From Bilabrum cf. latius (lineage: Eukaryota), in assembly GCA_965178125.1 (NCBI GenBank), contig OZ237765.1:434001-498000 (forward strand): a stretch of DNA of 64,000 nucleotides, written 5' to 3'. Position numbers and translations under genes: made by a program. A model generated the notes under the pieces. That model had not been told where the DNA came from. It did no database searches and saw only the letters and a program-made list of their open reading frames with translations. Positions 1 to 64,000 of the stretch are shown here, in pieces (within the stretch, counting starts at the first letter, position 1; the number at the start of each line of letters is the position of its first letter).

Positions 1-3000
1 ACCCCTGTGATTTGCCCTTACCGTCCTCCCCCTCCTGGTCATCTTCAGCATCCTCCTCAGCTCTTTCGCCAGAGTCGGGCTCGCCTGCCGATTCACTGTC
101 CTTGCCGCTAGCCCCATCGTCGGCCTATCCCTTCGCCCGCGCTCCAGCGCCTGTTTCCCCGGCATCCTCGCGAGCACTACTGCCACTTCTTCCGGAGTTG
201 CTCTCGCCTTGCTTCTTGAGAGCAGCTCTATGCGCCTCAATCATCATCCGTCGCTCCTTACGCAAGTCACGTACCTTCATCACTGCGTCGAGCGCAGCGC
301 GATGAGCACTCTCGGAGTCAGCGTGCTCTCTCTCGCCCTCTGACCACGCATCCAAGTACTCCCTTTCCCTCCTGACCATCTGCTCAACGTACTCTTCCTG
401 ACCCGTTTCATCTTGGTGCCTCTGCTGCGCTGCCGAAGCTAGGGCATCGCTGTTGTGCATCGTCTACCACTCTGCCTCCACCGCCGCTGCGCGACGCGAT
501 AGAAGCTACTCGCAAAGGCCGTACTATGCAGAGAAGAGCCGCGCAGCACTCTCCACTACGGCGGCAAAAAGATGAGACCTGGCTTCGTCTATCTGTTCCA
601 ATCGCGTGTCGGCATCTTCGGAAAGCTTAGACAAAATGGCGTGCTGCAGCGAGCCAGGCGTACCCAACGCGCTCGTATCAAGTTTCCCTCCAACCTGATT
701 CGCGTCAGCTGTCTCGCCGTCAGCGTCTGTGCCCTCGCTTGTGCTCACAAGCCGAGCGTGCTCTCTATCAATTATCTCAAACTTGTCGCGGAGCAGTTCC
801 AGACGAAGCAGCCCATGCTTGGTGGACTCGAGCGCGTTCCAGATCTCCCTCCTCTGCTCATACCCCTGCTTCCACCGCTGCACGGCCTACCAAACCACGG
901 CCACGACCTGCACCCTCGGCACGTCGTGCCACAATGGACCGCTATCGTACCAGGGCATGCGGGTGCGGCCCTACAGGTCCTCCATGGACAAATTTAGGCC
1001 GCCTGCAGCACTCAGAGCTGCCACGGCAGTCTGCCTGAAGGGCATGACCACGCTCGAGGCGCCCTTGCCTCCTTTCTTCTTTCCCATCAAACCCGCTGCA
1101 ATCCGCGCCTGGGCAGCGAGGCGCTGTTCCCCGAGATCTAGGACGCTCATCAGCGCATCCACGGGGACGAGGACCCTTGCAGACTCTAGAATGGCCTCCG
1201 GGGTGAGCTCGCTGGGGTCCACTCTGGCTGGCTTGAAGCCCTTGGCGAATGCCTTGTCGTGCGTCCCGTCCTCCCTGGGCGTATCCCTCGCTGCCATCAC
1301 CGCCTTGCCCCATCGTTTCTCCGACTTGGCAACCCGCCCGCTGCTTGCGGCCGACCTCGTGTCGTCGAAGCCCATGATTGCGCTGCCTACCATTGCAGTG
1401 GCAGCTGCTGCAGGGTCGGTCATGGTGTTGTAACCCGCGTTGGCTGCCACCTTGTGCACATCTATGCCACGCACGGGCCCCAGCACCGGCCCGCCCTTAT
1501 CCATGTCCAGCAGCAGCTGCATGGCCCCGCGAGATAGCAACGGAATGGTCCTGCACCCGATCCCGGTAGCAGCGTCAGCCTCGCTGCATGAGTCGTCTGC
1601 TGCGTACATTGGGGCGTCGTGCGACACGCTGATCACCCCAGTCTGGGTAGAGGCAGATAGCAGCATGAGAAGGCAAGTGGTGATCCTTGGATTGAGGGGC
1701 CACGGCTTGAGGCTTTCATCCTGGCCGAAGAGGCCGACCGTAGCTGCGAAAGGGCTGGCCCTGCTGTATGGCAGCAGGGCATCTGGCTCGTGCCTCAGAG
1801 CGAATGGATCCCTGCGCTGGATGCTCCTCTCGCCCGACTGTACCACCGGGGTGCAATCGTTGATGTCTGCGCCCTCCTTCACGTACTTTGCCGCCTCCAC
1901 AGCGAGGCCTAGTCTCCGTCTTCCTTCAAAGTCACCTGACGGTATGACCACCTTGGCGACCTCTTCCCATTCCTGCATGCTGTCGACCCGCATTGAGGTG
2001 TGAAGACTGCCCAGGATCCCAAGCTCCTGCAGCTGCCCTTTGCTCGCCCCGAGCGCCTCCATCGCGATGCAATCCATGGCCTCCATGAGAACATGACCAG
2101 CAGTGACTTGCTCCTCGTAACCGTCAGTTGACTCGGGTGCTGCGACACCGGGTGCAGCAAGGGCCTCCGACCTGGTCCCTTCATCCGCATGAGCTATTTC
2201 ACTCGAATCACCGGCGGGTGCTCGGTCTTTCGGTTGGACTGTACTGCCGTCAGCGGCCTCCGGTTTAGAGACTGCTGCCTTGGCCGTTGAAGGGGTCGCA
2301 TCGGCCGCATTTTCCTCACGCTCTCCCGGAACACCCACGCCCTCCTCACCCGGCAGCATTCCCTCTTCGGCAGGAAGCACCTTGCTGGCCTAACCATCGG
2401 AACTGGCTTCCTAGTCCGGTCCGTCTTCGATCTAGGGCATATTCCCACGCGTGGAGACGTCTTCCTCGCCCCCTGCCATTCGGCTTGACGGCCCGTCCTC
2501 TTCACCAGCTCCTTCATCATGCCCGCTGTGGCGGTCCACCGTCGCCTGCACCGCGGTCCTGACGGCCTGTGCGTGGATCTTAGTAGCCAGCAGCCTAGGC
2601 AACCAGATCGGCACTTGCTCGGATCGCTGGAAATCGGTGAACAGCTGCAGCATGAGGCTGCGTGCCCCCTCACTGGTGGCATCGTCTGCTGTAGTCTCCT
2701 ACTACACACCGCCTGCATTCCCCGACCCAGTCGTGCCTGCCGCAGGCTTTCCCTTATTCTTTCCCTTCCCACGCCTGTTTCGCTTGCCCCTCCCTTTTTT
2801 CTTCTTGGCCTCCTGGGGCCGAGCACTAGTACCAGGCACCACTGAGGCTCCATTGCCAGCGCCGCCTGCTTCTTCCTGCACGTCTCCACCCCCGTCTCCT
2901 CCTTCGCCGTTCTTCTTCCTGGGCTATCCAAGCAGCCCAAGGCTGCTTCCATCCCTCCGAAATACGTGCTCCAGCCAATCGCTCGATCTGTCTACGACTG

Positions 3001-4294
3001 GCGGGATGGGGGGCGCCACTTCCATGTCCTCGCCCTCTTCTCCGTCCTCGCCATGTGCATCACCACCATCCCGGTGCTCTGAGCTCAACTATCCCTCCCC
3101 TTCCTCCCTGCTCTGCAAAGATCCCAGATACCCCGCAGCCCTGATCAGGCCCTGCGCCCCTCCCCTGGAGCTCTCCATGTGCCTCCTGGCAGCGCCCACC
3201 ATCGCCCCGAGTGATCGCCTCACAGACAGGTGGTACCCCCGGGGAACAACTGCGACGCCCGACTGAGTCGCAGCCCGCACCGTGTCGCCATGCGACCGGA
3301 GAATCCCGCTGGCCATCGCACTAGTCAGCAGCTCGTCCTGCCAGAACCGCTTGTCCTCGCCCGGCTCCAGCTGAGCCACCGTTGCGTCCATTGAGGGATC
3401 CACAAGGCCGGGACCCCACTGCAAGACTGAAGAGTGCGGCTCGCATGGGTGCGCGATCCCTGCTCCCGCACCCGCACCTGGTCCTGCTCCCGCACCCGCA
3501 CCTGCTCCTGCTCCTGCTCTTGCACCTGCACCTGCTCCTGTCCCAGTACCAGTCGTACCAGCACTAGTGCTAATCTGCCCAGCGACAGCCTCGAGATCTA
3601 GCCGACTGGCTGGCAGCACCGCCGCTGTGACGAGTGGGACTCTAGGCCGCTCCACCCTGGACATATCCTAGAGGCCTGTCTGCTGGTGCTGGTGCTGGTG
3701 CTATGCGACAGCGTCTGCCTCTAAGCCTGCGCCCGAGGCTGGCTGGGCGGAATCTCTCCGAGGATCGCGTGTGCTGTCATGTGCGGCGTCGCTGCTGGGT
3801 CCTGTTTCAGAAGAAGTCTTCGTACGGTGGCGTGCTTGCTCATCCAGTCGACTGGCCAGCTGCACCGCCGTGGGAGGTGCAACGAGACCGAGCATCGGCG
3901 GGAACGCTGCGACGCAGGCAGAGACGCGATAAAGCAACTGGAGGAGGGCTTAAACAGGCGAAGCTCAGACAACGAGCAGCACCACACCAAAATATCGCTT
4001 ACCGTCATCTTCGGGTGGGAGTTGAGCAAACAGTGTGTCCAAGCCACCGAGCCAAGCCTCTCCTTCGATCTCTCCATAGGAGTAGAAGCGCCCCCAAGCC
4101 GCTAAGGCCCATTCCCTCCCTAGGCTCCGCATATTTCTGATCTAGTCACGAAGTACGATGCCGTTGATTGAAACATCTTTCAGCCAAGAAGTTTCGCCAG
4201 ATTCCAGCAGCTCTGCAACCGCAGCACGGGCCTCCTCAACTGATATGGGCTCTTCATCCGGATCAGCTCTCCCTCGACCAGCTTTCTTGCTCAT
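1..4294 (-). CDS. Large hypothetical protein (>1400 aa, low-complexity and coiled-coil-like C-terminal part), 3' end runs off the window
   Basis: Minus ORFs 4142..4372, 3701..3937, 3089..3664, 2432..2653, 971..2380, 524..883 and 125..460 share one frame. They are separated only by TAG (about 16), apart from one probable intron 3949..4002 (GTAAG...TAAG) that holds the only TGA/TAA. ATG at 4294 (MSKKAGRG). No family recognised. Confidence 0.75.
3461..3545. repeat. Hexamer-based coding microsatellite giving a (GA)n Gly-Ala run
   Basis: Repeated cctgct/cctgca/cccgca units, translated on the minus strand as GTGAGAGARAGAGAGAGAGPGAGAGAG. Confidence 0.8.
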
Positions 4295-4608
4295 ACCTGC
4301 GGGATTGAACGTGAAGGAATGTTGAACCAACGTGCATTGTCGAAATACTCCACGGTTTACGTGAGGTACCAATGTCCGTAGATCCTTGTGTAAACCCTGA
4401 TCCCTTACGTGAAGTATACCGTTGAACTGCTCGTGCCAATAGATGATTAATATAGTTTGTCAAACCGTGTAGAGTGAACGCTCTCTTTGCGTGGATAATG
4501 GGGTGGCTTTTCCTTTAGGGAATGCGCGGCGCCGCCGGATCAATCCAGAGTTGCGGAACCGCTCGCCCAGCTGGATCAATGCACAGTTGTAGTGAATACT
4601 CTTGAGTT

Positions 4609-6319
4609 ATGGCGGGTGTAGCTGGTGGCCCTATCTCGCTAGGTAGTGATGATATTGATATGGCCAGTATTGTGAAGAAGTATGGCCTGAATGATAATGT
4701 TGGGCACAAGATGGTTGCAATGCGAGACTACTCGGTGAACCCCAGGCTGCGCTATCGAACTATCAAGTCTGTGAATGGACCTCTCGTGGTTGTGGATAAT
4801 GTTAAAGGTCCAAGGTATGAGGAGATCGTACAGATCTAGCCAAGGGACGGGCCGCCCCGAACTGGACAGGTGCTCGAAATCAGCGGAAGGAAGGCCGTGG
4901 TGCAGGTAAGATACTCACAGCTTGGGATGCTGGCACAACCGATCAAATATATGCTTAACTTGTGTGGTGCTTCACTCGCTCCAGCACATCCCGCAGGTGT
5001 TCGAAGGCACGGACGGGATTGACAATACGCACACCACGTGCAAATTCACTGGAGAGACGTACCACATGCCAATCAGCGAAGAGATGCTTGGCCGCTAGTT
5101 CGATGGGAGTGGCAGACCGAAAGACGGAGCCCCCCCGATCGTAGCGGAGGACTATTTGGACATCATGGGAAAGCCGATCAACCCGTGCGCCAGGGAGCAT
5201 CCCCGCGAGATGATCCAGACCGGAATCAGCGCCATCGACACGATGACGTCCATCTCGCGAGGACAGAAAATCCCCCTTTTCTCTGCAGCGGGGCTGCCCC
5301 ACAACCAGATTGGCGCGCAGATCTGTCGCCAGGCCTCTCTGGTTGACAACAGCAGCACCACAGACAGCCATCCTGACAACTTTGCCATCGTGTTTGGAGC
5401 CATGGGCGTCAACCTCGAAACCGCGCGTTTCTTCGAGGAGGAATTCACAAAGTCCGGCGCCATGGAGAACACAGTTCTGTTCTCTAACCTCGCCAACGAC
5501 CCCACCATCGAGCGCATCCTCACTCCGAGGCTGGCCCTCACCACAGCAGAGTACCTGGCCTACGAGAGGGAGATGCACGTCCTGGTCATCCTCACTGACA
5601 TGACGGCCTACGCAGATGCTCTCCGCACAGTCAGTGCGGCGAGGGAGGAGGTTCCGGGCCGCAGGTCGTTCCCCGGGTACATGTACACGGACCTTAGCAC
5701 GATCTACGAGAGGGCAGGCAGGGTCAGGGGCAGAAACGGCAGCATCACGCAGCTGCCCATCCTGACCATGCCGAACGATGACATCACGCACCCCATCCCC
5801 GACCTGACGGGCTACATCACGGAGGGGCAGATCTACGTGGATCGGGGCATGGACGCGCAGAAGATCTACCCGCCCATCAACGTGCTGCCGTCGCTGTCCC
5901 GGCTTATGAAGACTGCCATCGGGGAGGGCAGTACTCGGGAGGATCACGCGGACGTCGCCAAGCAGATGTACGCCGCCTATGCAGAGGGCAAGGATGCAGC
6001 AGCTATGCAGACCGTGGTGGGCGCCGAAGCACTCACGGACGACCAGCGGAAGTACCTCGAGTTTGCACAGAACTTCGAGAAGCAGTTTGTGCGGCAGAAG
6101 CACGACGAGAAGAGGAGCATCGTGCAGTCGCTTGACCTTGCGTGGGACCTGCTGCGGCAGCTTGGACGGAGCATGCTCACCAAGATCAGGACCTCGCACG
6201 TGGACAAGTATTTCGCCAAGACGCAGCGAGGGGCACCGATCGGGTCTGCGGCTTCGGTGGCGGAGGCGATGAGCGGGGCTGGGGGGGCTGCAACTGGGGG
6301 TGCAGCCGGCGGGCACTGA
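4609..6319 (+). CDS. ATP6V1B: V-type H+-ATPase subunit B
   Basis: Motifs [90 protein letters not shown]. Intron 4906..4996 (GTAAG...GCAG). In-frame TAG at 4837 and 5096. TGA stop. Confidence 0.97.
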
Positions 6320-6479
6320 CAATGATCCGTGCAGGAGCCTGGATGGTTGCTTGCCACAGCTAAGTTGTGTGTCTTGTGGAGGTTTCTTTTCTTCTCAGAA
6401 CTTGAAATGAGACATCAGTTTACCTGTGCTAGAAATCACAGTCAAGATGTACCGCGGATCGGCTACGCTAAAGATCGGA

Positions 6480-9400
6480 TTAGACCAAGCTCTCGACGCT
6501 GGGCTGCTGGAGGCCCTAATCAGCGGGCTCTGACCCAGACCCGAACAAAAATGCCTCTAGCGCAAGATACAGCGCATCCAACAGCTCATCATGAAACAGT
6601 GACTGGAGGCTCCGCGCCTCGACAACCTGCTGCAGCTGTGCCCGAGGCATCGGTCGGTACGGAAGCGCCCACGGCAGCCGGTGATCGAACAAATCCGCGT
6701 TGGCAGCTATTCCAGGGGAGCTCGCGTTGTTCCTCCAGACATCATCGAAGAATACCATCCACACCTGTGCCACGGGACTCAAGCACAGCATCTTGGCGCG
6801 TGCGAAAAGAAATACAAGACCGTTTGCATGCTGCTCGCACATGTCCCACAGCAAGCTCTGCGACTGCCTCTCGAATACGTGCTTCCTCAGCGTACCAGGG
6901 GTGCACGACAGATTCTTGTAGATGTATACATACAGCTCGGGGTCCATCAACTCGTCGTTCTCCTTCCGCCTCTGCATCTTTCGCAGACGCATGCGGGACA
7001 GCAGGCCGGACACGGTCGCTGGAAGCCTCTGCTGGATGAGTAGCTGGTTGTCAGGGTCAAAGAGAATATCGCGCAGGGGCTGCGTCACGTTGAAGGCTGG
7101 GAGAATTTCCAGCTCTTCATGGCTGAGCAACGCCTGGCAGTCGTCCAAGACGACGTGCCGCTTGGTGTGCGGTGCCAGTGCGACACCTTTGCCCTCGGTC
7201 ATGTGCAGGCTAACGCCAAACCCAGGACTTGATGGATCGCCGGCCTTCCTTCTCTACAACCGGAGCATCCCATGGGAATAGTGCACATCCACCTGCACCG
7301 TTGTCTGTCGCAGCAGCGTACGCGGCCGCAGCGTTTTCTAGTCGATGTAGATCTCTTCGCCGTCCTCGACCACGTGGGCCTCCGTCCGGTTGACAGAGTA
7401 TCTCACTTCGCACCCGTGCAGCGCCCTTATTTGTTCCCTGACCTGTCTCCGTGCCACGATGCCGTTGTCTACGTTCCTTGCCTTAAGTGCACCCAGATCC
7501 CCGTCTCGAAGCAGAACGTGCGCGTTGGCATCGTCGTACGTGATGGTGCAGCGGAACGGCCAGGGGTCCACTCGCATGGACCCGAAGCAGCTCTTGCTCG
7601 GCTGGGTACCGTCGTCAAGAGAACCGTCGTAGAAAATGTCGGGACCCTCTGCGTGCTACATCACCCATCGACGGAGCGAGCGGATCCGCGGAACGAGGCT
7701 ATTGGCTGCGTGGGACCTTGCAGTGTGATCCCCGCCAGCCTTCTTTACCTGCTCCTTAATCTCCCGCCAACGGTTGCCAAGCTCCCTGCCGTACGCATAC
7801 CCCAGCAAGGCGTCCCAGAAAGAGAACCAGAACCGCCTCGGTATCTCTCTTGTTAAGTCCCAGCCGAAACCAGCTAGCGCCAGCCGGTGCGCGTCCGTGA
7901 GACGCCATGCGCCCAGCGCACCCGGCGTCTCTTGCATGGGCTGCGCAGGCAGCGCAACGGAAGCAACAGACACCCTACGCGAGTGTCGTCCTAATGGCGC
8001 ACCTGCATGCGCTGCAGTCGCTAGGCTCGCATCGCTAGCAGTCGAACCAGCTCTTTCACCATGTGTCACTATATCTCTGGTATTGCTGGCGGCTTCGTGG
8101 GCATCATATGCACCCCCTATCGCATGTATTGTACCGTGTGCACCTAGCTTATCATCACTTGTTAACGGTGACTTTGGCGGGTCGTTTGCCCTTCCGCTGT
8201 GCCGACTAGCCGACACTGCCACAAGAACGTCTCCAGAAACAAGCTGGTCAATACCCGTGCCGAACAGAGAGAACCTCAGCCTTGAAAGCCCAGTTGCGTG
8301 CTCCAGCCTGGCCCACTCTCTCGGCGTTACCATCGCTGCGGCAGCGAGCCCCTGCATCACCAGCAACAGCATCAAGACCGCGGACACGATGAGCCCAATC
8401 AGCACGGCTCCTGGCGTGCTTACTTCGTACGCGAGTGGCAAGCTAGTGCGCTGGTAAGGAACCACGGTCGCAAGCAAAAGGGCCACAATGGCAAGGATGG
8501 CTGCTCCTGCTCCCTCCACGAGTCCCACAACGGGCTGCCTCCGACATTTTGGCACCCGTACATCGTACTCGCTGCCAGGTCGTACGCCGCAGTGCGTGGT
8601 GCAGCAGGAACAGTAGCAGCATCGAGGCATGGTCTGCGGGCAGCAGGCACCCGCACATCGATCACCGCACCGCCGTTCACAACCAGTGCACCAGCACTGC
8701 AGCAAGTCAATCCTCACACCACCAGAACCGGCGTAGCCTACCAGAGCGCGCACTCCCAGAAGGCCGGCGGCCATCACGAAGGCAGCTGCAGGTGCCGTGT
8801 GCAGCCCCTCAGTGAGACCCAGAAGAATGATGAGGTAGGCCACTCTGGCAACGGATGCATACTTCCAGCGCCTATGGTACTCACTGTACAGCTGCGCAAA
8901 TGGTGACTGAAGCGAGGCTGAGTCGGACGATAGTGCCTCCAGGTACGCCTGGTCTAGGAAGGAGTCTGCGCGCCGCTGGGCAGCCTGCATGCGCTGCATG
9001 GCCCGGAGGTCGTGCTTCGGCTACTAGCTGAACGTAGTGTTGGCGGGAGAGTTCGCAACCGGGTCAATCGCTCTTGGTGGGACCGCATTGTGGGACCCGC
9101 CAGACCCTGCAGTTCTCCTTGATCCAACATTTGCTGCCACTGATGTGTGAGGGACGCTGACTAGGCTTCGAGCTATGCTCCCCCCATCTTCTCCTTCGAT
9201 TGACCCTTTGCTACGATTTGTTACATTCTACGCACCCTTTGCATCGTCTTCATCAAATGCTGCATCGAACCCGATCGCGCTGTCAACGTCGACGTCTTCA
9301 GCCTGCGACTCGCCGCCTTGTGCGGCGGCAGCGGCGGCAGCAGCAGCGGCTTCAGCTTTCTGTCTCGCATCTGCTTCTTCTTTGGCAATCGCATCTGCAT

Positions 9401-12356
9401 GACCCTGTACCGCAGCTGCCGCACTGTCAGCTGCAGCGTTCTGAATTGCCTGCCTCATGCTATCAGGCAGTGGGGGCAGATCCTGTTCGCTTGGTGCGCT
9501 GGCGTGGATGCCGAAACACATGTAGATTGGCACCGCCACAGCAACCAGCAGCAGAATAATGGTGGCAGCAGGCAGGTAGGCCGCCTGATACGTCTCTGAC
9601 AGTAAGCAATCGCACTGCCACTGCTCTCGAAACGGACCTTTCCTACTTCCTGACGAACCCGGCCTACCTTCAATCAATTCCACCACAGCCGCGTCTACAG
9701 CCTGAAGATCTCTTTCAGAGTCCAGCAGCAGCTGCATGGTAGACACATCCGAAGGGGCGATGTAGGACACGCCTGGGAACTGTGGCAGGCACGCAGCAGG
9801 TGCTGTCTCTCGCATCACGTCCAGGTAGAACCGCAGCACGTCTGGACTGATGCTCGGGCTGGACGTGCTGTTATCCTGGCTGTTGGATGCTGCTGCTATT
9901 GCCGCTGCAGCCGCCACGGCATCAGGGTTGTCCTGCTCGAAAGAGTTCAGACCCACGCCGCCGCTTGATCGCAGCACTATATCGCGGCCGGTGCGTGCAT
10001 GGCACGACACTACATCAAACGACTCCCTTGCGGCTGCAAATGCCAGCACTGCCACGCACGCTGTGACGAGCATCCTAAGAATAGAAACCATCCATTCATA
10101 CTTGGGAGAGTACACGGGTGTGGCGGTGGCATGCGGAACAGTGCCTGGGTTGCTTTCGCCAGGGTCGGATGACGAGACTCGCCTTTGCCTGCCACGTGTG
10201 CTGACGTCAGTCTCGTGCGCAGCGCGGATTTCCTCGGCGGAGGCAGGCTGGATGCAAAACTCAGCCACTCCCACAAAGATGGCTGCCAAGAGAAGCACAG
10301 CCAACAAAATAAAGAGAGTCGGAGCCTGCCCCCAGCGGAAGGCAGGGGCAAAGTCAAGCCCTGTCGCCGAAGCCACGCCGCCCCAGAACGCCATGTACCC
10401 AGTCCCAGTTCCTGCAGATGCTGGCCGTGTCAGCAGTACGCCAGCAATTTGCCACGTCTCCAGTACTGCCAATCCCAGCCCTGAGGCACCCAACCGGTAG
10501 CAGCACGGCCAGGACCAGATCATAGGGTTGAAGGCACCGCTCACTCTGCGGAGGATGCTGCTGACCGAGTCTTGCTCGACCGTTGGTGGGCCGCTATTGT
10601 CATCGTCTCTAGGTTCTTCTACAACGGATAAACCAAGCTGTATCTTCGGATTTCTTGGGGCCGCAGGAGCATCCGCAGGACGGAATGCATTGCTAGAGTC
10701 TGGCTCTGGGATTCTCAAATACCCGTCCATGCCTACAGGGTCCGGGCTGGCAGGCCGGGACGGAACCGCGAGCGCGTCTTCGAACGTGACCCGCCTGCCT
10801 CCATGGTCCTCCTAAAATCCACGTTCCTTGACTCCATCATACGCTAAACCCTTTGCGTCAGACGCAGACGCCAGGTACACCTCGTCGCCTTCCCTCCCAA
10901 CCAGCAGCCCCTCTCTCGAGTCTAGCAGGGGACCAGGCTCCCAGAACTGCTGCTGCTGTCGCTGCTGCTGCTGCTGACCAGAGTGATCGCCAGCTTCACC
11001 ATCGATAGTGTCGAACTGATTGTCCACACAGGACCTCTAATCAGGTCGTCGGGCGGCCGCAGGGGTCGCAGGGTACATTGTCTCTCGTAGTCTGCCGGGC
11101 GACGGAAGGTCCATCTCTAAAATAGAAAATCGGGCCCTCCTAGCGGGACTCAGGGCACTTTCCACCTCATGCCCAGCAGCTGCTCCCGTGATCTGATCTG
11201 AGTCATGCTCGGTGGGTCCCCCCACTCTCGGCGATGACGGCTAGTCTGCGCCCATGGACGGTGCAGTGTCGGGGTGCATGCTGTTGGAGAGTGATGCAGC
11301 GCCGCCTTCCATTGTGACCGCGGCGTCATCTGTACTGACCAGTTGGCTTGCCTCATCGGAGGCTGCACCGGCCTGCTCTGCTGTGGCAGCGCCGCGTTGT
11401 TCCCTGGGTGAGGGGGGCTCTGGCGCGTTCCTTTGCATCGCGTGCACGTCGTCTTCAATTTGCTTGAGGTCGGCAGACGGCAGTGCCACTGCTTTCTCGA
11501 TGGGGGGGAACCTCGTCCCACTGTTGCCACCGCTTGCATCGATGCCGTGGGCGATGCTGACACCGCTTTCCGTCCCCCCTCCGGTAGTCGAAGTGCCCCC
11601 ATTGCTGTTCCTCTCTCCCGGCCTTCGAGTGCCGCTGCCCCCTCCTTCCCTTCGTCTTGGGGGTGGTATTGGCGGGCGCTTGGAGGGCGGTGGGGCCCCC
11701 CTGCCACGACCAATTGATGTGGCCGTGGCATAGGTGCCCACTGCTGCAGGCATGCTTGAGACGTGCATGCGAGGTGGGGGCATGACGGTCCGACTGGTGT
11801 TCGTGCCAGCTGCGCCCACACTCGTCACACCAGATATATCAGCTCGATGCACGGGTACCTCGGCCTATGCCGATGCTCTCCTCCCTGATTTTTCTGGAGG
11901 TCCCCCGCTGGCGTCTTGCGCTGCCAGTGATGACCCACCCGCGGCGAATCGTAGCGCCGGCGGTCTCACCTTGTGCTGATCGACCGCGTGGCTTCGAGGA
12001 TTCTAACGAAACAGCGCAAGCCCGCTCGGGGGCAGGGATGGCATTGTTGGTGTGAGTACTGGCGAATACGAGTCTGGTGGTGGGTGGGTGTAAACGTGAG
12101 TGTCAAACGGCTCCCACCTTGCCAGCTCTTTGCACCTGCGACCAAGCCATCCAAGATGAGCGTCGAGTGCGACGCTGGCACTGGCCGATGCAACACGAGC
12201 AGCACCGTTCCTGTCAGCGAGCTAATATTTGTCAGCAGAAAATTCACTGACAGACTCATGAACACTATCCTCGAGCCGCGACGAGGACGAACCGCTGATG
12301 CGATCTCTTTGCTTGCCATCCGTTGCACTCGGCACATTCCTCGTGCCTGGGCTCAT
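6480..12356 (-). CDS. Large multi-pass membrane protein (~1950 aa), function unknown
   Basis: Minus ORFs 11241..11852, 11037..11225, 10812..11027, 9228..10730, 7656..8999, 7338..7577 and 6516..7202 are one frame broken only by about 13 TAGs. Several hydrophobic helices and a globular C-terminal domain. TAA stop at 6480. Start ATG 12356 is tentative. Confidence 0.75.
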
Positions 12357-12669
12357 GTCCTGCAGTACATGGGCAATACTTGATGCCCTATGTGTTTCAC
12401 GATCATGATGCTCTGTGATTGCAAGGCTCGGCCAACCATGTTGCTTTGCAGAGCCTGAACCAATTCTACCTTCGATCACCCCAAGCCGTGACTGTGGTCT
12501 TGGGAATGACTTTCCTGGCAGCATTGCCATACTTGGACGAACAGTATAACTTAAAAGTATATCATTTGATCCAATTATTCTCAAGCCTTGGCCCCTTTCA
12601 ACAAGTCTAATGCAACTGCCGGTGCGCAACGAGTCTGTTGCAGCATCGTGCAGTGCAACTCGGGCAAAG

Positions 12670-15600
12670 TCAGAAAGCAGACCCTGGCAGGCTAGCGTGC
12701 GCATTGGAGTACTCTCCCCCGTTTGCATCAGTCTCCCAAGCTTCCACCACGCCGCCCGTGACATTGTCACTATCATCAGTTCCCGTCACCACGCCTGCCC
12801 TCGCAACGCCCTTGTCCTCCGTTTCCTGCCGCGCCTCGTAGATGGTCGCGGGCGCGGCAGAGTCGACTGAGGCCCGGCTGGCGCGAGCTGTGCCCTAAAT
12901 CGACGGCAGAAAGCCGTCAGAGAGTCTCTCGACCCTGCCACCGTGCGACGCAGCAGCATCGCTGCCATAGCCCTCCGTAGCGCCGTCCTGGCCCGGCCCC
13001 TCCAATTTGTTCTCCCTCGACCCGGAGCCACGTTCCCCATTGCCATCGAACCCGTCGCTCGCCATCCCAATGCTTCCGAACGGTGAGGGTGTCAGGAGCT
13101 GCCTGACGCTCTCCGACCCGTGATCCACGCTCACGCTGTACGACCGGTGCTGCTGCTGCTGCTGGTTGCTGCCGGACGAGATTCCATGGCGCTGCCGCGG
13201 CTGCCTCTGGTTTCGACGACTGCCTCCGCTGCTCCCCCCCGTGCTCGCACTTGCCGCCAAAGAACCGATGCTTGCGTCAGCTCCGTCGCCCGCGTAACTC
13301 TTGGACTCTCGTACGGGATGCACCCTGTGCTTCCTTGACCACGAGGAACGGCGAGGCAATGTTCTGGTATTGCTTGGCGAGGATTCCTGCCTTCTCGCAG
13401 CTCCTTCGCGCATCTTTTTCTCTATTTCCATCCATGACGCGGTACTGCCAGTGTGAATGGCTTTGAGCGATTTGTTTGACACCACGCTGGCGGCCCGCCC
13501 CGGTCCCGGCGCTGCACTTCTGGGCGACTTGCCATCAGTGCTGGCTGCAGTGACTACCTGGCTGTGCGGCTCCTCCGTGTCCTGCTGCCTGGAGCCGGAC
13601 TTCCTCGGCTTGCGGGGTTTTCCCTTTGAGTTGTACAGGTCGACGATGGACCCGGACTTGGAGTTGGTGCGGGACTAGGACCTGCTGTTGGAGCTAGCGC
13701 CGATGCGAGTCGCACCTAGACCTGTCGATTTCGTGAACCGCGCGAGGTCGAGGCCCAGAAGGGCCCGCCTGCCCAGGGTCAGGGCCGGCGTGGCTCCCGC
13801 TGCCACGCACGCGATGACGGTCAGGGCCAGCGTTTGTTCCCTGGGAAGCTCGTCCAGCGCGAACAGCGTCATGCCGGCCAGCAGGGCGCACACGGTCTGC
13901 ATGTAGAGTGCGTAGGACATCCACTGCGACTCGCCCTGCTGGCTGTTGACGTTGCGGGTCACCACCGCGAGGTACACGGTGAAGCCGATGATGCCAGCGT
14001 TGAACACCAGCCAGATGCTGTTGAACACGTTGTGATGGGGCCCGTCGCATACGAGGTGCGTGATCATGGGATCGCTCTGTTCCTTGATTTCAAGGAGACT
14101 GGAAGGAGAGACGATGGCCCACGCTCCCAAGATCAGGGCCTCGATCAGCGCCAGCACACCCACCACCGCCAGCATTCCCATCTCGGAGAACTGCACCCTT
14201 CGCAACGACGGGTTGATGTGGATCTTGATGAGAAGCCGGAACACGCGAAACGTTTTAGCCGTGCACACCCCGAACATGAGCAGGAAGGACAGTGTGACCG
14301 CGGCTCGGCGCACGTCGCACATGACTGGCGTTGGCGGAATAAACCGGAGCATGGCAGAAGCCAAGAGGCCGAGGGCACCGACACCGATGGTGACGGTGAA
14401 GCGGGGCTGTGCCCGGCTCACCGCCTTGCTGCTCCATGCCCAAATGTACGCGCCCGTGGACAACAAGGCGATGCAGCCCGCAAGCCCAACCAAAGTAAAT
14501 ACGGCGTATTTCTGCCCCTCTGTGAGATGCCTCGTTCCTGTCGTGCACTTAACGTCAAACCGAACCCTTAGGATCCTGGATGAGTCTGAAGAGTTGCTCC
14601 CGAACCCGCTTCCGGAGTCGCTGCCCGTGCCATCGTCCCCGCCCACACCCTGGTCTGCTGCTCGCACCCAAAGCTCATCGTACCCGGAGCCGCATTGTTC
14701 GCCGTTAGGCACGTACGTTAGCACGATCGCAGTCTAGTTCAGCTCCCCGATTGTGAGCGACTGCTCCTTTACAACCAGCGCTTCCTCATCGAAGGAGCGA
14801 CCCTCGGCCGTTTGCGTGTACACCGACTACATGCGACGAAGCCCGGCTCGGCCACCCCGACCGCCGCCTCCACCACCCCTGCCTCGTCCCGTGAAGGACC
14901 CGCGCCATCCGCTGTCCCTCGGAAGTATGACCTGGCTCGGCCCAAGGGATGCCTGCCCGTCCATCTGGAGCTGCCTGCGGCCAACCGCCCTCGCCTCCAC
15001 GGCAGCAGCCACGGCATCCGAGGCAGAGGCCCACAAAGAATCGTCCATTCCATCGGATGGCGATGATCCGCTGCCGCCAGCGGACATCAAGTCGCCGTCA
15101 GCAGCCAGCCCGATGGCTTCTGCAAGCGCGTTCTGGTCGAGGATCGAGCACGCCGTCACAAAATCGTTCACGTGACTTCCTGTCAGCCCGAGCGTCTCAG
15201 CGTACGAGGCTGCATCCACCTTCAAATTTAGTGTTGTGTTGCGAGCCATGGGCTTGGACATCGTCAGAGTCCCGAATGCTGGCTCCTTGACTACGTCGAA
15301 CCGCAGGTCTCCCTGCCGGACGTCTGGGTCCTTGGCACGAAGCATGAGTGAGGCCCCGCACCCATCGAGGGCGGACTGGATCTAGGCTCTATCGTACACG
15401 GCTGTGTCGATATTTCCTTGTGTAAAGATGCCCTGTGCCGTGCCTGCCTACAGTGCAGTGCACTCGTCCGCCTCTACCCGCGCGGACAGCCTCCAGGCCT
15501 CGGTCAGCTCCCCGTCGTCGAGGTCGTCATGCCCGTCCTCCTAGTTCTCGATCACTGCGATGGTTGCGTTCACCACCGACTCGCCGATGAGGCCTCCCGT

Positions 15601-18600
15601 GGCAGCAGAGGCAGGCAGGGTCCACGGGTTGAGCAGCACGGGGGGGTCGTTCGTGGCCTGCACGTTGAGCTGCATCTCCTTGCACGGGCGCTGGGTGCCT
15701 CTGAACTCCGAGTCGAACTTGCAGTCGTTGGTGGCGTATACCAGCCTGTCCACGCCAGAGTAGTCGGGGTCTGGGAGGTATTTGACCCAGTACACTGCAG
15801 GCGGGGTCCCCACTAGACCTGCCAAGCTCCCACCGCCGCTTGTTGCGATCTGGCCCCCCTGAGACCCGCCTGACCCTGCCCCGCCCGAGGAGCCCCAATC
15901 GCTGGATCCATCGGCCCCCGAACCGACGTCCGTGACTCCGGTGCGCGTGCCGGGAGTAAAGAGTAGCCTGCCAGGCGGTGGCATACGGGTGCCAACCAGC
16001 AGCACCGCATCAATCTGTGGAAATGTGTTCCCCAGCGTCGCCTGGCTGCTGGACAGCGTCAGGTCCAGCCGGACTTGAGAGGTGGGGAATGGGATGGAGC
16101 ACATGCGGGGGCTAAAGATGCGCGCCGTGCCGTCGTCCCGCACCTCCCGCTCCCCCGACCAGGCTGGGATCCAGGTGCCGTCCGGGTGCCGGAAGCTGAC
16201 CCGCGTGATGTGTCCAGTGAACCACGTCTCGTATACGTCGATCCCAGTGACGTACACCCGCTCCCCGAACTCAAGCTCGAGGTACTCGGTGACGGATCCC
16301 CCTGACGGTCCCCATGCCTTGGGCGAGTCGCCATAGGATGGGTACGTGTTCGCAGGCCCAAGAATCTGCTGAGGGCTCCATTCGCCGGTCTGCCCGCCAA
16401 ACGAGGAGCTGTAGTAGAGCACTCTGGTGGCCCACATGGTGAGTATGGAGCCCTGTGCCGCTGCCAGATCAATGACTCTGGTGGGCGCAGTAAGCGGGTT
16501 CTGGTTCCGGCTTGACGTCATGACCTGCTCGAACCTGCCGAACAACGGGGCGGACACGATGTCGAGCATCACCAGCGAGTCCTCAATGGAATGCTGCTCG
16601 AGCTTGAAAAAAATGCTGCCGTCTTCCTCCACCTGGATGCGGTCTGCAGGGCACATCCCAATGCAATTGCGCGCCAGCCACTCGTCCTCTGCCGCCTGCT
16701 ACTGCAGCGATAGGCCGGTGATGTTCTGAATCAGCTGAGTCATTGCCGGGCACTCGCCCGGCGTCGGTTGATCGTGGACTGCTACCACAGAGAAGGTCAC
16801 GTTGGCTGGGTCGGAGGTCATTCCAAGCTCGTCCCGAAGCCTAAACGAAATCGTGTCCATGTTCTCCCCACTGCGGTCGGCAGGAGGGACGTAGGCCACG
16901 CTGCTTCCCAGGGCGGACACATCCAGGGGCAGGTTGTCTGCGACAATCTGAACACCTCTAGTACCGTCGGCCAGCACCTGATAGAGCCCTCCGGTGTTGG
17001 GCACTCTGATGATGATGGCCGTGACCTTCTGCCCCTCGGTGTCTGCCTGTACCATGATGCCGCCTGCGCCTATCTCGCCCGCCTCCCCGAGCCCGATGAA
17101 CGTTGTGGAATCCTCAAAGACGTCGACATGCAGGTTGGAGGCCACTGGACGCTCGTTGTAAAGCAGCAGAAGGCGCACCACCTCCACCTCCGCAAGCCTC
17201 GTGCCAATGGCCGAAGATGGGGAAGCGCCGACGAGCACGGGCGTGCCAAACGCCATCGTGTCAGTTCGTTGCGCACTTGTTGCGAGACTGCCACCTGAGA
17301 TGTACCGCATGCGAATGTACCCCTTGTCATCGCTCTCTAGCACGTCTCCTTGCTAGACGGCCCGGCCGGAAAACGACGCGCCCTGGCCGTTCTGAATGGC
17401 GGTGGAGACTTGCGTGACGACGCCGTGCGACGGTAGGCTAGATACCATCATACGGTACCGAATGGGTAGCAGTCGTATGTTGAACACGGTCTGTCCTCCC
17501 GAGTAACCCTGCACGATTGCGATGGAAGTGGACGTGTTGGCAGTTACGAGGTTCCCCAGCGCATCCGTGGACAGTCGGGTGTAGGCCGGAGACAGGGCGC
17601 CCACACCATCCCTAGCATTGGCCTGTAGCCCGCTCCTCGACGGCACCTTTGCTGTGCTCTTCCCGTCGAATCGGAGGTTGTTCACGGGGCGATACTGCAC
17701 GAAGTCGCTGCCCATGGAATCGCGTGTCACGTCCTTCCGAAACACAGTGCCCGACCTGCCGTTGAGCGACGAATCCGTGATGTTAGAGATGAGCGGCTCG
17801 TCGAACCTCCACTCTAGAAGCAAGTGGTCCGCTAGCCTCCAAGGGACGTTCCTTTGTGAGTATATGTCCAGGACGTCCTGGGCCGAGAGGGCGGTGCTGA
17901 AGACGCGCACGTCGTCGATTTCGATGGAGGATTTCTGCTGCCAGCGCTGCCGGCCCACGAATACGTGCCCGCTTTGCGCCCTCCTGTTGATGTTTCGGAG
18001 CTGTGCGGTTGTTTTTCTTGGGTGTACCTGCGTGTCGATTCTGTCGTCGTCGAGATAAACGCTCGCGAGGTTGTTTCCCTAGTCCCAGGCGAGCGTGAGC
18101 AGGTGCCACTCCTTCCGCTCAAACAGAGTGGCGTTGTGGAACTGCATCCGAATGCCGTCAAACTGCGGTGCGGGCACGTGGAACTAGTTTCGAGATATTT
18201 CCAATCTGCCATTACACATTGTTTGCTTTCATAGTCTGGCAGTGTGTGAAACCGTTGGCATGTGCCGGGCGACGGTAGAGACTCAGAACGGCTCACCTCC
18301 AAGTAGAGAGTATCATAATGGTACATTGCCATAAATACGGTCTCTTGCTCTGGAGCGCCCAGCTAACCAAACGGTGTTACGCTCAGGTCTCCTTGAGGCG
18401 GCTGGAACTCGACCTGCGAAGAAAAGCACCGCAGTGACAACGCCTCGAGTCAATGCCTTGGCTTGCATGTAAACGTGCTTTGAGATACATGACTTACTGG
18501 GTTATTGACCACCTGGAAAAAATGCGAATCTTGCCCGTCCACAAGGGGCCGGATGTACATTTGCACCGTAAACGACTGGCGCGGCCAAGCCATTGTCTGA

Positions 18601-18839
18601 TCGGAGGCTACCCATGACTCGCCGAGCAGCTGCACCCGTGAGAGTGAAAATCCCCAAAAAATATAAAATCGGCATTATTGATAATTCATAATTGCCTAGC
18701 CTCCCTGCGATACCGGTCTCACCTGCATGCAGAAGCCAGTATCGAACTCCTCATCGTAAGAAAACTCCGTTGCAGCAGCTGCATCGATGGCAAGGAAGAG
18801 CCCGAGCAAATATGCCGACACATGTAAAACCAATCGCAT
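12670..18839 (-). CDS. Class C (7tm_3, GABA-B-like) GPCR with signal peptide, LamG-like, cadherin/Ig-like and pappalysin/FBXL4-like ectodomains
   Basis: Signal peptide MRLVLHVSAYLLGLFLAIDAA then GTGAG donor. LamG-like WHLLTLAWD...IDDVRVFSTALS. 7TM motifs RAQPRF, CTAKTFRV, YLAVVTRNV..ES. Frame from about 18140 to 12670 is broken only by TAGs (18079, 17353, 16699, 15541, 15448, 15382, 14827, 14734, 13675, 12895). TGA stop at 12670. The 5' introns are not fully resolved. Confidence 0.85.
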
Positions 18840-19202
18840 AATGCCCTGTTGCGCCGGCTGATTTGCTGAGAAGTGAGCGTTGTGGAGTATTGCGCGGTTG
18901 CTCGCGAGCCAGCTGAATCTGCTTTTTGGCCAGGAAAGCCGGCTGAGTGACCGGAAACTCTATTTTGGTTCTAAAGCACTGCACACTAAATACCAAAAGT
19001 CCAGATAGAGAGGAAAATGGAGTAAATTCTTATCTAGCTGCACGCGCAAGAGTTGAGCACCAAAGAGAGTGGTGCTATTAGTAGCGTGCAAGTTTCGGGG
19101 AACCACTAGTTGCAGTTGGGCAATTTCGGCACATTGTGGACCGCTTCTCGCCCGACGAGGATCACACTCAGCTGTATTGATTTAAAAGTAAAGTTGCCAC
19201 AT

Positions 19203-22200
19203 ATGTCAGGCCGACCAGCTGTTCCGGTTGTCCCTGGACTTCCTCCACTGCCTTCAGACCCTAGGGCTGCTTGCGAGACAGTGTTCTCAGCACTATCAGG
19301 CTCTCCGTCGGATGAATTACTCGCAGGCATTGACAATTGGATACCATTGTTTCTCTCCAATGCCAATGTAGCCCCAAGAGCCTTGCTAGAAATCATGGAA
19401 AAGTCGGAGAAGGACACGGTTCGGCACATGGCAGCTATCAATTTAAGAAAACATATCATGTCGTTGTACTGGAAGACGTTCACCGACGCTTAGAAAATCA
19501 TGTGCAAGTAGATTCTGATTCAACGCCTCCAGCGGGAGCCCTCAAGGCGAGTTCGAGTGATGGTGGTGGCGAGCGCAGTGGCTGTCTGCAAGACGGAGCT
19601 GCCAGCGGGCAGGTGGCCCGAGCTGCTGAGACTAGCACAGTAGGCATCATAGCACAGCGTTGTGGACGTGCGAGAAGTGAGCTGTCGTGTTGCTGGCCCG
19701 CTTATCTTGAGCGCACTTGAGCACTATCAGCGCACTTTATCCGAATGACATGATCCTTCCCGTTCACCTTTCTTTGCTCAACGCGTAACTCCATCCTTAC
19801 CTGCCGCAGCTTAGCATGCTGATCTATACCGCGCTATTGGACATGATGCCCAAGTTCATGGTGACGAATCTCGGTCTGCTCAACAGGACAATCGGCAAGG
19901 CACTCGAGGACAAGGCCTCCCTAGGACTCCGAGTCCAAGCGATGCGAGCAGCCACGCAGCTGCTGGCATACGTTGGTGACGAGCTCTTGGCCACTGGAGG
20001 GGTAGGTAAAACTAAAGACCAGAACGACTGTGTCGAGCTACTGCCCCAAGTCATCCGCGTGGTAGAAGACTGCGTGGATGCGGGGCAGCACGACACGGCG
20101 AACTCCGCACTCGACACACTGCACGAGCTGGCCGCGGGTGAATCGCCGTACGTTTTGAAGCTCTGGGAGCCATTGGGCCAGCTGGCTATGGGAGTTCTGC
20201 AGAAACCCGACGTGGATCCATCGCTGCGATCCATGGGATGCGAGCTGCTCAGGGAGCTGGTGACCCAGCAGCCCGGCAAGTTTTTCAGGAAAGGGCTCGT
20301 GGGTTCGATTCTGGAGAATGCGATCAAGATCATGGGCCAGTACGAGCTGCCCGAGCGACCGAGTCGTGATGATCTCCTAGAGGCGATCGAGGTGTTCTCA
20401 TCCCAGGGCAGGGCAGTTGACGACCATGCAGTGTCCTCAGCCGCCTCCCTCGTCGACACGATCGCCATCCACATGCCATCGCAGAGGGTCTTCCCCATGA
20501 TCATGAAGGCAGCTGAGGTGTGCCTCAAGTAGCCCCAGTGGCAGCGCAGGGCCACTGGGTGCATCTTGGTGGCGCAGACAGCTGAGGGGTGCCAGGCAGA
20601 GAGCAGGGCGCAGATCGAGCACATCCTGAGGCTGGTCGTGCCCATGGCGCGCGACAAGCACCCGGCTGTGCGAGCGTCTTTCTGTTACTGCATCGGAGCT
20701 CTCAGTCAGGAGCTCGACAAGTCCATGGCATCCAGCCACAGGCTGCACGTCCCCGCCATGATCGCGCTCACCAACGACCCAATCCCGCCCGTGGCGGAAC
20801 GTGCCGTGTTCGCTATCGACTGCCTCATGGACACCAATTTCAAGCAGGACATGCTGCCGTACTGCGAGCAGCTGCTGTCGCTTTGTGGCCGACTGCTTCA
20901 GAGCGACAAGACGTCGCCTAGGATGGAGGTGGCTGGGATCAGCCTAATATCGAGCATATGCACGACCATGCAGGGCAGGATGCGGAAGTTCTTCGCGCCG
21001 ATCGCCAGAGCTCTCCTCATGCGGGTGCAGCGCACCGGGGCGGATTTCGCTGAACAGCGCGCAACTGCAGTTGACACCATCGGAGCGCTGTGCTATGCGG
21101 TGGGCAAGAAGATGTGGATGCCATTCATGTCGAGCAGCAACATCATGCACCACATCCGGCAGTGCTTCGAGGCCAAGGACGCACAGCTTTCGCAGCATGC
21201 GTACTTGTGCCTGGGCCAGATTGCCATGACGATTAAGGATGACATGGGCCCGGCTATTGGCGGTCTCATCAGCTAGATGAGAGAGGACATTAATAGACGA
21301 GATTTGGTTGCGATCGACTTTGCGATGGTGCCCCGGGTTGGTATGGGGTCGGAGGTCCATGAGATCGGGAAGGGAATGGGCGCCGCTGATTTCGAAGGAG
21401 CCACGGTGAGCAAGTTCAGGCGGAGCGGTCTGCTGGAGCAAATGAAGAGCAGCATTCTGCTCGTGCTGGCGCAGCTGGCGCAGCACTGTCCCAAGGCCAT
21501 AGGCCCTCATCTGGGGCACGCGTTTGAGGTGGCCAAGACTGGCTTCAAGAACATGAGCGATGACATCCGCGTGCAAGCACCTCTCGCCATGGCAAATGTG
21601 ATGGCATGCATGGCCAAGAGCGGGGGAGCGACACCTCCAAGCGGTGGAAAAGGGCCCAACATGCGCCCCGACTTCCTCAAGCTGCTCAAGGAGACGTGCA
21701 TGGAAGTGATCCAGGCCATCTACCTCGAGCTGGACGCATCTGTTGTGTCGTCGTACATCGATTTCTTTGAGATCATGGCTAGTCAGGTAGGCCCCTGGGT
21801 GCTGGGACCTCTCAAGGCGCGTGCCATGCAGGCCATGGAGGCGGCACTGGCCGCCCGGCTGGGGTGTGACGCGGTCGAGTTCGAAGATGAAGACGAGGAG
21901 GATGAGGGCGAACCACTCGAGAGAGTGAGAAACATCCTGATAGCAGGGCAGGTCTGCGATTTCATGGAAACGTGTCTCGAGTAGGAACCGGAGGTATCGC
22001 TCGCTGCAATGAAAGACACGGGTCTGTGGACGGAGTTCATCAAGTTCCTCTCGGATGATGACCTCGGGGAGGATGCCTCTAGCCCCATTGGGACCGTGGC
22101 AGTCGCGGCCGAGGTCTGCGGCAAGGGGTTTGCACCGGCGCTGCCCGACGTGATGCCCACGATCGTCAAGTACTGCGGAGACTCCAAGGCGCACGTGAAC

Positions 22201-22884
22201 GTTCGACGAAACCTCGTGTTTGCGCTGGGCTGGCTGCCTCTCGTAGAGGAAGGCGCCGGCGCCAAGATGGCTCCGCAATGCCTCAAGTACTGCGTCGAGC
22301 ACTGCAAGAGGACCGACACGATGAATTCCACGTCGCACGCCATGGTAGATAATGCTGTCAGCTCGGTGCTCCGCGTTTTGCGGACGTTTCCCTCGGCTGG
22401 CCCAGCGGACAAACTGGTAGAAACTGCAGTGTCTCAGCTCCCGCTCAGGGTTGACTTCTCGGAAGCAGGCGAGATTCTGAAATCGATGGTGATGCTTGCT
22501 TCAAAGGGGATCGGGGCAGCGAAGAAGCACCTGCCCCGAGCACTCACCGAGGCCGCTCGCATGATTTCCGAGTCGGTGGTTGTCGAGCACATGCCCAGAA
22601 AGTACAAGCTTGTCGCGCTGCAGACCATCGCCAAGTTTGCGGAGCAGTCGTCGTTTGGTGCAGTGATCGGACAGTGCTCCCCTCAGGTGCAGGCGGTGGT
22701 GCGGGCCCGCCTAGATCTCGTCAAGTCGTTGGGTCCCCATGCAGCCATCGATGCTGCCTTGCCAGAGTCGGCCGTGACACCAGCCGGGAGTCCAGTGAAG
22801 GGTGGGGCGGGAGGTGGGTGGGGAGCCAGCAGCCCCGGGGGCGCGTCTGCTGGTGGGTCTCCTGCAGTGGGCGGAGGAAGGTGA
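19203..22884 (+). CDS. Importin-beta family karyopherin, importin-4/Kap123-like (HEAT repeats)
   Basis: IBN_N-like VRHMAAINLRK..W, WPELL, HEAT motifs DKHPAVRASFCYCIGALS and VRRNLVFALG, DNAVSS. Intron 19677..19809. In-frame TAG at 19491, 19509, 19641, 19650, 20530, 21274, 21982. TGA stop. Confidence 0.85.
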
Positions 22885-23040
22885 TAGTCGTCAGTGAAGT
22901 GAATCGCGAGGTAAAAAGTGTATATCATTGCCAGGGGTCTTCTCCGTTTCGATCCAGAGATCCGGGGTTCCGATCGGAGCAACACTGAGGCATTTACGAA
23001 CTTACCAATCAAGGGCTCGTGCAACCAGTAAACAGGAGCA

Positions 23041-25489
23041 ATGAGCTCTATTCTAGGAGGCATTTTATTATTTTTCGTCTCTTTTGCTGACAGCGCGGCT
23101 TTGCCCAACATACTCTTTGTGGTTGGTAAGATAGGCCTCCAACGGTAGCCACACAGATTATTGACGTATCACGGTACGTTTGCCATATGGTGCCTCAATT
23201 TGTCAACTTTGACGCAGCGGATGATCTTGGATATGCTGACGCAGAGGTCATGGTGGAGTATCCGGCGACCAAGATCAGAACGCCGAATCTGAAGCAGCTT
23301 GCGGATGAGGGTGTCGTACTTCGCAACTATCACGCCATGATGGTGTGCTCGCCCAGGTATGATGCATCGACCAATCTTTGAAGAAAGACGCACATCTCAG
23401 TGTCACATTTGCATTGCTACGCTCAAGCAGTACAGCCCATTTGACCGAGTGCGTTGCCTCTTGCACCCACCCGCAGTCGTGCCGCCATTCACACAGGGTA
23501 TGTCTCGCATCGTTCCGTGTGTGCGCATGCAGCAAGCAGTGCTGTATTTAGCTTTCCATCCCAGCCCGTCCCTGGTAGCTCGCGCAGACGATACCCTATT
23601 CGGTACGGGCTGCAGCATTATGTCATCTCTCATTCCGCGGCATACTCGCTTCCCCTAAATGAGACGCTGCTCCCCCAGATCCTCGCGAAGCGTGGCTACT
23701 AGAGGCACGCTGTCGGAAAATGTGAGTCAGCATCAGTATTCATTCCGCGCGCATCTTGCAGGCACCTGGCCCATCGCTCTTCAAGCCTTTCGGAGAACCG
23801 TGCCCAGCTGTCGCCCTGACTAGTGCCTATCCGAGTCGCAGACCACTTAGGGTTCTACAAATGGGAAGCCACGCCCACGTTCCGAGGGTACGAGTCCTTC
23901 AGGGGCTTTTACGGCGGCGGTGAATCCTACTACGATCACGTGGCGTCGGGCAGCTACGACATGCGCGACGACCAGGGCGAGCGCTGCGGTCCCAACTGCT
24001 CTAGAGTGGCCTGGGATTGGGACGGGCAGTACAGCACAACGCTCTTCACGGGCGCCGCCGTCGATGTGATCGAGAAGCACGATCCAGGCAAGGGACCCAT
24101 GTTCATGTACCTGGCATATTAGGCGGTGCACGTGAGATGCGCCCGCCCAGCGCTCTTTATCGCAATTACCGTCGAGCACATGAAATGCCACCATCAATCC
24201 TGGATTACTCGTGTAAGCACCGCAGGCGCCCGCCCAAGTCCCAGAGAAGTACGTCACACCGTACGAGGGCATAATCAAGAGCAAGGAGAGGCGCACATTC
24301 GCTGGCATGCTCTCTTGCCTGGACGAGGGCATTGGGAATGTGACGGCTGCACTTGAGGCTAACGGGATGCTGAACAACACAGTGATTGTCTTCACGAGTG
24401 ACAACGGTGAGTGGAGATTGTCTCAACGTATGGAAGAGCTTCAGAGTGTATGCCGCAATGCAAAACGCTAGCACGGTTGCATCAACACAAACACGTGCAG
24501 CTGCACCTTGCGACCCTTCCATGCGACGCGCAGGTGGACCTACCACCACTGGAGATGCAGTCGGGGCGCGGAACTGGCCCCTGCGCGGGGGCAAGCACTC
24601 CCTCTGGCGCGGCGGTGAGACCGTCACTGGCCTGGTATGGGCCCCTCCTAGCCTCATGCCTGTGAGGGGCCCACGTGCCTACAACAACCTCATGCACGTC
24701 GTTGACTGGCTGCCCACACTGGCCTACGGTCTAGCGGGTGCGGAGCGCGGTGACACTCTGCCCCTCGATGGGGTGGACCAGTGGGCTTTCCTTGCTGGCA
24801 CCAACAGCACCAGCAATGCGCCGAGGTCGGAGTTCCTCGGCAACATCGACAGGGACCACACCGCGGGGGGCCACTGGGCCGTGCAGCGCGGCTGCTACAA
24901 GCTGCTGCAGGGAGAGCCGGGACCGCCAGACGGCTGGGCTCCGCCCTTTAATGAGACGGGGCCGTGGGCCACAGGGGCCGATGCGAGTAGTCAAGGCGAC
25001 GAAGCGGGGTGCAGATAGCCGCGGGATCTCGGTCAGATCGCCGGCAAGTGCTTCGTCAAGACCGAAATGAAGGATCGCAACCCGTGCGACGGGACCTCGG
25101 GCGCTCTTATCCAAGGCGGTTAGTGCTCGAGTGACCCCGGGTACTGCTATCCTGGCCATGACCTGGTGCCAGGTGGGATTGACAACCGTACTGTGGAGCA
25201 GTGCTGTCAAGAGTGTGCTGACAGGGCAGCGGATGGCTGCAAGTACTTCACGCTGAACGCACAGTCGGACCCGTTTCCCTTTTCCAACACCACGCGATAG
25301 ATGTACGATGTATGCCAGGACCCCGAGGAGCGTGTGGATGTGCTGAGCAGGTTTCCACAGCAGGAGGAGCAGCTCGTCTAGGCGGTCGCGGAGTACAACA
25401 CGAGCTTGGTGCCACCACTTCATGGCGACCCTTCCTGCCCTTCGTGGAACCCAGAGAAGTACAACCACACGTGGACCCCGTGGTGCTGA
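23041..25489 (+). CDS. Arylsulfatase B-like sulfatase (secreted/lysosomal), multi-exon
   Basis: Signal peptide, PNILFVVADDLGYAD, spliced CSPSR formylglycine motif followed by TGRYP, YLAY(TAG)AVH, VFTSDNG, NWPLRGGK, MHVVDWLPTL, (TAG)MYDV..DPEE. About six GT-AG introns. TGA at 25487. Confidence 0.92.
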
Positions 25490-25870
25490 GCACTGCAACT
25501 GCATGCAGCTGCTATTTGGTACAATTGGGATTCCGGGATGCATGACGGCACACGGTCGTCGAGCCTGGGCCCAAGATTTGGCGCGTCCTGCGCGTGGATG
25601 CCAGGTGTTTCGGATCCGGGATAAAATCCAAAAACAATGGATTGGCCGTTGCAACTTTAGGTCTAGATGAAGTATATCCGAATCGAAGACTGGGCCAAGT
25701 TATAAGGTTATAAAAGTAACAAAGCTGTCTCATCAGTTGTGCACTGCATATTTCAAGGGGGATCCACCCGGAATCCGGAGGTTATCCAAAAGCACTCCAA
25801 GAGGTCTCTAGGGCTAGCAGTAAGGTTACGTAACTCGTTACGGACAGATTAAACCTGCCACTTGACAGGA

Positions 25871-28800
25871 TCAGGCGAACCCCGCCTGTGACACTGCCCC
25901 TGTAGTCGGTGCGCTTGCCTTTGCCTTGCCCTGCAAGGGATTGACGCTGCCGATCATGCCAGCGCTTATTGAAACGGTGGTTCCTGTACTTCCGCTCGTC
26001 CCCGCTGCCTGAGGGCGCTACCCGGTACTGCTCTGCGGGGACGCCTTGGGTTGCGACAGGAAGTAGTAGGCCGCAGCGCCTGCGACTCCGATCACTACGA
26101 TTGCTGCGATGACCCCACCCACAACTGCTCCACCACCGCCGCCCCCGGTTGCATCGGAAGACCCAGTGCTTGCGAGCACAGCCTGGCCTCCGGGAAGCTG
26201 CTGCGACCCGGTGCATGCGTTGAGCTGGATGCCGCTGTCGATCGGTCGACTCACAGTGACAGACGCAAGATCGAACCCCTGCATCAGCTGCATGCGGTCG
26301 AAGCCTAGCGTGCTCGTGGCGGGGATGGAGCTCAGGTCAATGGTGACGTCACCGAGGGAGGCCTCGCTGGCGATCCCGCCCACATCAACCCCGATAGTCG
26401 CTGCTGTGCACGATACGTCCTTGAGCTGTCTGGCATGCAGGTCGGCTGCATCATCAGGATGCGCGGCCTCCAGCCGTCTGTTGTTGGTGATGTATCGACT
26501 CGTTGAGTAATCGCTGTAGGACGACCATGTTGAACGCGATTGGTGCTGCACCCGCAGCTAGAGGTAGACCTCGTAGCCGTTGTCGTTTACTCGGCTGGCC
26601 GGGATGTCGATGTAGTAAGAGTTACTGTAAGCAGTGAGGCTACTGCTGAAGTCTGCATTCCCCAGAATCCGAGTATCGAGGGCGGAAACAAACCCATCGC
26701 TCCGCCAGGCACTCACTTCAACCGTATCCACGCTCCCACAGACTGCCTCGGTATTCTCTGTGAATGTCACACGCACGCTCGATCCGACCTGAGTTACGCT
26801 AGAAATGGTAGGTTTGCTAATGTCGTAGCTGGCACAAGAGAACCTGTAGAACCCGCTAATAGAGCTAGCCGCACTCCACTACTAGCTGTTCCTCGTAGAG
26901 ACACGGAGCTTAAAACGGGCTGTCGGAGTGATGGCGTCGGAGAGTGTTGACGTGGGCACATCGACGAAGTACGTTGATCCCGTCGCGCCGAAGCTGAAGC
27001 TAGTTCTGCCAGCGTACAGCTGATCATCGCTGAGCACTCCTTCCCCAATCGCTTCGACCATTACGCCATCCAGCGCTCCGCAGTATGACGGGGCATCGTA
27101 ATCGAACCTGACACGCAGCGCCGTTGGATCCCCGGTGGTGCCCCGAAGGTACTGAAACGTGGATGAAATTATTGGTTTGCCAGGTGCTCGACACACTGGG
27201 GCTGGCGTCGAGCTTGGGCTTGGTATTGGTCTGGGGCTGGAGCTGGGTCTTGGCCGGGGGCTAGAGCTGGAGCTGGGTTGTGGCCTGGAGCTGGAGCTGG
27301 GTTGTGGTCTTGAGCTGGAGCTGGGTCGCGGCCTGGAGCTGGAGCTGGGTAATGGCTGGGATGATGGCGATGTATTAGGGATCGAGCTTGTCGTAGGAGG
27401 GTTTCTCGGCTTCGATGACGGCGACGGCAGTGCTGGAGTATTTCTGACGATATCCCACCGTGGCCGGGATGGTGGTTGCGAATCTGGCGTCCCCACTCTG
27501 GGGCTGAGCTCGAAGCCTTGGTACAACTCCACTGGAATCAGGTTGTACAGCATGAGGGTCAGCTTGGGCCCAATTGACACAATGGATCGTCCTGCCGCGA
27601 CGAGCGCGTTGTCCCCGCCCTTCAGCACAGTCAGTGGCCGGTACGTGTACTCAAAATCTGCATCGGAAACGATGGTGCCGGGGTCCTGCTGTGCCCTCAG
27701 CCCGTCGCAGTCAATCTGTTTCCAGGCACCAACGCTTGGGTAGGAGCCTCGGGTGCACCCTTCATTGACGTGGCAAGTTCCAAATGAGCACTAGTTGATG
27801 CAGTAGCAGTCGTCAGAATCCCCAAGTGTGTTCGAGAACGTGAAGCCGAGTTCCGCCGTCCCTGTTGCTGAGAAGCCCATACCGAGCTTGGCTGGTGTCT
27901 CAGCCACGTTAATCCCTCTGGCTGCGAACGTGGCTTCCGTTGCGATCACCACAGGGAGTGGGCCGACACTGAAGGAGACTGAAGGCAGACGGATCGTTGG
28001 ACCAATCTCGGCCAGCTCATCCTTTGAAGTCTCTCTACCCATGTCAATAACGACGTCCACGTTGCTTCCTGCTTTTCCCTGCAGGATCAGCTCCAGCTTG
28101 CTGATTTTCGTCTGCAGCCCGCTTGCAACGAAGTATTGGCCATGGGAGGCCAGTTTAAAGTGAATGGAAGGGGTCAGGTACGCGTATCTGCGGAGAAGAT
28201 TGGTCAGAAGGGGATAGTGAGGAGCAACAATGGGGAGGAGAGACGTGCGTGGGGCGTCGGCGTACTAATTGGCGCAAGACCGACCCTGATACAATACGTG
28301 GATCTCACGTGTCTTCGAAGTACATGACATCTTGAACCAGGTTGAGAGGGGACTCGATTGCATTCCCGGTATCAGTGTCGAGGTTGAAGTTCCAGGTTGT
28401 CAGGTCGTTGCTGCAATCGTAGTTCACCAGTGCTTCGAGTGAAGTGATGCTCAAGTCTCCCCTTGCCTCTTCGCAAGACTGGATCCGACGGCGGCGGTGC
28501 CTCTTCATGCGGTCAGCCAGCGTTGTGCCCGTTCCGTTGGACTGCTCCTGTCTCAGTGTGCCGTCATCATGACTGGGCGTTACGTTGATCTCGAGATCAA
28601 ACAAGCTAGCTGCGTTGTTGGGCGGCACAATTTCCACAGTGGCGGTTGTGGCCCATGTTCGGCTCTGTGGCCCGGCATCCGTCCAGTCCCTCTGCGAAAT
28701 TTCGAGCAGCTCAGAGGTACTGCTCCCAAGCACAACAACAGTCTGGCTCTCCGGCGCATTGGAAAGGCTACTGTGTAAACGTTGCGCCACTTTCGTGCTG

Positions 28801-29823
28801 CTTGGCTCAGTGCTTCCGCCTATCAGCGCTTTTGCCAGGTGCGTCGAGACTGTTCTTGCTCCTGGCATGGTTCGCTGGGAGCAGCCCCAGCCGGCCTCGA
28901 AAGACATGTGCTGCCCTGGAACAAGGGTAATGGGCGCTGCAGAGAGGATACGAAGTTTGTTGGAGTCAGGCGGGCACTCAATCTTCAGGATCTCCGGCCG
29001 ATCTTCGAGAACGGCGGTGTCATTCCGGAGCACGACGTGGTACTGTATGTTGGCGGAGCCGAGCCCGGGTGCTTCGAGGGTTGCATGCTGCAGGTACCGC
29101 CCGCCATGTGCTCCCTTGGACTCGTAACAAGTCTCGATCGGCATCGTCCGGCGGCCAATGCTCATGAGGCCGGTAGGTGACGCCGCGTTTGGCTGAAAGG
29201 CGCGAGGGCGCATTCCAACGTTTGATCCGAGCAGTTCTTGCGCATCTGAATGCAGAGCTCGAGCGTGGGCGCTGGGGATCCGGATCCCTGAAGATGTCGA
29301 GGTGCGCTCACTAGCACCGGCGTGGATGATGTCAAGAGACAGCCCATGCAGCCGAACAAACGGCGCGAGAGCCACCAAGGCATTTGCTGAACGGCACTCC
29401 TCGGGCCCGGCACACAGCACGATAGTTGTGTGATCGCTATGGGTGTAGCAGTTCTGGAGCTGCGGCGATAAAATAATGGGATCATTGGAATCGTAAGTGA
29501 ATCAGTTCCCCGTGGTACCCGGTTCTTGCAGCCATCCCGTGGTGGATGCTGGGCCAAACCGGTGCAGGACTATGCGCAACACTCACATCAGATGAATCAC
29601 CGATTAATGACTCGACTGTGTCGCACGGGATACCGTTTTCGTCGCCGCTAATGCTTCCAGCGACCACGAATGCGACCTTTTCGTGATAGCGATCGTCAAA
29701 AGCGGCTGTTCCAGTGAACAAGGCTCGACGCCCTCCAGATTCGGATGCGCTTGCAGAATACGACATCAGTAGTGCAACCATGAGCACAATAGCAGCAGAA
29801 ATCGCAATCATCTTCCTTGCCAT
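25871..29823 (-). CDS. Type I membrane / cell-surface protein with Pro-Ser linker and two related beta-sandwich (FN3-like) domains
   Basis: N-terminal signal peptide. Intron 28188..28308 plus one near 29430-29500. ORFs 27791..28060, 26882..27628, 26558..26776 and 26018..26551 are one frame joined by TAGs. Single C-terminal TM helix (VVGGVIAAIVVIGVAGAAAYYF). TGA at 25871. Confidence 0.75.
27205..27352. repeat. Coding tandem repeat (P-S-S-S-S-R-P-Q/R units)
   Basis: Recurrent gagctggagctgggt units at about 24-nt spacing. Confidence 0.8.
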
Positions 29824-30707
29824 CGTTGAGTTATTGTGAAAATCCCTCTCTGCAACTTTATGTCAGCGATCTTCCAAGCGCGTTCTGATCTTGGAAGGAT
29901 CCTCGGATCCTTGGATCCTGGTGACTATTACGGATCCTTGCGATATCAGAAGCACCACATCCGGATTGGTCGAACCACCTTCTGAGCAACACCATATCAT
30001 AGCACATATCCGCCTCTAGTCTCTGCGCCAATCATGATGCAGCAGTTTATTTGGCGGGCTGCAACTGCACTACACTGTGGCACCGTCACGCCTCGAGCGA
30101 TGCGCCCCTGCCCAGTTAGTTGGAAATCCTGGACAAAATTTAGTGCAAATTAGGTCTAGATGGTCATGATGGAATGGGTGTTGGTGCCTAAGCGATGGTC
30201 TACATTGCAGCGTAGATCTAATGCATATGGTATGCGAATAGATGAAATGCCTGAATGCCGTGTACACCGGGGGGTCTAGATCTATACTGACTGGAAATTC
30301 CTCACGTGTGGCGCGAGAGCCCTGGCACCCATCGGAGCAGCTGCTCCGGGAAGCAGCATCACACCGATGGGGCCGGGCACACGCAGCATGCATGTCTGCT
30401 CTTTGCTGGCTCAACTGCCGCCCAGAAGCACGTGGCAGCAGGCAGCAGTGGAGGGCTAGGGCAAGACAAACTAACACACGTCATGGTTCAACCCCTCACT
30501 CCCATTCGGACGAATGAACGCCCCCTTGGTACCAAAGGAAGGTTCCTGCAGGTGATGGACGAGGGGGATTTCAAGCCCCGGAGCACCTGCTCCATTGAAG
30601 CAGCTGCGGCCAGGCCAGAGAGAGCCAGTCGGGTTCAACCCGCTCAATCGCACAAAACGCACCGGCTTGTGAAAGCGCGGTGGCAGCTTGCCGTGAGCCA
30701 GCGCTCG

Positions 30708-31388
30708 TCACACGGACGTGGCGGCCTCGGTGGTGGTCGTTGTGCTGGCCTTGCCGTCCCCACCGCAGATGGGAGAAGGGGGCGGGACGCCGGGCACGAA
30801 GTTGAAGACGACGTAAAGGCAGCCGAGGAACTCCTGGACGATGAACAGGAGCAGGAAAAACTGCGAGGGCGGTGGCAAACGCGAGTGCGTATGTGACGAG
30901 TGCACGCATGGCATCACATGGAAAAGAGGTGAGACGATCTGGATCAGTGAAATCAGGGCAGCCACATGGAAAAAAATACCTCATAATGACGATGCATACT
31001 ACTGCCAGCAATGCATATTGCCAGAAGCTTTGCATGGAATCGCGCGCGAGATGCGGAACTAGGTCGCAACACTCACGTCGGAGAATCCACGCCATCCGAT
31101 GATCCCCAGCAGGATGAAGGTGATGCCGCGGCCCAGAAACGTGGTGTAGAACTTCATCCACTCCTTCACGAAATCGATGACGAAGTACCCGAGGGCGTAC
31201 AGGATCACCAGGATGCCCGCCAGGATCATGGCAGTCGCGACCAAAGCGACAGGGATGTAGTCGCCACCGCCAACCCAGTCAGCGTACGCAAGGATGCCAC
31301 TGAGGGCAAAAGCTATGCCGCATATGATCTCAACGACGGACCAGATGATTCCACAGTTGCAGCCGGTGCAGTAGCCGGACTCCGCCAT
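30708..31388 (-). CDS. Small multi-TM protein, TVP15/COPI-associated-like, paralog 1
   Basis: WMKFYTTFLGRGITFILLG motif. One intron (GTGAG donor near 31076, acceptor 30861). TGA stop. Confidence 0.75.
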
Positions 31389-32006
31389 GTCGTCGCTTTT
31401 TGGTAGCTGCGAGGATAAAGTAGTGCAACATGACAGAAGACACGAATTTATATCAAGAGTAGATGATCCATCTGCTACAAATGTATGCATTGGCTGCGTA
31501 AATGCTTTCTCGGTTCTTTTGTGTATCAAAACGAGGTAACGGAAAAGCAACCGGTGGACACCGTTAGACAAGTCCTCAAACGATGCCCTCGAATTTACTC
31601 TGGTTTTGAACAGATACAATCCAAAGCCCAGATCTATATGATTATATGGCTGCAAGTGTGGACTTCTCACTCTCTTTTTGCGGCAGCGGACACAAATTCC
31701 GCCATTTACGGAACCAGGTCTATCCTTACGCGCGGCGCCGTATTGCACGCAGGCTGGATGCAGGCAACAGCATACAGAAAGTCCGATTTGCTCGTCTCGA
31801 GGGGACGTATGTAGATTCTAGATGGCAAGTGATTGGCAGAGGTGCTCCCACGTGCAGGACCGCTCGCGAGACTAAGTTTGCGGCCGCTGCCAGTCAGTGA
31901 TGCAGTTGGGTATACCCATCCAGTGTAGGGGATTGCTGGCTGGAAGTGTGGCCAAATACGAAAGAACTATAGTTTTCCCGAATAATCAGCGCGGTGCCTG
32001 GACGCG

Positions 32007-32564
32007 TCACGAAGCAGGGGACACAGAGCTACCACCCCCACCGCCGCAAATGGGCTGCGGAGGCGGCACGCCAGGCACGAACTGCAGAATTATATAAAGT
32101 ATGCCCAGAACAACCTCCACGATGGACAGAATCAAGAAGAACTGCGGTGTTGGTTGGGGGGGAGGGACGGGGGGGGGGGGGGTTAATTTATAGTTCACGA
32201 TGCAAGAGGACATGTTCAAGCACCTGCTCGTGCAGCTAGAGTGCTCGCTCACCGCCGAGAACCCGCGCCATCCGATGATGCCAAGCAGCAGGAACGTAAT
32301 GCCGCGGCCCAGGAATGTCGTGTAGAATTCCATCCACTTTTGCACGAACGAATTCACCACCACTCCGAAGGCGTATAGGATGATGGTCACGCCTGCCACG
32401 ATGAGTGCAACGCCGACTAGGGCTCCTGGGATGTGGTCGGCTCCCGCCCCGCCAAGCACGGTAAGGACGCCGCTCAGGGTGGTCGCAACGCCACAAATGA
32501 TTTCAACGATTGACCACACCGTACCGCAGCTGCAGTTGCATGAAGGGCATCCGCTGGATTTCAT
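32007..32564 (-). CDS. Small multi-TM protein, TVP15/COPI-associated-like, paralog 2
   Basis: WMEFYTTFLGRGITFLLLG motif. Intron at the same position as in paralog 1 (after GWRGFS-x). TGA stop. Confidence 0.75.
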   Translation of the reverse strand: MKSSGCPSCNCSCGTVWSIVEIICGVATTLSGVLTVLGGAGADHIPGALVGVALIVAGVTIILYAFGVVVNSFVQKWMEFYTTFLGRGITFLLLGIIGWRGFSAVSEHSSCTSRCLNMSSCIVNYKLTPPPPVPPPQPTPQFFLILSIVEVVLGILYIILQFVPGVPPPQPICGGGGGSSVSPAS

Positions 32565-33091
32565 TTACCCTGCGTTATCTTAGCGAAGGTTGGAATAGTC
32601 GCTTGGCATGGTCGCATGAACCGGGATATGGTCGCACCGAGATACGAATCAAAATCCAACATGCAGTTTGGTCATATGGTTGAAGCGAGGGGGGGATTCA
32701 GAGGTCATACAATTCTAAAAATGCAAACTATCGCACGACGAAAATTAACCGTTAAGCACGGTCTCAGCCGCGCAGCACTTCAAGTGTAGCGAATGGAACA
32801 GACCGTTAAAAACTATGGTGTGTATTGTATGTGTTGGAGCTCACAATGCTATTGAAATCGTGAAATACTGATTCGATCTCCGGCATTCGTTCAATCCAAT
32901 GGAACGGTCACCTGCCCGGAGCTGAAAAGCTGCAGGCCGGGCAGGCCCGACCAAAACCACTCGGATGGACAGCACCGCCCCTTCCGCGCTTTGCCGCTAG
33001 AAGAGCCATATGGGGCCAGGTTCAATTCGTATCAGAGGTCGTTCCACCAGCCAGTCACCGTGTCGATGAATACCCTGCGATTGAACAGCGA

Positions 33092-33653
33092 TCATGGTGT
33101 CTGCACCACCCCGCAGGCCAGCCCGCAGAGCGGCACCGACTTGGGCACCGAGGGGAAGAAATCCACGATCACGTAGATCAGACCGAGCACCTCTTGTATG
33201 ATGAACATGGCCAGGAAGAACTGCGGGGCACGGGAAATGGGGAGTGCAGGCAGTGACGAGGGACAGTGCTTGGGTGCAGAGATAATGGTGCAAGGCAGAC
33301 TGACCGGGAGACAAGGCAGCTCCTATCCATAACCCAACTGGGCTTACGTCGGAGAACCCGCGCCACCCAATGATCCCCAGCAGGATGAAGGTGATGCCGC
33401 GGCCCAGAAACGTGGTGTAGAACTTCATCCACTCCTTCATGAAGCCCATCACGTACAGACCGAGGGCGTACAGGATCACCAGGACGCCCGCCAGGATCAT
33501 GGCCACGGAAACCAGGGCAATGGGGATGTAGTCAGCCCCACCGGTCCAGTCGACCAGCGCCAGTACCCCGCTCAGCATGAAAGCGGCGCCGCAGATGATC
33601 TCGAGGACCGACCATATCATGCCGTAGCTGAGCAGCGCGCATGCCGCCTGCAT
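33092..33653 (-). CDS. Small multi-TM protein, TVP15/COPI-associated-like, paralog 3
   Basis: WMKFYTTFLGRGITFILLG motif. Intron about 33221..33348 (GTAAG...GCAG) at the same position. TGA at 33092. Confidence 0.75.
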
Positions 33654-34006
33654 CGTCTTAATCTGCGAGAATTTCAACTAGATACATAAAAAGAGTATTA
33701 TTACAACGCGTTTCTAGGATTTGAATGTTCCTGTGGCGTGGCTATGCTCGTTGCACTCGGACCCCACTGGTGGATTGGCCTTAAAAATGGATTCCAGGAG
33801 GGGAGTTTACAACTTAAGGCTGGTCATATCGCACAAGGCCTGTACAAATCATTGCAATAGCTGGTTAGATTGGACGCCTCACCGTTTTAAGATCGGAAAT
33901 AGGCTTTTTGTCGTTGGCTCGAGTCAGTAGCTCAGAACGTTCGGTTGATGTTCCCTAGCAGGCAGTGCATCCACTCGCGCGAACACTTGCAAGATCTGCT
34001 GCTACA

Positions 34007-35311
34007 ATGGCTGCTGTCGCTGGTGCTTCGAAGGCTGACGGTGATATGAAGGGTGCTCTGCTCGGTATGGGCAACCCCTTGCTTGATATCTCGGCGGAAG
34101 TGCCGATTGAGCTGGTCAAGAAGTAAGGCAGCGTCACGCACATTTTGCTTGCACTTGTGCAGGGTGAAATGATCCTTAATATGTCGCAAACGTGCCAGTG
34201 GTGTACTATATGATAATTCGTACTTTTCGCAACTATTTGCAGGTACGGACTCGAGATGAACAGCGCATGCCTGGCCGAGGACAAGCACGTGCCCCTGTGT
34301 GAGCATACCAACACCTTTGCATGTTTTATGCACGTGCCAGGAAAGCATGATGTTCGTAACCACGTTGATTAATTGATAATCTGCCTTCAGATTGCCCCCT
34401 TCTATCCCACAGACAAGGAGCTGGTTGAGGATTTCCCCAAGGTGCAGTACATCGCTGGCGGTGCCACCCAGAACACCATCCGCGTGGCCCAGTGGATGAT
34501 CGGCAAGCCCGGCGTGACCTCTTACATCGGCTGCATCGGTAAAGACGACGACTTCGGCAAGCAGCTGCGCAAGTCCGCCACCGCCGACGGAGTGGCCGTG
34601 CACTACCGCGAGGACGCCGAGAAGCCCACGGGCACCTGCGCCGTGCTCATCAACGAGAAGGAACGTTCGCTGTGCGCGAACCTGTCGGCCGCGAACGAGT
34701 ACAAGATGGAGGACCACTTCAACACGGAGGAGATCCAGGCCGTAGTGAAGGCCTCCAAGGTGACCTACTCTGCCGGCTTCTTCCTGACCGTCTGCCCCGA
34801 CGCCATGGTGGCTGCGGGCAAGCTGGCGGCCGAGTCCACGGACAAGGTCTTCTGCTTCAACCTGAGCGCTCCCTTCCTGTGCCAGTTCTTCAAGGAGCAG
34901 ATGCACCAGGTGCTGCCCTACGCAGACTACGTGTTCGGCAACGAGAGCGAGGCCGCTGCCTTCGCCGAGGCGAACGGGTTCAAGGGCGCCACGGTGCCCG
35001 AGGTGGCCCTCAAGATCTCCATGCTGCCCAAGGCCTCCGGGACCAGGGGGAGAGTGGTGGTCATCACACAGGGATCGGAGCAGACGGTGATCGCGAAGGA
35101 CGGCAAGGTTGTCACGTACGACGTGCCTGCCGTGCCGGCCGATGAGATCGTGGACGTGAACGGCGCGGGCGATTCCTTCGTGGGTGGTTTCCTCGCCAAG
35201 CTGCTGGAGGGCGCTGATTTGGCCGAGTGCGTGCGCGCCGGTCACTGGGCGGCAGGCGTGATCATCCGTACCTCGGGATGCGTGCTGCCCGCCAAGTGCG
35301 ATTTCGCCTGA
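34007..35311 (+). CDS. ADK: Adenosine kinase (PfkB family)
   Basis: GMGNPLLDISA, AGGATQN, TGTCAVLI..ERSLCANLSAAN, FNLSAPF, FGNESEA, DVNGAGDSFVGGF. Two 5' introns. No TAG codons. TGA stop. Confidence 0.97.
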
Positions 35312-35588
35312 GTTCTATTGCGTGGCTGAAGGCAAAACACATATTGGCGCATGCAGTGGGGATTGTTTTTTACAACTGTGGCGATACGGTGCGCTGGACT
35401 GCTGTGGTCGGCCCCGGCGCAGGTTGCGTGCTGTATTCGGTTTTCATGTCCGTTCGGCCCAAGGGAAACTCGAGCACAGTACGATCGTTGCATCACAGTT
35501 AGACACGATCAATTTAAAGAACTGAACACAATATTTTCCCAGAACTGGCATGGAGTACAGCACTGGTCGGCCTGGCGTCTCCAGGTCG

Positions 35589-36886
35589 ATGGCTAAGTCC
35601 GGCATTTCCACAGTCCAGCCATGGAAAGTGCACGACATGAAGGCTAAGAAGGCCGGTGTTCGCAAAACAATGCACATGGTGAAGCCTGCGGCTCGAATGG
35701 GACCGCCGTCCGGCCGAGTTAAGCGCGGTGGAGACAAGCTCGGCATGGTAACTGCATTCTCGGGCGCCGGAAGCTATGAGGGCGCGTGGCTTGGTAATAT
35801 GAAGCATGGTTTTGGGACGATGGTATATTCAGACGGCAGAAAGGTGAGTTATTCCCATTTGGTAGCCATGGCGGCTCGTTGTCATGCTGCCTTTGACATT
35901 CATGAAATTGATCATGCTTCTGGTTGTTGCAGTACGAGGGCGAGTGGGCGAATGACAAACCCCACGGACGTGGCGTTCTTTGGGTGAAACGGAACGGCAA
36001 GCTGGTCAAGCGCTTCACTGGGGAATTCAGGGACGGGCACCCGAGCGGCGCGGGTGAGCTATTCCTGAAGAACGGTGACAGGTACGAGGGCACTCTGGTG
36101 GGGGGCCGGATCGAAGGGAGGGGCACCATGGCATACGCGAGTGGTGACGTATACGAAGGGTCCTTCATTAACGGGAAGAGGCACGGGGTCGGCGTGCTCA
36201 CCCGCTCCGACGGGAACGTGTATGAGGGCCATTTTGTGGGCGACCTCAAGCACGGCCCGGGGAGGTTTCTGTACATGTCAAAGCGAAAAGTATTCGAGGG
36301 AGAATGGGTAGAAGACACTCCCAAGTGCGGCGTGTACGAGGAGATGGAGGCGGACGATGACACGGGTGGGGCGAGGGCAGCAGCAGCAGCAGCAGCATCG
36401 GGGGCGTCCTCGGGCAGGGAAGAGGAGGGCAGGGGCTCAAGCCGAGGACCGTCACTGCCCTCGCTTCGACTGGCCAGACCAGACGGGGTCCTTATTTAGG
36501 CGGTGGATGCGGCGAGGGCGGGGACGCTGTCCGCCGGGGACGCAGACACGGACGCTGTGGCAGCGGCGAGGACCGGAGCAGGTGGTGGGGCGGCGGTGGG
36601 TGCGAGCGGCGCCGCGCATGATGCCGCTACGGAACCGTTCGGGGCGGAAAAGCTGACGGACGAGGAGCTAGATGACTTGCGGACCGCCTTCATGACGGGT
36701 GGTCCCGGGGATGACGAGTGCATCGCGGCGCGCGACCTCGGTATCGTGCTGGAGTCGCTCGGCTTGGAGCCGACCGACGAGGACGTTGGGAATCTGGTGG
36801 CTGACATGGGCGGGGACGCGATGGACCCTGGGTGGAGAGTCCCCTTTTCTGCCTTTGCAGACATCATGGCGGAGACGAGGCAGTGA
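35589..36886 (+). CDS. MORN-repeat protein (MORN3-like) with C-terminal degenerate EF-hand pair
   Basis: Repeated YEGxWxxxKxHGxG units, FEGEWVEDTPKCG, LPSLRLARPDGVL. Intron about 35843..35932. TAG at 36497 links to a calmodulin-like lobe (LTDEELDDLRTAF...LESLGLEPTDEDV). TGA stop. Confidence 0.85.
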
Positions 36887-37130
36887 GAGGCGGCAGGGCA
36901 TTGATGAGTGAGCGGTTAGTGCCAGTAGATATAGGGAACCATGTCAGTTAATCTAGGGTTGTATGACTCTCTGCCAGTGGCCGGCCCAGCAGAGTGAGTT
37001 TCATGGTAGCGCTGCAACTGGCCATGCAAGTCGTTGCAATCGGGTTACCATTCATTGCCACTGGCGGTCGCAACCTGCAACTTGAAACACTGGATCATAC
37101 CGTGCAGTGCACTTTCCGAATCGACCAGCA

Positions 37131-38313
37131 CAGACCTCGGGGCCCAGGGGGGGTACGGCGAGGGTACGGCGGGGGTACGGCGCCCCTCGCCGCACCCCCA
37201 TTCGCCGTACCCCCCCATAAATCTATCAGGACCGGGAATTAAATAGATCTGAGCACACCAATCGACGTATCTCGTCGTGAGGGTTCAAGATCTGTTCGAA
37301 TTGGCTGCTTGCGACCAGCGAACGCAAAGATTCATAATTGCACGTTACACGCGAAATATGATATAATTTGCTGTAAAAGCAGACGTTGACCATTCCTCCC
37401 CCTTTGATGAATGTAAATGAGTACGCACGTAATTCATATAAATGATACATTATTGTTTGGATGAGAGGGTTGGATTGTCTGATTATTTCTGATGTGTAGG
37501 CTAAGTCGCCGGTCTGCAAAACACGGCTAGGGACTTCGCTTTGAAGGAGATGATCCAGGTCGAGCGCAAGTACGACGAGTATATGGAGTACCCTCTTGAT
37601 GTGTTTAACAAGGCATGGGAGCTTGGTCTCGTGAACTCTCACATTCCCGAGGTCAGAACCGAATCCAGTCGTTGCCAGTCGCCCACATCAATCACGACAC
37701 TTCGCCTAGTTTGGAGCCCATTTTATCGTTTCTGTGCTCGACTACTACGCAGGACTGTGGAGGACTTGGATTGCATTCTCTTGAGGGTGTGATTATTGGC
37801 GAGGAGATGGCATACGGGTGCACTGGCATGATGACTGCCATTGCAGACCGTCTTGCCCACTGCTACCAACTCCCATTTCCCCAAGGTAGTGTCGTAGAGC
37901 CCTTCAAGATGTATCTAAGTCGAGACGCATTCTTGTTTCGTGCAACCGAGCTCCGGAGCCAAGGCTGCTTCGACGGGGATCCGACCCGGCCTTCATCACT
38001 AGGGCCTACGAGAACGTGCGCTCGACCTCACTGCCAGTGTGGCACTGGCAGCACTGCGGCTGCTGCGATCAGGCTTATCGGATAAGCCACGTGGAGAATT
38101 CAGAAATGAGCCGGCCTAAACATAGGTTTACACTAAAAATCACGCGATTATCCCAGTTCATAATAGTTTACTTACATACTACTGGGGAGGGAGGCGCCAG
38201 CCTCCAGAACACGGGGTACGTACAAAATTGTCTCCGCAGGGGCACCCCTGCGCCGTACCCCCAAAACCGGAAGTAGGGTACGGCGCCGCGCCGTACCCCC
38301 CCTCCGAGGTCTG
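37131..38313. mobile_element. Non-autonomous hAT-like TIR transposon (Pack-type) with 8-bp TSD
   Basis: Left end CAGACCTCGG(GGCCC)AGGGGGGGTACGGCG. Right end reverse complement CAGACCTCGGAGGGGGGGTACGGCG. Perfect flanking direct repeat GACCAGCA at 37123..37130 and 38314..38321. Multiple subterminal GGGTACGGCG motifs. No transposase inside. Confidence 0.9.
37514..37845 (+). pseudogene. ACADM: Captured fragment of a medium-chain acyl-CoA dehydrogenase gene
   Basis: LQNTARDFALKEMI...YD...EYP...KAWELGLVNSHIPE|DCGGLGL..EEMAYGCTG..TAI matches the ACADM N-terminal region. Intron 37652..37752. No start codon, truncated after about 75 codons, lies inside the TIR element. Confidence 0.85.
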
Positions 38314-38758
38314 GACCAGCAACACTGCACACACAACAACACCACACTGCTCAACACAATGCATGCAGATGACACAACGTAAAGCTGTAATGATGCGGCA
38401 CAGCACTATGATCTTAATATACTTGTAGCGTTCCTGGTATCTTAGTGGTGGACTTGTGGACAACTAAAGCCCAAGTCTCGCTCTTTCTGGGCATATCACA
38501 GAACTGCTTCGTAACACAGATTAAACTGCCGTGTACCACCCAAGTAGCGTTTTGTACGTCAAATTGTCATAATACAAGCGAAGCAAATCAATGGATTGCC
38601 GCCTTGGCGTCTCAGGCCCAGCTCTAGGTCGAGCATTTCACGCTCCGGCGTCACCTGCCGGGCCATTTGCCTGAGCAAAGAGAATATCAGATGCACTCTC
38701 CAGAGCTGCAGTGTACCCAAGACTACGGCGGAAAGGCTGACCGAGTGCATGGCTTTGG

Positions 38759-40288
38759 TCAGTTGCCTTCAGCGGAAGGAGCTCCTGCTCCGCTCCCAGA
38801 GGCCGGCGCCCCTGGGTCGGTCCCGTCGGCTCCCGCCGCATCTACGTCGGCACCCGCACCGCTGCCATCGCCAGTCGCAGCAGGAGGACGAGGTGGTGGA
38901 CGCGGTGGGACTCTTCCCGCTGCAGTTGCAGGACGGGGCGGTGGAGGAGGAGGCACCGGGATTCCTGCAGGGGGTACAGCCCCGACAGCACGGTATGCCC
39001 GGGCGAGCACAGAGACGCACTCGGGATGGCCGTTGTAATGCGCTGCTTCGATGGCGAGCATCTGCTGCCCATTTGGTCCTGGGGGACAGAGGGTCTACAG
39101 GGCTCCTGCCTCAACGCCGAGCTTGAGCCGTTTTTCCAGCTCCATTGGACGGCCTTCAGCGGCCATCTAGCACACTAGCTTGGTATCAGCGCGAGCTTGG
39201 ACGACGTGCCTCCACTCTTCCAGTGCGAGTCCACGGAAGTAGAACATTTTGGCCGCATCGCGCAAGGTTATACTTGCGACATCGGGTTTCCAGATTGACA
39301 CGCACTGAACCAGATTTTGCTTCCGCCGGAGTACCTACTTGTTCCAGGCCTTGTTGTGTTCGGGATGAGGATGGGCAAAGAAGTCGGGGTCCTGGGGTGC
39401 AGCTTGGCCGGCCGCCGGGGTCTTTATCAAGCCGAGTTCTGCAATGACGCGCAGGCCAAGCTGAACCTCGCTCATGAGCCCGATCTCTCCTGAAGCTGAT
39501 GTAGCTTGCTCACGAACGTCTGCGTTCATACACTCTCGCGCAAGCACCGAAAGACACTTGGCCTCGGCTTTCATGTCCGATCTGGCCGCAACACGATCAG
39601 CCCGCCTTCGGTCGTATCATGTATACGAACTAAGCTGAGAATTCAGCCAATTGAGCTTGAGAGCATCAGCCATAGCCTCTCTGGTAGCCATGCCAAGAAG
39701 CCCCGGCTGGGGTTTGGCGGCGCCTGCGCCTCCGGTTGCTGCTGGGGAGGTCGGTGCAGTTTGGAGCAACCGGATGACAGCGGGTGCTTTCGCGCCCATT
39801 TCAGCTCCTTGTAGCTCAACCTTGAAATCATGGGAAGTTCCACTGCGTGAGTTGCGCACAGTGGCCAGGAATGTGAGTTGCTTAGGTTCAGACGTTGAGG
39901 ACGTTCCGGCGATAGCTGCATCGGAAGTCAGCACAACTTGAACAGATTCCAGCCGAACTTGAGCAGGGGTACTGCCTTCAATGGTCAATGTGCATGCATC
40001 ACTTTGCACTTCGAGGAATGCTCTCTGCTTTTTACCGCATAATCCCTCAAACTTGAAACTAAAGCCACCTTCGTGATGGGCGCGTGCACGCGCCATCATC
40101 GCTTCACGACGGCTTCCACGCATGTTAATCGAGACAACCCCTACAGGCATCATTAAAAGACATATCAGAATCATGACGATACGTGACAGCGAATGCATTT
40201 GTCGGTCTCCTTTGGCTTTGGCAGCAGAATTGTGGAACGAAACTGCCGTTGTCAGCATCCCGGCTGGTGGTCGCACCTTCGTCATCAA
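38759..40288 (-). CDS. Ankyrin-like repeat protein, possibly a pseudogene or two genes (one in-frame TGA at 39617)
   Basis: ORFs 39617..40288, 39335..39574 and 38759..39061 share one frame. Reading TAG as Gln gives MAAEGRPMELEKRLKLG...AIEAAHYNGHPECVSVL, homologous to the neighbouring plus-strand ankyrin-like genes. Confidence 0.5.
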
Positions 40289-40353
40289 CCAGCAAAAGCT
40301 TGCCCTGGTGCGATCATAGATCCAATTTTTGGCTTTTTGGGTTTTTAAACCGA

Positions 40354-41922
40354 ATGTATTACTCTGGCAATATAAAGCTGGTGCTCATGTAGGTGACATT
40401 ACGCGCAAAGGGCTCCTCGTATTGGCAGCTATCAGAATCGGGAACGAGTGCAACTTTAGTAACTGGCTTTCCATTTCGCAGGTGCGCTAGCGATGATGCG
40501 AGTGTAGAAGAATTTAGTGACACAGTTAGCAGATTTCCAGTCAAGCATGATCCTCGCAAAAGCGGTCTTGAAGCTGTGGTAAGTTTGCATTGATTCCTTC
40601 GAGATTCGAGTGGCCTGGCCAGACATTACATAGCGCTTGGCGCCGACCTTTTACTTGAATAGTTGAATATAGCCTTGCCTCACGACGCTATAGCATGCAG
40701 GTGCATCGATTCATTCGAAGGGGGCGCATGGATCTGCTGGAAGCAGCTCTTCAGCGAGGCTATGAAATGCATGGTCGTCCTTTATCCGAAGAAGAGATTA
40801 CGAAACAGGTTTATCCTGGAATGGTATGATGTAATTGCACTGGATGAATACCTCTCGTTGGTGCTTCGATCTCTCTGATTGTTCTTGCCCTACCTCTGTG
40901 TCTGCTTCTGATTTCAGACATGGGCGCCCACATCATTCGCTTTGGCATCTTGTCGGCCATATGCATCAACGCAAGTCATTCGACAGCTCGTCAGGCATGG
41001 AGGCGACGCCACGTGGGATGATTGCAATCCGGTAAGTTGCAATGACAGGACCAGTGATTGCAGCAGCCGAAAGAGACGATTGCCTTGCAGGTTGCATTGC
41101 TCTCCTTCTTGACGAACTGCAGAGGGAAGTACCCATTATCCTAGCTAGCGATCCTGATTGTGTGAGACTTCTCATCGAGCTTGGATGCAGTTCGAACGCG
41201 AGAATCTCTCGTCAATTCGCTAGGAAGTCTGGTTACGGTCTCAAAATCGTGAGGTACCATGCGGTCAAGATATTGAAGTTGCTTTATTAATGGTATCCAT
41301 TCATCTTCATACGTGCTTGTGGTACCGCAACAACTCGCAGACATCAGCAACAGCTCTCCACTCGAAAGTATTTGCACTGTACTGCGACAGAAGCAAGTTT
41401 TCACCAACCCCCGCGGATACTGTCCAGTGCGCTGCCGAGCTGCTTGCCGCTGATGCCGATCCATGTGCGCGCACAGCCGAAGGCTGGACGACGTTGAAAG
41501 CCCTTCGGCATCGGAGGTGCCCCCCTGTGCCGTGTCTCGAGAAGGCATTGGAACGGTGCGAGGGGGACAGCCGCAAGTGCTTGCAGCTGCTATTCGATCA
41601 CGACTAGGACGGCTGGCTGGCACGGAGGAGGCTGGTGCACCCGCGAGTGCGAGCCATGCTGGATCACAGGCGGGCCCATGAGGCACACAGGGATGCAAGG
41701 CTGCTGTTCCAGGCAGCCGCGGAGGGGAGGCCCATGGAATTGGCCAAGCGTATGGTGCTGGGCAAGCTGGCTGGCGGCCTAGATGCAGTCTAGCAAGTCA
41801 AAGGCGAGGCGGGCGAGCTCCGCGCCATGACGGCGCTGGAGGCGGCCCGCATGGGGGGCCACGAGGAGTGTGCCAGGATCGCCTCCGATGAGCTGTGCCT
41901 GATGGGCAGGGGAAGGCTGTGA
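40354..41922 (+). CDS. Ankyrin-like repeat protein, tandem copy A (exon structure of 5' half unresolved)
   Basis: DCVRLLIELGCSSN, CAAELLAADADPCART.EG.T, TALEAARMGGHEECARI. TAGs at 41605 and 41790 read through to TGA at 41920. Confidence 0.6.
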
Positions 41923-43939
41923 AAGCGCATTCAAGCAGGGCCACAGAATGTGGGTTGTATCGTAAAGACTGTGCTGACGCATCCAGATTGTGACAAGTGA
42001 GATCGCACCATCATCGCACGGCGACGGCTGCCACGAATTTGGTATGACATCGATCCATACGCCAGCAGTAGAATACACGCCACGAACAACTGTGTGCGCG
42101 CCGTAACAAGGTAAATCTAGTTGTCCAAGGTTTGGAATGGTTCGAGAATATGTTCCGGTTCATTCGTGAAACTGCCGCGCTGTGCTCGTCACCGTCTCAT
42201 CTTGGGAGTGTCACCCTTCGAGTCACTGCAGCAAAATTGGCGTGTTTCTAAGTTACAAAAAACTAAAGTTATTCGGATTGATTAACGAAGCATGTCGTCC
42301 GCCAAAAACTTGTAGCATTTGGTCATGTATGTTGAGACCCTACCTTATTCGATGCGAATGCCATGGTACGGACTCTATCCGCTTGTGATCGCCGCTAACT
42401 CCCTTCCCAGATGCGTTGATATGAGTAGAGATACGAGCATGCTAGATATAGCAATTGATAAGCTACCAGTTACCAGCGATCCACAAAAAAATGGATTGCA
42501 ACCGGTCGTGAGCTCGCATCTACCACTCTAATATGCCGGAAGGTGTTATGCAATGCAACTTGATAAGTGTCCCTCTTTGCATTCAATCTGAACGTGGAGC
42601 AGGTTTCGAGACTGCTCCGCCGTTGTCGTGCAGACCTTCTCGGGGCCGCCTTGCAGCGTGGGTATGAGATGTAGGGCCGTCCGATTATGCGGGGGGCGAG
42701 AGAGTTTCCCCACGACAGTTTGCGTCAGGTATGATACTCTTGCTTGCTGGAAGATGCTAGTGAAAAAACTTGATCACCGATTGATGAATGGTATCTCGGA
42801 CGTGCATGTATTTTGGTTCGTGCAGACATGGAGCTCAACGGCATTCATGATGGCATCGTGCCCACCACACGGATCGGTTTCAAGTATCTAGGCGCTGGTC
42901 AAACACGGTGGGGACCCAACGTGGGATGATGAGCAGCCAGTGAGATATGCCAGTGGTGCCAGCATTTGGTGGTCGTCGTAGTCTTCATGCAGCATTCATC
43001 AGGCTTGTCTCAGCTGTGCAGCACCAACTTAATTCAAAACAGAGAGAAAAACCATTAGTTGTGGCAGCTGATCCGGGCTGCGTGAGACGGCTCGTTGAAT
43101 TGGGGTGCAAACCGAATTGCAGAAACCCGCGCCTGTTCGTTTGGGGGAACTGGAATCCATAGACGACAGGACCAATAATTGTGAGAGTATAGTTTATTTT
43201 GATTCAGTCCAACATACCGATTGCTGTGCATCTCATGATCTGGACACATAGTTTGAGCATCGCAGACTAACGCAACAGCTTTGCACGCAAAAGTGTTCGC
43301 GATGTTCTGCAGCAGAGATTATCCGGACGATGTAATAAAGCCAGTAAATTGCCTTCAGTGTGTTGCCGAGCTGCTTGCCGCTGGTGCGGATCCATGTGCG
43401 CGCACAGCCGAAGGCGCAACTCCACTTGACGCCCTCCGGCACCCGGGATGCCCCCCTGTGCCGTGTCTCGAGAAGGCATTGGAACGGTGCGAGGGGGACA
43501 GCCGCAAGTGCTTGCAGCTGCTATTCGATCACGACTAGGACGGCTGGCTGGCACGGAGGAGGCTGGTGCACCCGCGAGTGCGGGCCATGCTGGATCACAG
43601 GCGGGCCCATGAGGCGCACAGGGATGCAAGGCTGCTGTTCCAGGCAGCCGCGGAGGGGAGGCCCATGGAAATGGCCAAGCGTATGGTACTGGGCAAGCTG
43701 GCTGGCGGCCTAGATGCAGTCTAGCAAGTCAAAGGCGAGGCGGGCGAGCTCCGCGCCATGACGGCGCTGGAGGCGGCCCGCATGGGGGGCCACGAGGAGT
43801 GCGCCAGGATCGCTTCCGATGCGCTGTGCCTGATGGGCAGGGGAAGGCTGTGAAAGCGCATTCAAGCAGGGCCACAGAATATGAGTTGTATCGTAAAGAC
43901 TGTGCTGACGCATCCAGATTGTGACTAGCGAGATCGCAG
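41423..43939 (+). repeat. Direct repeat pair, about 41423..42008 and 43354..43939 (offset 1931)
   Basis: Near-identical sequence from tgcccccctgtgccg through the stop codon and 3' flank to gagatcgca. Confidence 0.92.
42325..43853 (+). CDS. Ankyrin-like repeat protein, tandem copy B (exon structure of 5' half unresolved)
   Basis: GCVRRLVELGCKPN, CVAELLAAGADPCARTAEGATPL. Same 3' exon as copy A. TGA at 43851. Confidence 0.6.
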
Positions 43940-43944
43940 CCCTT

Positions 43945-44051
43945 TAGCTTCATCATGGTGCATGCGGAGTACCAGTGCCAGCCTGCCTGAGGGGTGCGGC
44001 AGTAGCTTCATGGTGCATGCGGAGTACCAGTGCCAACCTGTCTGAGGGGTG
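43945..44051. repeat. Two-copy tandem duplication of about 55 bp
   Basis: catggtgcatgcggagtaccagtgcca.cctg.ctgaggggtg occurs twice in tandem. Confidence 0.85.
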
Positions 44052-44223
44052 TGATAGCGCCGTGAGCGATTGTTATCGGCATTCAGTCCATGGGCATGAG
44101 CTGACGTTCCATCACAGAAATGGAATCATGCTGTGTACTGCAGTCTCAACCTCAAACAGCGATGTATTCGACATCGTATTCGCCGCCACCGCGCTACCAG
44201 CATAAGCAGTCTGGCCCTGCCAT

Positions 44224-44264
44224 TGCCACTGCCACTGCCACTGCCACTGCCACTGCCACTGCCA
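44224..44264. repeat. (TGCCAC)n microsatellite
   Basis: Six to seven tandem tgccac units just beyond the stop of the 44273..44863 gene. Confidence 0.9.
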
Positions 44265-44272
44265 GCGGTCCA

Positions 44273-44863
44273 TCAGAGTTCCTCGCTGCGGCCTGGAGCA
44301 ACATCGCGAGCTGGCTCTTGGGCAGCTGCGCTTCTTTCTTCGCTTGGCACATTGTCCTCGTATAGCTTCCGAGCTCTGGCTCGCTCTTCTTGCACGTGGG
44401 GAGCGGCGACCGTCGCATGGAAGACGAACGATGAGGCGGGCAGCGGCCCGAGCTCTCTAAGAGGTCCCTCCGCGGTGGCATGGCCTGCTTGCTTTGCACC
44501 AGCAGTTGCTTCCAGCAGCATTTGCACCGGCGACGATGAAGGCTCGCTAGCAATGGTTGCGCCACCCTCAACTGCGCTGGCTATTTCAAGTGCAACGGTG
44601 GTGCCCGCCTGCAACCCTTCATCTTGACTTGGGCCGGCACTTCGGGTGATCACACGGCCAATCTAACCCTTTGTAAGCTCAAGAGTCATGTCAGAGCCGA
44701 GGCATTTAACTCTTGCAACCGAATAAAGCACGTTTTGGTTCTCTTCGTGAACATCAAACTCGTCCACAGCTATTACCCAAGCATCAATCAGTGCCGCGTT
44801 CGAAGCGTGAACCAAAATGATGAAAAAACTAAATGCTAGCCACTGCGCTATGGGTGTCGACAT
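44273..44863 (-). CDS. Small secretory-pathway protein (196 aa), C-terminal SEEL
   Basis: Signal peptide MSTPIAQWLAFSFFIILVHASNA. ORFs 44663..44863 and 44273..44653 are in frame across one TAG. Ends ...RSEEL-TGA, which resembles an ER-retention signal. Confidence 0.6.
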
Positions 44864-45100
44864 GCCGTGTGGTCGTGCGGAAACTACTTTCTGTCAACGT
44901 TTTTGATGTGACGAGAGCCTGGCCCCGGGAATGCTACTGCGGTGGCGAAAGCACTTTAGCTCACGTGGGCGAAGGGTATTAGGTCCCACGGTTTGGCCAG
45001 TCGTACATTTACCATATAACCTAGGCTTTTGTGAAAGGCAGTACGACACTGGCGGGTCGAACGGGTCGTAATTGAATTTGTATATTGAACCGATCGTTGA

Positions 45101-48100
45101 ATGTGTGGCCTCGATGCAGGATCCAGTTCCTCCACTGGACGAGTTGCAATTTTTGTTGCAATCGCTGCTGTGGTGGCTGCAGTCGGGGCATGGAAGGAGG
45201 CTTGCATTGCCGCCATCCTGCGCAACGTTGGAAGCCTTTGGACGTTTCTGCCCATGCTATCCTTCAGCGACGAAGGAATCATTTTGCTTCCATTATTACT
45301 TGCCGTATCGGTCCTTTTTACTGCTGGCGTCTGGTTTGTGGTACAGGCGCACAGGGCAGGAGTGGTCAAGGCCATATTGGACCAAATCATGGGACCTTAT
45401 CGTCTTGGCAAACCATTGCTAAAAGACGCCATGCAAGGGGCTTTAGAGGATGCGGTGCTTCTTACCTTTGCGCAAACTGCGCTTCGCATTATTTGGTCCT
45501 GGGTGCTGGCCGAGTTCGCCCCAAAGTGGAGCCTCGCCGCGTGGCATCCTGGCGCGTTCGGGGCCGCCCGCGAGGACGACCTCCTCGCGCCTGCTGGTAG
45601 CGCATCCATCCAGGCCGGACTCGAAGATATTGACCGGATTGAATATGCGCCTTACAATCACGGCGGGATCGGGTCAAGCACCGCCGCGACGGTGGCCGGC
45701 GGGTGCTTGCACGCTGCCTGCGCGCTGCTGGTGATCGGCATCGACACCAAGTTCTTCCAGGCGCAGTCGCAGGCCGGCGCGGAGCTCGACGTCCCGGGAC
45801 ATGCTGATGATGCCGACGAAGAGGATCGCGGTGGCAGGCGCGGTGAGGATGCTGGGGATGGCGTGGACGGGGGCACCGAGGGCGGGCACGAGGCGGGCAC
45901 GAGGGCGGCGGCAGCGGGCGCGGCCGCCTCCGTGTTCCGGTTTGCGGTAGAAACAGCAAGCCTGCCTGGTGTGGCTTTCGCTTGCCTGGCGTTCGCGCAG
46001 GGCTTTGCGGTGCTGCTTCCGGTCTGGCAGTGGGCTGGGCTCAGCTTTGCGCAGTGCTTCGTGCTGGCGTGCTCGTACGGCCTGCCAGTCACTCTGCTTG
46101 GGTACATTTAGATTCGCACGCTGGAGCTGGCCAAGGAGTACATTGCAGAACAACGGACGCTAGACAGCCGCCGTGTTGCCACGGAAGCCGTGGGGGAAGA
46201 CCCGACGGCCGGGATGTCGGTGGCCGGCTCCATCAAGCACACTCTGCTGTGGGTCGTGGGTCTGCGGCGCGGAGGCCACGGATACGACCAGTGCTCGATG
46301 CTCTGCGGCGCCGGGTAGCTGGCCAGCTTCACGCGGTATGCGGCTGTGAATGCCGTGCTGCTCACCTCTTCGTGGTTTGTTCTGAGCAGAGCAAGCTCGT
46401 TGGGTGCGGTTGCACTGGGCTCTGTTGCGATCGACGGGAAGTGCTCCCTCTCCGATGCCACGATCGCGCGCGTGCAGCTGGGCCTGAACCCAGACACAGT
46501 GGCGGAGCAGCAGCTGCGCCTCCGCAGCAACGATGGTGCGGCAAGCTTGCAATGCGCGGGTATGGACCCGCATGAAAGCCTCATGTACACGCGGGAATCG
46601 ACAGACTGGGACAACTAGGCATTCCCTGCTGGCGGGCGTTTCGGGGGCAGGCATGGCATCAGTGGCAGCGGGCGGTTAGGTGGCTCTCGGTACTCTGGCG
46701 GTGCATACAACGGGCAGTCCCAAAGGGGCACAGAGAAGTTTCTGCAGGCACTGGCGCGCAAGCAGTCGCTGTCACCGAGCACCACGGTGACGCTGCCCTC
46801 GTGTCTCGTGTCCGCGTATCGCGACGAAGAGAGGCACGCGAGGGCTGCGGTCGAGGAGAAAATGCAACAGAAGCTGGAACACGAGTAGCAGGCCATGGGC
46901 TCCGACCCCATCTACCAGCAGAGGTACCGCATCGTGATCAACAGGCTGGGTCTCGAAGCGGACCAGCAGAGAGAGGTGGAGGAGGCAAGCCGGCAGGAGA
47001 TGGTGCGCCTGCAAAACAGGTTCCGCGTCTTGCACAGCCCGATCCTGTCTGACCTCGGCTGGAATCTCACGAGGCATTAGCAGGTGCTCATGGAGGAAGC
47101 ACCGAGTCTGCGGAGGCGGGTGCTGCCCGGCCGGCCAGCGCCCAATCCGCGGGATTGTCCCAGCGCAGGGCCTGTTTGGCTTCCAGCGAGATGGAGCGAT
47201 TACCAGGCCAGCGCTCCCAGTTTCGCCAGCGTGCAAGCTTGCTTCAACGTGACCAGAGAGGTGGAGGAAACCGTCGAAACGACGCGCCGCCTGGTCACCA
47301 GGAAAATCAAGCTGTCCCTCCCACGGCTGGATCCTGAGACCGGTGAAGAACTCGACCCGCCAGAGGTGGTAAAGGTGGTGGCCCACCTCTCGCCAGAGGA
47401 GATCAACCGTGCCAAGCAGGGCCTCCTCGGTTCAGTCGAGGCCTGGAGGCTTGTCAGAGAGTCGGTAGATTTAGACGGCAATCCAATTCCAAGGTTCGAG
47501 CCAGCCGTCTAGACAGAGTTGCACAACGTCACTACTCTAGAGTGCAGGCACGGGCAGGTTGCGAGCCCGCGTGCGGACCTGCCTAGCCAGCCCTTCCATT
47601 TCATGGGGCTGCCGTCGCTAACGGGTGGGCTCGGTACAGTCGTGGTCATCCCGCTGGTCTCTGACCTCGTGGAGATTGTGGCTGTCCTGCTCCCCGTCCT
47701 GTTGCTGCTCGTCCTGATTCTGTGGTATGCTCACGCCGTGTACATTCTGTACCTGCACTCCTCGATCCTGTATCTGGAGGTGGAATCAATCAGAGTCGAC
47801 ATGGGCTCGCTATCGATGGAGGAGTCCCCTCGGCTCGACTCGTTGCGCTCTTCGGCTGCTGAGACGGTATTCCGGTGGCTTTCTGACGCCATGCATAAAG
47901 CCTACCAGCAAGGCAGGGCCCGATCGGATGCGCCCGGCCCGACCGAGGCGAGCGGTGTGGCCCGAGCTGAGGTGGAGCATCGCACTGGGGGGGGCAGTGA
48001 AAATGGCGCAATGCATGGAGGTCCCGAGAGGCGCGCTGCAGCTGCACCTGACAGCAGGCTTTCAAGCCGTGCAGATCGCGCGACGGCCACAGACGTCACA

Positions 48101-50350
48101 GGAACGGTAGGCTCCTCGGCCGTGGGGAACGAGGCATCTGTAGACACACATTGGGGCGCCAGTTTTGGCATAAAGGATGGCCAGGAACTGAGCCACCTTG
48201 CCGCATCAGCTGGGGTCACGTTGCATGGGCTGGTGACAGACGTGCGGCGAGTGATGGGCGGCAAGCAACACTTCATCTTTCAGGCGAGGCTACAGGTCAG
48301 GGTCCGCAACGAATCGGAGGCTCCCCTGTCCCTAGGAAAATGGGTCGTGGAGCTGTTCCAGCACTACAGAGGTAAGCCCGCTGCTCGGCTGGTCCGAATG
48401 GACGTGGATCCTGTCGATGTTCCTGGCAAGTCTGACATTGCAAAGATGACCGCAGGCGGGGATAGCGATGGGTTTGTGGAAGTCGCTGTGCCTGTCAAGG
48501 TCGACATGAAGCTGCCAGGATTTGACACGGTTCAGGCCGTGGCTGGACAGCTCGTGAGGGGCGGGCATGGCAGGGCTCGGCACGGCGACTCGACCGGAGT
48601 GGTGGTTCGAGCCACGTACGATGCAGCGCCAGCGTGGGGCATCCGGTACGGGATCAACATACTTGACACTCGCTCCGACACGTCCTCGAATCTCTTTAGC
48701 GCAATCAAGGCGCGAGCTCGCGATGCCTCGCGTGATGAGAGCCTGCTGTTGGCAGCCGCCGACAAGGTCCGGGCATACTCTGAGGAGCTGCAGCACGAGG
48801 TAGGCAAGTCGATGCTTCCCTCCGGTCCCACGCGCAGTACAGCCAACAGGAAAGAGGTCGCCGCGCAGCTAAGGCTTTACTCGAGCAAATCGCACCTGCT
48901 TGAACGCACGCTGCAGGCAATGAAGCGACGGGTCAGCGCAGCAATCACGAAGCAGACACGCAACCGGGGAATCGAGGGCCAGATGAGGCGCGTGCAGCAG
49001 TGCATTCGGCTGAAGGACCTGCAGTCGCTGCTGAACACGCTCTGGAAGCGGCTATCTGACTGCGGAGGACAGCAGGGCCGGCGTGGGCGCAGACGGGCGG
49101 ATGACGACGAGGGTGACGAAGTGGATGGGCACGGTGAGGTGGAGGAGGTGGTGCAGGGGCAGGTGCTGGAGGATTTGATGTACGGAGATGAGGAAGAAGG
49201 TGGCGCCAATGCGTGGGTAGACGTGTTTGGTCGTTGGATCGGGGGGCAGGAGAGGCGGCGCCGTGCCAGGGTGCTGATTGCGGGCGCACCTCAGTTCCTG
49301 CACATGCTGCGCGCGGCCGAGTGCATCAGCTCGATGCACCTGTGCGAGCGGAAGCTGGTCGAGTTGGAAGCACTGCCAGAGCATCGTGTGAAGACCGGGA
49401 GGCGGCTTGTGTTCGCGCTCTCGTCCATCATGCAGATGTACTACTCGACACTGGTCGCGGCTTTCCGAGAGAGAGCCGACCCGATGGAGGCGCTCGTAGT
49501 GAGCGTGCTGATGCTGTGCATGCAGCAGCTGGCTCTGCAGGACGGGCAGCAGTAGGAAGAAAACAGGGGCAAGGAAGATGGGGGAACACGCCAGATCGAA
49601 GGTGGAAATGGGGCTCATGCCGGCAAGACGGGCACGATCGAGGGTGGGTCTGCCCGACGCCATGGCTCAAGTGGAAGGTCAGGGGGCACGTGGGGAGGGC
49701 CTGATGTGGGCAAGGGCGCGGCAGTCGCTAGCCAGGACGAAGAGGAAGACGAAGACACAGACGTAGTTTTGGCTCGCGGTGAGGATCGACTGAGTGCATC
49801 CGGAGCCTGGGCGGGTGTCATCGACGAGCCGGCTGCCGGCAGTCCAGCTGATGTGCAGGCCTTGCAGATGGACCAGAGCGGCAGCCAAGTCGATCCAAAC
49901 CCCCACGGCGATTTTGCAGCGGACTTGAGCCTGTATGGTGCGAGCGCTGGCCTTGCACAAGATGAGATCAGCCCGGAGCACAGTCAGCCCAGCGTCCACC
50001 AGGCCGACAGCAGCGGCAGCAGAGCGAATGTCGGTGGCACAGCGAGCGGCATCCAAGTCGAGCACGGTGCCGGGGGTGAGTGGACTGCTTCGTTGGAACA
50101 GGGCCGTGGTGGGTCCGGGGATGCGGGGCAGTCGGTGTCACAGACGGTGCTCTCCCGTGTTGGATCAGATGGTCTGCCACCGGTCTATTCTGCCGGCGGT
50201 CCCAGCGAGGCCGCTGGCAGCGACGGTCAGAGTGGAGATGTGGAGGAAGGTGTGAGTGGCTAGGATGAGGATGAGTTGCATGTGGATGAAGTGGGTGAGG
50301 ATGAGGAGGATGAGGAGGATGAGGAGGATGAAGATGGGCATGGGGATTGA
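45101..50350 (+). CDS. Large multi-pass membrane protein (~1750 aa) with acidic tail, function unknown
   Basis: Plus ORFs starting 45101, 46346, 46895, 47084, 47519 and 49706 share one frame. Gaps contain only TAG (46109, 46316, 46616, 46886, 47078, 47510, 49553, 50261). TGA at 50348. Possible LEA_2-like beta domain near 48230-48650. Confidence 0.75.
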
Positions 50351-50602
50351 TTGTTGCCAGGTGAAGCCAGTGAGGTATGCCTGCGTGTGCGGGGCCAATT
50401 TTCATGCATTTGAATCGAAATGTCTTAGCCGGTGGGCTCATTAGCCCTATTTTTGTTTCAGCTTGACTGACCTTCGTTTGGCCGTGGTGCAAGCGTCAGG
50501 AGGAACCTCGAACCCGCCGGAACGAACCCAAGCCGAACCCCACCAGCATGGATGGTCAAAGCTTTCGCATATCGCAATACGTATAGCCTAGAATAAGCAA
50601 AT

Positions 50603-51427
50603 ATGCCTGTTGTAGTAAACCTTAAGACTTTATCAGGGTAGCAATTTTCGGGGACATTTGATCAGGATACCCAGTGTACGCTCGAGCATGTAGCCTCCAC
50701 GTTGCTGTCCTAGGGGGTTTGCCGTGGCGCAGATACTCCTCACCAACTGCGCTTCGTTTTTAAGGGGAATCTTTGGTCGGCAGATGATAAACTGTCGCAG
50801 CTATCTTCAATTCGTGCTTTGGACGCTCCTATGGACGTGTATGTGCTGGAACCTGCAAGCTAGTCTGGACAAACCAGTACTGCTAGCAGTGATGACGAAG
50901 ATCCAACAGGTATTAACGCGGGCGAAGCACCCGCAGAAGGCACTAGTGACCGCGGTTACGCGTCGAATAGTGCGAGCGAAGCCACCCGGCACGCTCCCGA
51001 CAGCCCTCACACGGACGATCAAAATAGCACCCCGCAAGATACAGCAACGGCCAGTAGAGAGGATCGAACCGGACCAAGTACTGTCAATGCGCAATCTACG
51101 GTAGGAAGAAATGAAGAGACCGGCATTGCACCAGATGCTTGTGTGGTTGTGACGGACGCTGTCTCCGAGGTCTCCCGGAGGATTGCTCGAGGCGAAGCAG
51201 GCTCGCAAGTGCTAGCAGGAATAGGAGGTATGCTCGCCTTGCTCCTGCTAGTTGGCATTTGCATTCCAGAGGTATTTAACACTCGCGCATGGGTGATGTG
51301 GTCGGTGCTGTCGGCGTTCTACGGCATTGTAGCGCAGTCGTGGTTGCGGGACGCCGCGGCAGCCGGGAAGGTAGACAGGGAGAGGAGGATGAGGCAGGGG
51401 GGAAGGGCGGGGGCGGCAAACGGTTGA
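50603..51427 (+). CDS. Ubiquitin-like domain plus two C-terminal TM helices (TMUB/HERP/Dsc3-like architecture), 274 aa
   Basis: MPVVVNLKTLSG(TAG)QFSGTF...HQLRFVFKG...DKLSQ resembles a UBL fold. Three TAGs. Frame is open to TGA at 51425 and contains the TM segment seen in ORF 51143..51427. Confidence 0.7.
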
Positions 51428-52063
51428 TTGCAAATGATTCGTGCCGATAATATTCATTGCGAGTGTGCGACAAGCCACAAGCCTTTTGTGCCGCGACCCG
51501 CCCGAGCAGGGTTCGATCTGCAGCCATCTATTAATCCTGGATTGAATCGAAATGCAGAGAACCCCTCGGGTTTCAGCCTACACGAACCAGCCATCAACAA
51601 AGCCCAGCACTAGTCAGAGCAACCGCTGCAGTTCTCCTCTCCATTGGGGTGAGAAGAGCACCCTGACCTGCTTCAGCTGTCCTCGCTCTTGCTCCTCAGG
51701 GGAGCCACGGCCTATTCTCTCCCACGCCGTTGGCCTCGTAGCGTACTTTCAGCAGATTCTGGGCGTCCAAAGTGCTTGCCTTGTCACTTGCATCCTGTCA
51801 CGTCCCTGCCCCACGTCTGCTTGAAGGCAGGCTCGTCCTCCCGGCGGACGAGCAGCTCGAGAGGTTCTGCACCAGCACGTCGTTGTCGGGCTGAGGTACC
51901 GAGTATTGCGGGGCTTCAACAAGACTGCTTGGTGCATGATCCTGAAGGTATCGGGGATTTGCTTGCCGCAAACCTTGCCGTACCCATGATTGAACCGAGA
52001 GAGGTGTGCTGGGGTCGTGGTGATGATGGGATGCAACTGGACTGCATGGCACACACCAGAAAA

Positions 52064-54044
52064 TCAGGCCTTCGAGCAACTCCAGCCATGGCCGGTCCCT
52101 CCGACCGAATCGACGCGAGCCATCGACAAGGGCGGAAGCACCAGCACACCGTCGTCTCCGATGGCGGACTCGCCAAACCGGAACCGGCCGCCTCCCTCTC
52201 CGTCGAGCCCGTTGGTCGCAAAAGCCCCCGGGAATTCCCCCGTCAGGACGTGTGCGACCGGCTGCAGGCCCTAGCCCCGTCCATTGCCCATTTTATCCAC
52301 GTCTGATGCGCTGCTCGTCCTCGCACCGGTCTAGCCGGTTGGCAATCCACCCTGAACATCATCCGTGGACCGGGGCCACAATTTCCCCACTGGAGTACTA
52401 GCGGGGAACAGTTGCACCTGCCGCTCCTCCGGGCTCAGATTGAACAGGACCACAGTCCCGTTGGCCGGATTTATTCTCTCAAAGTAGGCCCCAAGGAGGG
52501 TGGGGTACGTGTTCCCCGTGTAGTTCCGGTATCCGGGGGCGGTCGGCTGGGGCGAGAAATCGATGGCGCATGCGTGCGTGGCATCGGTCGAGGCGGGTGA
52601 GAGAACGTACCCGAATCCCAATCCGGTGGCGGTCGGGCTATACATGGTGACGTCTCTGTACCTACCGCAGCACATGCCTTGCAGAGTCTCGGGAAAGTAA
52701 TAGATCGAGCTGAACAGCGGGTTTCCGGTTGCATCGTGGTACAGCGCCAGCTGTGTGTTGCGTCTACCGTCCCTAAGCATCTGTGGTCGGGGAATGTGAG
52801 AGAGAGAGGGGCGCAGGGGTAAAGGCGCGCGGCTGCATAGATATATAGTTGAGCAATTCATGGTGTTGTCTCGAATCGTAGACCGCCATTAACACAATAA
52901 CATCTTTCAGTCTCACCAGTAGTGCCAGGGTAGACGTGTACAGCGCGTGCGCCCACGTGAGCCTGGAAGGACCGCAGTAGGCGAGCATGTTGAACTCAGT
53001 CGCAAATGTGCCCAGGGGAGGACCCTGGGCCGCACCACCATCCATAAACTGGGCGAAGTCCTCGTCGATTTGTTGCGTGTAGTTGGAATATCCGTCGAAC
53101 GGCACGGCGAGCATTGTGCGGACCCAGTCGGATGCGTTGCTTGCCAGCCTGTCGAACATGGTTGTCTGGTCGGCAGCATCCCCCCAGAGCAACCCCTTTC
53201 CAGCGGTATCGGCGCACAGGTACGTTGGTGAATTCAGCGCTGGATTCGAGTCGATGCCGTTGAAGTAATACGTGTGCACCTGCAGCCCGTCCACGATCCA
53301 GCGGCCTTCGCGAGCGGCGTCTCGGCCATGTTGTTTAATCCACGACGCGATCGCGCTATTCCACGTAGTCGTTCGGTTGTTGTGGTCCCCAAAAAACCCA
53401 TCGAATAGAACAGGGATCACGATGGGTATCTCCGGCCACTCTGCTCGAAGTGCCTTGGCCCACACCTCCATGGCCGACAAGTACGTGCTGACCGTAGGAA
53501 ACCGCGCACCCACGGCGGCTTCGCCATAGTATATCTCATTGCCCAGCTCAATGGCAGCCACGTTGGCGCCGTAGGCTATGGCTGTTCGCACAAACTACAG
53601 CTGATGCTGAAGAGTGTCTGAAACTGGATTGAGGTCAATGACAAGCCCTGACGCCTCCCCGATGGTGGCAAGCGAATTCACGACATCATTTAGTTTATAC
53701 TACTGGCCTGGTCGCGTGACGTATTGGGGCGGCTTGTCGATGCATAGCGGATTGCTATCCAGAGAGCAGAATGATCCAGTCGTCCAATTCCAGTAGCTTG
53801 CGCAAGAGCCGCCAGGGTACCGTAACAGCAGCCCACCACTCTCTCGAAGAACATGTGCATACCTTGGGTCTGCAAATGTGGGGCCGCCATTCCACAGACC
53901 GTCGTTGAACCCGAATCTGGCGCGAGCCTTTCCGAGAAAACGGTTGGTGCAGCTTGCATTGGCAGTAGCTAAAATTACAGATTCAGCCCCTGCACCTAGT
54001 GCAACTCCGTATACAGCAACAAATACAGGTAAGGACAGCAACAT
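52064..54044 (-). CDS. Secreted clan GH-A glycoside hydrolase (GH51/GH79/GH44-like)
   Basis: Signal peptide, LRYPGG, IELGNE (acid/base), VDGLQVHTY, ATEFN (nucleophile). Intron 52781..52916. TAGs at 53700, 53595, 52331, 52271. TGA at 52064. Confidence 0.8.
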
Positions 54045-54142
54045 AGTCGAGGGGGGTGTTGAGCTGTTTGGAATTGCAGAAGGTGCAGCGCATTCAAGTT
54101 GCCAAATGAAATCTACGGATTCCGCCTGGTGCACTAGAGTCA

Positions 54143-57100
54143 TTACGATAGCTCTCGTGTAAGCACAGTCACGGACTCCACGTGCGGCGTCATCGGGAAC
54201 ATGTCCACGGGGCGGGTGCACATCGCTCGGAAACCAGAGCCGCCATCATGATCATCGGACCCCTCTGCTAGCACCCGCAAGTCCCTCGCCAGAGTGTTCG
54301 GTTCGCACGACACATACACCACAACGTCTGCCCTTGAGCGCAAGAGCCAGTCCCTTGCAGACTCTGTGAGGCCAGCACGCGGCGGATTCACAACGACGGC
54401 GAATGGTCGTAGCGGAGCACCTGCTTCGTGCTCGCCCTGCATCTCCATCATGCGAGCAATGACCAGCGGCACCTGCTCACTGCGAAGGTCGAGTTGCCTC
54501 GCCTTCACCCTGTTAGCATCCCCGTTTCTTTCGGCCACCCGATCGAATGCTCGCACGGACCCCGTCTCAAGCTCAAGGCCGAGCACTTTCGCCGATGGGA
54601 ACGAACGGGCGATCTGGTGTGAAAACAGGCCGGTGCCGCAGAACAAATCAACCACAAGAGGTGCACCGCTTCTGCTAGAACCCGAAGACGGTGCAGGTGG
54701 CTGCTACAGAGCCGAGTGCAGGCGACCGTGCGTATCCCAGTGCCATGCAAGGCTTGCGACCACCTCGCGAGCGAGCACGCTGGCACCGAGGGAATTCACC
54801 TGCGAGAAGCACCCGGCGGGGGCGTCCAGGACCAGAGGCGCCCTGGATGCCTTGATGCTAAAACCGGAGATAGGGGCAGCGGGCGCATGCCCCGCCCGTG
54901 CCTGCACACTGCCAGTGGCAGGCACTTGCTCCAGATCCCACGCCCCCACCACCTGGCGCAGACAGCCTGCACTGCTGCCCCTAACATCATTGATTTTGCC
55001 CCGGAGGTACTCTCGTCTCCAACTGATCATGTTTGTTTGCACTATTTCAGCGTTGGACATCGGAACTGTGACGGGTGCGGGCGCGACCAGAGGCTCATCA
55101 TCGCACCGTTCCCCATCGGAAACAGGGAACATCTTCTCCATGTGTCTCCTGTAGTCGCTTTCCCTCTCTTTTGGGATCGAGCGTGGCTTCCATCCGACCC
55201 GGACGAAAATATCACGGAAGCCTCCGCTGCCAGTGGCAGTGTGCTGCTGCTAGCCGCCAAATCGTTCACGAAGGGGCTTCACCAGCCTTTCTCCCAAGTC
55301 TATTTCTCGCTGAAATCTGAGAAAGGAGCTTTCATGCAGCCATATTATCACTTCTAGCGCGCTGTCCTCACTATGCTCGCTCTTGGTTTCAGCATGCGCT
55401 TGCTTGGTCCGGTTGCTCCTTGCTGCTGAGCGCTCCTAGTCAATCTTGCCCTCGTCCAAATCAGACCCGGGGAATCCCAGCTCTACTAGCGCTGCGTTTG
55501 CCACATGGTTGACATCGCGGCTGACCTTTTCTTTCCATGCCTATTCTGCGCTCGGGTCGTGCTGCAGCGGGACATACCTGGCGTGCTCGCTCAAAGACTC
55601 GGCATCGATCGATCCATCAGTCGCAGCAGCTGCGCTTGTTTCCGAGGAGTCTCCGGTGTTCGACACCTCGCGTATCTTGCCTTTGTGTACGGCATGCGTA
55701 GCATGCCATGCATGCACCATGGAACCAGGCGCGGAGGATGATCCTGCTGATGATGCTTCGCGCCCCGTGGACACCGGCAGCAACCGCCTGACGGGCGCGT
55801 GGGCACTGGCTCGTTCGGCACTGCCATGCAGGAATCCAGCCTCCGTGACATCTGGCGAATGCATCACGCGAATCTCCACGCTTTGTATCATATCCAAGCT
55901 GTCACTGGGCTCTGCGGCTTCACTGCCCGCATTTGAGCTAGCGTTCGCAGACCCGCCACCACTGGCACTGAAGCCGTGTCTCGAAACCGAAAATCGGGAT
56001 TAGTTCTGGGATTAGTTGAGTGGGGATTCGATTCGAGACAAATTTCCGACGGATTAACTTGAACTGAGCCTGACATGGTTACATGAGCTGCTAAGGTAGT
56101 TTCAAGGCCATGAGTATTATCTTTGATGCTTACATTTAGTTTGAAGAGTAGTCTGGGTAAAGTTTGATGATGTTTTGATAGTGCCTGGACGCTTCGACTC
56201 GACACGTGCCACATTTAATCAAGAGAAATTGGGTTAGGGCTTTGGACTAGTCTGGCGTAAATCCCGTCGTGATAGATAATCTCATGTGTTCCAAAACACC
56301 AGGAGGCTGTGTGGTACCATTCTCACGGGCACCATTGAGCTGCTACGCCCTTCCAGGATTCCGTTCGAACCTCCCTCACGTGTCTGCTTGGGCACCTGCT
56401 TCTTTGTGCAAATTGATCGAACTCTACGACTATGTCAACGTAAAGTTGATTGTTCAAATTAATTAACGCAAGCAAAAGCACTAGCAAAAAGGCCTTCTTG
56501 CCGCGTGGTATGCTGGTTGAAGTTAATCCAGAAAATTTAATTCGAACCGAGCACGAAATTGGATTAAAATGTGCAATTTAATTATTAATTTAATCCGGAT
56601 TCGGAGTTTCGAGACAGCACTTGACAGCCCTTGCCTTCGCCTGCCCTCTCGCCTTGCGCTTTCGATTGCGAGCTGCCGACTTGCGGACTGCATCGGATGA
56701 GGACGGACCCACCCTGGTGCCTCGCAGAGCATCCCGCACCATCCCGAGAGCAACGCTCGCCCGTGGGTCAAGTAGCGTGCACTATTCGGGTTCGAGGACC
56801 TTGGGCAGGAACACGTCCCCGTGCGACCAAGGCATGTAGCCCAGGGCAGGGCCAGGACCAGTGCATGGATTTGTTTGCGCACGAGCACCTGCAGCGCCCG
56901 ACTAGTGTTCCCCCGATTCGCTGCCGCTTGCGCAACCCCCGGTCCGGCCAACCAAACCGCTCGCTGCATCAGGGCCGTCACCGGCTGCACCAGGGCCGTC
57001 ACCGGCAGCCATACCGGAACCGCCGGTGGCAATCCCAGTCGCATGGACCGGTAACCGGGTGGGCCGGGGTACCCACGGTTCCGCCGAGATGGAAAAGTCG

Positions 57101-57864
57101 GCCTTGTTCCGGTAATGCAGCTGCTTTGGGGATGCGAGGGCGTGCAAGAGCACGAGGGACTGGTCCATCTTGCCTGCATGCATCTGGTACAGGACGTCCT
57201 CGATCTCTAGCCCAGCCGGCGCTTGAACGGAGCTGCTCGTTGCAGGACTACTATGCCCGGCGGGTTCTTTTGCCTGCTACGAGTCCTGCGAGCTCTCAGT
57301 GCCACTGGAATGATGAGAGGCGAGAGGTGACTGCGCCGCGCACGCAACACCCGCGCCCTCCAGGGCCCTGCGGACTTTGGCGGCCTTAGCCAGTAGCTAG
57401 AGTTCATAACTTGTACTCTGCGACGTGCATCCGCCGCAAGCGCCGAAACTAGGGCAGGGCGGCTCCGCTGCAAGGGGTCCTGGGTGCACGACCTGCAGCT
57501 GGTCGCTCCCTGCGAGCACCATGCTCCTCCGAAGCTTTCCAAGCCGAGTGCCCCCGCGCTTGGCAGAAAGATGTGAAACTTGGGCGACGAAAGTCGCGCC
57601 TGCAGGGACGCCTTCGACGCAGAACTTGCCTTCGGCTGCTCCCTGTTGCAAATGAACAGCAGCAAGGCCGGTCTCAGGGTCAAGCTCGTAGCTGGCAGTA
57701 GCTCTCAATTGAAAGCGACACGGAGACGGCTATGACTTAATTCGATTCCTTCCCTGAATATGGCCTGAATACGAAGAACCGCTAGCCCGACGTATCTGCC
57801 GCCCGGATTTGCTGGATAACATGCGCACCAATCGCATAGCTCTATCAACACCTCGGAGATCCAT
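54143..57864 (-). CDS. RNA m5U methyltransferase, RlmD/TrmA family with Fe-S motif
   Basis: PPCPSFGACGGC..Q..SYEL(TAG)L.AK, HYRNKADFS, FSQVN, VDLFCGTG, VVNPPRAGL, VYVSCEPNTLARDL, DMFPMTPHVE. Several TAGs. Interrupted at 55968..56620 by a TIR element/intron. Ends TAA TGA. Confidence 0.9.
55968..56620 (-). mobile_element. MITE-like TIR element forming a putative GT-AG intron (introner-like)
   Basis: TGTCTCGAAAC at 55977 and GTTTCGAGACA ending at 56616. Imperfect inverted similarity extends about 90 bp with GGATTA motifs. AT-rich interior. Flanks GCACTGA / GCACT(T)GA. Minus-strand AA|GT...CAG|T splicing restores the frame. Confidence 0.7.
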
Positions 57865-58040
57865 AGTCAACCGTAAATAGAGTGTTATTTCAGCATCACC
57901 TGTTCCAAACCGAGAGTGGAACAAATGGTGTTGCGGCGCACCATTAAACTCAAATGATGAACCTTCCCTCGTCCACCGCTGGCTGCAGTTCGGCGGTACG
58001 ACCAATCGACAGCACCCACGCCTATCTTTACGAGCGACCT

Positions 58041-61000
58041 ATGCGCGGCTGCTCCCTTGTAGTGCTAGTATTAGCTGGTATAGTCAGTGGGCACGGTAGG
58101 CATGGAACGAAAGGCTGTGGGTACAGCGAAGTGGCACACTTGGAAAATCCAGTGACCGTCCCAGTCGAGTACGGTCCTTCTAGACCAGGCCGAGAACTGC
58201 AGACGACATTCGTCCCCATCGAAACTGCACATGTTAATGGGGACACTGCGAGCATCCGCGTAGAAGTGAGCAGGATGCTAGCCAAGCTGGGATTGTAGGA
58301 GCGTTTCCAACGACTGATGAAACCGGTGCTTGCTCTTTTGTCAAGCTAGATTGGGTTGACAGCGCTGCATGTGTTTAGTATGTGGTTCTATTGCATCTAC
58401 ACAATGTCATTGAGTCGACCAAAGCCCTATTCTATCGAACAAAACGCGCTCGAATGATGTCGGTTTCCTCGCTTCGGTTGCTGCTGTGCAAATGGCCCAG
58501 AAAGGCGGCGCATCCTCCTAGTATGCGCACAGCTCCCGTACAAGCTATGCGTTTGCTCTTTATTTTGCAGTTGGTGTACGACGTGCTCGATGCCGGGGAC
58601 CTCCTCCCTTCGGACGGCAGCACGCACCGTATGTGCGGCGAGCCGTGGGCTGGCGAGACGATCATCGCGCAGTCTTTCGCCACCGGCCAGCTGCAGTCGC
58701 ACGCCGGATGCGAAGAAGTAGATTACGCGCACAGGGGCAGCGAGCGCTACAACCAGCTCAAGCAGCGCACTGAGTGGGCGGGCCAGAAGATCGCCGAGCT
58801 GCTCCGCGTGAAGCCAGCGACCAACGGGATCACCCTGTCCAGCTTCGTAGAGGCAAGCTACTCCAACATCTCCGCCACATCCTACCCGAACGCAGACCTA
58901 GTGGTCATCGTGACGGCCCGCCCCACGCCCGGGATCAGCCTGGCGGGGTACGCCTCCTGTCTCCAGCGCGACCAGTACCGCCGATGCACCGTGGGCTCCC
59001 TCAACTGGGTGCCCCGCGCCCTGGATCCGGAATCGAAAGATTCCCCCCCGGTGGTAACCGACGAGCGGCACACGGCCCTCCACGAGCTCTCCCACGTGCT
59101 GGGGGCAGTGCGGCCGGACCGCCAGTTCATCGACGACACGGGGGCCATCAAGCAGGACGCCGACGTGTACACGGTCGCGCCGGCCCTGCCCAACGACCCG
59201 TCCGCCCCTCAGGACCGACTCGTCCAGTACATCCGCACTCCCAAGGTGCTGGCCATGGCCCGCGCCCACTTTGGGTGCGCGGACCTGCCCGGTGTTCCTC
59301 TCGAGGACACCAACGTGGGCAAGGGGTCTCACTGGGAGGCGCGGGTCCTGGGGCCCGAGTACATGAGTTATGGCTCCGGATCCGGGGAGACCTTCATCAG
59401 CGACCTGACCCTGGCCTTTCTCGAGGACACTGGGCACTACGTGGCCAACTACAGCGCCGCGGGACGGTTCCTCCCCTCTACCGCCCAGGAAGCCGCCGTG
59501 CTTGCCCAGAGCTTCTTCACCAGCGACTCGGAGCCGGAACAGGTGGACCCGGCCACGCCTCCCCGCTCCCCCGGCGCGATGCGGTTCGGGCGGGACGTAG
59601 GCTGCGACTTTGTGTTGGGGAACCCCCGCAGCTGGCCCGAATCGTATCGCTGCAGCAACCACCAGGAGTACATCTGCACGAGCGACAATCGCATGCAGGC
59701 GGTGTGCGCGCTGCAGACTGGGGTGGTGTCCGAAGAGGAGTACTCGTTCAACTGCGACGCGAACAACGGGAGGTGCGCTCCCAACCCCGCCAACCCCGCG
59801 TGTACGGGCGGCAGCTGCCTCATCCCCCCGGAGCAGAGGCCCTTCACGGACGCCGAGGCGCAGTCCGCCTTTGACGGGTTTACGGTGCAGACGGCAATCA
59901 CCGCGGGAAACACGGGGGGATTTTCGTCCTCGATGGACTACGCCGCGGTACCAGTTGGGTACTGGTCCTGCCTGGACACGGAGGCGTCCAACGGTACGAG
60001 CAGCCGTGTCGCGGAGGAGAACCAGGGCTTCGATTTCTCCTCGCTGGTGACGGGGCAGGAGAGCAGCCAGGCTCAGTTCGGGGGCCAGGAGAGGTGCAAG
60101 GACTGCAGGTGCTTCGTGTCGAGTCTCGTGGCCGTGACCGACTTGGCTCGATTCAACCCCTCTTTCACTCGGTACGGCCTGTGCTACCGGTTCAACTGCT
60201 TTCGGTCCGACTACCTGCAGATCGCCATCCGGAGCCAGACGGATCGGAGCGTGTACTGGTACCAGTGCCCCACCCTGGGCGGCAAGATCTACATCGCGGG
60301 GTTCAGCGGGTCCTTCCACTGCCCCCCTGCGGAGTCCTTCTGCACGCAGGAGGACGTGACGGGGATAAAGTACCCCGAGACCGACAGGCTGCTGGAGCTT
60401 TACATTTTTATCGGTGTATCATGCGGAGTCCTCATCCTGGCCGTCGTGTGCATGTGCCCGTGCACGAGGGAGCCCATCGTGCACTGCCTCAAGCACTTCT
60501 GCGGCGTGTACACGTTCGACCCCGCCAGCGACAGGTATCAGATCGACGAGGACGAGAACGAGGGGACGAGTCGGCGGGAGCGGCGCTACAGCCAGCAGGG
60601 GACGGAGAGCGTGTACGGCAAGGCGGTGCGTCGGCCGATCGAGGACCAGCCCACGGCCGTCACAGTCATGCTGGTGGTCAACACGCTGGCCCTGGCCGGG
60701 TGTCTGGCCCTGACAGGCTTTAGCGCATACGCGGCCACGCAGGGAACGCTGAGCACGGCTGTTCCGTTCATCGGGATGGGCCTCGCTGGCGTGATCACGG
60801 CGTGCTTCGGGCTGTTTGGGTCCCGGCAGGAGTCGGAGGGTGCTAACTGCATGCTGCTCATCTACTTTTTCATCGTGCTGTGCGTGCTGCTGGGCGGCAC
60901 GTGGACGTCCATCGACTACTTTATCATCGAGGAAGGCAACACGGAGTCGTACGTGGAAAACAACTGGGACGTGTTCCGTGACACGCTTCCATCCGATGCG

Positions 61001-62131
61001 TACGACGCCACGGCGAGCACCGAGACCTAGATTGAGCAGGCAGCTGACTACGTGGACCAGTACTTTCTGGCAGGGAGCATCGCACTGCTGTGCATCGCCG
61101 GGCTGTTCCTTGTGGCGGCGGGCGGCGCCGCGGTGATTATCCACATTAACACCCTGACGGCGAGCTTCTACACTGTGGAAGCCTACGCGAGCGTTGTCCT
61201 CGGCATGCTGGGTCTCGTTGCCGGGGGCTACTTTATCGTGCAAGACTTCCCGCGAGTGGGCGCCGCCGGACTGACCATGGGCGTGCTGCACGTGGTGGCC
61301 GGGATCTTGTCCATTCGGGCAGAGACGCTGCTGGACACGTGCTACATGTACGTCGCTGCCGCCGTGTAGCTGTGCATCGCCGGGGTTGCCGTGTTTGGCG
61401 CCTATGTTGCGTTCGAGATCGGGAATTCAGCCGAGAAGGACGTCGATGACATGACGGAGGCGCAGCGGGCCGACATGCGCGAGGTACTGCAGGACACTGG
61501 GGTGACATTTGGAGACCAGATAGACGAGGATGGGCTGCCTCGGGCCATCGAGTTTGTGGCGTATAACGGCGCGATCGCGCTGCTGGCCGACGCTCTGCTT
61601 TCTGCGATCGCGCTGGTGGCCGGCATCGCGATGACGTCGTTCACGGACGGTTTCCAGGAGACATACGGCTCCGAGTACAAGCAGTATCAGGAGAGGCTGA
61701 CCCAGCGGCAGGGGAGGGCGCCGGCGACAGGCCGGGGCAGAGAGACGGCGGCGGCGCACAAGCGGGCTCAGGCGGCGGCGAGGCAGTAGCAGAGGGAGCA
61801 GCAGATCCAGGCAGCAAAACTGCAGCAGCAGCAATAGCAGCAATGGGAGCAGGAGCAGGTCGCGGCCAGGGGGATGGCCGCGGGAGGCACTGCGGGCGTA
61901 CCTGGCCTGCACCCACCAATCTCGCACCAGTATCACAACTCGGGGGGCACGGCCGTGGACTACGGTGTCGGTGCTGGAGCGCATCACCCCGGCATGCACC
62001 AGCCTCACAGAGGTGCAGGTGGGCAGCATCCGTACTACGCGGGCGGGGTGCAGCCCTCGGCTGGCTTGCACGGCGTGCGGCCAGGGCTGCACGGGGGGAC
62101 CGCTGCGCAGCGAGCGGGGTACATGGCGTGA
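58041..62131 (+). CDS. Leishmanolysin/invadolysin-like M8 metallopeptidase fused to about 9 TM helices (two tetraspanin-like blocks) and a Q/G/H-rich tail
   Basis: Signal peptide. Intron 58266..58570. TALHELSHVLG, TPKV..AR.HFGC..L.GVPLED, SHWEARV, EYM, LTLAFLEDTGHY.ANYS. TAGs at 61028, 61367, 61787, 61835. TGA at 62129. Confidence 0.9.
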
Positions 62132-62398
62132 TTTGACACCACTTTGACTTGTGATCTCGTGTCTGTCGCTGCATTGAAATAATAGCACAAATTGTATCTT
62201 ATGTTAGCTGTACCAGGCAATACGGCGGGACCCGCAGTTCGATCGGCGGTGCGGGCGGGTCAGAGGGGGTCGCTTGTGGATCAAACGTGGCGGTGGGGTC
62301 GTGTTAAGAAGTCAAGATCGTTTGCACGAAAGACTATATTCGGGTCATTCGTGCACAAATGCGATGAAACGCCACGAGCCCAGCTCGCTATGAGCACT

Positions 62399-63170
62399 TC
62401 ACTTGCCGCCCTTGGCCAGGTGCTCGTTGAGGGCGGTCAGGTGCATGGACGCCTCGCCGAAGTCGGTCACCACGGCCACGGAGGTCTTGACGACCTTGCG
62501 GACCTTGCGCTCCTGGACCTCACCCTCCTCCTCGCCCTCCTCGGGGGCGGCGAACTTGACGAGCCCGCACCACATGCCGAGCTGCTCGCGCTTGGGCACG
62601 GCCATGAGGGGGATGTTGTTCTGCTTGCACAGAGCCTTCACCAAGGCCACGATCTGGCCCTCCTGGCAGTCATCGGCGAGGCAGCAGAGACGAGCGGTCT
62701 TCCGGTCGAGCTCCTTGACGCACTCGTGCAGTCCGCGGCGCAGGCCATCGGCGATGGCGGCGCGCTGCAGCACGCCCTGAAGGGCCTCCTCGGGGCTCAG
62801 CTTCACGGGCGCGGCGGGGGCAGCCTCGGCCTCGATGCCGCCGGCAGCGGCGGTCTCGGGCGTCTCAGCGGGGGGAGCGGTGGTAGCAGGACTGCGATCG
62901 CAGGATTTGGTGGAAGCAAGCAATCGACGATGGTTCCACGGTGCGCGATACATGACAACACGCCCACGGCGCAAGTGGAAAAGTACAAAATGGCAACCAC
63001 ATGAACCTGCCCAAGCAAGTATGAACTCTGATAGTCCATTTCAGTGAAAATTATGTGCGGCCTGCAACAGTAATCGCAACAGCCTGCTGATCCTATGCAG
63101 CGACAGCGCTCATGGTTCTAGCCAGAAGTGGAGAAATTAATAAGCAAACGCCTCACGCATCCTCAGCCAT
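62399..63170 (-). CDS. RPS12: 40S ribosomal protein eS12
   Basis: EALQGVL..A.IADGLRRGLHECVKELD, LCCLADDC, LVKALC, LGMWCGL, RKVVKTSVAVVTDFG. Probable exon 1 ATG GCT GAG GAT GC|GTGAG at 63170 with phase-2 intron 62892..63156. TGA stop. Confidence 0.93.
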
Positions 63171-63635
63171 CTTGAAATTCGGCTTCCTCAGATCTCCTAG
63201 GAAAAAATATGCTTCACCGGCTTCGTGGTTCGTCGACCGGATCAGTATACCAGACTTTAACACGTTACAGAAAACCAGCCTACAAAAAACCGCTTCCACG
63301 GCATTCCTCTACACTAGGTGAGACGATTGCTATCATAATGTATCTTGAATGTTACTACAACTATATCGGACTTGTTGTGGATGGTTGGGGACTGAACACG
63401 GGCTGGTTGCTTGATCGGTGGTTCTTTCGTCCGATCCAAGCGGCCGTTCCAATGATCCACCCCACCCAAATTGCGATGATTTTGTGCACCTTAGCATTGC
63501 GCTGGGATTATATGCAATCATGCTGTGGATTTTGGATATCCAACGCTTGTCTACCCGCGCTACGATGCATCACACGGGGGTGCAGCAGTGTTTCTGAGTC
63601 CACAACGGTTCTTTACCTCCCATCGCAGCCCAGCC

Positions 63636-64000
63636 ATGCTCACAGCCCTGGTAGCTGTTTCGGCACTAGCCGCCGTAGGAAGCTGCAGCCCCCTCTGGGA
63701 CTACGTCAACGATCCGGCGTCCAAGGCGAACTACTCGTACTTCGATACGGGCTACAAGCTGAACGGCACCGCCCTCAACGGCGTGAACTGGACGGGGAAC
63801 CTGCTCAACATGACGAGCGGGAACTGGATCACCCCCGAGTACTCGGACAAGTACACGTGGACCCACCAGGCCTTCGTCGTGGTGCCCGAGCACATCCAGT
63901 CCACGGAGCACGCCGCCATCTACGTGACGGGAGGCGGCAACGGGGACGGCCCCCCAACGGAGGACTCCGAGGACGTCCTTTTCTGCGTGGCGATCGCCAC
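63636..64000 (+). CDS. AprA/PqaA-like (PhoPQ-activated pathogenicity-related family) secreted protein, 5' part only
   Basis: Signal peptide then PLWDYV, LNMTS..W, WTH...VVP, AAIYVTGG.N...P. Open to the end of the window. Confidence 0.75.
   Translation, partial: MLTALVAVSALAAVGSCSPLWDYVNDPASKANYSYFDTGYKLNGTALNGVNWTGNLLNMTSGNWITPEYSDKYTWTHQAFVVVPEHIQSTEHAAIYVTGGGNGDGPPTEDSEDVLFCVAIA

Follow-up and report, generated by a model that had tools for sequence, protein, structure and literature searches.

Reading frames and in-frame stop codons

The window, a 64-kb stretch of DNA with a GC content of 0.59, carries long genes whose frames are repeatedly crossed by TAG, which raises the question of whether UAG is still a stop codon in this organism and, if not, what it encodes. 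The original prediction was that UAG alone had become a sense codon, for glutamine. In-frame stop codons were counted in 16 segments that are confidently coding, selected for their homology, for transcript contigs or for the length of the ORF, and spanning 13,044 codons. These segments contained 83 TAG, where more than 60 had been claimed, together with 0 TAA and 1 TGA; the sole TGA lay in the 5' leader, which was counted together with the first exon of V-ATPase B that it precedes, and the coding parts held none. The other two frames of the same DNA contained 179 TAG, 77 TAA and 483 TGA. TAG occurred at a frequency of approximately 0.64% per codon. Neither TAA nor TGA is present within the true reading frames, and the change is therefore confined to UAG, as originally proposed.

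The lengths of the stop-to-stop ORFs gave the same picture. Under the standard code the longest were 883, 680 and 527 codons, and with TAG as sense they were 2101, 1852, 1749, 1316, 1297 and 1031 codons. Reading TAA as sense gave 883, 680 and 546 codons, barely longer and with no meaningful joining of fragments. Every long gene in the window had in-frame TAG, including that for V-ATPase subunit B, which is conserved across eukaryotes (Table 1). In-frame TAG thus occurs in conserved, expressed genes: those carrying it include V-ATPase B, importin, sulfatase and methyltransferase, identified by Pfam and PDB matches, and spliced contigs retain the TAGs. The PfkB-family gene served as a control, and reads normally under either code. 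The importin gene contained exactly the seven in-frame TAGs attributed to it, and the seven sites that had been cited individually (4837, 5096, 24120, 61787 and 61835 on the plus strand, 57397 and 3701 on the minus strand) were all TAG in the frame, strand and context described. The genes in the window are readable only if UAG is translated. In the best explanation of these data, the window is part of the nuclear genome of a GC-rich, intron-poor microbial eukaryote.

Table 1. Genes and long ORFs in the window, with in-frame TAG codons given as positions or counts
Feature	Coordinates	Strand	Homology	In-frame TAG	Structure and end
ORF, 1316 codons	2..3949	-	no Pfam family	15	open-ended
V-ATPase subunit B	4601..6319	+	Pfam ATP-synt_ab 1.4e-73; PDB V-ATPase B 7e-189	4837, 5096	exon end 4901; intron 4902-4992 (GT..AG); exon 4993-6319; TGA
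ORF, 2101 codons	6480..12785	-	no Pfam family	13	multiple transmembrane stretches; TAA
Family-3 GPCR-like gene	12670..18827	-	Pfam 7tm_3 1e-25	11 in main exon; 18363 in 5' exon	main exon 12670-18228 (1852 codons); small 5' exons 18297-18411, 18496-18629, more further up; TGA
Importin-beta (IPO5-like)	19203..22884	+	Pfam HEAT_EZ, TPR_IPO5	19491, 19509, 19641, 19650, 20530, 21274, 21982	exon to 19676; intron 19677-19809; exon 19810-22884; TGA, then second TGA
Arylsulfatase B-like	23217..25489	+	PDB 1fsu; 81 homologues aligned	23700, 24120 (YLAY-TAG-AVH), 25016, 25121, 25298, 25379	several exons; cysteine-rich insert; TGA
ORF, 842 codons	25871..28399	-	no Pfam family	6	Ser/Pro-rich; C-terminal transmembrane segment
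PfkB-family kinase	34373..35311	+	Pfam PfkB 2.3e-66	0	GC3 0.88; CAG 11; TGA
ORF, 1749 codons	45101..50350	+	no Pfam family	8	TGA
RNA uracil-5-methyltransferase (TrmA/RlmD-like)	54143..58083	-	Pfam tRNA_U5-meth_tr 2.1e-11; PDB 2jjq, 1uwv	10	two long same-strand ORFs, 56590-58083 and 54143-55999
Leishmanolysin (M8) domain protein	58238..62131	+	Pfam Peptidase_M8 4.7e-24	5	tetraspanin-like membrane region; Gln-rich tail; TGA

TAG codons in spliced contigs

The window was compared with contigs from three sequencing runs other than its probable source run: X5 and X6 (study P2), and X7 (study P3). These contigs skip 4902-4992 and 19677-19809, both bounded by GT..AG, as well as four introns in 23124-23842. 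On the minus strand they also skip introns around 4293-4406 and 18162-18723. The introns are real. Spliced contigs of V-ATPase B were present in X5, X6 and X7 with 0 differences from the window, and X5 contigs matching 6429-11547 and 11597-12589 in the region of the 2101-codon ORF likewise had 0 differences. Within 4001-24000, intron-free contigs covered 32 of the 33 in-frame TAGs and showed no other letter at any of them, and the sole difference listed between the X5-X7 contigs and the window was 7133 C>G in X7. Since independent spliced contigs match at these 32 sites, editing, splicing-out and C-to-T miscalls are excluded within 4001-24000. These were among the outcomes named beforehand as able to overturn the proposal, and it withstood them.

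The amino acid encoded by TAG

We examined the residues that homologues carry at TAG sites. At 24120, which lies outside the search query, glutamine was present in 66 of 66 arylsulfatase homologues, and at 57397, within the sequence CGGC..SYEL-TAG-LLAK, it was present in both of two solved RNA methyltransferases (PDB 2jjq and 1uwv). The two sites had been cited as conserved glutamines of arylsulfatase and of RlmD/TrmA enzymes, and are so in these comparisons. Glutamine was also the commonest residue at importin sites 19509 (8/42), 19641 (13/29) and 19650 (6/29) and at sulfatase site 25298 (8/21), and site 18079 corresponds to Q in a Logan protein that is 96% identical. The log-odds summed over 13 homologue columns were +8.1 for Q, with T next at +0.3; the values for H, S, K, L and E were -1.7, -2.8, -8.4, -17.8 and -19.5. 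TAG had been rendered as Q in the search queries, which could slightly favour Q-bearing matches, and removal of the invariant site 24120 left a narrow lead (Q 5.0 vs T 3.0). Importin site 20530 was mainly S or N (Q 9/137), and Q was absent from the 81 residues at site 21982. The two V-ATPase B sites, which had been put forward as examples in an essential gene, show that TAG is read, but they are not glutamine positions in homologues: T was found in 84/109 at 4837, with Q in 2, and the 122 residues at 5096 included A 35, S 31, T 16, V 15, I 11 and Q 1.

The local context of TAG also pointed to glutamine. Several of the codons lie within glutamine-rich repeats, namely at 61787 (CAG TAG CAG) and 61835 (CAG CAG CAG CAA TAG CAG CAA), both in CAG/CAA runs of the leishmanolysin gene, and at 3701 on the minus strand, where TAG CAC CAG CAC CAG CAC CAG CAG forms a QH repeat in the 1316-codon ORF. 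Among all codons, TAG had the highest share of Gln neighbours (17/197), with CAG at 86/1031 and most others near 0.04. Read as glutamine, TAG makes up 13.6% of the Gln codons.

A second line of comparison came from a related organism, represented by contigs L001/L002 from two metagenomes (about 10 kb), which contain an ortholog of the GPCR-like gene. Over 1,931 aligned codons the two were 64.7% identical, with conservation carrying on across the TAGs. Within the alignment the relative had 15 in-frame TAGs and the window 14, with 2 sites in common, and there was no TAA or TGA. After site 15541 was dropped, as it lay in the search pattern, 24 pairs of TAG with a sense codon remained, in which the partners were Q 10, E 5, T 3, H 2, S 2, R 1 and G 1. 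Glutamine accounts for 4.3% of the alignment vs 10/24 of these partners (binomial p = 2e-8). Under the alignment's own substitution table the log-likelihoods were Q -53.7, K -74.9, E -76.4 and S -89.7, with T below -93. Because a related organism, at approximately 65% protein identity, has the same habit, we regard this as a trait of a lineage and not of one assembly. The homologue columns, the invariant site 24120, site 57397 and the codon pairs of the relative together support the predicted assignment, and on these sequence comparisons glutamine is the most likely, and by far the best-supported, meaning of TAG.

Terminators, decoding and alternative readings

We consider it highly probable that UAG is no longer a stop here and serves as a regular, if moderately rare, codon for glutamine. 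Its genome-wide reach is an extrapolation from the 64-kb window and the approximately 10 kb of the relative. In this best explanation UGA, the commonest terminator, and UAA still end genes, the role of UAA being drawn from few gene ends. Homology fixes the ends of four genes, V-ATPase B, importin, arylsulfatase and PfkB, and all of these were TGA; the 2101-codon ORF ends in TAA. These four ends and one ORF end are weakly consistent with the claim that TAG ends no gene.

TAG might also terminate some genes. In such a dual-meaning code, UAG would be glutamine within genes and a stop at some gene ends according to context, an arrangement suggested for Condylostoma, karyorelicts, Blastocrithidia (UAA) and Amoebophrya sp. 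ex K. veneficum. The last TAG of the 2101-codon ORF is 11 codons before its TAA and that of the 1749-codon ORF is 29 codons before its TGA; homology anchors only the four gene ends above, and the contigs are uninformative about the end points of transcripts and of translation. However, all four of those ends are TGA, and with approximately 15 genes and a TAG frequency of 0.64% per codon, chance alone should place one or two TAGs within 30 codons of a gene end. Ambiguous codes described elsewhere also tend to affect two or more stop codons, whereas here in-frame TAA and TGA are strictly lacking. We regard a dual meaning as unlikely.

By analogy with described reassignments (PMC11687900, PMC5304391), the tRNA that reads UAG as glutamine would have the anticodon CUA, descend from tRNA-Gln and be aminoacylated by GlnRS. 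Such a tRNA would skip UAA, as C34 makes no wobble pair with A, and eRF1 would have lost efficient recognition of UAG while keeping that of UAA and UGA. The window had no Rfam matches, and eRF1 was not among the genes encoded in it. Alternatively, tRNA-Gln (CUG or UUG) might read UAG by a first-position mismatch, with weakening of eRF1 or modification of the tRNA making this efficient, analogous to the reading of UGA in Blastocrithidia by a shortened-stem tRNA-Trp(CCA). Near-cognate readthrough of UAG by tRNA-Gln is documented in standard-code organisms (PMC13192750), and Hartmannula sinica and Trochilia petrani, with UAG as Gln, are reported to have given no suppressor tRNA (PMC11687900). Likewise no tRNA genes were found in the window or in L001/L002, but these amount to 74 kb together, far too little for any given tRNA gene to be expected. 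The 83 TAGs, with V-ATPase B among the genes carrying them, demand efficient decoding, and sufficiently complete genomes with UAG reassignment are reported to have CUA-anticodon tRNAs (PMC11687900). Decoding with no dedicated tRNA is in our view improbable.

It is far less probable still that UAG encodes another residue (Glu, Lys, Thr, Leu, Ser, or a non-standard one such as pyrrolysine). In the relative, Glu ranks second among the partners of TAG, Thr dominates V-ATPase B site 4837, and codes in which UAG is Leu, Ser or Glu are described in other eukaryotes (PMC11687900). Against this, Q leads T, K, L and E in the column log-odds and leads K and E by more than 20 log-likelihood units in the ortholog pairs; Gln occupies both conserved sites, and TAG lies inside CAG/CAA runs. 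Leu, Ser and Glu were each rejected as candidates on the column log-odds, and Glu and Ser on the pair log-likelihoods as well. That the TAGs are untranslated, as C-to-T sequencing or assembly errors, edited or spliced-out positions or pseudogene lesions, is extremely improbable: we found no support for it, and although CAG is one transition from TAG, so that systematic miscalls could mimic the pattern, intron-free contigs from two other studies match the window at 32 of the 33 TAGs compared, a different organism has 15 in-frame TAGs, two of them at sites that the window shares, conservation continues across them, and frames run on for as many as 2101 codons, unbroken by TAA, TGA or a frameshift.

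Comparison with known codes

Codes in which UAR is Gln (NCBI table 6 type) are reported from many ciliates, hexamitin diplomonads, Streblomastix, ulvophytes and Amoeboaphelidium (PMC5304391, PMC11687900). They share with the window a stop-to-Gln reassignment, presumably by suppressors derived from tRNA-Gln. However, this type was rejected on the basis of 0 in-frame TAA in 13,044 codons vs 77 off frame, and of TAA as sense bringing no meaningful joining of ORFs. An ambiguous all-stop code, as in Condylostoma, Amoebophrya Kv and Blastocrithidia, was rejected as TAG is the only in-frame stop here. Amoebophrya sp. ex Karlodinium veneficum is described as having in-frame stops in essential genes that are unedited in transcripts, as here, but its genome is AT-rich with ambiguous UAA, UAG and UGA in frame, whereas the window is GC-rich with UAG only (PMC12005148). 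It is an alveolate, and the window V-ATPase B has some affinity to dinoflagellate-labelled (alveolate) sequences.

UAG is also uncoupled from UAA in other described codes, but with another amino acid: Leu in the rhizarian exLh and three TARA ciliate MAGs, and Ser in Scotinosphaera (PMC5304391, PMC11687900). The phage 'Genetic code 15' of crAss-like and other phages also has TAG as Gln, but is described as a phage-encoded suppressor strategy in bacteria, unrelated to an intron-bearing eukaryotic nuclear genome (PMC9523058). The window fits the NCBI table 15 type in that UAG occurs in frame and aligns with Gln, and UAA and UGA are not sense codons.

The sequences with which the window V-ATPase B grouped bear dinoflagellate, oomycete and labyrinthulomycete labels; it fell outside the metamonads, and it did not group with Paramecium, a weak indication from a single gene. 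The 64-kb contig, with its approximately 15 long genes, is unlike the gene-sized chromosomes of ciliates. In the ciliates Hartmannula sinica, Trochilia petrani and Protocruzia tuzeti, UAG and not UAA is reported to be Gln, on the basis, as here, of in-frame UAG at conserved Gln positions; such UAG-only ciliates are described as preferring UAA as stop, with a GC content of 27-54%, whereas the window has TGA at its anchored ends and 59% GC (PMC11687900). Iotanema spirale (Fornicata) is reported to use UAG for Gln with UAA and UGA as stops (PMC5304391). The likeness lies in the reassignment of UAG alone, to Gln, with UAA probably kept as a terminator in the window too, and in UAG being a minority of Gln codons, approximately 8% in Iotanema (PMC5304391) and 14% in the window. 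The anaerobic metamonad Iotanema is represented by a transcriptome, whereas the window is GC-rich genomic DNA with introns. Reassignment of UAG alone to glutamine is a rare but already known variant of the code, found in Iotanema and some ciliates, and the window is a further case.

TAG codons within long reading frames

Under the standard code, the longest stop-to-stop frames in the window, which has a G+C content of 59% over 64 kb, were 883, 680 and 527 codons. Reading TAG as sense extended the longest frames to 2101, 1852, 1749, 1316 (open-ended), 1297 and 1031 codons. Reading TAA as sense left them almost unchanged (883, 680 and 546 codons). Reading TGA as sense also gave longer frames, but did so indiscriminately in every frame, TGA being the most frequent stop triplet at this composition. 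As judged from their sequences, the TAG-joined frames are genuine genes. The seven sites quoted in the original prediction (3701, 4837, 5096, 24120, 57397, 61787 and 61835) all proved to be TAG and to be as it had described them, and its count of seven in-frame TAGs in the importin gene was reproduced.

Genes and other features of the window
Feature	Position	Strand	Basis or description
V-ATPase subunit B	4601-6319	+	Pfam 1.4e-73; PDB 7e-189
V-ATPase B gene end	6317-6325		TGA, one codon, then a second stop
CAG/CTG-rich stretch	10945-10979
CAG/CTG-rich stretch	13146-13166
Family-3 GPCR			TAG-joined frame
IPO5-like importin			TAG-joined frame
Importin gene end	22882-22887		Two consecutive TGA codons
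Arylsulfatase B-like enzyme			TAG-joined frame
Tandem paralogue, small multi-pass membrane protein	30981-31985	-	Weak COPI_assoc match, E 0.0017
Tandem paralogue, small multi-pass membrane protein	32841-33806	-	Weak COPI_assoc match, E 0.0017
PfkB kinase	34373-35311	+	Listed among joined-frame genes
TrmA/RlmD-like methyltransferase			TAG-joined frame
Leishmanolysin-domain protein	58238-62131	+	TAG-joined frame
MORN-repeat protein			Listed among joined-frame genes

The leishmanolysin-domain ORF has an unusual architecture: the leishmanolysin (M8) domain is joined to a region rich in cysteine, to a tetraspanin-like membrane part of four helices (E 1.8e-5, falling short of the Pfam cut-off) and to a tail rich in Gln. 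The tandem paralogues share 79% identity over a 281-nt exon with a GT splice site at its end; we sought TAG/CAG exchanges between them, and the conserved exon was without TAG.

We counted stop triplets in 16 segments (13,044 codons) taken as coding from their homology, from transcript contigs or simply from the length of the ORF. These contained 83 TAG, no TAA and one TGA in frame, the lone TGA lying in leader sequence that the count took in ahead of V-ATPase B exon 1. This confirmed the in-frame TAGs that the sequence had originally been noted to contain. The other two frames of the same segments held 179 TAG, 77 TAA and 483 TGA. Comparison of the in-frame and off-frame counts shows that the reading frame has been cleared of TAA and TGA, as it should be of stops, whereas TAG is about as dense in frame as off frame. 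If TAG encodes Gln, its share of Gln codons would be 13.6% (83 TAG vs 444 CAG and 82 CAA). The PfkB gene, which has the most biased codon usage (GC3 0.88), contains 11 CAG and no TAG, and the V-ATPase B gene contains 20 CAG and two TAG. Highly expressed genes may avoid TAG, as expected with a scarce decoding tRNA.

TAG codons in sequencing runs and spliced transcripts

Four sequencing runs from one sample contain the whole stretch and are its probable source; another three runs, which belong to two different studies, contain 68-77% of its sampled words. Our search of sequencing runs found none listed as an RNA run, and the RNA/DNA labels of the runs are guesses of the tool; we relied only on what the contigs bridge. 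Contigs of the three further runs, placed on 4001-24000, omit introns exactly at GT..AG and therefore derive from spliced transcripts. The introns at 4902-4992 and 19677-19809 are absent from contigs in all three runs, and the omitted introns also include four in the sulfatase gene and, on the minus strand, introns bounded by CT..AC. The listed contig pieces show zero other letters relative to the window, the sole difference reported in these 20 kb being C>G at 7133 in one low-depth contig of run X7. Of the 33 in-frame TAGs in 4001-24000, 32 are spanned by zero-difference pieces; RNA editing, splicing-out and C-to-T miscalls, the three ways in which the original prediction had allowed that the TAGs might be spurious, are excluded for this region.

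Organism labels differ between the runs: those whose spliced contigs are identical to the window are labelled B and C, and the probable source runs are labelled A. This may reflect inconsistent organism naming, or an organism living together with others. The two CAG/CTG-rich stretches, inside the two largest ORFs, reached a summed depth of up to 3228 and showed numerous chimeric joints and loose ends across all runs compared; we rejected a rearrangement at these positions in favour of low-complexity cross-mapping.

The meaning of TAG

The meaning of TAG was addressed by three independent kinds of evidence: conserved sites, column statistics and a related organism. The TAG at 24120 (YLAY-TAG-AVH) aligns with a Gln of human arylsulfatase B, and its column holds Gln in 66 of 66 homologues. 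As these homologues were retrieved with a different exon, retrieval bias toward Gln is impossible at this site. At 57397, Gln is present in both matching solved RNA uracil-methyltransferases.

For column statistics, homologues of V-ATPase B (120), importin (150) and sulfatase (81) were placed on the window by tblastn, which scores TAG as '*' and therefore favours no residue. Log-odds summed over the 13 TAG columns having at least 10 residues were Q +8.1, T +0.3, H -1.7, A -2.4, S -2.8, L -17.8 and E -19.5; without site 24120, Q scored 5.0 and T 3.0. Gln was the commonest residue at 19509, 19641, 19650 and 25298, but not at 20530 (S/N), at 21982, or at two V-ATPase B sites (T in 84 of 109 at one, and A/S/T/V/I at the other). 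V-ATPase B had been put forward as an essential gene in which TAG is read. Because its homologues are mostly non-Gln at these codons, this example holds for the reading of TAG and lends no support to which residue is inserted. TAG sites in the leishmanolysin gene and the C-terminal part of the sulfatase gene lie in poorly conserved stretches and added little. In a greedily chosen ORF set, a few members of which are antisense shadows, TAG had the highest Gln-neighbour frequency of any codon (17/197; CAG, 86/1031). TAG also lies within CAG/CAA runs at 61787, 61835 and 3701.

A metagenome scan with the GPCR protein as query identified two contigs, L001 and L002, which are 99.7% identical over 3,367 nt. 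L001 1-3817 and L002 1-6130 are orthologous to window positions 14100-20740 and syntenic with them, sharing the order of the GPCR gene and a divergent importin gene. This relative is 64.7% identical to the window in protein over 1,931 aligned codons, in which it has 15 in-frame TAGs and no TAA or TGA, and the window has 14 TAGs; two TAG sites are common to both. That metagenome contigs carry a relative with its own set of in-frame TAGs places the lineage in environmental data. Site 15541 was dropped from the pair count because it is part of the scan's search pattern. The 24 remaining TAG-vs-sense pairs comprised Gln 10 (nine CAG, one CAA), Glu 5, Thr 3, His 2, Ser 2, Arg 1 and Gly 1, against a Gln background of 4.3% in the alignment (binomial p = 2e-8). 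Scored with the alignment's own substitution table, Q had a log-likelihood of -53.7, compared with -74.9 (K) and -76.4 (E). Of the ordinary Gln codons in this alignment, 57% are partnered by Gln, 7% by TAG and 5% by Glu.

The database protein fragment P0125 (96% identical) has Q at 18079; Q at 15541 in a second fragment, P0124 (77% identical), was left uncounted since the site lies in the search pattern. Both fragments start at the first Met after a TAG position, and P0124 also stops just before the next one, boundaries which are the expected output of a standard-code gene caller. Conserved sites, column log-odds and the related organism all support the original interpretation of UAG as Gln. 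The sequences indicate that at least two related species decode UAG, as Gln, and decode neither UAA nor UGA.

Gene ends and mechanism

The V-ATPase B, importin, sulfatase and PfkB genes have TGA where their homologues end, and the 2101-codon ORF is terminated by TAA. TAG may also terminate some genes, as it occurs 11 and 29 codons ahead of TAA/TGA in two long ORFs; however, these near-end TAGs are within expectation at 0.64% TAG per codon. The doubled stops of importin and V-ATPase B resemble tandem back-up stops and might be of consequence if termination is altered in this organism.

By the reasoning that PMC11687900 applies to other UAG-only codes, a tRNA(CUA) derived from tRNA-Gln would read UAG and would not read UAA, and eRF1 would no longer compete at UAG. 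A tRNA scan of the 64-kb window and of L001/L002 (about 10 kb) found no tRNA genes, and an Rfam search of the window gave no matches.

Lineage and significance

The best V-ATPase B matches were 70-75% identical, with alveolate or stramenopile names where named. In a FastTree phylogeny of V-ATPase B, the window and database protein P0050 adjoin, with an SH-like support of 93, a clade containing a sequence that bears the label Symbiodinium sp. KB8. A further sequence with a dinoflagellate label was placed elsewhere in this tree, and the scatter makes such labels unreliable. The affinity that the tree suggests is single-gene evidence and not decisive. A protein atlas search returned prokaryotic ATPase clusters only, and looking up sequence clusters contributed no informative names.

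A possibility that we consider less likely than not is that the window and L001/L002 represent an undescribed, non-ciliate, GC-rich lineage, comprising two or more species whose proteins differ by about 35%, which reassigned UAG to Gln independently and kept UAA and UGA. This would be the second non-ciliate case after Iotanema, as far as the available text of the published reports goes, and the first GC-rich one with UGA, not UAA, as main stop. In that case UAG could not have been lost through AT pressure ('codon capture').

Standard-code annotation of this genome or its metagenomic relatives would cut most long genes into fragments, as in P0124 and P0125. Codes giving UAG and UAA different meanings are rare, and this split bears on why both usually change together, a matter of UUA anticodon wobble vs CUA specificity according to PMC11687900. 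A GC-rich lineage ending genes mainly with UGA would provide a case from a mutational background unlike that of AT-rich ciliates. Because genomic DNA, transcript contigs and a related species are available, the questions of tRNA and eRF1 can be tested directly.

Comparison with known genetic codes

According to the accessible parts of the published accounts, UAG alone encodes Gln in Iotanema spirale (PMC5304391) and in Protocruzia tuzeti and two phyllopharyngean ciliates (PMC11687900), Leu in one rhizarian and three ciliate MAGs, and Ser in Scotinosphaera, and UAR encodes Gln in many lineages. Amoebophrya sp. Kv was rejected as a match, being AT-rich with all three stops in frame. Aphelids, considered for the algal context, are reported to read UAR as Gln, which disagrees with the lack of in-frame TAA here. 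Our literature text search, outside supplementary files, found no report of UAG as Gln in a GC-rich non-ciliate besides Iotanema; publication elsewhere is possible. The window's code is of the Iotanema type and is a further instance of a known variant code, not a new kind of code. The ciliate cases with UAG alone as Gln have 27-54% G+C and TAA as the preferred stop, in contrast to 59% G+C and TGA at the anchored gene ends of the window, and the change here is probably independent of the known instances.

What the first reader, a model, noticed from the sequence alone, without database searches (positions are those of the whole stretch)
6480..54145. UAG and UAA are uncoupled: UAA still looks like a stop, with UGA dominant
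Seen in sequence: no internal TAA in any coding exon I read, against dozens of TAGs. Nearly all genes end in TGA. Two end in TAA: 6480, where readthrough would run toward the convergent V-ATPase gene, and 54143, which is ambiguous because TGA follows directly. Established knowledge: most nuclear reassignments change UAA and UAG together (table 6 in ciliates, diplomonads, some green algae). UAG-only Gln (table 15 type) has been reported in very few nuclear genomes, e.g. the fornicate Iotanema spirale. Inference: eRF1 here discriminates UAG from UAA/UGA, which would be a rare and possibly independent origin.
Basis: partly seen in the sequence, partly recalled or inferred. Interest (0 to 1): 0.88.

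Follow-up and report, generated by a model that had tools for sequence, protein, structure and literature searches.

The report
UAG reads as glutamine, UAA stays stop
This stretch of a protist's nuclear genome uses the stop codon UAG as an ordinary glutamine codon while UAA and UGA still end genes, a rare split of two codons that usually change meaning together.

Summary
In 14 coding segments (13,234 codons) there are 81 in-frame TAG, 0 TAA and 0 TGA; out of frame, TAA occurs 37 and 41 times. If TAA:TAG followed CAA:CAG (88:436), about 16 in-frame TAA were expected (P about 8e-8). The result does not depend on my gene calls. TGA-bounded ORFs of 1852, 1749, 842 and 588 codons hold no TAA, and an annotation-free test puts TAA with TGA, not TAG. 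Spliced RNA contigs carry the TAGs unchanged. TAG means Gln: close environmental relatives have Q at 3 of 5 window TAG sites, and 5 of 6 relatives' ORF breaks that fall on a non-TAG window codon fall on CAG. Of 18 ORF ends, 16 are TGA and 2 TAA. The TAA at 6480 is a real coding end; the one at 54143 is followed directly by TGA. tRNA and eRF1 could not be examined, because no genome is held and the window has no tRNA. By one gene tree the organism sits beside a Cafeteria-type clade (heterotrophic stramenopiles). I found no nuclear code change reported for that group. Verdict: a new member of the known UAG-only Gln code, unusual in that UGA, not UAA, is the main stop.

The parts
6480..6482 (-). 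TAA that ends the 2101-codon ORF (6480-12785); the only clean case of TAA as terminator in the window
   Evidence: The 97 codons from this TAA to the next in-frame TGA (6186) score -0.215 LLR per codon, below all 201 sliding windows inside the ORF (minimum -0.176). GC falls from 0.59 to 0.47, and the stretch holds 3 TAG and a second TAA. An RNA contig of run X5 ends at 6429, 51 nt past the TAA; this is a weak hint, because contig ends are unreliable.
54140..54145 (-). Tandem TAA-TGA at the end of the RumA/TrmA-type RNA methyltransferase gene (TAA 54143-54145, TGA 54140-54142)
   Evidence: The C-terminus aligns to residue 450 of 454 of a solved bacterial homolog, 5xj1, so translation ends here. 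Which of the two codons acts cannot be told.
6483..12785 (-). Large membrane protein gene with 13 in-frame TAG. Its C-terminal part of about 460 aa is a domain conserved in 275 database proteins, with no Pfam family
   Evidence: An unspliced RNA contig covers 6429-11547 with 0 differences. Key TAGs: 7656-7658 aligns to Q in relative P0127; 9228-9230 and 6516-6518 coincide with relatives' ORF breaks.
12670..18839 (-). Class C (7tm_3) GPCR gene of 1952 codons with 11 TAG and a TGA stop at 12670-12672; three 5' introns
   Evidence: Pfam 7tm_3, E 1e-25. The RNA contigs that skip the introns lie at 18163-18296, 18412-18495 and 18630-18722. CDS model. The TAG at 18079-18081 aligns to Q in P0279 (96% identical) and the TAG at 15541-15543 to Q in P0278 (77%).
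4609..6319 (+). V-ATPase subunit B gene of 539 codons with one intron (4906-4996), 2 TAG (4837-4839, 5096-5098) and a TGA stop
   Evidence: Pfam and PDB matches; spliced RNA contigs in X5, X6 and X7; model.
19203..22884 (+). Importin-4/5-like gene of 1182 codons with an intron at 19677-19809, 7 TAG and a TGA stop followed by TAG
   Evidence: homology; spliced contigs in three runs.
45101..50350 (+). Orphan 1749-codon ORF bounded by TGA on both sides, with 8 TAG and 0 TAA
   Evidence: coding score +260.
25871..28399 (-). Orphan 842-codon ORF bounded by TGA, with 6 TAG and 0 TAA
58454..62131 (+). Leishmanolysin-like peptidase with a tetraspanin-like C-terminal part, 4 TAG and a TGA stop
34373..35311 (+). 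Adenosine kinase (PfkB) exon, GC3 0.88, with 0 TAG and a TGA stop
62399..63040 (-). Ribosomal protein S12e-type gene (L7Ae family) with 0 TAG and a TGA stop
54146..58083 (-). RNA (uracil-5) methyltransferase gene in at least two ORF pieces (54146-55999 and 56593-58083) with 4 + 6 TAG. The TAA at 56590 lies between the pieces, in a presumed intron
   Evidence: The intron is inferred; no RNA was laid on this region.

Best explanation
The organism reads UAG as glutamine and keeps UAA and UGA as terminators. UGA does nearly all the terminating, as expected in a genome of 59% G+C.

Shown:
- TAG lies inside conserved, transcribed, spliced genes at about 6 per 1000 codons, roughly 13% of all Gln codons.
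- It stands where close relatives have Gln or their own TAG-like break.
- TAA and TGA never occur in frame.
- Coding ends at TGA in 16 of 18 ORFs and at TAA in 2.

Inferred:
- A tRNA-Gln with anticodon CUA decodes UAG. It would derive from tRNA-Gln(CUG) by one anticodon change and cannot pair with UAA.
- eRF1 has lost efficient recognition of UAG but not of UAA or UGA.
- There is no tRNA with anticodon UUA, which would also read UAG and drag UAA along.
- TAG arises mostly from CAG by C-to-T transition and is kept out of highly expressed, high-GC3 genes.
- At least two further environmental lineages share the trait. Their proteins are 52-96% identical to the window's in fast-evolving genes.
For: 1. 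TAG is sense.
- Total ORF length of at least 300 aa rises from 8,793 to 22,520 aa when TAG alone is opened, against 10,158 when TAA alone is opened.
- There are 81 in-frame TAG in 13,234 codons.
- Pfam- and PDB-supported genes (V-ATPase B, importin, GPCR, methyltransferase, leishmanolysin) are open only with TAG read through.
- RNA-derived contigs of runs X5-X7 splice out GT..AG introns and carry the TAGs with 0 differences, so the TAGs are neither edited nor intronic.

2. TAG is Gln.
- The window's TAG aligns to Q in P0279 (96% identical, LAWD-Q-GNN), in P0278 (77%, VIEN-Q-EDG) and in P0127 (71%). At two other sites of P0127 it aligns to P and K. That is Q in 3 of 5 cells.
- Of 9 cleanly aligned ends of relatives' ORF fragments, 5 fall on a window CAG, 3 on a window TAG and 1 on TTA. 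Five of 6 non-TAG ends on a Gln codon has P about 6e-7, given a Gln codon frequency of 4.0%.
- A distant paralog has CAG where the other copy has TAG.
- Neighbours of TAG are CAA or CAG in 14 of 162 cases (0.086), like Gln's own 0.079 and against a mean of 0.040 (P 0.006). There are four TAG-TAG doublets.

3. TAA is not sense.
- 0 in frame against 37 and 41 out of frame; about 16 expected from CAA:CAG 88:436, P about 8e-8.
- TGA-bounded ORFs are free of TAA.
- Annotation-free test, stop triplets with coding-like flanks on both sides: TAG 67 of 965, TAA 5 of 558, TGA 8 of 1771. The single TAA with no in-frame TGA nearby (18677) lies in an RNA-supported intron.

4. TAA terminates.
- Coding signal and GC collapse right after the TAA at 6480.
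- 48 of 115 homologs end within 15 aa of that point.
- The TAA at 54143 sits at the homology-defined C-terminus.

5. UGA is dominant: 16 of 18 ORF ends.
Against: - Everything comes from one 64-kb window. No tRNA, no eRF1, no proteomics and no ribosome profiling were available.
- TAA as a working terminator rests on one clean gene end; the second has TGA right behind it.
- 21 of 115 homologs of the 6480 gene are at least 80 aa longer at the C-terminus, so homology alone does not fix that end.
- Relatives' ORF fragments P0183 and perhaps P0204 stop at or near the TAG 12 codons before the TAA. A stop at that TAG is therefore not excluded for this one gene.
- In distant homologs the TAG columns are not Gln-rich. 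The V-ATPase B columns read T in 86 of 120 and A/S/T/V. The orphan-domain columns are mixed polar. Importin aligns S, T/Q and Q/S.
- The relatives are known only as proteins, so their breaks could be TAG, TAA or contig ends.
- RNA contig ends are unreliable: the importin contigs stop about 77 nt before its TGA, in a G-rich tract.
- 'RNA' for runs X5-X7 is the tool's guess, supported here only by the spliced contigs.
Confidence: 0.8

Rival explanations
1. UAA is neither sense nor an efficient stop. It is an avoided, effectively unassigned codon, and UGA is the only reliable terminator. The two TAA ends are then tolerated oddities, one of them backed up by TGA.
For: Only 2 of 18 ORF ends use TAA, and one of them is followed directly by TGA. 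No tRNA or eRF1 data exist to show recognition of UAA.
Against: The TAA at 6480 has no backup: the next in-frame TGA is 98 codons away, inside the antisense of the V-ATPase gene, and the coding signal collapses at the TAA. Two of 18 is not clearly below the TAA share expected from composition: TAA:TGA trinucleotides are 559:1778, or 24%. I estimated by hand, from no call, that seeing 2 or fewer then has a probability near 0.15. Every described UAG-only code keeps UAA as a stop (PMC5304391 abstract and section 9; PMC11687900 abstract and passages).
Confidence: 0.09
2. Both UAA and UAG are glutamine codons (NCBI table 6 type). TAA is merely too rare to appear in this G+C-rich window.
For: Coupled UAR reassignment is by far the commonest nuclear variant (PMC5304391 abstract). 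A-ending codons are disfavoured here (CAA:CAG 88:436).
Against: About 16 TAA were expected and 0 were seen, P about 8e-8. TAA is common out of frame (37 and 41) and in introns. TAA behaves like TGA in the annotation-free test. Coding ends at the TAA at 6480.
Confidence: 0.04
3. UAG is ambiguous: Gln inside genes but also a terminator near the 3' ends of mRNAs, a context-dependent code as in Condylostoma or Blastocrithidia.
For: In the 6480 gene a TAG lies 12 codons before the TAA, and ORF fragments of two relatives end at or near that point. TAG follows the stop closely in importin (TGA TAG) and in the methyltransferase (TAA TGA CTC TAG).
Against: None of the 18 ORF ends needs TAG as its stop. 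The homology-anchored C-termini of V-ATPase B (relative P0052 ends at the same residues) and of the methyltransferase end at TGA or TAA. Gene callers using the standard code break relatives' ORFs at every TAG, so such breaks say nothing about termination.
Confidence: 0.05
4. UAG is sense but encodes another amino acid: Leu as in the rhizarian exLh, Ser as in Scotinosphaera, or Glu.
For: In distant homologs the TAG columns are not Gln-dominated. One V-ATPase B column is T in 86 of 120 and another is A/S/T/V.
Against: Close relatives show Q at 3 of 5 TAG sites and never L, S or E. Five of 6 non-TAG breaks in relatives fall on window CAG. The neighbour statistics match Gln, not Leu (0.044) or Ser (0.032).
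Confidence: 0.02

Closest known systems
Iotanema spirale (Fornicata) nuclear code: UAG = Gln, UAA and UGA stops (Panek et al. 2017, PMC5304391; abstract and section 9 read)
   Same: UAG alone is reassigned to Gln and UAA is kept as a terminator. The proposed mechanism is the same: tRNA-Gln(CUA) plus an altered eRF1 (T32G in the GTS motif of Iotanema).
   Different: In Iotanema UAA is the primary stop; here UGA ends 16 of 18 ORFs. The lineage is different: the V-ATPase B tree puts the window beside a Cafeteria-type clade. The Iotanema evidence came from a transcriptome, without tRNA genes. Here genomic DNA and spliced RNA contigs exist, but only for 64 kb.
Ciliates with UAG-only Gln: Hartmannula sinica, Trochilia petrani, Protocruzia tuzeti (McGowan et al. 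2024, PMC11687900; abstract and passages read)
   Same: Same codon table: UAG = Gln, with UAA and UGA as stops.
   Different: These are ciliates. [quoted passage not shown] Their genome G+C is 27-54%, against 59% here.
Rhizarian exLh (UAG = Leu), Scotinosphaera (UAG = Ser) and the TARA phyllopharyngean MAGs (UAG = Leu)
   Same: UAG is decoupled from UAA, and a CUA-anticodon suppressor tRNA is expected or found.
   Different: A different amino acid. Here the evidence points to Gln, not Leu or Ser.
NCBI table 6 type (UAA and UAG = Gln): many ciliates, hexamitin diplomonads, some ulvophytes, Streblomastix, Amoeboaphelidium
   Same: A stop is reassigned to Gln, and TAG behaves as a synonym of CAG.
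   Different: TAA is not a sense codon here: 0 of 13,234 codons, with about 16 expected.
Cafeteria roenbergensis (bicosoecid), nearest named relative by V-ATPase B
   Same: G+C-rich, compact, intron-poor nuclear genome of a heterotrophic flagellate (PMC6972860, abstract and passages; 70% GC, 1.7-1.9 introns per gene).
   Different: The paper mentions a non-standard code only for the mitochondrion (UGA = Trp). I saw no sign of a nuclear code change there. The window's lineage sits on a long branch of 0.75.

Membership tests
UAG-only Gln nuclear code (NCBI table 15 pattern: UAG = Gln; UAA, UGA = stop) | UAG occurs in frame inside conserved, expressed genes | tested here: met
   81 in-frame TAG in 13,234 codons. 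There are 33 in four RNA-supported CDS models. The TAGs are unchanged in spliced RNA contigs.
UAG-only Gln nuclear code (NCBI table 15 pattern: UAG = Gln; UAA, UGA = stop) | UAG corresponds to glutamine in homologs | tested here: met
   Q at 3 of 5 TAG sites in relatives that are 71-96% identical. Five of 6 non-TAG ORF breaks in relatives fall on window CAG, P about 6e-7. One paralog pair shows TAG against CAG. Columns in distant homologs are uninformative or mixed.
UAG-only Gln nuclear code (NCBI table 15 pattern: UAG = Gln; UAA, UGA = stop) | UAA is not used as a sense codon | tested here: met
   0 in-frame TAA against about 16 expected. TGA-bounded ORFs are free of TAA. Annotation-free test. 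This covers the window only.
UAG-only Gln nuclear code (NCBI table 15 pattern: UAG = Gln; UAA, UGA = stop) | UAA functions as a terminator | tested here: inconclusive
   There is one clean case, 6480, where the coding score and GC collapse after the TAA. The second case has TGA directly behind it. The sample is too small, and there are no ribosome or peptide data.
UAG-only Gln nuclear code (NCBI table 15 pattern: UAG = Gln; UAA, UGA = stop) | A tRNA-Gln with anticodon CUA is present and no tRNA with anticodon UUA | not testable with these tools
   ARAGORN finds no tRNA in the window and there are no Rfam hits. No genome is held.
UAG-only Gln nuclear code (NCBI table 15 pattern: UAG = Gln; UAA, UGA = stop) | eRF1 N-domain altered at positions that read the third stop-codon base (GTS, NIKS, YxCxxxF, Leu69) | not testable with these tools
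   eRF1 is not in the window, and no genome or query sequence was available.
UAR = Gln code (NCBI table 6) | Both UAA and UAG occur in frame as Gln codons | tested here: not met
   TAA 0, TAG 81, in frame.
Context-dependent stop/sense codes (Condylostoma, Blastocrithidia and Amoebophrya sp. Kv types) | The reassigned codon also ends genes near mRNA 3' ends | tested here: inconclusive
   None of the 18 ORF ends requires TAG, but ORF ends defined with TAG as sense cannot reveal such cases. One TAG lies 12 codons before the TAA at 6480.
Bicosoecid-like stramenopile (taxonomic placement) | Groups with Cafeteria in phylogeny | tested here: inconclusive
   In one gene tree (V-ATPase B, 32 rows) the window plus P0052 is sister, with 91/91 support, to a clade whose member P0005 shares a 90% cluster with Cafeteria roenbergensis proteins. 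The branch is long, 0.75. No rRNA and no multigene data.

The most novel reading that the evidence does not exclude
A whole clade of uncultured or culture-associated heterotrophic stramenopile flagellates, sister to Cafeteria-type bicosoecids, has independently turned UAG into glutamine while keeping UAA. At least three lineages are visible as broken ORFs in public metagenomes. This would be the first nuclear genetic-code change in stramenopiles. It would also be the first UAG-only code in which UGA, the leakiest stop, rather than UAA carries almost all termination. With DNA and RNA data already public, it would allow direct study of how eRF1 and a tRNA-Gln(CUA) separate UAG from UAA in a G+C-rich genome.
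Probability: 0.45. Interest if true: 0.75.

Novelty: new member of a known kind. Interest (0 to 1): 0.62.

Why it matters
UAA and UAG nearly always change meaning together, and cases where they are split show that the translation machinery can tell them apart. Each independent origin tests the two standing ideas: a CUA-anticodon suppressor tRNA that cannot wobble onto UAA, and specific eRF1 substitutions.

This case adds three things.
- It comes from a lineage, apparently stramenopile, with no nuclear code variant reported in the papers I could search.
- It is G+C-rich and UGA-dominated, the opposite of the UAA-dominated Iotanema and ciliate cases.
- Relatives at graded distances (52-96% protein identity) appear to share the trait, while a more distant relative has an uninterrupted 1896-aa ortholog. 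That could date the switch.

There is also a practical side. Standard-code gene callers shatter this organism's genes, as the broken ORFs of its relatives in public protein collections show, so it is easily misannotated or overlooked.

Tried and rejected
- No genome is held for this window, so there was no genome-wide census and no search for tRNA or eRF1.

Searches that found nothing useful:
- ARAGORN and Rfam found nothing in the window.
One search used the C-terminal 1000 aa of the 6480 gene: 95 pattern matches, none confirmed. Codon-level comparison with relatives was therefore impossible, and their breaks cannot be typed as TAG or TAA.
- The genome-contig scan found nothing.
- The importin protein search found nothing at E 1e-20.

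Results too weak to use:
- The GPCR 'shorter' search gave only 2 hits, both useful.
- The look-up of sequencing runs listed no holder on record as RNA. X5-X7 are 'RNA?' guesses; I treat them as RNA-derived only because their contigs are spliced.
- The laid runs showed no strain differences at stop codons, so no polymorphism test was possible.
- RNA contig ends as markers of 3' ends: rejected as firm evidence, because the importin contigs stop in a G-rich tract before the stop codon.
- Distant-homolog columns for TAG in V-ATPase B, the orphan domain and importin are variable and do not identify the amino acid.
- C-terminal length of homologs at the 6480 gene is only weakly informative.

Candidates and literature:
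- Amoebophrya sp. ex Karlodinium veneficum was considered as the source and rejected. It is AT-rich, with UAA the commonest in-frame stop and UGA also in frame (PMC12005148, passages).
- Literature searches, and passages of PMC12614181, found no report of a nuclear UAG reassignment in stramenopiles. The library lacks most subscription journals, and supplements were closed.

Full report
WHAT THE WINDOW IS

The window is 64 kb of eukaryotic nuclear DNA with 59% G+C. It is gene-dense with few short GT..AG introns, and it holds no tRNA and no Rfam family.

Reading TAG as sense raises the total length of ORFs of at least 300 aa from 8,793 to 22,520 aa. Reading TAA alone as sense gives only 10,158 aa.

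With TAG read through, Pfam and PDB searches identify these genes:
- V-ATPase subunit B
- a class C GPCR
- an importin-4/5-like protein
- adenosine kinase
- a MORN protein
- a RumA/TrmA-type RNA methyltransferase
- a leishmanolysin-like peptidase
- ribosomal protein S12e
- several large orphans

THE OBSERVATION

Over 14 coding segments (13,234 codons) there are 81 in-frame TAG, 0 TAA and 0 TGA. In the other two frames of the same sequences TAA occurs 37 and 41 times, TGA 217 and 263 times, and TAG 97 and 77 times. TAG is thus as frequent in frame as out of frame, while TAA and TGA are strictly excluded.

These segments were first cut with TAA as a stop, so I repeated the test with TGA as the only stop. 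The ORFs at 12670-18228 (1852 codons), 45101-50350 (1749), 25871-28399 (842) and 52479-54245 (588) contain no TAA. In the other genes the in-frame TAAs lie only at the edges, in introns or untranslated flanks.

An annotation-free test asked which stop triplets have coding-like codon usage for 60 codons on both sides. The answer was TAG 67 of 965, TAA 5 of 558 and TGA 8 of 1771. The single TAA with no in-frame TGA nearby, at 18677, lies inside an intron that RNA contigs skip.

If TAA stood to TAG as CAA stands to CAG (88:436), about 16 in-frame TAA were expected. The Poisson probability of none is about 8e-8.

Of 18 ORF ends, 16 are TGA and 2 are TAA.

TRANSCRIPTS

Public runs hold this DNA. 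I laid four of them on 4000-23900.
- The DNA holder X1 gave one colinear contig.
- Runs X5, X6 and X7 gave contigs that skip short GT..AG introns in V-ATPase B (refined to 4906-4996), in importin (19677-19809) and in the 5' part of the GPCR (18163-18296, 18412-18495, 18630-18722).
- These contigs otherwise match with 0 differences.

The TAGs are therefore present in spliced RNA, so they are neither edited away nor intronic.

The spliced models give V-ATPase B 539 codons (2 TAG), importin 1182 (7), GPCR 1952 with a signal peptide (11) and the orphan up to 2098 (13). None contains TAA or TGA. Contig ends are not reliable 3' ends: the importin contigs stop in a G-rich tract about 77 nt before the TGA.

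WHAT TAG ENCODES

Distant homologs do not settle this. The TAG columns are variable: V-ATPase B reads T in 86 of 120 in one column and A/S/T/V in the other, the orphan domain is mixed polar, and importin aligns S, T/Q and Q/S.

Close relatives do settle it. A full HMMER search with the last 1200 aa of the 6480 gene found 275 homologs. Among them are short ORF fragments 91-95% identical (P0126, P0134, P0155, P0171), 64-71% identical (P0127, P0170, P0183, P0196) and 52% identical (P0204). A further search with the GPCR gave P0279 (96%) and P0278 (77%).

These proteins were evidently called with the standard code and are broken into pieces. Two kinds of evidence follow.
- Where a fragment spans a window TAG, it shows Q in P0279 (LAWD-Q-GNN), Q in P0278 (VIEN-Q-EDG) and Q in P0127. 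At two other sites of P0127 it shows P and K.
- Where a fragment ends, the aligned window codon is CAG in 5 cases (P0155, P0170, P0127, P0196, P0279), TAG in 3 (P0134, P0183, P0278) and TTA in 1 (P0126, possibly a contig end). Four further ends aligned ambiguously and were left out (P0171, P0175, P0195, P0204). Five of 6 non-TAG ends on a Gln codon has a probability of about 6e-7, given a Gln codon frequency of 4.0%.

Supporting signs inside the window:
- The neighbours of TAG are CAA or CAG as often (0.086) as those of Gln codons (0.079), against a mean of 0.040.
- There are four TAG-TAG doublets.
- TAG sits inside CAG/CAA runs.
- A distant paralog has CAG where its partner has TAG.

TAG makes up about 13% of Gln codons. 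It is scarce in high-GC3 genes: adenosine kinase and RPS12 have 0, and V-ATPase B has 2.3 per 1000 codons, against 6-11 per 1000 in low-GC3 genes.

DOES TAA TERMINATE?

The gene ending at 6480 is the only clean test.
- After its TAA, the 97 codons up to the next in-frame TGA score -0.215 per codon, lower than all 201 sliding windows inside the ORF.
- G+C drops from 0.59 to 0.47.
- The stretch holds 3 TAG and a second TAA, and it runs into the antisense of the V-ATPase gene.
- 48 of 115 homologs end within 15 aa of this point, but 21 are at least 80 aa longer, so homology is only mildly supportive.
- An RNA contig ends 51 nt past the TAA, which is a weak hint.

The methyltransferase ends at its homology-defined C-terminus, residue 450 of 454 of 5xj1, but with TAA-TGA in tandem.

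So TAA as a stop is well supported for one gene and consistent with the rest. An avoided, unassigned UAA is the main surviving rival. A stop role for the TAG 12 codons upstream of 6480, where fragments of two relatives end, cannot be excluded for that one gene.

WHO IT IS

The best named V-ATPase B hits are stramenopiles and alveolates at 70-75% identity. In a 32-row maximum-likelihood tree, the window plus its 94-95% identical environmental fragment P0052 sits on a long branch (0.75). It is sister, with 91/91 support, to a clade whose member P0005 is labelled Symbiodinium sp. KB8. P0005 shares a 90% identity cluster with Cafeteria roenbergensis proteins.

The best full-length homolog of the 6480 gene is P0128/P0276, 1896 aa and uninterrupted. 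It and the Cafeteria-type V-ATPase B P0004 both list a contig of 127,197 bp. P0121 and P0127 both list one of 6,009 bp. From this I infer that the V-ATPase and orphan gene pair is linked in relatives too.

The placement is a single-gene result and tentative. The same DNA, letter for letter, occurs in runs filed under three different organism labels. That would fit a small flagellate living in other organisms' cultures; this is inference.

COMPARISON WITH WHAT IS KNOWN

UAG-only reassignment is established in these cases:
- Iotanema spirale (Gln) and the rhizarian exLh (Leu) (PMC5304391, abstract and section 9 read)
- Scotinosphaera (Ser)
- Protocruzia tuzeti, Hartmannula sinica and Trochilia petrani (Gln)
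- TARA phyllopharyngean MAGs (Leu) (PMC11687900, abstract and passages read)

The mechanism proposed there is a CUA-anticodon tRNA that cannot read UAA, plus eRF1 changes. It is the natural one here, but I could not test it.

This window differs in two ways. Those organisms use UAA as the main stop, and UGA ends only 1.7-13.1% of genes in the ciliates, whereas here UGA ends 16 of 18 ORFs. The lineage also appears to be a stramenopile. Six full-text searches found no nuclear code change reported for that group. The library is incomplete and supplements were closed.

VERDICT

- The reading 'UAG sense, UAA and UGA stops, UGA dominant' is the best explanation, at about 0.8.
- Gln as the meaning of TAG is now supported by direct comparison.
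- The eRF1 and tRNA part is untested.
- It is a new member of a known kind of code, with an unusual stop-codon balance and probably a new host lineage.

Noticed in passing
window 41158-41922 and 43257-43853 (+); also 38759-39616 (-): Tandem pair of ankyrin-like ORFs, 171 of 195 aligned residues identical, with both TAG codons conserved between the copies. A third, distant paralog on the other strand has TAG where the pair has CAG.
   Followed up: partly
window 30981-31985, 32007-32564, 32841-33806 (-): Three neighbouring paralogs of a small membrane protein (COPI_assoc-like, Pfam E 1e-9 for the middle copy), 64-77% identical over about 100-120 aa. Their 3' exon structure is unclear.
   Followed up: partly
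window 39617-39619 (-): A single in-frame TGA separates two ORFs of 255 and 285 codons (39620-40384 and 38762-39616). Both have a low coding score (-10.7 and -0.9), so this may be an intron, a pseudogene or two genes. No RNA was laid on this region.
   Followed up: no
window-wide; e.g. 34373-35311, 62399-63040 versus 2-3949: TAG density falls as GC3 rises. It is 0 per 1000 codons in adenosine kinase (GC3 0.88) and RPS12 (0.80), 2-3 in V-ATPase B, importin and leishmanolysin, and 6-11 in low-GC3 orphans. This suggests TAG is a disfavoured Gln codon in highly expressed genes.
   Followed up: partly
window 54040-54145 (-): Genes are packed head to tail. The first ATG of the next ORF on the same strand overlaps the TAATGA that ends the methyltransferase gene (TA-ATG-A). 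A likelier start with a signal-peptide-like sequence lies about 100 nt further on.
   Followed up: no
window 22795-22884 (+): RNA contigs of three runs all stop at 22795-22807, in a G-rich tract about 77 nt before the importin TGA. This looks like an assembly break rather than a 3' end. The TGA is followed directly by TAG.
   Followed up: partly
window 4000-23900, runs X1 and X5-X7: The same DNA, with 0 differences, is held by runs filed under three different organism labels. Small shares of it also appear in runs labelled algae and protist metagenome. This fits a flagellate that lives in other organisms' cultures.
   Followed up: no
window 4609-12785; proteins P0004/P0276 and P0121/P0127: The convergent gene pair of V-ATPase B and the large orphan seems to be linked in relatives too. 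Their homologs list contigs of identical length, 127,197 bp and 6,009 bp.
   Followed up: no
window 6483-7900 (-): The C-terminal part of about 460 aa of the 2101-codon protein is a conserved domain with 275 database homologs (38 at E below 1e-30, including a Phytophthora protein) but no Pfam family.
   Followed up: partly
window 58454-62131 (+): A leishmanolysin (M8) peptidase domain is joined to a long C-terminal region with four or more transmembrane stretches and a weak tetraspanin match, ending in a Gln-rich tail that contains TAG inside a CAG/CAA run.
   Followed up: no
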